A DNA stretch of 23,890 nucleotides from a virus. Its lineage: Duplodnaviria > Heunggongvirae > Uroviricota > Caudoviricetes. Below, piece after piece: positions 1-23,890 of the stretch. The notes under the pieces were generated by a model, which worked only from the letters and a program-made list of their open reading frames with translations, was not told the DNA's origin and did no database searches. The stretch lies in the IMG/VR virus record IMGVR_UViG_2711768193_000009. The stretch is one strand, 5' to 3'. The first letter of the stretch is position 1. Each line of letters opens with the position of its first letter. Position numbers and translations under genes: made by a program.

Positions 1-1
1 T

Positions 2-262
2 TATCCGAAGAAGCACCCGCCGATCGCAGACCGTGTTAACGCAGTGAACCGCATGTTGATGAGTGCCTCGGGCGAAACCCGGTTGTACATCGATCCGAAG
101 TGCAAACACCTCATCGACTCGCTGGAGAAGGTGATCTACAAGCCAGGCTCACGCGATATGGATAAGACTGGCGGCATCGAACACAGTGCGGATGCGTTGG
201 GTTATCCGGTTCATCGTAGGTATCCGGTGAAAAATCGTGTTATTCTTGGTGGATCTAGATAG
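2..262 (+). CDS. terL: Terminase large subunit, C-terminal RNase H-like nuclease end (5'-truncated by window)
   Basis: Frame is open from base 2: YPKKHPPIADRVNAVNRML...RLYIDPKCKHLIDSL...HSADALGY. This is the typical TerL C-terminal pattern (I.DR.N.V, C..LI, D/H..DAL.Y) and it lies directly before the portal gene. Confidence 0.85.
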   Translation, partial: YPKKHPPIADRVNAVNRMLMSASGETRLYIDPKCKHLIDSLEKVIYKPGSRDMDKTGGIEHSADALGYPVHRRYPVKNRVILGGSR

Positions 263-277
263 GTAAGTGCTTACCTA
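260..277. promoter_or_regulatory. 18-bp palindromic operator-like site 1 (perfect): TAGGTAAG-TG-CTTACCTA
   Basis: Perfect 8-bp inverted repeat with 2-bp spacer. It overlaps the terL stop codon and ends 19 bp before the portal ATG. Five related copies occur in the window. Confidence 0.7.
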
Positions 278-295
278 AAAGGAAAGGAAAAGCAA

Positions 296-1870
296 ATGGA
301 ATTGACTGACAAGCAAATCAAAGACCTTGTGGCACGACGCCACCCTGAATATGAGAAGAAAAAAGAACATTGGGACTTCCTCGCCAGCACCTACGCTGGC
401 GGGCGTGCCTGGTTCAACGACAATATCTTCCGTTACTTCAAAGAGGGCGATCAGGAGTTCAAAGAGCGCCTGGAACGCGCTTATCGCTTCAACCACACTC
501 GTGAAGTGGTAAACCTCATCAACAAATACCTCTTCAAAGAGGTCATTCACCGCAACACTGATGAAGCACCGGAGCAGATCCGCAATTTCTGGAAGCGAGC
601 CACGCGCCAGAACACCTCCATCGATGCGTTTATGGCGGCTATCGATCTGCAATCATCCATTTATGGCCGTATCTGGGTTGTCGTGGACAGCACCATGAAC
701 GTCGATGTTGAGTCTGTTGCAGACGAGAAGAAAAATGATGCGCGTGCCTACGCTTACTGGATTTCGCCGCAGCAGCTGCTTGATGTTGCCTGGGACGAAG
801 ACGGCAATATGTTGTGGGCGCTGATTGTTGAAATCGCGCGCGACGACGAAGATCCGTTCACGTCAACCGGGCAGGAATACCAGCGTTACCGTCTGTGGAC
901 GCAAAACGAGTGGCATCTGTTCCGTGAAGAAGTGAAGAAAGGTTCCGGAAATAGCGGTCGTCGTCAGGCCAAAGTCGTTCTGGAGGATAGCGGCCAGCAC
1001 AATCTGGGCGTGGTGCCGGTGTTTCCGGTGGACTGCATTGGCGAAAGCGAGTCTCCGTATTTCAGCCCGTCGTTGATTGACGATATCGCCTATCTTGACC
1101 GCGCCGTGGCCAACTACCTGTCTAACCTTGACGCGATTATTCAGGATCAGACATTCAGCCAGCTGGCGATCCCGGTTCAGTCATTGCTGCCTGGCGATGA
1201 AAACCACACCAAAGTGCTCGAAATGGGTACAAAACGCGTCTTCACCTTCGACTCTGAGAGCGGTAATCAGCCATTCTATCTGTCTCCAGACCCGAAACAG
1301 GCTCAGATGATCATCACCACGATTAAGACGGTCATTAACGAGATCTACCATTCCGTTGGTGTGGCAGGTGAGCGAACCAAGCAGGATAACGCACAGGGCA
1401 TCGATAACTCTTCTGGCGCAGCGAAGATGTACGACTTCCAGCGCGTTAACAGTCTGCTGGTGACAAAAGCAGAGCGCCTCGAAAGGGCAGAACGCCAGAT
1501 GATGCAGCTGGCAGCGAAATGGATGGGTGTCGAACTGGATGAAGACCACTCTCTGATCGCGTACCCGGAAAGTTTCGACATTCGCGGTCTGACTGACGAA
1601 TTTGCCGTTGCTGAGAAACTGTCTCTGCTCCAGGCGCCTGATTCTGTTCGTCGTCATCAGATGGAAATGCTCATCGAGAAGGTCTTCCCGAACATTTCCG
1701 AGGCGATGCAAAAGGAATTTCAAAAAGATCTCTTGAAATTTCCTCCAAAAAATGATCTTAACACCCTTGAAAATAAGTCAGCACTTACTTATGATCGAGA
1801 TACAGCCCAAGAAAGCGGGCAAGATCAACCCCGAGGGAATGGGGACTCATCTACTCAAGAGACCGAGTGA
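296..1870 (+). CDS. Portal protein
   Basis: 524 aa, located between TerL and scaffold/capsid. SPP1-gp6-like portal features (HPEY..., Y.GG, N...VVN, VPV..V, S.I.DIA.L.R...N..S, SG.AK..DF). AAGGA RBS upstream. Confidence 0.9.
   Translation: MELTDKQIKDLVARRHPEYEKKKEHWDFLASTYAGGRAWFNDNIFRYFKEGDQEFKERLERAYRFNHTREVVNLINKYLFKEVIHRNTDEAPEQIRNFWKRATRQNTSIDAFMAAIDLQSSIYGRIWVVVDSTMNVDVESVADEKKNDARAYAYWISPQQLLDVAWDEDGNMLWALIVEIARDDEDPFTSTGQEYQRYRLWTQNEWHLFREEVKKGSGNSGRRQAKVVLEDSGQHNLGVVPVFPVDCIGESESPYFSPSLIDDIAYLDRAVANYLSNLDAIIQDQTFSQLAIPVQSLLPGDENHTKVLEMGTKRVFTFDSESGNQPFYLSPDPKQAQMIITTIKTVINEIYHSVGVAGERTKQDNAQGIDNSSGAAKMYDFQRVNSLLVTKAERLERAERQMMQLAAKWMGVELDEDHSLIAYPESFDIRGLTDEFAVAEKLSLLQAPDSVRRHQMEMLIEKVFPNISEAMQKEFQKDLLKFPPKNDLNTLENKSALTYDRDTAQESGQDQPRGNGDSSTQETE
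1767..1795 (+). promoter_or_regulatory. Predicted sigma70-like promoter inside the portal 3' end (TTGAAA-17 bp-TATGAT)
   Basis: -35 TTGAAA at 1767-1772 and -10 TATGAT at 1790-1795, each 5/6 to consensus, with a 17-bp spacer. The surrounding region is AT-rich (28 G+C in 90 nt over 1711-1800) and lies ~100 bp upstream of the scaffold ATG. Confidence 0.6.
1774..1791. promoter_or_regulatory. Palindromic operator-like site 2: TAAGTCAG-CA-CTTACTTA
   Basis: One mismatch to the consensus. It fills the -35/-10 spacer of the predicted promoter. Confidence 0.65.
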
Positions 1871-1892
1871 TAAGTAACGAAAAGGAATTTCT

Positions 1893-2789
1893 ATGAATCT
1901 GTGGCAAATGCTTATGGCCCGTCGTGGCCTGATGGATGTAGCTGAAGCGCATGAGCGTGGAGGCGCTGGTGGCGGTGCTCCTGCTGGAGACAATGAGCAG
2001 GGCAATCAAGACCCAGGCAAACAGGGCGAGCAAAAAGAGCAACCGAAGGGTGACGACGACGAGTATGCCGGTATGACTCAGGAAGAGTTGCTGGCAGAAC
2101 TGCGTAAGTCCAAGAAAGCCGGTGCTGACCTGCTGAAAGAGAACATGAAGCGCAAGGAGAAAGAGCGCACATTAGCCGATCAGCTGGCTCAGTACGGTGA
2201 TATTGACCCGGCGCGTGCTCGCCAGCTTCTCGAAGCTGAACAAGCCGCAGAAACCGCACGTCGGGAGGCGGAGCAGGCTGAACTGGAACGCCGTGGTGAG
2301 TTCGATGCTGTGAAAAAGCAGATGATCGAAGCGCACCAGGCTGAACTGGCACAGCGCGACGAACGCTACTCCGCTCTGGAGAGCGAGAATGCCGCACTGA
2401 AGGCTCAACTGGTCGAAATGACTGTTGGCGCTTCCTTCAGCGGCTCTGCCTTCCTGCGTGACAAAGTTCTGATGACTCCGGCTAAGGCTCGCGTTATCTA
2501 CGGCTCTCATTTCGAAGTGGGTGAAGACGGTAGTGTTGTGGGCTTTGATAAGCCAGCCGGTCAGAAAGAACGTGCAGTTCTGGTTGACGGTGAAGGCAAA
2601 CCGTTACCGTTCGAATCCGCGATTGAGCGCATTCTGCGTGCAGATCCGGAAGCTGACGCACTGTTGCGCAGCGAAGCCAAGCAGGGTGCTGGTTCCAATA
2701 GCAAACCGACCCACAAAGTAAACCAGCCGAAGAGCAAGTCGACTATGGATAAGTTGACCTCCGGTCTGGGGAAAATCGGACTCAAGTAA
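1893..2789 (+). CDS. Capsid scaffolding protein
   Basis: 298 aa between portal and capsid. Low-complexity N-terminus, long charged coiled-coil (E/K/A/Q-rich), short basic C-terminal helix (KLTSGLGKIGLK). Confidence 0.75.
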   Translation: MNLWQMLMARRGLMDVAEAHERGGAGGGAPAGDNEQGNQDPGKQGEQKEQPKGDDDEYAGMTQEELLAELRKSKKAGADLLKENMKRKEKERTLADQLAQYGDIDPARARQLLEAEQAAETARREAEQAELERRGEFDAVKKQMIEAHQAELAQRDERYSALESENAALKAQLVEMTVGASFSGSAFLRDKVLMTPAKARVIYGSHFEVGEDGSVVGFDKPAGQKERAVLVDGEGKPLPFESAIERILRADPEADALLRSEAKQGAGSNSKPTHKVNQPKSKSTMDKLTSGLGKIGLK

Positions 2790-2815
2790 CATCTTAAATC
2801 ATAGGGAAATGAAAG

Positions 2816-3691
2816 ATGCCATTACTGCGTGATGAAGCTGAAAAGCTGTCTAACAACGAACTTGAGCAGGGTGTGATCGAGACCATCATCGATCGCGATG
2901 ACCTGTTCGCTGTTCTGCCTTTCATGAAGATTAATTCTAAGGCATACCTCTACAACCGCGAAGCTACCCTGAGCGAAGCAACCTTCATCGATGTGAACGA
3001 CACCATCACCGAAGGCGCTGCAACCTTCACCGAACATGTTGCGAAGCTGCGTATCCTGGCAGGCGACGTAGACGTCGACAAATTCCTGGCGACCACTATG
3101 TCCGACACCAACAACCAGCTGGCAATCCAGGTTCGTCAGAAGGTGAAAGGTCTGGCTCGCGCATTCCGCCGCAACCTGATTCTGGGCGACTCCAGCACCA
3201 ACACCAAAGCGTTCGACGGCATTCCGAAGCTGATGCACGACGATCAGAAGATCGACATCGAAGGCGCTTCCATGACCTTCTCCATGTTCGACGAGCTGGT
3301 CGACGCGGTGAAAGATCTGGGCGCAGACTGCATCATGATGCGTTCCGAGCACCTGCGTGCTTATCGCGCTCTGCTGCGTACCGTTAGCCTCGGCCCGTCC
3401 GAAATCATGATGGAAAACTTCGGTCGTCCGATGCTGTGCCACAACGGTGTACCGTTCATCGTGAACGACTTCATCCCGACTGATTCTGGCAAAGCAAGCA
3501 TCTACTGCCTGCACCTGTCCGAAGAGAACGGTGTGACTGGTCTGTATGGCGGTGAAAACGCCGGTATCGTTGTTGAGAACATCGGTACTGTTCAGAACAA
3601 AGACGCAACTCGTACCCGCGTTAAGTGGTACTGCTCTCTGGCGAACAAGCACGACAAGGCTATCGCCGCGCTGACCAACGTAAAAATTTGA
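2816..3691 (+). CDS. Major capsid protein (HK97 fold)
   Basis: 291 aa after the scaffold, with strong high-expression codon bias. HK97-type motifs: L...LPF..I....Y.YNRE, GD.DVD.FL, FDGI.KL, GVPFIVNDFIP. Followed by a terminator. Confidence 0.9.
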   Translation: MPLLRDEAEKLSNNELEQGVIETIIDRDDLFAVLPFMKINSKAYLYNREATLSEATFIDVNDTITEGAATFTEHVAKLRILAGDVDVDKFLATTMSDTNNQLAIQVRQKVKGLARAFRRNLILGDSSTNTKAFDGIPKLMHDDQKIDIEGASMTFSMFDELVDAVKDLGADCIMMRSEHLRAYRALLRTVSLGPSEIMMENFGRPMLCHNGVPFIVNDFIPTDSGKASIYCLHLSEENGVTGLYGGENAGIVVENIGTVQNKDATRTRVKWYCSLANKHDKAIAALTNVKI

Positions 3692-3700
3692 TCAGTATAG

Positions 3701-3718
3701 TAGGTAAGTAATTATCTA
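3701..3718. promoter_or_regulatory. Palindromic operator-like site 3: TAGGTAAG-TA-ATTATCTA
   Basis: Perfect left half, two mismatches in the right half. Intergenic, between the capsid stop and the Ig-protein gene. Confidence 0.6.
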
Positions 3719-3724
3719 CCGTTT

Positions 3725-3752
3725 AAGGGTGGGCTATACGCCCACCCTTTTT
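3725..3752 (+). terminator. Rho-independent terminator-like hairpin after the capsid gene
   Basis: AAGGGTGGGC-TATAC-GCCCACCCTT is a 10-bp perfect stem followed by a T run (3748-3752). Confidence 0.75.
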
Positions 3753-3765
3753 GTAGGAGCGAGAA

Positions 3766-4689
3766 ATGCCAGAACAAAAGATGAAGATCACGGAAGAGGC
3801 GTTTGCGGATTTCACGGGGCATATGTGCCGTGCCGGATTCACCAATTCCATCTCCAACGAGCCTCTGAGCGAGCGCCAGCAGAACCATCTTGCGGCTTGC
3901 TTCCGGGCAATTCCGTTCACTCAGTCTGTCACCATTACACCGGCTGCGCCGTCCGTATTGGTGGGCAAAACCGTTCAACTTAGTGCAGGTATCACTATGA
4001 GTAAAAGCGCAGATTCATTCACCTGGACGTCGGCCAATGACCAGGTCGCCACAGTCAGCGGTACGGGTCTGGTTACTGGCGTGACTCCGGGTAAAGTGAA
4101 GATCACCGCCACCGATAAGCAGACTCAGCTTTCTGCGTCAGTCGAAGTGACCGTTAAGCCTGTCAGCGTGGAGTCCGTTACGGTAACGCCAGACTCTACC
4201 TCTGTTGAGAAGGGGAAATCGGTCAAGTTGCGCGTTGATGTACAACCGTCAAACGCAACCAATAAAAGAGTCACCTGGACTTCCAAAAATAGCGACAAAG
4301 CGACCGTTGACCAGAACGGTAACGTAGCTGGCGTAGCCGTTGGTACGGCAACCATTGAAGTGGTTTCGCAGGATGGCAGCCATAAAGCTACTGCTACGGT
4401 TGAAGTCACTGAGCCTGTCGTTGCTGTTACTGGCGTCTCTGTCGATCCGAGCACCACCAGCGTTGAAGCCAACAAAACGGTACAGCTGACCGCGAACATC
4501 GAACCGGCTGGCGCAACCAATAAGCGCGTAACCTGGGCGTCAAAAAATGCCGAGTTCGCGACGGTTGATAGCGCAACTGGACTTGTGACCGGTGTGGCTG
4601 CAGGTACTGCCACTATCGAAGTCACCACGGAAGACGGTAGCCACAAAGCCACTGCGACCGTTGAAGTGACCGCAGCACCGGCTGCGTAA
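3766..4689 (+). CDS. Ig-like (Big_2) domain virion protein with three Ig domains; probable capsid decoration/accessory protein
   Basis: ~50-aa N-terminal domain followed by three repeats with the Big_2 signature (V.V.P...., V.L.A, VTW.S.N...ATV...G.V.GV..G...I). AGGAG RBS at 3755. Confidence 0.85.
   Translation: MPEQKMKITEEAFADFTGHMCRAGFTNSISNEPLSERQQNHLAACFRAIPFTQSVTITPAAPSVLVGKTVQLSAGITMSKSADSFTWTSANDQVATVSGTGLVTGVTPGKVKITATDKQTQLSASVEVTVKPVSVESVTVTPDSTSVEKGKSVKLRVDVQPSNATNKRVTWTSKNSDKATVDQNGNVAGVAVGTATIEVVSQDGSHKATATVEVTEPVVAVTGVSVDPSTTSVEANKTVQLTANIEPAGATNKRVTWASKNAEFATVDSATGLVTGVAAGTATIEVTTEDGSHKATATVEVTAAPAA
4162..4671 (+). repeat. Tandem duplication of Ig domains 2 (4162-4410) and 3 (4420-4671)
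   Basis: Manual alignment gives about 53/84 identical residues, including ATNKRVTW.SKN and GTATIEV...DGSHKATATVEVT. Confidence 0.85.
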
Positions 4690-4696
4690 CCAACAC

Positions 4697-4717
4697 ATGG
4701 GCGGCGATGCCGCCCAT
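4697..4717. terminator. GC-rich hairpin without a clear U-tract (attenuator or mRNA stabiliser)
   Basis: ATGGGCGGC-GAT-GCCGCCCAT is a perfect 9-bp stem, intergenic. Confidence 0.45.
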
Positions 4718-4732
4718 TAAGTGAGAAGAAGA

Positions 4733-5167
4733 ATGAAACCAGCAAAAATTCGTTTATTGGAGCCTCAATTTTTGGGGTACACGGGCATTCTCTGCGGTAT
4801 CCAGTTTGTCGACGGCATCTCGGTTGCCGAACTGCCATTCATCGATCAGCAGCGGATTTGTGCCTCCATGCGTGCCACTACCGTTGAAGGCAAAAATGTA
4901 TCTCCTTCTGCCGCGTACAGCAGCCGCAATGATTTGACTGCGGACGACATTGTCGAGACGGCGGCCCCGGATATTGTGCCAATGAAACGTGGTACGGCTG
5001 AAGTGGAAGCCAAACCGGTACAACGCTTCACTCGTGAAGAACTGGAGTCGATTGCGGACTGTGAAGGTATTGCGGGTCTGCGTCAGATCGGCAACCAGAT
5101 TGGCGTGAAAGCCAAAGGCATCGTTGAAATGATCGAAGGCATCCTGAAAGCACAGGGCGGTGAGTAA
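4733..5167 (+). CDS. Conserved phage protein, 144 aa; N-terminal domain paralogous to the Ig protein, small helical C-terminal domain
   Basis: ATG at 4733 is preferred over GTG 4721 because it aligns from residue 1 with the upstream protein. The stop overlaps the next ATG (TAATG). Confidence 0.75.
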   Translation: MKPAKIRLLEPQFLGYTGILCGIQFVDGISVAELPFIDQQRICASMRATTVEGKNVSPSAAYSSRNDLTADDIVETAAPDIVPMKRGTAEVEAKPVQRFTREELESIADCEGIAGLRQIGNQIGVKAKGIVEMIEGILKAQGGE

Positions 5168-6000
5168 TGGCGCAGATCGACACGTACCGTAGCGGGGAAG
5201 CAGTTTCCCTGTCGTTTGCATTTAACGTTCTGGATATTGAGTCGGCCACGTATACCGTCAGAGATGGCGCTGGTGCGATCATCGTCGATAGCGAACCTCT
5301 CGATATTACTGAGGGGCAGATGTCCATTCCGGTTGTCGTGTCGGCCGAACACAACCTGCTTTCAGATAAAGAGCGCGATCTGCGACACGTCATTGTCAAA
5401 GCGGTGGCATCCGGGCTGACGCATGAAGAGCGCAAGATGTACGTTCTGCTGAATAGCTTCGAGCTGTCAATTCCAGGCCAGTCATTCGCAACGGTCGCAG
5501 ACGCCCAGATGCAAGCTATCGATATGCTGAACGGCGACACTCTGTTAGCTGATGGCGAAGGGCTGATGCGCAAACGTCTCATTGAGGCCACCAGACGCGT
5601 CAAAACGCTTCCGTTCTCAATCCGCAAAGTCCTGCGTATCGACTTCGACCGGTACGACCGCCCGCAAAACATGCTGAACGTCTATGACATTCCGTGGGGC
5701 GCTGACGGGGCATATCGTCACGATCTGATCGATTGGGAGCAGATGACGCCGGAGAAATTCGACGAGTTCCCGGACTACTTCAAACAGGCATTAATGCTGG
5801 CCGTGGTTAATGAAGCCTGCGAAATCGCTAACGGTAATGACGTAGCGGCAGCCCGCGAGGACGGCATTCTGTCTGAGTCCATTGGTGAAACGACCAATAT
5901 GTACCGCACCGGCAAAGCGGCAAATGTGCATGTGGCTCGCAGTACCTGGCGACTGCTGGTCAGTTACATCAATAACCGCATGATTGTTCGCCGTGCGTAA
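5167..6000 (+). CDS. Putative head-tail adaptor/connector protein
   Basis: 277 aa. Position fits, and the C-terminal part has the adaptor pattern (L..ATR.V..L...; ..KQA....V.NEAC.IA.G; SESIGETT..YR). Translationally coupled to the upstream gene. Confidence 0.6.
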   Translation: MAQIDTYRSGEAVSLSFAFNVLDIESATYTVRDGAGAIIVDSEPLDITEGQMSIPVVVSAEHNLLSDKERDLRHVIVKAVASGLTHEERKMYVLLNSFELSIPGQSFATVADAQMQAIDMLNGDTLLADGEGLMRKRLIEATRRVKTLPFSIRKVLRIDFDRYDRPQNMLNVYDIPWGADGAYRHDLIDWEQMTPEKFDEFPDYFKQALMLAVVNEACEIANGNDVAAAREDGILSESIGETTNMYRTGKAANVHVARSTWRLLVSYINNRMIVRRA

Positions 6001-6097
6001 CGCCAGTCGCATTATTTACTTCTGGTCGAAAGGCTCAAGACGAGCAATCGCGCCTTCGCCTGGTAATGAGTGCGGCTGCCAACCACAGGGAGAGTGC

Positions 6098-6442
6098 ATG
6101 AACATTTCATGGCAAGCAGAGATAGCGATTTACCGTCTGGGTTCGAAGAACGTCTACGGTGAAGCGCAGTTGCAGTTCGTCAGGAAGACGAACGTCGGCG
6201 TCGTTAAGTTTGAGCAAAGTAACGAGAAGTCATCGGTACGTGCGGACAGCTCCGGCAGTCGCGGTAAAGCGAATCTGGAATTGTTCGATGCTGTTCTGGT
6301 GATCCCACTTGAGGCCGCAGTGCAGCTTGATGACGTTCTCATTCTGGAGGGGCAAAAGCTGAAGGTATCCAGCGTGCATCGTCGCTGGGGACTGCGTGGG
6401 CGCCCAGGGCATCTGGAAGTAGGGGCAAACATATGGGTCTGA
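6098..6442 (+). CDS. Putative head closure (stopper) protein
   Basis: 114 aa, beta-rich (N.YGE, D.L.LEGQ.LKV.SV), located after the adaptor. AGGGAG RBS at 6087-6092 supports ATG 6098 over the TTG 5984 start in the ORF track. Confidence 0.6.
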   Translation: MNISWQAEIAIYRLGSKNVYGEAQLQFVRKTNVGVVKFEQSNEKSSVRADSSGSRGKANLELFDAVLVIPLEAAVQLDDVLILEGQKLKVSSVHRRWGLRGRPGHLEVGANIWV

Positions 6443-6906
6443 AGTACGACGCGCATCAGTTTAAGCGTGCTGGCGACAGGCTCAATAACAGCCAGAAAGC
6501 CTTTAAGCGTTATCTCATCCGTGACATGGAGAAACTGGCGCGTCTGGTTGAGCGTCTGGCGCGGGCAATGGCCCCGCTGGAGACTGGCTCACTCGAAAGC
6601 GCGATCTTCGCGAGAGTGGTCAAAGAAGGCTATACCGGGCTGCGTATTGAGTTATCGGTATCTGGGGCAAAACCACGCGAAGGGCATCCGGGCGTTGAGG
6701 TTGGCGATTATGCGGAGTACATGGAGTTGGGCAAGTATCGTCTCGGCTATCTCTCCCGCATGAAGAGCGTCACCAACCCGCCAGTCGCTGGTGTGAAGCC
6801 ACGAGTTGGGCCTTTGTTCCTTGAGAGAGCCGTGCAGATCAGTGAGAAGCAGTTCACTCAGACGATAGCAGAAGCGGCAAGGAAAGCAGGTTTTACGAGA
6901 GGTTGA
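6433..6906 (+). CDS. Neck/tail-completion protein (HK97 gp10-like)
   Basis: 157 aa with AP.ETG.L..AI, YAEYMELG and P.FLERA motifs typical of HK97-gp10-like proteins. Confidence 0.7.
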   Translation: MGLKYDAHQFKRAGDRLNNSQKAFKRYLIRDMEKLARLVERLARAMAPLETGSLESAIFARVVKEGYTGLRIELSVSGAKPREGHPGVEVGDYAEYMELGKYRLGYLSRMKSVTNPPVAGVKPRVGPLFLERAVQISEKQFTQTIAEAARKAGFTRG

Positions 6907-6907
6907 T

Positions 6908-7291
6908 GTGTTTATTGAAGCATTTGCGAGCCTGATGCAGAAGGCGAAGATCGGTACAGTCGGCACTGACATTTTCTGTCACTACATGCCAGCCAATGTG
7001 AAGTCCGGTGTTCTGTTGGTTACTCCCAATACGGGGATCACCATTGACCATGAGTTAAAAGGCTTCTATCACGACTCTTTCACCGTCATCGTGCGTAATG
7101 CGACGATCACAAAGGCGGTGGCGAAAGCCAATAAGATCATGGACATGTTCCCGGTCGAAGAAACCGTGTCGGAGGGCGTTTACTTCCGGTTGGTTCGGCC
7201 AATGTCGATGCCGATTACTTATCCCAAAAACGAAGGTTCGTTGATTGAAGCGGGTATCCCGATTGAATTTGCGGGCTATTTGTTGAATTAA
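6908..7291 (+). CDS. Putative tail terminator protein
   Basis: 127 aa, GTG start, last gene before the tail tube gene. G.D.F...MP and F.V.VR pattern of minor capsid/tail terminator families. Confidence 0.6.
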   Translation: MFIEAFASLMQKAKIGTVGTDIFCHYMPANVKSGVLLVTPNTGITIDHELKGFYHDSFTVIVRNATITKAVAKANKIMDMFPVEETVSEGVYFRLVRPMSMPITYPKNEGSLIEAGIPIEFAGYLLN

Positions 7292-7296
7292 TAAAA

Positions 7297-7314
7297 TAAG
7301 TAAGTATATACTTA
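7297..7314. promoter_or_regulatory. Palindromic operator-like site 4: TAAGTAAG-TA-TATACTTA
   Basis: Perfect left half. Nested in the self-complementary 16-mer GTAAGTATATACTTAC (7300-7315). Upstream of the tail tube gene. Confidence 0.6.
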
Positions 7315-7316
7315 CC

Positions 7317-7339
7317 ATTGGCACCATGAAGGTGCTGAT
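7317..7339 (+). other. Hairpin downstream of site 4
   Basis: ATTGGCACC-ATGAA-GGTGCTGAT: 9-bp stem with two G-U pairs, followed by TT. Confidence 0.4.
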
Positions 7340-7365
7340 TTAACGGAAAAAGGAGTTTTCCAACA

Positions 7366-8112
7366 ATGTCCAATACCCATGTAAAAAACATCAAACTTGG
7401 CGCCTGCAAAGTGTCGTTTGGTGGCGTTGATCTGGGTTACACCAAAGGCGGTGTTCAGGTTGAAGTTGCGACCGAAACTCTGAAAGTCACCGTAGACCAG
7501 CTGGGGCAGACCACCATCTCCGAGCTGGTGCAGGGTCGTAACATCACTATCACTGCGCCGCTGGCCGAGTCTGTGTTGCAGAATATGGTCGATCTGATGC
7601 CGGGTTCTACCCTGAGTGAAGAAGATAACGCTGTGACCATCACTTCCGCACAGGGCGTCAACCTGATCGACGTAGCCAAAGAGCTGGTTCTGACCCCGCA
7701 GGATACCACCGACTACGTTCTGACCATCCCGAAAGCTGCGACCGCAGGTAACTTCACCATGACCTACCAGTCTGATGATGTTCGCGTGTTCTCCGTTCAG
7801 TTCACCGCTTACCCGGATGACGACGGCGTGCTGGGGAAAATGAGCGGCCCAAAGCCGGTTAAAACCGTCTCTATCTCTCCGGAATCTCCGGAAGTTAAAG
7901 CCGGTGAGACCGTGCAGTTGACTGCCCAGATCACCCCTGCAGATGCCGGTGACAAAACCGGTGTGTGGGAATCCGACAATCAGGAGAAAGCAACCGTTGA
8001 CCAGACTGGTCTGGTTCGCGGAGTAGCTGAAGGTTCGGCAAATATCTCCTTTACCAGCAATAGCGGCGGCAAGAAAGCGACCAAAGCAGTAACGGTTAAT
8101 TCTGCCCAATAA
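7366..8112 (+). CDS. Major tail (tube) protein with C-terminal Ig-like Big_2 domain
   Basis: 248 aa. Tube motifs LGYTKGGV.VEV.TE...TVDQLG..., followed in frame by a Big_2 domain (TVQLTAQITP...W.SDN...ATVDQTGLV.GVAEG). AAGGAG RBS. Confidence 0.85.
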   Translation: MSNTHVKNIKLGACKVSFGGVDLGYTKGGVQVEVATETLKVTVDQLGQTTISELVQGRNITITAPLAESVLQNMVDLMPGSTLSEEDNAVTITSAQGVNLIDVAKELVLTPQDTTDYVLTIPKAATAGNFTMTYQSDDVRVFSVQFTAYPDDDGVLGKMSGPKPVKTVSISPESPEVKAGETVQLTAQITPADAGDKTGVWESDNQEKATVDQTGLVRGVAEGSANISFTSNSGGKKATKAVTVNSAQ

Positions 8113-8129
8113 TCGCGACGTAACTAAGC

Positions 8130-8155
8130 AGAGGCTCAGGAAGAGCCTCTCTTTT
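8130..8155 (+). terminator. Rho-independent terminator after the tail tube gene
   Basis: AGAGGCTC-AGGAA-GAGCCTCT is an 8-bp stem followed by CTTTT. Confidence 0.7.
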
Positions 8156-8171
8156 AAAAGGACTTTAACCA

Positions 8172-8489
8172 ATGACCAAATTACTCGATCTCGACTCCAT
8201 TCTGCCTCCGAAGAAAAGCATCAAGTTCGGCGGTCAGGAATACCCCATCGTTGAAATGACTGTTGGCCTGTTCGTCTCCATCAAGCAGATGGAAGGCAAA
8301 GACCTCCAGAACATGTCGCCTGTTGAGCAGGTTACTGCTTACGCCGACCTGGTTCGCAAGGTCATCCCATCCGTGCCGGACGCTGTACTGGAAAAACTGA
8401 CTGTTCCGCAGCTCCAGCAGATCTTCACCTTCGCTATGGAAGTGATTGATGAAGAGAACGAAAAAGCGGCTGGTGAAGGGGCAAAGTAA
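8172..8489 (+). CDS. Tail assembly chaperone (lambda gpG analogue)
   Basis: 105 aa acidic protein between the tube and tape measure genes, the canonical chaperone position. AAGGA RBS. Confidence 0.8.
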   Translation: MTKLLDLDSILPPKKSIKFGGQEYPIVEMTVGLFVSIKQMEGKDLQNMSPVEQVTAYADLVRKVIPSVPDAVLEKLTVPQLQQIFTFAMEVIDEENEKAAGEGAK

Positions 8490-8839
8490 TTTCCCGCGAT
8501 GAATCCGGGGTAAAGACCGTATCGATAGATCTCGGATTCTATTTCAGTCGTGTAGTTGCTCACTACGCCGTGTCGCCATTAGAGCTGCTGGGCGTCCCTC
8601 TAACGATGTTCTGGATGCTCAGTCGCAACATCGACCGTCTGCGCGCGGAAGAGGATGTCCGCAACCTGCAAGTCGCTCGCGCTGCCCAGGCAGATGGCGA
8701 GGGCGTGAAGGCGTTCATGGAGGGTTTGCAACTCAGGATTGGAAGACCAGTCGTAACCGATAAAGTCTACGATCCACGCAAGGATAAGGCAGACCCTGAC
8801 GCCAAAGAGCAACTGATGCAAATTTTTGGCAGAGGATGA
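8483..8839 (+). CDS. Tail assembly chaperone frameshift extension (lambda gpT analogue); predicted ~222-aa G-T fusion 8172..8839
   Basis: The -1 frame is open from 8477 to TGA 8837-8839 (KVISRDESGVKTVSIDLGFYFSRVVAHYAVSPLELL...), with no convincing RBS-ATG of its own. Confidence 0.7.
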   Translation, partial: KVISRDESGVKTVSIDLGFYFSRVVAHYAVSPLELLGVPLTMFWMLSRNIDRLRAEEDVRNLQVARAAQADGEGVKAFMEGLQLRIGRPVVTDKVYDPRKDKADPDAKEQLMQIFGRG

Positions 8840-8846
8840 CAAGGGA

Positions 8847-11800
8847 ATGTCACAAAACGTAGAGTTTATCCTGTCGCTGGAAGACAAGCAGTTTACAGCG
8901 TCAATCGACCGGGCGGGTAAGCTACTTACCAGATTCGGGGAGCAGGCCACAAAGCCCGCTCAGAAAATTAACAATCTGGAACGCTCGTTGGGTTCGGTCT
9001 CCCGCATCATCGGCGTTCTGGAGTCCAAGCTCGATGCCACGGCAGACAAACTACAGGATGTAGCTGCCGGCATCGAGCTTGTGTCTGATGTTTCGCGCAA
9101 GACGCGAGGCAACATTACCAGCCTCAACTCAGGTCTCAAAACCCTGATTGAGCGCGTCGACACAACCACCTCATCCGTTAATAAACTCACCACATCGCTG
9201 CGCAAGGTTCAGTCTGAACTCAATGAGTTTTCCGATTGGGCAACGTTCGCTGGCAAGAGCGCCAGCCGCTTCGGTACGGAAGTAAAAGAAGCCTCTTCCT
9301 CCGTGAGTGGCATGAATACGCGCCTTAACACCACGACGAAGCGTCTCAGTAATTGGGGTGTCACAACGAGCCAGGCTGCCGAGGGGCTGAAGAAAGTCCG
9401 CGATCAGATGGATGCCGTGATTGGCCGCCAGCAACTGATCAGCAAGCCGGTACGTGTGCGCACCAGCGGCTACGGTGAGGGCGGTGGTAATGGTGGCGGT
9501 GGTCGACGTGGCGGTACAAATGGCCACGGCGGGCGCGGTGCTGAAAATGGCATGTTCTCTGGTCTGCGCGGCAATATTTTCCTGCTGGGCGAGATTGGTG
9601 ATGCGGCAAGAACGGTAACTGACATCCTGTTTGGCTGGCAGAAGCCAATCGTCGAAGCCGCCTCCGAAATGGAGCGTATGCGCGTCATGTTGCGCGGGCT
9701 GAACAAGGACAAGGCCAACCCTGGCAAAGCAGCCGCAGAGGATATGCAGTACATCGTGGATATGGCGCAAAACGCCCCGTTTGCGATGCAGGCGCTGACC
9801 GATTCCTTCGTTAAATTCCGCTCGGCAGGTCTCGATCCTACTGACGGATCGCTGAAAGCACTGGTGGACTCCGTTGCACGCTTCGGCGGCGATAGCGAGC
9901 TGCTTAAACGTGCTGCCGTGGCTGTCCAGCAGATGTCCGGTAAGGGCGTCGTGTCGATGGAAGAACTGCGTCAGCAATTAGGTGAAGCCGTTCCTAACGC
10001 GATGAAGGCGATGGCAGACGCTGCCGGTATCACTATGGGGGAACTGACCAAAGCAGTCTCCACCGGTACTGTGGAAGCGAAACAGGCACTATCGCTGATG
10101 TTCGTTGGTCTGCGTGCGGAGAACGAAAACGCCGCCAAAGACATGATGCAAACCTACACTGGTGCGCTGGCGCAATTGCAAACCTCCTTTACGCTGTTTG
10201 CCGATCGTGTCGGTCAGGCGGGCTATCTGGATTCTCTCTCAAAGGGGATGAAAGAGCTGGCCTCCATCATGAATAGCGCAGAGGGCATTTCGTTCGCTAA
10301 CTCGCTGGGTTCCGGACTCTCCACGGCGATCGACGGCTTACGCGAACTGGCGCAGTGGCTGGCTAAAAACCAGGAACTGGTTATCAGCCTGGGCAAAGTC
10401 GTTGCTGCAATGGTGGCGTTCAAGCTGATGCGTGCCGGGATTGCAGGCGTGATTGGCACTGCCGGGCAAATGGTTAACACATTTACCAAGATGTCGACCG
10501 TTCTCCAGGCTCCGTTCAATCTGGGCGCGACAGCTGTCACCCGCTTTAATCGTGCGGCTCGTATGGGGCTGGCTCCAATCCCATCGCTGATCTTCGCTAT
10601 CCGTGGTGCGATTACGGGGCTTCAGGGCGCGTTTGCTGGGCTAACTGCGTTCATTGCAGCAAACCCCATTGGTGCAGCGTTCACCGTAGCTACCGTGGCT
10701 GTAGTCGGTCTTATCACGTATATGACCATGCTCCGCAGCGAAACGTCCAAAGTCGTGGATGAGATCCGCAAAATCCCGGAGGCGATGACGGCGGCCAAGC
10801 GTGCGCAGATGGCAGCGCGTGCAGCCGAGCTTGAAAAGCAGATCCAGCGAGACCAGCAGGCGCTTAAAACCGGCGAAAGCGTGAACTACTACTCCACAGC
10901 GGCTGGCCCTGTCGCCGTGAAGGAGTCCAAAGAGGTTGTTGAGGCTCGCCTGAAGAAAAATCAGGAAGAGTACGAAAGAACCACAGGCACGATGGCGCTG
11001 GGTGATGGCGCGGTGGCCAAACGGCTGGCAAAAGAGGCCGCTGAATCCCAGATTGAGAAAATCCGGGCAGATAACCAGGTCTTCTCTGCGACGTTTGTGA
11101 AAGCCCGTCAGGAGGCTCTGGATAAGATCCAGAAAATCAACGACGACAAATCGCTTTCGGACGACGAGAAGAACAAGCTGCTCGCACCGCTTCGCGAGAA
11201 GGTGAACAAGTCCTATCTGGAACCGGCGCAGAAGCTGGTCGACGACCTGTCTTCTCGCAAAAACGCAACCGAGAAGCAAATTGCCCACTTCAGCGACATG
11301 CTGGAGAAAGCGAAGAAAGAGGGGAACACCGAGCAGGTTCAGAAGCTACAAGGCAGCATCCGTGGGTATCAGGAGCATCTGGAAGCTGTTGCTCAGGAGC
11401 TGACACAGGCGGAGTTCGAACGTGATAACGCGGCGAAAACCGGTAAGGGCGTAATGTCCAACCAGGGAACCGTTCTGGGGCTGGGAACGACCGATAAAGC
11501 GGCTCAGAAAGCACTGGCGCAGTATATGCGGAACCAGATGGACTCCGCGACCTACCAGCGCACACTGCCAGACGGTACGGCGATGCTGGACTTCGAAGGC
11601 AAGCCGATCATCGGGCCGAAACAGCTCAAAACCCAGTTGAACCTGCAGAAAGCCTCCAGCGCCAGCTCTCTGGAGAAAATGAGCGACGAGGAACGTGCTG
11701 CCGCGATCGCCGCACTGACCAAAGCGCGTGAGCAGGACGCCGCAGCAGCGGAAAAAGCCGGGCAGCGTACTGCCAATGCTTCTCAGCGTGCCGCTAGGAA

Positions 11801-13430
11801 GGAAGAAAATGCGCAGCGTAAGCTGGCGGCCGGCTACCAGAAAGCCCTAGATAAAGCCGATCAGCTTATGGGGCAGATGGGTGAAAGCTCAAAAGCGACC
11901 GTGTCGTTTGATCAGTCTCTCCGCGATACCACCAAATCGCTGACCGAACTGGCCAACGCCGTACCGAATGAGTTCATCACTCAGGAGATGATCGACAAAG
12001 CCAAGTCACGCCTGGCTGACCTGGCTAACGCGAGCGACGACTATCGCGAGATGTTCAATCGTCGCAACGTCGAGCAAATGATCTCCACCTGGGCGCCGGA
12101 ATCCGATTCCATCATCAGCGCGGGTTACAAGCCGTCTCGTGAAGAGAAGGTGGTCGATTTCAACGACACCTACAACCGTAACCTGAAAGCGTTGATGGAT
12201 CTGCGTGACCAGGCTTCTGATCCGAAAATCGTGGCGCTTTACACCAAGCAGATTAACCAACTGGTGGCGGCAGGCAACACCGCGCTCATCAAAGAGACGG
12301 GTACGGCGACACAGAAGCTGGCGCTTGAGTACGAGAATCTGGCCGATCAGTTGGAAAACAGCTGGAGCAACCTGTTCAGCAACATGACGGATACGCTGAC
12401 CGACTTCGTCATGAAGGGGAAAATGGACTTCTCCAGCCTGGCAGAATCCATCCTCCGCGACATCACCAACATGGTTGTGAAGACGCAGATCACCCTGCCT
12501 CTCATGAACATGCTGGGGATGGGAACGACGGCAGCGGGCAGCTCTCAGAGCGGCAATCTGCTTTCTGGTGTCGCATCAGCGGTTGCCAACCAGGGCGTCC
12601 GGATGAATGCGGTCAACGGCGATAAGAGCGTGGGTGAGGCGACGAAAGAGACCTCCAGCTCGGTCTCCGGTCTGGGGCAGACCACTCAGCAGACGACCAG
12701 CGCGATTGGCTCTGCAACCAACGCGATCGGCAGCTGGGTGAATGGACTGTTCACCAGTACTGAAGCCAAAGACGCGGAAACCAAAGCGGTGAAGACATCC
12801 ATCTTCTCCATGCAGAACCTTAGCTCTGTCACGGGGGCGCTTTCTGCCGCGTTTGCCATGCTGGGAGCAAACATGTCCGGCTCTGGCAATAAGTGGTTGA
12901 GCTTCGGCGCCACCATTGCCTCCGGGCTTGTGTCTGCCTGGGCTGGTGGTGGCTTCGACAACATCGGATCGGGTTCCTCCGGCTCTAACTCCGGGTTCAA
13001 CAATCTCACCGGATCGGCATCTGATGGTACTGGCGGCATCCCGGCAATTCCGAAGTTCGCCAAAGGCGGCATTTTCGGGAAAGACGGCGTGGTTCCGCTG
13101 CGTGCGTACCAGAAAGGTGGCATCGCTGACTCTCCACAGCTGGCTCTGTTTGGTGAAGGGGATATGAACGAAGCCTACGTTCCGCTTCCGGATGGGCGTT
13201 CCATCCCGGTCACGCTCAACGCAGAGGGTGTTAAAGGCGGCGGTGGCGGCGTTTTCTCACCTGTCAGCATTGAGATCAACGTCAACAGCGACGGCAGTGT
13301 CTCGGAGAACAGCAATTCCGAAGGCGCATGGAGTCAGGCAGCGCAGCGCATGAAGGCGATCGCGCTTGAAACCATCGCTCAGGAGAAGCGGCCAGGCGGT
13401 TCGCTCAACCCTAACTCTCAACGTAACTAA
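8847..13430 (+). CDS. Tail tape measure protein, 1527 aa
   Basis: Follows the chaperones. Has the tape-measure N-terminal domain (A...PF....LT..F, G.V..EELRQQLGE..P), hydrophobic segments, a long helical region and a lambda gpH-like C-terminus (FAKGG...GE....EAYVPL). ATG 8847 with AAGGG RBS is preferred over 8826. Confidence 0.92.
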   Translation: MSQNVEFILSLEDKQFTASIDRAGKLLTRFGEQATKPAQKINNLERSLGSVSRIIGVLESKLDATADKLQDVAAGIELVSDVSRKTRGNITSLNSGLKTLIERVDTTTSSVNKLTTSLRKVQSELNEFSDWATFAGKSASRFGTEVKEASSSVSGMNTRLNTTTKRLSNWGVTTSQAAEGLKKVRDQMDAVIGRQQLISKPVRVRTSGYGEGGGNGGGGRRGGTNGHGGRGAENGMFSGLRGNIFLLGEIGDAARTVTDILFGWQKPIVEAASEMERMRVMLRGLNKDKANPGKAAAEDMQYIVDMAQNAPFAMQALTDSFVKFRSAGLDPTDGSLKALVDSVARFGGDSELLKRAAVAVQQMSGKGVVSMEELRQQLGEAVPNAMKAMADAAGITMGELTKAVSTGTVEAKQALSLMFVGLRAENENAAKDMMQTYTGALAQLQTSFTLFADRVGQAGYLDSLSKGMKELASIMNSAEGISFANSLGSGLSTAIDGLRELAQWLAKNQELVISLGKVVAAMVAFKLMRAGIAGVIGTAGQMVNTFTKMSTVLQAPFNLGATAVTRFNRAARMGLAPIPSLIFAIRGAITGLQGAFAGLTAFIAANPIGAAFTVATVAVVGLITYMTMLRSETSKVVDEIRKIPEAMTAAKRAQMAARAAELEKQIQRDQQALKTGESVNYYSTAAGPVAVKESKEVVEARLKKNQEEYERTTGTMALGDGAVAKRLAKEAAESQIEKIRADNQVFSATFVKARQEALDKIQKINDDKSLSDDEKNKLLAPLREKVNKSYLEPAQKLVDDLSSRKNATEKQIAHFSDMLEKAKKEGNTEQVQKLQGSIRGYQEHLEAVAQELTQAEFERDNAAKTGKGVMSNQGTVLGLGTTDKAAQKALAQYMRNQMDSATYQRTLPDGTAMLDFEGKPIIGPKQLKTQLNLQKASSASSLEKMSDEERAAAIAALTKAREQDAAAAEKAGQRTANASQRAARKEENAQRKLAAGYQKALDKADQLMGQMGESSKATVSFDQSLRDTTKSLTELANAVPNEFITQEMIDKAKSRLADLANASDDYREMFNRRNVEQMISTWAPESDSIISAGYKPSREEKVVDFNDTYNRNLKALMDLRDQASDPKIVALYTKQINQLVAAGNTALIKETGTATQKLALEYENLADQLENSWSNLFSNMTDTLTDFVMKGKMDFSSLAESILRDITNMVVKTQITLPLMNMLGMGTTAAGSSQSGNLLSGVASAVANQGVRMNAVNGDKSVGEATKETSSSVSGLGQTTQQTTSAIGSATNAIGSWVNGLFTSTEAKDAETKAVKTSIFSMQNLSSVTGALSAAFAMLGANMSGSGNKWLSFGATIASGLVSAWAGGGFDNIGSGSSGSNSGFNNLTGSASDGTGGIPAIPKFAKGGIFGKDGVVPLRAYQKGGIADSPQLALFGEGDMNEAYVPLPDGRSIPVTLNAEGVKGGGGGVFSPVSIEINVNSDGSVSENSNSEGAWSQAAQRMKAIALETIAQEKRPGGSLNPNSQRN

Positions 13431-13434
13431 CCAC

Positions 13435-13456
13435 GGCTGCCCCGGAAGGGGCAGTC
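13435..13456 (+). other. GNRA-tetraloop hairpin after the tape measure stop
   Basis: GGCTGCCCC-GGAA-GGGGCAGTC: 9-bp stem with one G-U pair, no U tract. Confidence 0.55.
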
Positions 13457-13471
13457 TCACAAGGATGTGAG

Positions 13472-13807
13472 ATGGAAAGACTGACTTTTAACTGGTATCC
13501 CGACTACGAGTCGGAAAAGACCGTGAAGCCTAACGTGACGGTGCTGAATTTCGGTGACGATTACGAACAGCGCCAGGCCAAAGGTCTCAATCGCATCAAA
13601 GAAGAGTGGAGCCTGACATTTACGCGCTCTTACGACGTTATCAATGCCGTCGATGACTTTTTGACGGCACGCGCGGCTGTTGAGTCGTTCTACTGGACAA
13701 ACCCTCGGGGCAAAAAGATTGTTGTGGTGTGCGACAGCCATACAGTCAAGCGTTACCAAGGCTATCAGGTACTGACTGCTACCTTCAGACAAATTTATGA
13801 AGGATAA
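13472..13807 (+). CDS. Distal tail / minor tail protein (lambda gpM-like)
   Basis: 111 aa with FGDDYEQR...GLN...EW.LTF, FL.AR..VESF.WT.P and lambda gpM synteny. Confidence 0.9.
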   Translation: MERLTFNWYPDYESEKTVKPNVTVLNFGDDYEQRQAKGLNRIKEEWSLTFTRSYDVINAVDDFLTARAAVESFYWTNPRGKKIVVVCDSHTVKRYQGYQVLTATFRQIYEG

Positions 13808-13821
13808 TTTAACCCACTAGA

Positions 13822-13839
13822 TAAGTAAGTGCTTATTTA
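13822..13839. promoter_or_regulatory. Palindromic operator-like site 5: TAAGTAAG-TG-CTTATTTA
   Basis: One mismatch to consensus, intergenic before the gpL-like gene, overlapping TATTAT hexamers (13838 and 13841). Confidence 0.65.
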
Positions 13840-13850
13840 TTATTATCTAT

Positions 13851-13884
13851 AGGCGCTGACAGGATGTTAGCGCCTCTTTATTTC
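13851..13884 (+). terminator. Terminator-like hairpin downstream of site 5
   Basis: AGGCGCTGACA-GGA-TGTTAGCGCCT: 11-bp stem with one G-U pair, followed by CTTTATTTC. Confidence 0.55.
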
Positions 13885-13896
13885 AAGGAAGAAACG

Positions 13897-14595
13897 ATGG
13901 GTATTAAGGCTGATATTCAGAGCTTGTCGCCCTCCGCGCTCATTGAGCTGTTCGAACTTGATATGTCGAACACTACCTCTGGGGGCAAGCTGTTTTTCCA
14001 CGCTGGTACAAACGAACTGATGGAGCCAGTCGTTTGGCAAGGCGTGTCCTACGAACCGTGGCCAATCAAGGCGTCAGGCTTTGATAAGACTGGTCAGGGT
14101 ACTTTGCCGCGTCCAAAAATCCAGGTCTCCAACTTTGCCGGAACTGTCTCCGCTGAAGTTCAGGCAAACGACGATCTGGTGGGCTGCCGGATCATACGCA
14201 AGATGACGCTGGCGCGTTTTCTCGACGCGGCCAACTTCAAAGACGGGAATCCAACCGCAGATCCAAATCAGCACTTCCCGGATGAGATGTGGTTCATCGA
14301 ACAGAAGACTCTCGAAACCCATGAGGTTGTCGAGTTTGAGCTGTCGAGTGTGTTCGATCTGATGGGTGTGCAACTGCCTTACCGCCAGATCATCAAAAAC
14401 ACCTGCCCGTGGAAATACCGCGGCCCAGAATGCGGCTACACCGGCCCGTACTTTGACAAAAACAACCAGCAAACCACCATGTCAGGCGCGGATTACTGCA
14501 CGAAACGCTACGACTCATGCAACGCACGCCGTAACTACTTTGCCAATGGCGTAATCCACTTTGGCGGGTTCATTGGAGCAACGCGTTATGGGTAA
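13897..14595 (+). CDS. Minor tail protein L (lambda gpL-like, Fe-S-binding tail tip protein)
   Basis: LIELFELD, W.G..Y.PWPI...GF, PRP...VSN, C-terminal four-Cys motif (CPWKYRGPECGY...C...DSC) and FGGF. ATG 13897 has an AAGGA RBS. Confidence 0.92.
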   Translation: MGIKADIQSLSPSALIELFELDMSNTTSGGKLFFHAGTNELMEPVVWQGVSYEPWPIKASGFDKTGQGTLPRPKIQVSNFAGTVSAEVQANDDLVGCRIIRKMTLARFLDAANFKDGNPTADPNQHFPDEMWFIEQKTLETHEVVEFELSSVFDLMGVQLPYRQIIKNTCPWKYRGPECGYTGPYFDKNNQQTTMSGADYCTKRYDSCNARRNYFANGVIHFGGFIGATRYG

Positions 14596-15385
14596 TAGAG
14601 CTTTCCCGGAGCTTGGTTCGGACGTTATGCAGGAAATCTATCTGACAGCCATCAAACGCTACCCGAATGAAGCGTGTGGCTTTCTGGTGCGTACCACTGG
14701 TGACAAATATCGCTTCATGGAAGCCAGGAACGTGTCGGAAAACCCGAAAAACACGTTTGTTATGCACGCTGACGACATTATCGCAGCGGAAGATACAGGA
14801 GACGTGGTTGCCATCTGGCACTCCCACACTGACGAATCAGCTGAAGCGTCAGACGCCGACCGCGCCGGATGCGAGGCAACGGAAGTTCCGTGGCTAATTC
14901 TGGCTGTTCGCAAGAACGTCGAGGGCGATGCGCCATTTCACTTCAGTGAGATGAATGTGATCACCCCAGACGGCTTTGAGATGCCTTATCTGGGACGACC
15001 CTATGTGTTTGGTGTCTTCGACTGCTGGATGCTGTGCCGCGACTATCTGAAGCGTGAGTTCAACGTCGAGCTGAATCCGAACCCGCACCTGCATATTCCA
15101 TCGTGGTACACGGGCGATACCGACATTCTCGATCAGAACTACCGCAATGAAGGACTTGTTCGTCTGGCGCCGGGGACGGAACCCCAGCGTGGTGACGTCT
15201 TCTTCATTCAGTACGGAAAGATGCCTGACCACTGCGCGGTGTACATAGGAGATGGAATGATTCTGCACCACCAGATCGACCGTCTGAGCTGTCGCGCTTA
15301 TTACGGTGGCATGTACCAGAAACACACGACGCACCACCTGCGTCACAGAGACTTACTCAAGGGAGATGAAACGTGTCTGAGTTAG
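14588..15385 (+). CDS. Tail tip assembly protein K (JAB/MPN + NlpC/P60)
   Basis: JAB motif EACG...WHSHT....AS.AD and NlpC/P60 residues DCW...HCAVY.G...ILHH. Start overlaps the gpL stop. Confidence 0.92.
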   Translation: MGNRAFPELGSDVMQEIYLTAIKRYPNEACGFLVRTTGDKYRFMEARNVSENPKNTFVMHADDIIAAEDTGDVVAIWHSHTDESAEASDADRAGCEATEVPWLILAVRKNVEGDAPFHFSEMNVITPDGFEMPYLGRPYVFGVFDCWMLCRDYLKREFNVELNPNPHLHIPSWYTGDTDILDQNYRNEGLVRLAPGTEPQRGDVFFIQYGKMPDHCAVYIGDGMILHHQIDRLSCRAYYGGMYQKHTTHHLRHRDLLKGDETCLS

Positions 15386-15963
15386 TTCATGTGCAACTTG
15401 GTGGCCCGATGGCAAGGCATTTTGGCCGCCACTGGCATTTAAAAGTGCGCAACACCAAACAGGCGTTGGATTTGGTCGAAGCCAATCGTCCGGGCTTAAA
15501 AGCCTGGATGAAGCGCAACATGAAGACCTACGACAAGTATCACATCCAGATCACCAATAAGCAGGGGCATAAGTGGTCGGTTGATGAGAGCGAATTTCAA
15601 ATGATGGGACAGTCCGACAACATCGCGAAAATCCGCATCACGCCGGTTCCCCGAGGTAGCGGTGGCTCTGCATTCGGCTGGTTTCAAACAGTAGTAGGGG
15701 CTGCGTTGATGGTCATATCTGCTTTTATTATGCCTGCTCTAGTCCCTCTTGGCTTGTCGCTGATGATGGGCGGTATTTCTCAGCTAATTTCGCCCCAGGC
15801 AACCAATGACAGCGTCAGACAGGCAGATAATTCGAACTCGTTTTACTTTGATGGGCCACAAAACACTACAAACCAGGGCAACCCCGTTCAGCTCATTTAT
15901 GGTGAGGAAATTCTGGTCGGCTCTCAGGTCGTGAGTTCTTCGATCACCATCGACCAGCTTTAG
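15373..15963 (+). CDS. Tail assembly protein I (lambda gpI-like)
   Basis: Ubiquitin-like N-terminus (V.L.G...R.FGR), P...GSGG followed by a hydrophobic Gly-rich stretch, and C-terminal QGNPV.LIYGE..VGS. Confidence 0.9.
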   Translation: MSELVHVQLGGPMARHFGRHWHLKVRNTKQALDLVEANRPGLKAWMKRNMKTYDKYHIQITNKQGHKWSVDESEFQMMGQSDNIAKIRITPVPRGSGGSAFGWFQTVVGAALMVISAFIMPALVPLGLSLMMGGISQLISPQATNDSVRQADNSNSFYFDGPQNTTNQGNPVQLIYGEEILVGSQVVSSSITIDQL

Positions 15964-15984
15964 TAATAAGGGAATTTTTTGAAC

Positions 15985-18900
15985 ATGGAACAGTTCAAGA
16001 AGAAGAGACTGCCTCTCCTGATTGCAGGTGCAGGCGGAAAGAAAAGCAGTGGCTCCAGCCGCACGCCGGTTGAAGCTGACGATACCGTAAACTCGCGTGC
16101 TATGGCGTCCATCCTCGACCTGCTCGGGGAGGGTGTCATTGGCGGGCTGGTGGATGGCGCAAAGTCGATCTTCGTTGATGACCTGCCAATCCTGAACGAA
16201 GACGGATCTCCAAACTTTAGCGGTATCACCTGGGACTTCCGCGATGGTTCACAAGACCAGACGCCGATGTCCGGGTTCGATTTCGTTGAAACGCCGAAGT
16301 CAGTCAACATCCAGCTGAAAAGAATGCACGACGTTACGATTGCCATCGATAACGATGAGGCAGACCGTGTCCGCGTCATTCTGAAGTTCCCGTCTCTGCG
16401 TAGCATTGACAAAAAGACCGGTGATACCAACGGTACGACCGTGAAGTACAAATTCCAGATTGCCAATGGCGATAATGCCTTCAAGGACGCCATCGCAGAA
16501 GGGGAGAGCACTTCCGAAATTACGCTGACGGCTAAAAAAACTGGCGTTTACTATCGCAGCTACGAACTCAAGCTGCCTAAACCCGGTCGTGCCTACAAGA
16601 TTCGAGTCATTCGCCTGACTGAAGACAGTAATTCTCAGTACATCTTCAACGATACCTGGGTGGACTCTGTCGGTGAAATTGTAGATACCCCGATGAACTA
16701 TCCCAACTCCGTGCTGGTCGGCCTGAAGGTTAACTCTGAGCAGTTTGGTAGTTCTATGCCCTCTCGCTATTACCTTGTTCGCGGTCTGAAGATCAGAGTG
16801 CCGGCCAACTATGATGAAAACACCAACACCTACGTTGGCGTGTGGGATGGCACCTTTAAGCTACTTTCGTCTTCAAACCCTGCCTGGATTCTTTTCGACG
16901 TGCTTACCAACGCTCGTTATGGGCTGGGACAGTTCGTGTCTGAAGCTATGATCGACCTTGGGCAGTTCTATCAGATTGGTCGCTACTGCGACGAAGAAGT
17001 AGACGATGGCTTCGGAGGTAAAGAGAAGCGCTTCGCTATCAACACCCAGATCACCAGCCGTCAGGATGCGTACCGACTGATTCAGGATATCGCTGGCGCC
17101 TTCCGCGGTATGGTCTTCTGGGCTGGCGGCATGGTTAACGTCATGCAGGATAGTCCGTCAGATCCGGTCATGATGTTCACCAACGCGAACGTCAAAGACG
17201 GCATGTTCAGCTACAAGGGATCTGCGCGTAAAGACCGTCCGTCAGTTGCTCTTGTGACCTACAACAACAAGGAAGACGGCTACAAGCAGAACATCGAGTA
17301 CGTCGAAGACCAGGAGGCGATGCGTCGTTATGGCGAGCGCAAAACCGAAGTGGTTGCGTTCGGCTGTACCAGCCGTGGCCAGGCGCATCGTGTCGGTCTG
17401 TGGCTGCTGTATACCGCACGCATGGAGTCCGACGTTATCAGCTTTACGGCAGGGCTGGATGCTTCCTTCCTGATGCCGGGCGAAACGGTGCTGATTCAGA
17501 ACAAATACCGTGCTGGTAAACGCAACTCTGGCCGCATTGTGGCGTTCACAAAGAACAGCATCACTCTCGACGCACCGGTTACGCTGAATAAGGCTGGTAG
17601 CTACATCCGGATCTTGAATCAGGAAGGAGAAATCGTTGAGCGCGATATTCTTGAGACCGGGGAAGACATTACCAAAGTGACCTTCTCCAAAGCGCTCAAT
17701 TCCGGTGATATGCCGGTTATGAATGGCGTCTGGACGATTACCGAGCCAGATCTGGAACCAATGCGCGTGCGTGTTATCAACGTTGCCCAGGGCGAGGCTC
17801 AGGGGACGTTTGACGTTACCGTTGTCCAGAATAACGCATCGAAGTACGAAGCCATCGACAACGGCGCGACGCTGATCCCCGAGAACAACACCGTTCTCGA
17901 CCCGACTTATTCGAAGCCGACCAACCTGCAGGTGACGGAAGGGACGTATATCTCCAGTCCGGGTAACCTCTCAATCAAGCTCGTTGCCACCTGGGAAGGT
18001 AAGTCTGCGGAATATTGGATCAGCTGGCGTCGTTCCGATGAGAACAACGTCTCTAACTGGCAGTCCGCACGCGTTACCGAAGAGCAGTTCGAGATCCTCA
18101 ATATTGCCGAGAATGGTCAGTACGACATTCAGCTCTATGCGGTTTCGTTCAGCGGCAAGAAGACGGATATCATCAGCACCGTTTATCAGGTGAAAGGTAC
18201 GATGACGCCGCCAGGCTCTCCTACCTCTCTGACGGCCGTGGGTGACTACCGCAACGTGATTCTGAATTGGGTCAACCCGGACTCAATCGACCTCGATCAC
18301 ATCAACGTGTACGCCTCCCAGACCAACGATCTGGAAACGGCAAAGTTGATTGCAGAGGCTGCCAGCACCACGTTCACCCATGCCGGTCTTGGGGATAGCG
18401 AGACCTGGTACTATTGGGTTCGCGCGGTGAACAAGCGTGGCATGTTAAGCCCGCCGAACTCCAATCTGGGTACGGAAGCGATGACGCGAGACGTCCTCTC
18501 GTTCCTTACCGGGAAGATCACTTCTTCTGAGCTGGGGCAGGAGCTGCTGGAGGAAATCGACTCAAAAGCCTCTCAGGATGCGGTCGACGCCATCAACAAA
18601 CAGATGGAAGAAAGCCTGAAAGAGCTTGATCAGTCCGTTGCCGATCTGGACAGCAAACTGGAAGACACCAGCGGTCGGCTTGAACAGGCCCAGAACGACC
18701 TCAAAAATGAAGTCTCTGGCACGCTGGACAAGGTCAACGACGCGCTGCAACAGGTTGGGGACTCTAATGCGGCTCTGGTTGAGTTGCAGGAGACCGTTTC
18801 CGAGCAGGGCAAAGCCGTTGCAGGTGCTGTGGAAGCGGCACACGCTGCGCTCGACAATGCCTCCGCGCTGATTGCTGAAGAGCGTGAAGCCCGTGTCGAA

Positions 18901-20673
18901 GGCGATAAGGCAAATGCCAAACAGATTGAGGCAATGAAATCCTCAGTCGATGACAGCGTTGCCGCCGTCGAAGAGATGAAAAAGACCGTTGCCGAAGTCG
19001 AACGCGCCAGCGCGGAAGTATCGACCAATATCGAGGCTCTGGCCAAAACCAATATTGACCTCGCTCTGCGTCAGGATGAAGACCAGCACAAGCAAATGGT
19101 CAATAACGCGAAGATCGCCACCACTCAGAAGACGTTTGCCGACGATATGTCTGCAATGGCCTCAAAAGTGGAAGAGATCCGCGCAGAAATTGGTGAGGAC
19201 ATCCGGGCATCGATTCTGGAAGAGACAACGGCTCGCGTAGAGGCTGATAAGGCGATCGCAACACAAATCACCAAGTTGGAAGCCCAGATCAATGATGATA
19301 TTTCTGCGGCCATTGTTTCTGAGCAGGAGGCCAGAGCCACTGCGGATGAATCCCTGTCCAGGCAGATTAAGTCACTGCAGGCGAAGGTAGAAGGTGACAT
19401 TAGTGCGGCTCTTACCGAAGAGCAGATCGCCCGAGCTTCGGGGGATGAGGCATTATCCAAACAGATTACCAGCCTCAAGGCCCAGACGGGTGAGGATATT
19501 AAGGCGGCAGTTGCCAGTGAAACGAAAGCGCGTACTGACGCAGATAGCGCACTGGCAACTCAGATCAGCACGTTAAAGGCTCAGACTGCGCAGGACATCA
19601 AAGCAGCGGTTGCTACTGAGACTAAAGCTCGTACCGATGCCGATTCGGCGCTGGCCGGGCAGATCACAAGCCTGAAAGCCCAGACTGGCAAGGATATTAA
19701 TGCAGCAGTTACGTCCGAGGCGAACGCCAGGGCAAATGCTGATGGGGCGTTGGGATCACGTATCGATACGCTAAAAGCCTCTGTTGACGGTAACTCTGCA
19801 ACGATTAAACAACAGGCGACAGCTATTGCGGACACCAATAAAAAAGTCTCTACAGCCTGGACGCTTAAGATGGAGACATCGACAAGCGGTGGGCAGAAGT
19901 ATGTTGCCGGCATTGCGTTGGGGATCGACAGCACTGGTCTGTCTCAATTCCTTGTTCAAGCCGACCGTTTTGGATTGGTGAACTCAGTGAATGGAAAGGT
20001 TACAACGCCTTTCGTCATTGAAAACGGTGTGGCATATATGAGCGGAGCTTGGATACAAAATGGCACTATCGATAATGCAAAAATAGGGCAGTTTATTCAG
20101 TCTAACGACTTTCAAAGCGGTGTCAGAGGATGGAATATAAACAAAAATGGCTCTTCTGAATTTCAGAACATCAAAGCCAGAGGGGAGATTATTGCAACAA
20201 CGGGAAGGATGAGTAATGTCGTAATTGATGAGACATGTACTGTTAAAAAGCTATTCGCTGAAAACATCTATGGAGACATTATTACAGCATCATCCAATTT
20301 GACCGATAAGGTTTGGGGAAATACAACTGGCACTAGCTCGGGTACGCGTTACCCAATTGCAACCATACATGGTGCACCTTTCGAAAGAGTTTTTTTATTT
20401 TTAGGGACAACTGCTGCGCATACCCTTTGGCGACAGAACGTCACAATTAGATGTGATGAGTCGATCGTTTTCCAATATGACACAGGAAACGATGGTTCAA
20501 GTGGCGATTCTACAAAAAAATGGAATAACTTGTTATTAAGGATACCGGCTTCGTCGTATGGCGCGACCCAAAATCTGACAGTTCAGTTTCCAAACAGGGG
20601 CGATAGAGGATATCTCCAGTTCACCGGAATTCTAATGCTATATAAAATATCTGGTTCGGTGACAATTCATTGA
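15985..20673 (+). CDS. Central tail fibre / host specificity protein J (lambda gpJ-like)
   Basis: ~1562 aa. GAGG start, SNPAWIL.D.LTN.RYGLG, YCDE.V.DG.GG.E.RF, FN3 domains (YYWVRAVN), coiled-coil repeats, YVAGI.LG...SQFL..ADRF, GWNINKNG..EF. ATG 15985 chosen over TTG 15979. Confidence 0.93.
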   Translation: MEQFKKKRLPLLIAGAGGKKSSGSSRTPVEADDTVNSRAMASILDLLGEGVIGGLVDGAKSIFVDDLPILNEDGSPNFSGITWDFRDGSQDQTPMSGFDFVETPKSVNIQLKRMHDVTIAIDNDEADRVRVILKFPSLRSIDKKTGDTNGTTVKYKFQIANGDNAFKDAIAEGESTSEITLTAKKTGVYYRSYELKLPKPGRAYKIRVIRLTEDSNSQYIFNDTWVDSVGEIVDTPMNYPNSVLVGLKVNSEQFGSSMPSRYYLVRGLKIRVPANYDENTNTYVGVWDGTFKLLSSSNPAWILFDVLTNARYGLGQFVSEAMIDLGQFYQIGRYCDEEVDDGFGGKEKRFAINTQITSRQDAYRLIQDIAGAFRGMVFWAGGMVNVMQDSPSDPVMMFTNANVKDGMFSYKGSARKDRPSVALVTYNNKEDGYKQNIEYVEDQEAMRRYGERKTEVVAFGCTSRGQAHRVGLWLLYTARMESDVISFTAGLDASFLMPGETVLIQNKYRAGKRNSGRIVAFTKNSITLDAPVTLNKAGSYIRILNQEGEIVERDILETGEDITKVTFSKALNSGDMPVMNGVWTITEPDLEPMRVRVINVAQGEAQGTFDVTVVQNNASKYEAIDNGATLIPENNTVLDPTYSKPTNLQVTEGTYISSPGNLSIKLVATWEGKSAEYWISWRRSDENNVSNWQSARVTEEQFEILNIAENGQYDIQLYAVSFSGKKTDIISTVYQVKGTMTPPGSPTSLTAVGDYRNVILNWVNPDSIDLDHINVYASQTNDLETAKLIAEAASTTFTHAGLGDSETWYYWVRAVNKRGMLSPPNSNLGTEAMTRDVLSFLTGKITSSELGQELLEEIDSKASQDAVDAINKQMEESLKELDQSVADLDSKLEDTSGRLEQAQNDLKNEVSGTLDKVNDALQQVGDSNAALVELQETVSEQGKAVAGAVEAAHAALDNASALIAEEREARVEGDKANAKQIEAMKSSVDDSVAAVEEMKKTVAEVERASAEVSTNIEALAKTNIDLALRQDEDQHKQMVNNAKIATTQKTFADDMSAMASKVEEIRAEIGEDIRASILEETTARVEADKAIATQITKLEAQINDDISAAIVSEQEARATADESLSRQIKSLQAKVEGDISAALTEEQIARASGDEALSKQITSLKAQTGEDIKAAVASETKARTDADSALATQISTLKAQTAQDIKAAVATETKARTDADSALAGQITSLKAQTGKDINAAVTSEANARANADGALGSRIDTLKASVDGNSATIKQQATAIADTNKKVSTAWTLKMETSTSGGQKYVAGIALGIDSTGLSQFLVQADRFGLVNSVNGKVTTPFVIENGVAYMSGAWIQNGTIDNAKIGQFIQSNDFQSGVRGWNINKNGSSEFQNIKARGEIIATTGRMSNVVIDETCTVKKLFAENIYGDIITASSNLTDKVWGNTTGTSSGTRYPIATIHGAPFERVFLFLGTTAAHTLWRQNVTIRCDESIVFQYDTGNDGSSGDSTKKWNNLLLRIPASSYGATQNLTVQFPNRGDRGYLQFTGILMLYKISGSVTIH
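19201..19794 (+). repeat. Six tandem 99-bp (33-aa) coiled-coil repeats in gpJ
   Basis: Units start at 19201, 19300, 19399, 19498, 19597 and 19696. Consensus I.AAV..E..AR..AD.ALA.QI..LKAQ...D. Confidence 0.9.
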
Positions 20674-20682
20674 TTACAATGG

Positions 20683-20700
20683 CAGGTATGTACTTACTTA
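20683..20700. promoter_or_regulatory. Palindromic operator-like site 6: CAGGTATG-TA-CTTACTTA
   Basis: Perfect right half, two mismatches in the left half. Intergenic, between gpJ and the side fibre gene. Confidence 0.6.
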
Positions 20701-20725
20701 TGTGGGCGGGAATGCCCGTACTTTC
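20701..20725 (+). other. Hairpin downstream of site 6
   Basis: TGTGGGC-GGGAAT-GCCCGTA: 7-bp stem with two G-U pairs, followed by CTTTC and then the AAGGAG RBS. Confidence 0.4.
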
Positions 20726-20736
20726 AAGGAGCGAAT

Positions 20737-23700
20737 ATGTGGTACAGGGAAGGTACTATCACATTTACAAAGGGAAGTGACACACTTGAGGGCACTGGTA
20801 CGTTTTGGAACGTCACAGCCAATGGTGTATTGCCGGGTATGATTGTCATCGGACCCGATAACAGGCTGTACGAAATTAAGCGCGTGCTAAATGACACCCG
20901 CTTGACACTCATGGAGCAGTACACTGGTGAGACCCAGAATGAGGTCCCATGCCGGATCATCACTACCTATGAAGGCGATCTGACCCAGTTCAGCGCCCGC
21001 TTTACAGCATTGATGACCCGAATGTCAGCCGACTCGAAGACAATGAGAAGCTGGTTAACTGCCATTGATGAAGTGACACTCGAACGCGAGGATGGTACTG
21101 AGGTAACGGTTAAATCGCTCACCCAAATCGTCGATGAGCATAACGCAAACCAGAAATGGTATACGGATAACGCCGACGTTATCAATGCCGCTGGCGACAA
21201 GGCCAGGGAAGCTGCTGCCAGTGCCGCGGCCGCTGCGGAAAGCGCCAATACAGCGTCTACCAAAGCCACCGAAGCAAGCCAGAGTGCTGCCGCAGCTGCT
21301 GCATCAGAAAACGCTGCCGGTGCAAGCGCTTCCGCTGCCAAAACGTCTGAAACCAATGCTGAGAGCTTCAAGGTAGAAGCTGCTGCGTCTGCCGCGACAG
21401 CGTCTACCAAAGCGACTGAAGCGGGAGAATCAGCCACGAGTGCCGCGGCATCCAAAGATGCGGCGAAAGCATCTGAAACTCAGGCTGTGACCAGCGCGTC
21501 CGAAGCCTCTGCTTCAGCGTCTGCTGCGTCTGACTCTGCTGCTGCTGCCAAAACCTCTGAAACCAATGCCTCTGCCTCAGAGCAGGCCGCCGCTGGCAGT
21601 GCAGCTGATGCGCTGGCCTCAAAAAATGCGGCTAAGGAATCAGAAACCCATGCTGCTTCGAGCGCCGGTGAGTCGGCGGCAAGTGCTGCGGCTGCCAAAA
21701 CGTCAGAAACCAACGCCGACGCATCACAGAAGGCTGCTGCTGCCAGCGAGTCAGCTGCCGCATCCAGCGCGAACGCCGCTTCAGAAAGCGCCACCGCTGC
21801 AGGTGAGTCTGCTGACGCCGCTTTAGCGAGTAAAAATGCTGCTGCGTCCAGCGAACAGAAGGCAAAAACTTCGGAGACCAATGCAAAGGCGTCCGAGACA
21901 GCTGCATCGGAGAGCGCAACGGCTGCCGAAGCTTCAAAAGCGGCTGCCCAGAACTCAGAAGCCCACGCAGTGGAAAGTGCCGCTGCCGCAGCTGGCAGTG
22001 CTGATGCTGCGAGCAAATCCGCTACCGCGGCTGCCGATTCGGCCACAACTGCAACAGAGAAGGCCAACGTTGCCAGTGAACAGGCGACAGCTTCTGAGGC
22101 ATCTGCCGCAGCCGCCAAAACCTCTGAAACCAACGCGAAGTCTGCTGAGACCGCCGCTGAAGGATCTGCAACAGCTGCTGCCAAATCCGCAGGTGAGGCT
22201 GCTGCTTCCGCAACGACTGCGACCGAAGCGATGGCAGTGGCTGAAGCTAAAGCCAAAGAAGCCTCTGACTCTGCTGCTCTGGCATCCACGAAAGCAACTG
22301 AGGCGACCGATGCGGCTGCCGGGGCGAAAACTTCTGAACTGAATGCCAAAGAATCAGAAACGAAGGCTTATGAGTACGCCCAGAACGCCCAGGCCAGTGT
22401 TGCCAGTGTGAAATGGAAAGGGACTTCGGCTGAAATGGACATGGCTACCGATGCGCCGAAGTGGGTGAAAGTGTCCACGGCACGTATGCCACAGTCGACC
22501 AGCACCGTATACATCGAAGTGATCGGCGGGGCAGGGTACGAAGCCGGGCAGCCAGGGCTTGCTGCAATGGCCGATATTGTGCTGCGAACTGCTGCAGGCG
22601 ATCCGAAATCGTTGAATGCGGTCGCTTATCGCACTATGGATTCGGCTGTGTTGACTGTAGCTACCGTTAACACGACTGACGATAATTACGACATTTACCT
22701 CAAAGCCGGTGCTGGCTCTCAGAAGCTGGTCGTCAACCTGCAATCTGCCGGTGCTGTGGTCGAAACTCTGGAAGTACTTGAGGTTGTGGATACGCTGCCT
22801 GAAGACGCTGTAGAAGGGACTGTCTACCATCGCGTCATTTCTGATCAGGATGGCTCCATTACCGGTTCGCTGGTGGGTAATGCCAGCACTGCGACCGTAC
22901 TTCAAACCGCTCGCCATATTGGTGGTGTTAGTTTTGATGGCTCTACCGATATCAATCTGCCTGGTGTAAATATTCAGGGTAATCAGAACACCACTGGTAA
23001 TGCCGCCACTGCAACCAAACTGCAAACGCCACGGACAATTAACAGTGTAACGTTCGATGGCTCTGCCAACATTACCATCCCGACACTGGTGTCTCGTGGG
23101 CGCATTAGCGCACTGGAGGGGAATGTTCAGGGCGCAATGCCAGGCATTCAGATGTACGAAGCCTATAACAATGGCTATCCGACAAGCTACGGCAACATCC
23201 TGCATATGAAAGGCGCACAAGCAAGTGGTGAGGGCGAGCTGCTTGTTGGCTGGAGTGGGTCAGATGGCGCTCATGCGCCGGTTTATATTCGTTCTCGCCG
23301 TGATACAGTGGGAGCGAACTGGTCTGGTTGGGCGCAGGTCTACACAACTGCTCATAAACCCACAGCGAAAGATGTTGGGGCCGCGCAAGCGTTTAGCGCG
23401 TCTTACAGCACAGGGGCTGGCAATTGGACTACCGCTGAATTTATCGCATGGCTGAAGGAGCGTGGTGCTTTCGAAGTGCCGTACTGGATGATGAAGGGTT
23501 CCTGGTCATATGCCGACAATAAAATTATCACTGATACAGGTGTCGGTAATATCTGTCTTGCTGGTGCGGTTATCGAGGTTTTAGGTACCGAAGGCGCAAT
23601 GACCATCCGAGTTACTACGCCTACAACGACTACCGGTGGTGGGATTGCCTGTGCTCAGTTCACCTATATTAATCACGGTAGCGCGTATGCCCCTGCCTGG

Positions 23701-23890
23701 CGCAGAGATTACAACACTGCTCTCAAACCTACTGCGGCTGATATTGGTGCAGTGAATAAGGGCGGCGATACAATGACCGGGGGGCTTAAGATTCGCACTG
23801 CTGATGCGTTGCGCATTTACGATGCGGCATACGGTATGATTTTTCGCCGTTCAGAAAATAATTTTTACCTAATTCCGACAGCAAAAGACC
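20737..23890 (+). CDS. Side (long) tail fibre protein, 3'-truncated by window, >1051 aa
   Basis: Translated by hand from ATG 20737 (AAGGAG RBS) with no stop to the window end. MWYREGTITFTKGS anchor, Ala/Ser-rich shaft, a lambda Stf/T4 gp37-like domain (KW.KV...MPQSTSTVYI...GGAGY) and a Mu S/P1 S-like domain (WTTAEFI.WL...GAF..PYW..KGSWSY...IITDTG.GNICLAGAVIEV). Absent from the ORF track because it has no stop. Confidence 0.92.
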   Translation, partial: MWYREGTITFTKGSDTLEGTGTFWNVTANGVLPGMIVIGPDNRLYEIKRVLNDTRLTLMEQYTGETQNEVPCRIITTYEGDLTQFSARFTALMTRMSADSKTMRSWLTAIDEVTLEREDGTEVTVKSLTQIVDEHNANQKWYTDNADVINAAGDKAREAAASAAAAAESANTASTKATEASQSAAAAAASENAAGASASAAKTSETNAESFKVEAAASAATASTKATEAGESATSAAASKDAAKASETQAVTSASEASASASAASDSAAAAKTSETNASASEQAAAGSAADALASKNAAKESETHAASSAGESAASAAAAKTSETNADASQKAAAASESAAASSANAASESATAAGESADAALASKNAAASSEQKAKTSETNAKASETAASESATAAEASKAAAQNSEAHAVESAAAAAGSADAASKSATAAADSATTATEKANVASEQATASEASAAAAKTSETNAKSAETAAEGSATAAAKSAGEAAASATTATEAMAVAEAKAKEASDSAALASTKATEATDAAAGAKTSELNAKESETKAYEYAQNAQASVASVKWKGTSAEMDMATDAPKWVKVSTARMPQSTSTVYIEVIGGAGYEAGQPGLAAMADIVLRTAAGDPKSLNAVAYRTMDSAVLTVATVNTTDDNYDIYLKAGAGSQKLVVNLQSAGAVVETLEVLEVVDTLPEDAVEGTVYHRVISDQDGSITGSLVGNASTATVLQTARHIGGVSFDGSTDINLPGVNIQGNQNTTGNAATATKLQTPRTINSVTFDGSANITIPTLVSRGRISALEGNVQGAMPGIQMYEAYNNGYPTSYGNILHMKGAQASGEGELLVGWSGSDGAHAPVYIRSRRDTVGANWSGWAQVYTTAHKPTAKDVGAAQAFSASYSTGAGNWTTAEFIAWLKERGAFEVPYWMMKGSWSYADNKIITDTGVGNICLAGAVIEVLGTEGAMTIRVTTPTTTTGGGIACAQFTYINHGSAYAPAWRRDYNTALKPTAADIGAVNKGGDTMTGGLKIRTADALRIYDAAYGMIFRRSENNFYLIPTAKD
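21208..22380 (+). repeat. Ala/Ser/Glu-rich low-complexity shaft with recurring AKTSETNA
   Basis: AKTSETNA at 21337, 21547, 21694, 21862 and 22114; variant AKTSELNA at 22324. Confidence 0.85.
22876..23079 (+). repeat. Two 40-aa-period fibre repeats GNA.TAT.LQT.R.I..V.FDGS..I
   Basis: Units begin at 22876 and 22996 (120-bp period). Confidence 0.8.

What the first reader, a model, noticed from the sequence alone, without database searches (positions are those of the whole stretch)
260..20700. Six copies of an 18-bp palindrome mark the morphogenesis gene blocks: candidate phage-plasmid late-gene operator/promoter system
Seen: 260 TAGGTAAG-TG-CTTACCTA; 1774 TAAGTCAG-CA-CTTACTTA; 3701 TAGGTAAG-TA-ATTATCTA; 7297 TAAGTAAG-TA-TATACTTA; 13822 TAAGTAAG-TG-CTTATTTA; 20683 CAGGTATG-TA-CTTACTTA. 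Consensus is TARGTAAG-YR-CTTACYTA. Each copy has at least one perfect half and at most two mismatches, and the spacer is always a flexible pyrimidine-purine step. Five copies are intergenic and the sixth precedes the scaffold-capsid block, so they sit before portal, scaffold/capsid, Ig protein, tail tube, gpL-K-I-J and the side fibre. In four of six, the last TA starts a -10-like TAnnnT hexamer (TATGAT, TACCGT, TACCAT, TATTAT). Established: phage P1 late promoters use a short inverted repeat (AAGTTACTT, about -22) bound by the activator Lpa, and the core here (AAGT-r-CTT) loosely resembles it. Inference: a dimeric phage-encoded regulator, either a late activator or a plasmid-state repressor, controls all virion genes through this site. 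I do not know of a description of this motif for this phage-plasmid group.
Basis: partly seen in the sequence, partly recalled or inferred. Interest (0 to 1): 0.8.

Follow-up and report, generated by a model that had tools for sequence, protein, structure and literature searches.

The report
Genome-wide operator palindrome of SSU5-type phage-plasmids
The six palindromes are real, but they belong to a set of about 25 copies of a 20-base protein-binding site found between most lytic genes of SSU5-type phage-plasmids, most likely the shared docking site of one element-encoded repressor rather than a signal for late (virion) genes only.

Summary
The six 18-bp palindromes are real: 6 matches against 0.01 expected. 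Five lie in the ~2.5% of the window that is non-coding.

They are not specific to morphogenesis genes. The window is an SSU5-type phage-plasmid (98.7% identical to SSU5). In SSU5, Cyrano and pJN2-26 the same site, really a 20-mer RTARGTAAGT|ACTTACYTAY, occurs 22-26 times. It lies almost only between genes, ahead of replication, nucleotide, lysis and virion genes alike. In a 4.8-Mb carrier genome all 16 copies are on the plasmid contig.

A Rhizobium relative carrying ParA and RepC genes has 32 copies of a variant at the same junctions. A Stenotrophomonas relative without ParA has none.

Mismatches show no G-U bias, so it is read as DNA. Sigma-70-like promoters overlap 10 of 24 sites in the gene direction, at varying registers. 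One near-consensus promoter is silent in a Cyrano lysogen and about 40-fold induced in macrophages (published RNA-seq).

Best reading (about 0.6): a dispersed operator of an element-encoded global repressor. The binder is not identified. Membership of P1 Lpa-type late promoters fails. The core fits the SlmA site rule, fully in only 1 of 6 sites.

This scan found the motif before on other SSU5-like DNA. I found no paper describing it.

The parts
260..277 (.). Palindrome copy 1 (TAGGTAAGTGCTTACCTA). It overlaps the terminase stop codon and lies 18 nt before the portal start. It is the only window copy whose 12-bp core fully fits the SlmA rule GTRAGYRCTYAC.
   Evidence: No sigma-70-like promoter overlaps it (best 6 of 12).
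1767..1795 (+). Palindrome copy 2 (1774-1791), embedded in a near-consensus promoter TTGAAA-17-TATGAT inside the 3' end of the portal gene, 102 bp before the scaffold gene.
   Evidence: (10 of 12 match). Nearly identical (17 of 18 motif columns) in SSU5, Cyrano and pJN2-26.
3701..3718 (.). Palindrome copy 3, 9 nt after the capsid stop codon.
3725..3754 (+). GC-rich hairpin plus T-run (intrinsic-terminator-like) directly after copy 3, before the Ig-protein gene.
   Evidence: -19.6 kcal/mol. RNA falls 3.0 log2 across the orthologous Cyrano junction.
7283..7314 (+). Palindrome copy 4 (7297-7314), overlapped by promoter-like TTGAAT-18-TATACT; the -10 hexamer lies inside the palindrome. It sits before the tail-tube gene.
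   Evidence: RNA rises 2.5 log2 across the orthologous Cyrano junction in macrophage-grown cells.
7317..7339 (+). Hairpin after copy 4, kept in relatives through compensatory changes.
   Evidence: -11.1 kcal/mol.
13818..13846 (+). Palindrome copy 5 (13822-13839), overlapped by promoter-like TAGATA-17-TATTAT, between gpM and gpL.
13851..13885 (+). Hairpin plus T-rich tail after copy 5. The conserved gpL start with its Shine-Dalgarno sequence is at 13897, not at the longest-ORF start 13864.
   Evidence: -17.4 kcal/mol. RNA falls 1.9 log2 across the orthologous Cyrano junction.
20683..20700 (.). Palindrome copy 6, between gpJ and the side-fibre gene. Similarity to SSU5 resumes at base 20686, inside this copy, after a non-homologous gpJ C-terminal module.
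20704..20717 (+). Short GC hairpin after copy 6.
   Evidence: -8.3 kcal/mol.

Best explanation
The palindrome is the operator of one global regulator, most likely a repressor encoded by the phage-plasmid itself. The full site is about 20 bp (RTARGTAAGT|ACTTACYTAY), built of GTAA-like tetramers in inverted halves. That architecture suits a dimer or a dimer of dimers. About 25 copies sit in the short gaps between lytic transcription units, and many lie on top of the core promoter (spacer or -10). In the plasmid-prophage state the bound protein would keep replication, lysis and virion genes silent. On induction it would be removed and the units fire together. Shown here: the sites, their genome-wide intergenic placement, their element-specificity, their conservation and co-evolution in relatives, their overlap with promoter-like sequences, and the silence in a lysogen and inducibility of the downstream genes. 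Inferred: that a protein binds the site, that it represses, and which protein it is.
For: 1. The six window sites are far above chance.
2. The motif is genome-wide. SSU5 has 26 hits at <=3 mismatches, 22 of them in the 11.6% of the genome that is intergenic, all ahead of + strand genes of every functional class. Cyrano has 22 and pJN2-26 has 24, against 0-1 for the reversed-pattern control.
3. It is element-specific. In a 4.8-Mb carrier genome all 16 hits (<=2 mismatches) are on the plasmid contig and none on the rest.
4. It is read as DNA, not RNA. Departures from symmetry are G-T 11, A-C 14 and other 20. As RNA hairpins the copies fold at only -1.6 to -6.3 kcal/mol.
5. There is deep conservation with co-evolution. 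Rhizobium phage RHph_N1_10 (capsid 50% identical, with ParA and RepC) has 32 copies of GTMARTMAATATTKAYTKAC. It shares the alternating T/A skeleton but has an AATATT centre, and the copies sit at the same junctions: terminase|portal, after the capsid, before the tail tube, helicase|parB. The Stenotrophomonas relative BUCTxx99, which shares the structural and replication genes but lacks ParA, has no such motif.
6. Promoter overlap has no fixed register. A sigma-70-like arrangement of >=9 of 12 overlaps 10 of 24 sites in the gene direction, 3 of 24 in the mirrored direction, and 2.2% of random positions. The -10 hexamer falls anywhere from -3 to +42 relative to the palindrome. That pattern is expected of an operator, not of a positioned activator site.
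7. Published gene-level RNA-seq of the Cyrano lysogen (PMC9928086, S1 table) shows 18 of 20 genes directly after a site at background in LB. At Cyrano 57447 the order is terminator, TTGAAA, 17 bp holding the palindrome, TATCAT. That near-consensus promoter is at the detection floor in LB and about 40-fold up in macrophages at 6 h. Jumps of >=2.4 log2 occur at 4 of 18 site junctions against 3 of 80 junctions without a site.
Against: No binding protein is identified.
- The best positional candidate is the 92-aa protein next to the helicase (SSU5_123 / CYRAN_117), 12x above background in the lysogen, with a sequence that looks ribbon-helix-helix-like. It has no Pfam, PDB or PHROG support for that fold. 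The monomer model is poor (pLDDT 68). Its presumed DNA-facing residues vary among relatives that keep the same motif.
- Silence in the lysogen is equally expected for activator-dependent promoters.
- Only about 40% of sites overlap a recognisable promoter, and site 260 has none.
- Across all Cyrano junctions, sites give no net rise in RNA (mean -0.09 log2, p = 0.56).
- Several sites lie between a stop codon and a terminator-like hairpin, an odd place for a promoter operator. Those copies may act as roadblocks or have another role.
- The absence of the motif from a lytic relative rests on a single genome.
Confidence: 0.6

Rival explanations
1. Activator-dependent phage promoter element, working like P1 late promoters. 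A phage-made activator binds the palindrome in place of a -35 contact and switches on all lytic units.
For: Most sites lack a -35 hexamer and have an A-rich upstream flank. A TAYCAT hexamer follows the palindrome in 10 of 24 SSU5 sites. The half-site core AAGT/ACTT is the same as in P1 Lpa boxes. Downstream genes are silent in the lysogen and some units start at sites when induced.
Against: There is no Lpa homologue (E = 0.44). The mirrored strand has the -10-like hexamer more often (17 of 24). The recognisable promoters overlap the palindrome at different registers. Two near-consensus promoters (TTGAAA-17-TATGAT and TTGAAA-17-TATCAT) should not need an activator, yet they are silent in the lysogen. 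RNA falls across 2 of the 6 orthologous window junctions. A lytic relative with the same gene set has no motif.
Confidence: 0.15
2. Binding sites for the host nucleoid-occlusion protein SlmA (TetR family). They would tie the plasmid-prophage to cell division or use SlmA as a host-supplied silencer. This could coexist with a phage-encoded binder.
For: The consensus core GTAAGYRCTTAC fits the published rule for SlmA sites exactly: G, T, A, G required at positions 1, 2, 4, 5; any purine at 3; any pyrimidine at 6 (Tonthat 2011, PMC3020112). SSU5 has 17 cores within one mismatch of that rule, against 3.3 in shuffles. No TetR-type protein is encoded by the elements themselves.
Against: Only 1 of 6 window sites and 3 of 24 SSU5 sites meet the rule in both halves. 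The outer positions (T2, A3, T18, A19 of the 20-mer) are as invariant as the core, which a 12-bp SlmA site does not explain. The 18-mer never occurs on the 4.7-Mb host chromosome, where real SlmA sites lie. The Rhizobium relative keeps the system with an AATATT centre that breaks the rule, giving 0 hits within one mismatch; from my own knowledge its host is not known to have SlmA. Chromosomal SlmA sites are reported to avoid promoters.
Confidence: 0.1
3. Sites for a ParB/KorB-like protein of the element (the two ParB-like genes after the helicase), acting as dispersed clamp-loading or silencing sites as KorB does on RK2. Alternatively, conserved linker sequences at which modules are exchanged by recombination.
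For: Two ParB-like genes are conserved and lie directly beside a conserved copy of the site (SSU5 99799, Cyrano 105108, Rhizobium phage 16629). ParB-family proteins read palindromes of 13-16 bp (the 14-bp Noc site is quoted; the ParB and KorB sites are from my own knowledge). Similarity between the window and SSU5 resumes inside copy 6, after a swapped gpJ module.
Against: The ParB-like pair is also present in the motif-less Stenotrophomonas phage. There is one mosaic junction only. Recombination linkers would not explain the promoter overlap or the co-evolving centre.
Confidence: 0.08
4. An RNA-level element: a hairpin in the polycistronic mRNA serving processing, stability or translational control.
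For: All copies are transcribed in the sense of the genes. Many sit just after stop codons and next to other hairpins. The element encodes an FljA-family protein (PF03614, E = 3e-81). Its relative FljA acts on fliC mRNA (from my own knowledge).
Against: There is no excess of G-U over A-C among non-Watson-Crick pairs (11 against 14). Predicted stabilities are weak (-1.6 to -6.3 kcal/mol), and the 2-nt centre cannot form a loop. The FljA-like gene is absent from the Rhizobium relative, which has the motif.
Confidence: 0.04

Closest known systems
Dispersed operators of the C1 repressor of phage-plasmid P1
   Same: A plasmid-prophage in which one repressor controls many scattered lytic transcription units, through about 17-bp sites placed on or beside promoters all round the genome. 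The P1 record lists more than a dozen such operators.
   Different: C1 operators are asymmetric and cover early functions plus lpa, while late genes are controlled indirectly. Here the site is a 20-bp palindrome and also precedes virion and lysis genes. No C1-like protein has been linked to it, and the binder is unknown.
Mycobacteriophage L5 repressor gp71 with operators and 'stoperators' (from my own knowledge; not checked in a paper here)
   Same: About 25-30 copies of one short site in the short intergenic gaps of both early and late regions. Some lie on promoters and others do not, with the latter thought to block elongation in the prophage.
   Different: The L5 sites are 13 bp, asymmetric and orientation-dependent. 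The SSU5 site is palindromic. Roadblock action has not been tested here.
Phage P1 late promoters activated by Lpa (gp10)
   Same: A short inverted repeat with AAGT/ACTT half-sites just upstream of a -10 hexamer, with no -35. There are several copies per genome in a phage-plasmid (11 promoters according to PMC10695390).
   Different: The P1 box is 9 bp (AAGTNACTT) with a fixed 4-nt gap to the -10 hexamer in four of the five promoters read (9 nt at LPhot), at late genes only. Here the core is 8 bp inside a 20-bp palindrome, the register is variable, all gene classes are covered, and there is no Lpa homologue.
SlmA-binding sites (SBS) of enterobacterial chromosomes
   Same: The central 12 bp of the consensus satisfies the published SBS rule GTRAGY|RCTYAC.
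   Different: Most individual copies break the rule in one half. The outer 4 bp on each side are conserved as well. The sites sit in promoter regions and only on the element. The Rhizobium variant is not an SBS.
KorB operators (OB) on IncP plasmid RK2 (from my own knowledge)
   Same: A dozen or more copies of one palindrome dispersed over a plasmid, at varying distances from promoters, giving global silencing by one plasmid protein that is also tied to partition.
   Different: OB is a 13-bp GC-containing palindrome read by a ParB-family protein. Here the ParB-like genes do not track the presence of the motif.

Membership tests
P1 Lpa-dependent late promoters | 9-bp inverted repeat AAGTNACTT centred near -22 | tested here: not met
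   P1 boxes read from the annotated record are AAGTGACTT, AAGTTACTT, ATGTGACTT and AAATGACTA. Here the core is AAGTACTT with no central base, inside an 18-20 bp palindrome.
P1 Lpa-dependent late promoters | Fixed short gap (4 nt) between the box and a -10 hexamer, on the gene strand | tested here: not met
   A -10-like hexamer sits at the fixed position in 10 of 24 sites on the forward strand and 17 of 24 on the mirrored strand. The best promoters overlap the palindrome at registers from -3 to +42.
P1 Lpa-dependent late promoters | Restricted to late (morphogenesis, lysis, packaging) operons | tested here: not met
   Sites precede helicase, ligase, cobT/S-like, SSB, nrdA, thyX, methylase and parB-like genes as well.
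P1 Lpa-dependent late promoters | Element encodes an Lpa (gp10) homologue | tested here: not met
   tblastn of P1 Lpa against SSU5 gives a best E of 0.44.
P1 Lpa-dependent late promoters | Requirement for host SspA | not testable with these tools
   Needs genetics or in vitro transcription.
Dispersed prophage-repressor operators (P1 C1 type, L5 gp71 type) | Many copies of one site spread over the element, at or near promoters of lytic genes | tested here: met
   There are 22-26 copies per genome, with 22 of 26 intergenic in SSU5. Promoter-like overlap is found at 10 of 24 sites.
Dispersed prophage-repressor operators (P1 C1 type, L5 gp71 type) | Site specific to the element, not used by the host genome | tested here: met
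   All 16 hits are on the plasmid contig of a 4.8-Mb genome.
Dispersed prophage-repressor operators (P1 C1 type, L5 gp71 type) | Genes downstream of the sites are silent in the lysogen and inducible | tested here: met
   Cyrano S1 table of PMC9928086: 18 of 20 genes at background in LB. The units after sites 57447 and 59400 rise 11-13-fold above their upstream neighbours in macrophages at 6 h. This result is also compatible with an activator.
Dispersed prophage-repressor operators (P1 C1 type, L5 gp71 type) | A cognate repressor encoded by the element that binds the site | tested here: inconclusive
   Candidates were examined (SSU5_123 RHH-like, 116, 046, 130, 121). None has evidence of binding.
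SlmA-binding sites | 12-bp palindrome obeying GTRAGY|RCTYAC | tested here: inconclusive
   The consensus obeys the rule. Individually, 1 of 6 window sites and 3 of 24 SSU5 sites obey it in full, and 17 cores are within one mismatch against 3.3 by chance.
SlmA-binding sites | Bound by host SlmA in vivo or in vitro | not testable with these tools
   Needs EMSA or ChIP.
RNA hairpin element | Pairing kept through G-U and compensatory changes on the transcribed strand, with a stable fold | tested here: not met
   G-T 11 against A-C 14. Fold energies are -1.6 to -6.3 kcal/mol.
ParB/KorB-type dispersed sites | Presence of the site tracks presence of the ParB-family reader | tested here: not met
   ParB-like genes are present in BUCTxx99, which lacks the motif. 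This rests on one genome only.

The most novel reading that the evidence does not exclude
The enterobacterial version of the operator has been tuned (centre AATATT changed to AGTACT) so that it doubles as a binding site for the host division inhibitor SlmA. A 100-kb plasmid-prophage with about 20 such sites would then load SlmA. That could couple its own silencing, or its position in the cell, to nucleoid occlusion and cell division, with a phage-encoded protein competing for the same DNA.
Probability: 0.1. Interest if true: 0.8.

Novelty: new member of a known kind. Interest (0 to 1): 0.45.

Why it matters
SSU5-type phage-plasmids are widespread in enterobacteria. They include Salmonella phage SSU5 and the E. 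coli and Klebsiella elements matched here (one named for KPC, one for OXA-48). From my own knowledge they also include pHCM2 of S. Typhi and relatives that carry ESBL genes. I found no description of their lysis-lysogeny control. A single 20-bp site present about 25 times, conserved as far as Rhizobium phages, gives a direct handle on the master regulator. It can serve as bait for a DNA pull-down and as a ready-made list of its regulon. It also predicts which promoters fire on induction. For annotation, it marks transcription-unit boundaries and corrects some start codons. It is a known type of circuit, so the value is practical rather than conceptual, unless the SlmA link proves real.

Tried and rejected
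- The window's own genome is not held. I used SSU5, Cyrano, pJN2-26 and genome G001 instead.
- RNA-seq runs were available only as assembled contigs. They cannot show starts or levels. In one study a contig begins at 297 with a depth step from 10 to 95, just after site 260. Contig breaks in the other studies (about 6.2-6.8 kb) do not coincide with sites. I do not use this as evidence.
- Test for a gene-strand -10 element: no asymmetry in favour of the gene strand.
- Test for a systematic rise in RNA across site junctions in Cyrano: none overall (mean -0.09 log2, p = 0.56). Only the tails differ.
- TetR_N domain (SlmA-like) in five phage genomes: none found.
- P1 Lpa homologue: none found.
- FljA-family protein SSU5_121 (PF03614) as the binder: rejected. 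It is absent from the Rhizobium relative and, to my eye, looks like an Sm/Hfq-type RNA binder.
- CYRAN_45 HTH repressor and CYRAN_43: absent from SSU5, so not the general binder.
- SSU5_123 family: Pfam, PHROGs and a PDB profile search gave no informative hit. The AlphaFold monomer has pLDDT 68 with the N-terminus unresolved, so the ribbon-helix-helix call rests on sequence pattern only.
- No small RHH gene was found in the unannotated gaps around repA.
- The 2026 bioRxiv preprint on phage-plasmid heteroresistance (many mentions of 'promoter') and the P1 genome paper could not be opened.


Full report
**Observation.** Shuffles give a mean of 0.01 matches. The gene map from the ORF list, and from the 98.7% identical SSU5 record, places the sites as follows:
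- at the terminase|portal junction;
- in the last 100 bp of the portal gene;
- at capsid|Ig protein;
- at tail completion|tail tube;
- at gpM|gpL;
- at gpJ|side fibre.

Five of the six lie in gaps that add up to about 600 bp of 23.9 kb. The description is therefore correct and far from chance.

**The motif is not a morphogenesis signal.** I assembled the whole SSU5 record and scanned it.
- There are 26 hits at <=3 mismatches. Twenty-two are in intergenic DNA, which is 11.6% of the genome.
- All precede + strand genes, spread from 2 kb to 100 kb. These include helicase, ligase, the cobT/cobS-like pair, SSB, membrane proteins, sbcD, nrdA, thyX, methylases, holin and the parB-like operon, besides the virion genes.
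- Cyrano (about 81% nucleotide identity) has 22 copies and Klebsiella pJN2-26 has 24. The reversed-pattern control gives 0-1.
- In genome G001, a 4.8-Mb assembly that carries a like plasmid, all 16 hits are on the plasmid contig.
- Aligned copies show that the site is really about 20 bp, RTARGTAAGT|ACTTACYTAY. The outer T/A positions are as invariant as the core.

**DNA or RNA.** If the palindrome worked as an mRNA hairpin, departures from symmetry should favour G-U on the transcribed strand. They do not: G-T 11, A-C 14, other 20. The copies fold weakly as RNA, at -1.6 to -6.3 kcal/mol. The GC-rich hairpins that follow four of the six window copies fold at -8 to -20 kcal/mol, and in the tail-tube junction alignment compensatory changes preserve the pairing in relatives. 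I conclude that the palindrome is read as double-stranded DNA.

**Relatives.** The capsid protein finds 110-kb siphophages of Rhizobium and Stenotrophomonas with the same gene order.
- Rhizobium phage RHph_N1_10 has ParA and RepC genes, so I take it to be a phage-plasmid as well. It carries 32 copies of GTMARTMAATATTKAYTKAC in a 60% G+C genome.
- Position by position, this variant shares the alternating T-A-T-A-T|A-T-A-T-A skeleton of the SSU5 site but has AATATT instead of AGTACT at the centre.
- Its copies sit at the same junctions: terminase|portal, scaffold|capsid, after the capsid, before the tail tube, helicase|parB. They are often followed by a GC hairpin as well.
- The Stenotrophomonas phage BUCTxx99 shares the structural and replication genes but lacks ParA. 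It has very short gaps and no such motif.

This pattern of co-evolution with the element, and presence in the two partition-proficient lineages, points to a reader encoded by the element and to a role linked to the prophage state. It rests on one lytic genome.

**Promoter, operator or activator site.**
- Most copies have no -35 hexamer, and the upstream flank is A-rich.
- Scoring whole sigma-70 arrangements does give a directional signal: 10 of 24 sites overlap a match of >=9 of 12 on the gene strand, against 3 of 24 mirrored and 2.2% of random positions.
- The -10 hexamer falls at many different registers relative to the palindrome.
- In the window, 1767-1795 (TTGAAA-17-TATGAT), 7283-7312 and 13818-13846 are such arrangements.

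A variable register is what one expects of a repressor operator laid over promoters. It is not what one expects of an activator site such as the P1 Lpa box. That box, read from the annotated P1 record, is AAGTNACTT followed by 4 nt (9 nt at LPhot) and the -10 hexamer.

**Expression data.** The run-finding tool offered only assembled contigs, which are uninformative. A published gene-level table for the Cyrano lysogen of E. coli LF82 (PMC9928086, S1 table) is more useful.
- In LB, 18 of the 20 genes directly downstream of a site are at background.
- None of the genes the authors list as expressed in the lysogen follows a site.
- In bacteria inside macrophages at 6 h, some units that begin at sites rise sharply above their upstream neighbours: tail tube +2.5 log2, gene 34 +2.4, gene 56 +3.6, gene 60 +3.65. 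That is 4 of 18 site junctions, against 3 of 80 other junctions.
- RNA falls across capsid|Ig protein (-3.0) and gpM|gpL (-1.9), where terminator-like hairpins follow the site.
- Overall there is no net rise.
- At Cyrano 57447 the order is terminator, TTGAAA, a 17-bp spacer filled by the palindrome, TATCAT. This near-consensus promoter is at the detection floor in LB and about 40-fold induced.

A promoter that good does not need an activator. Its silence in the lysogen argues for repression through the palindrome.

**Who binds.**
- No Lpa homologue and no TetR-type protein is encoded.
- The FljA-family protein SSU5_121 (PF03614, E = 3e-81) is absent from the Rhizobium relative and looks RNA-binding.
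- Cyrano's annotated HTH repressor is not in SSU5.
- The 92-aa protein next to the helicase (SSU5_123 / CYRAN_117) is transcribed away from a conserved copy of the site and is 12-fold above background in the lysogen. Its sequence pattern looks ribbon-helix-helix-like to me, and ribbon-helix-helix proteins bind roughly 20-bp palindromes as dimers of dimers. But no library supports the fold, the monomer model is poor, and its presumed DNA-facing residues vary among relatives with the same motif.
- I leave the binder open.

**SlmA.** Earlier notes of this scan pointed to SlmA. I checked the paper (PMC3020112). The rule GTRAGY|RCTYAC is met by the consensus core. It is met in full by only 1 of 6 window sites and 3 of 24 SSU5 sites. 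The rule does not explain the conserved outer bases. The 18-mer is absent from the host chromosome, and the Rhizobium variant breaks the rule. A secondary role for SlmA in enterobacterial hosts is not excluded.

**Verdict.** It is wrong in scope (not late-specific) and in its proposed family (not Lpa-type). The thing itself is a genome-wide operator of SSU5-type phage-plasmids. This is a known kind of circuit, apparently undescribed for this family in the literature I could search. This scan has already met it repeatedly on other SSU5-like DNA.

Noticed in passing
window 3725-3754, 7317-7339, 13851-13885, 20704-20717: Four of the six palindromes are followed within 3-12 nt by a GC-rich hairpin, two of them with a T-run. 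The pairing is kept through compensatory changes in Cyrano and pJN2-26. The same 'palindrome then hairpin' order recurs in the Rhizobium phage (for example 26809, 29087, 39896 of its genome). Why the operator lies between the stop codon and a terminator-like hairpin is unexplained.
   Followed up: partly
window 20051-20686: Similarity to SSU5 is lost in the C-terminal part of gpJ and resumes at base 20686, inside palindrome copy 6. One mosaic (host-range module) junction therefore coincides with the motif.
   Followed up: partly
window 13864-13897: The longest ORF for gpL starts at 13864, inside the hairpin loop. The start conserved in four genomes, with a Shine-Dalgarno sequence (AAGGAAG), is the ATG at 13897.
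   Followed up: yes
SSU5 58075 / Cyrano 59400 (outside the window): Here the -10 hexamer (TAGTAT) lies inside the palindrome and the ATG of the next gene is 2 nt after it. That suggests a leaderless or near-leaderless mRNA. This unit is induced about 80-fold in macrophages.
   Followed up: partly
SSU5 96897-97409, minus strand (outside the window): A full-length member of the FljA family ('repressor of phase-1 flagellin', PF03614, E = 3e-81) is conserved in SSU5, Cyrano and pJN2-26. It may let the plasmid-prophage act on host flagellin expression.
   Followed up: partly
Rhizobium phage RHph_N1_10, L007 4577, 8906, 9943, 10922: A second palindrome family (TTAGCGAAATCGCTAA-like) clusters around the par and minus-strand gene region. 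It is distinct from the dispersed motif and may be the partition or immunity site.
   Followed up: no
window 297: In one RNA-seq study an assembled contig begins at 297, right after copy 1, with contig depth stepping from about 10 to 95. Contigs cannot prove a transcript start.
   Followed up: no
window 15659-15744, 18588-18696, 19196-19888: Contigs from other samples replace these stretches of gpI and gpJ with unrelated sequence of similar length. The tail-tip genes are therefore patchwork among close relatives.
   Followed up: no
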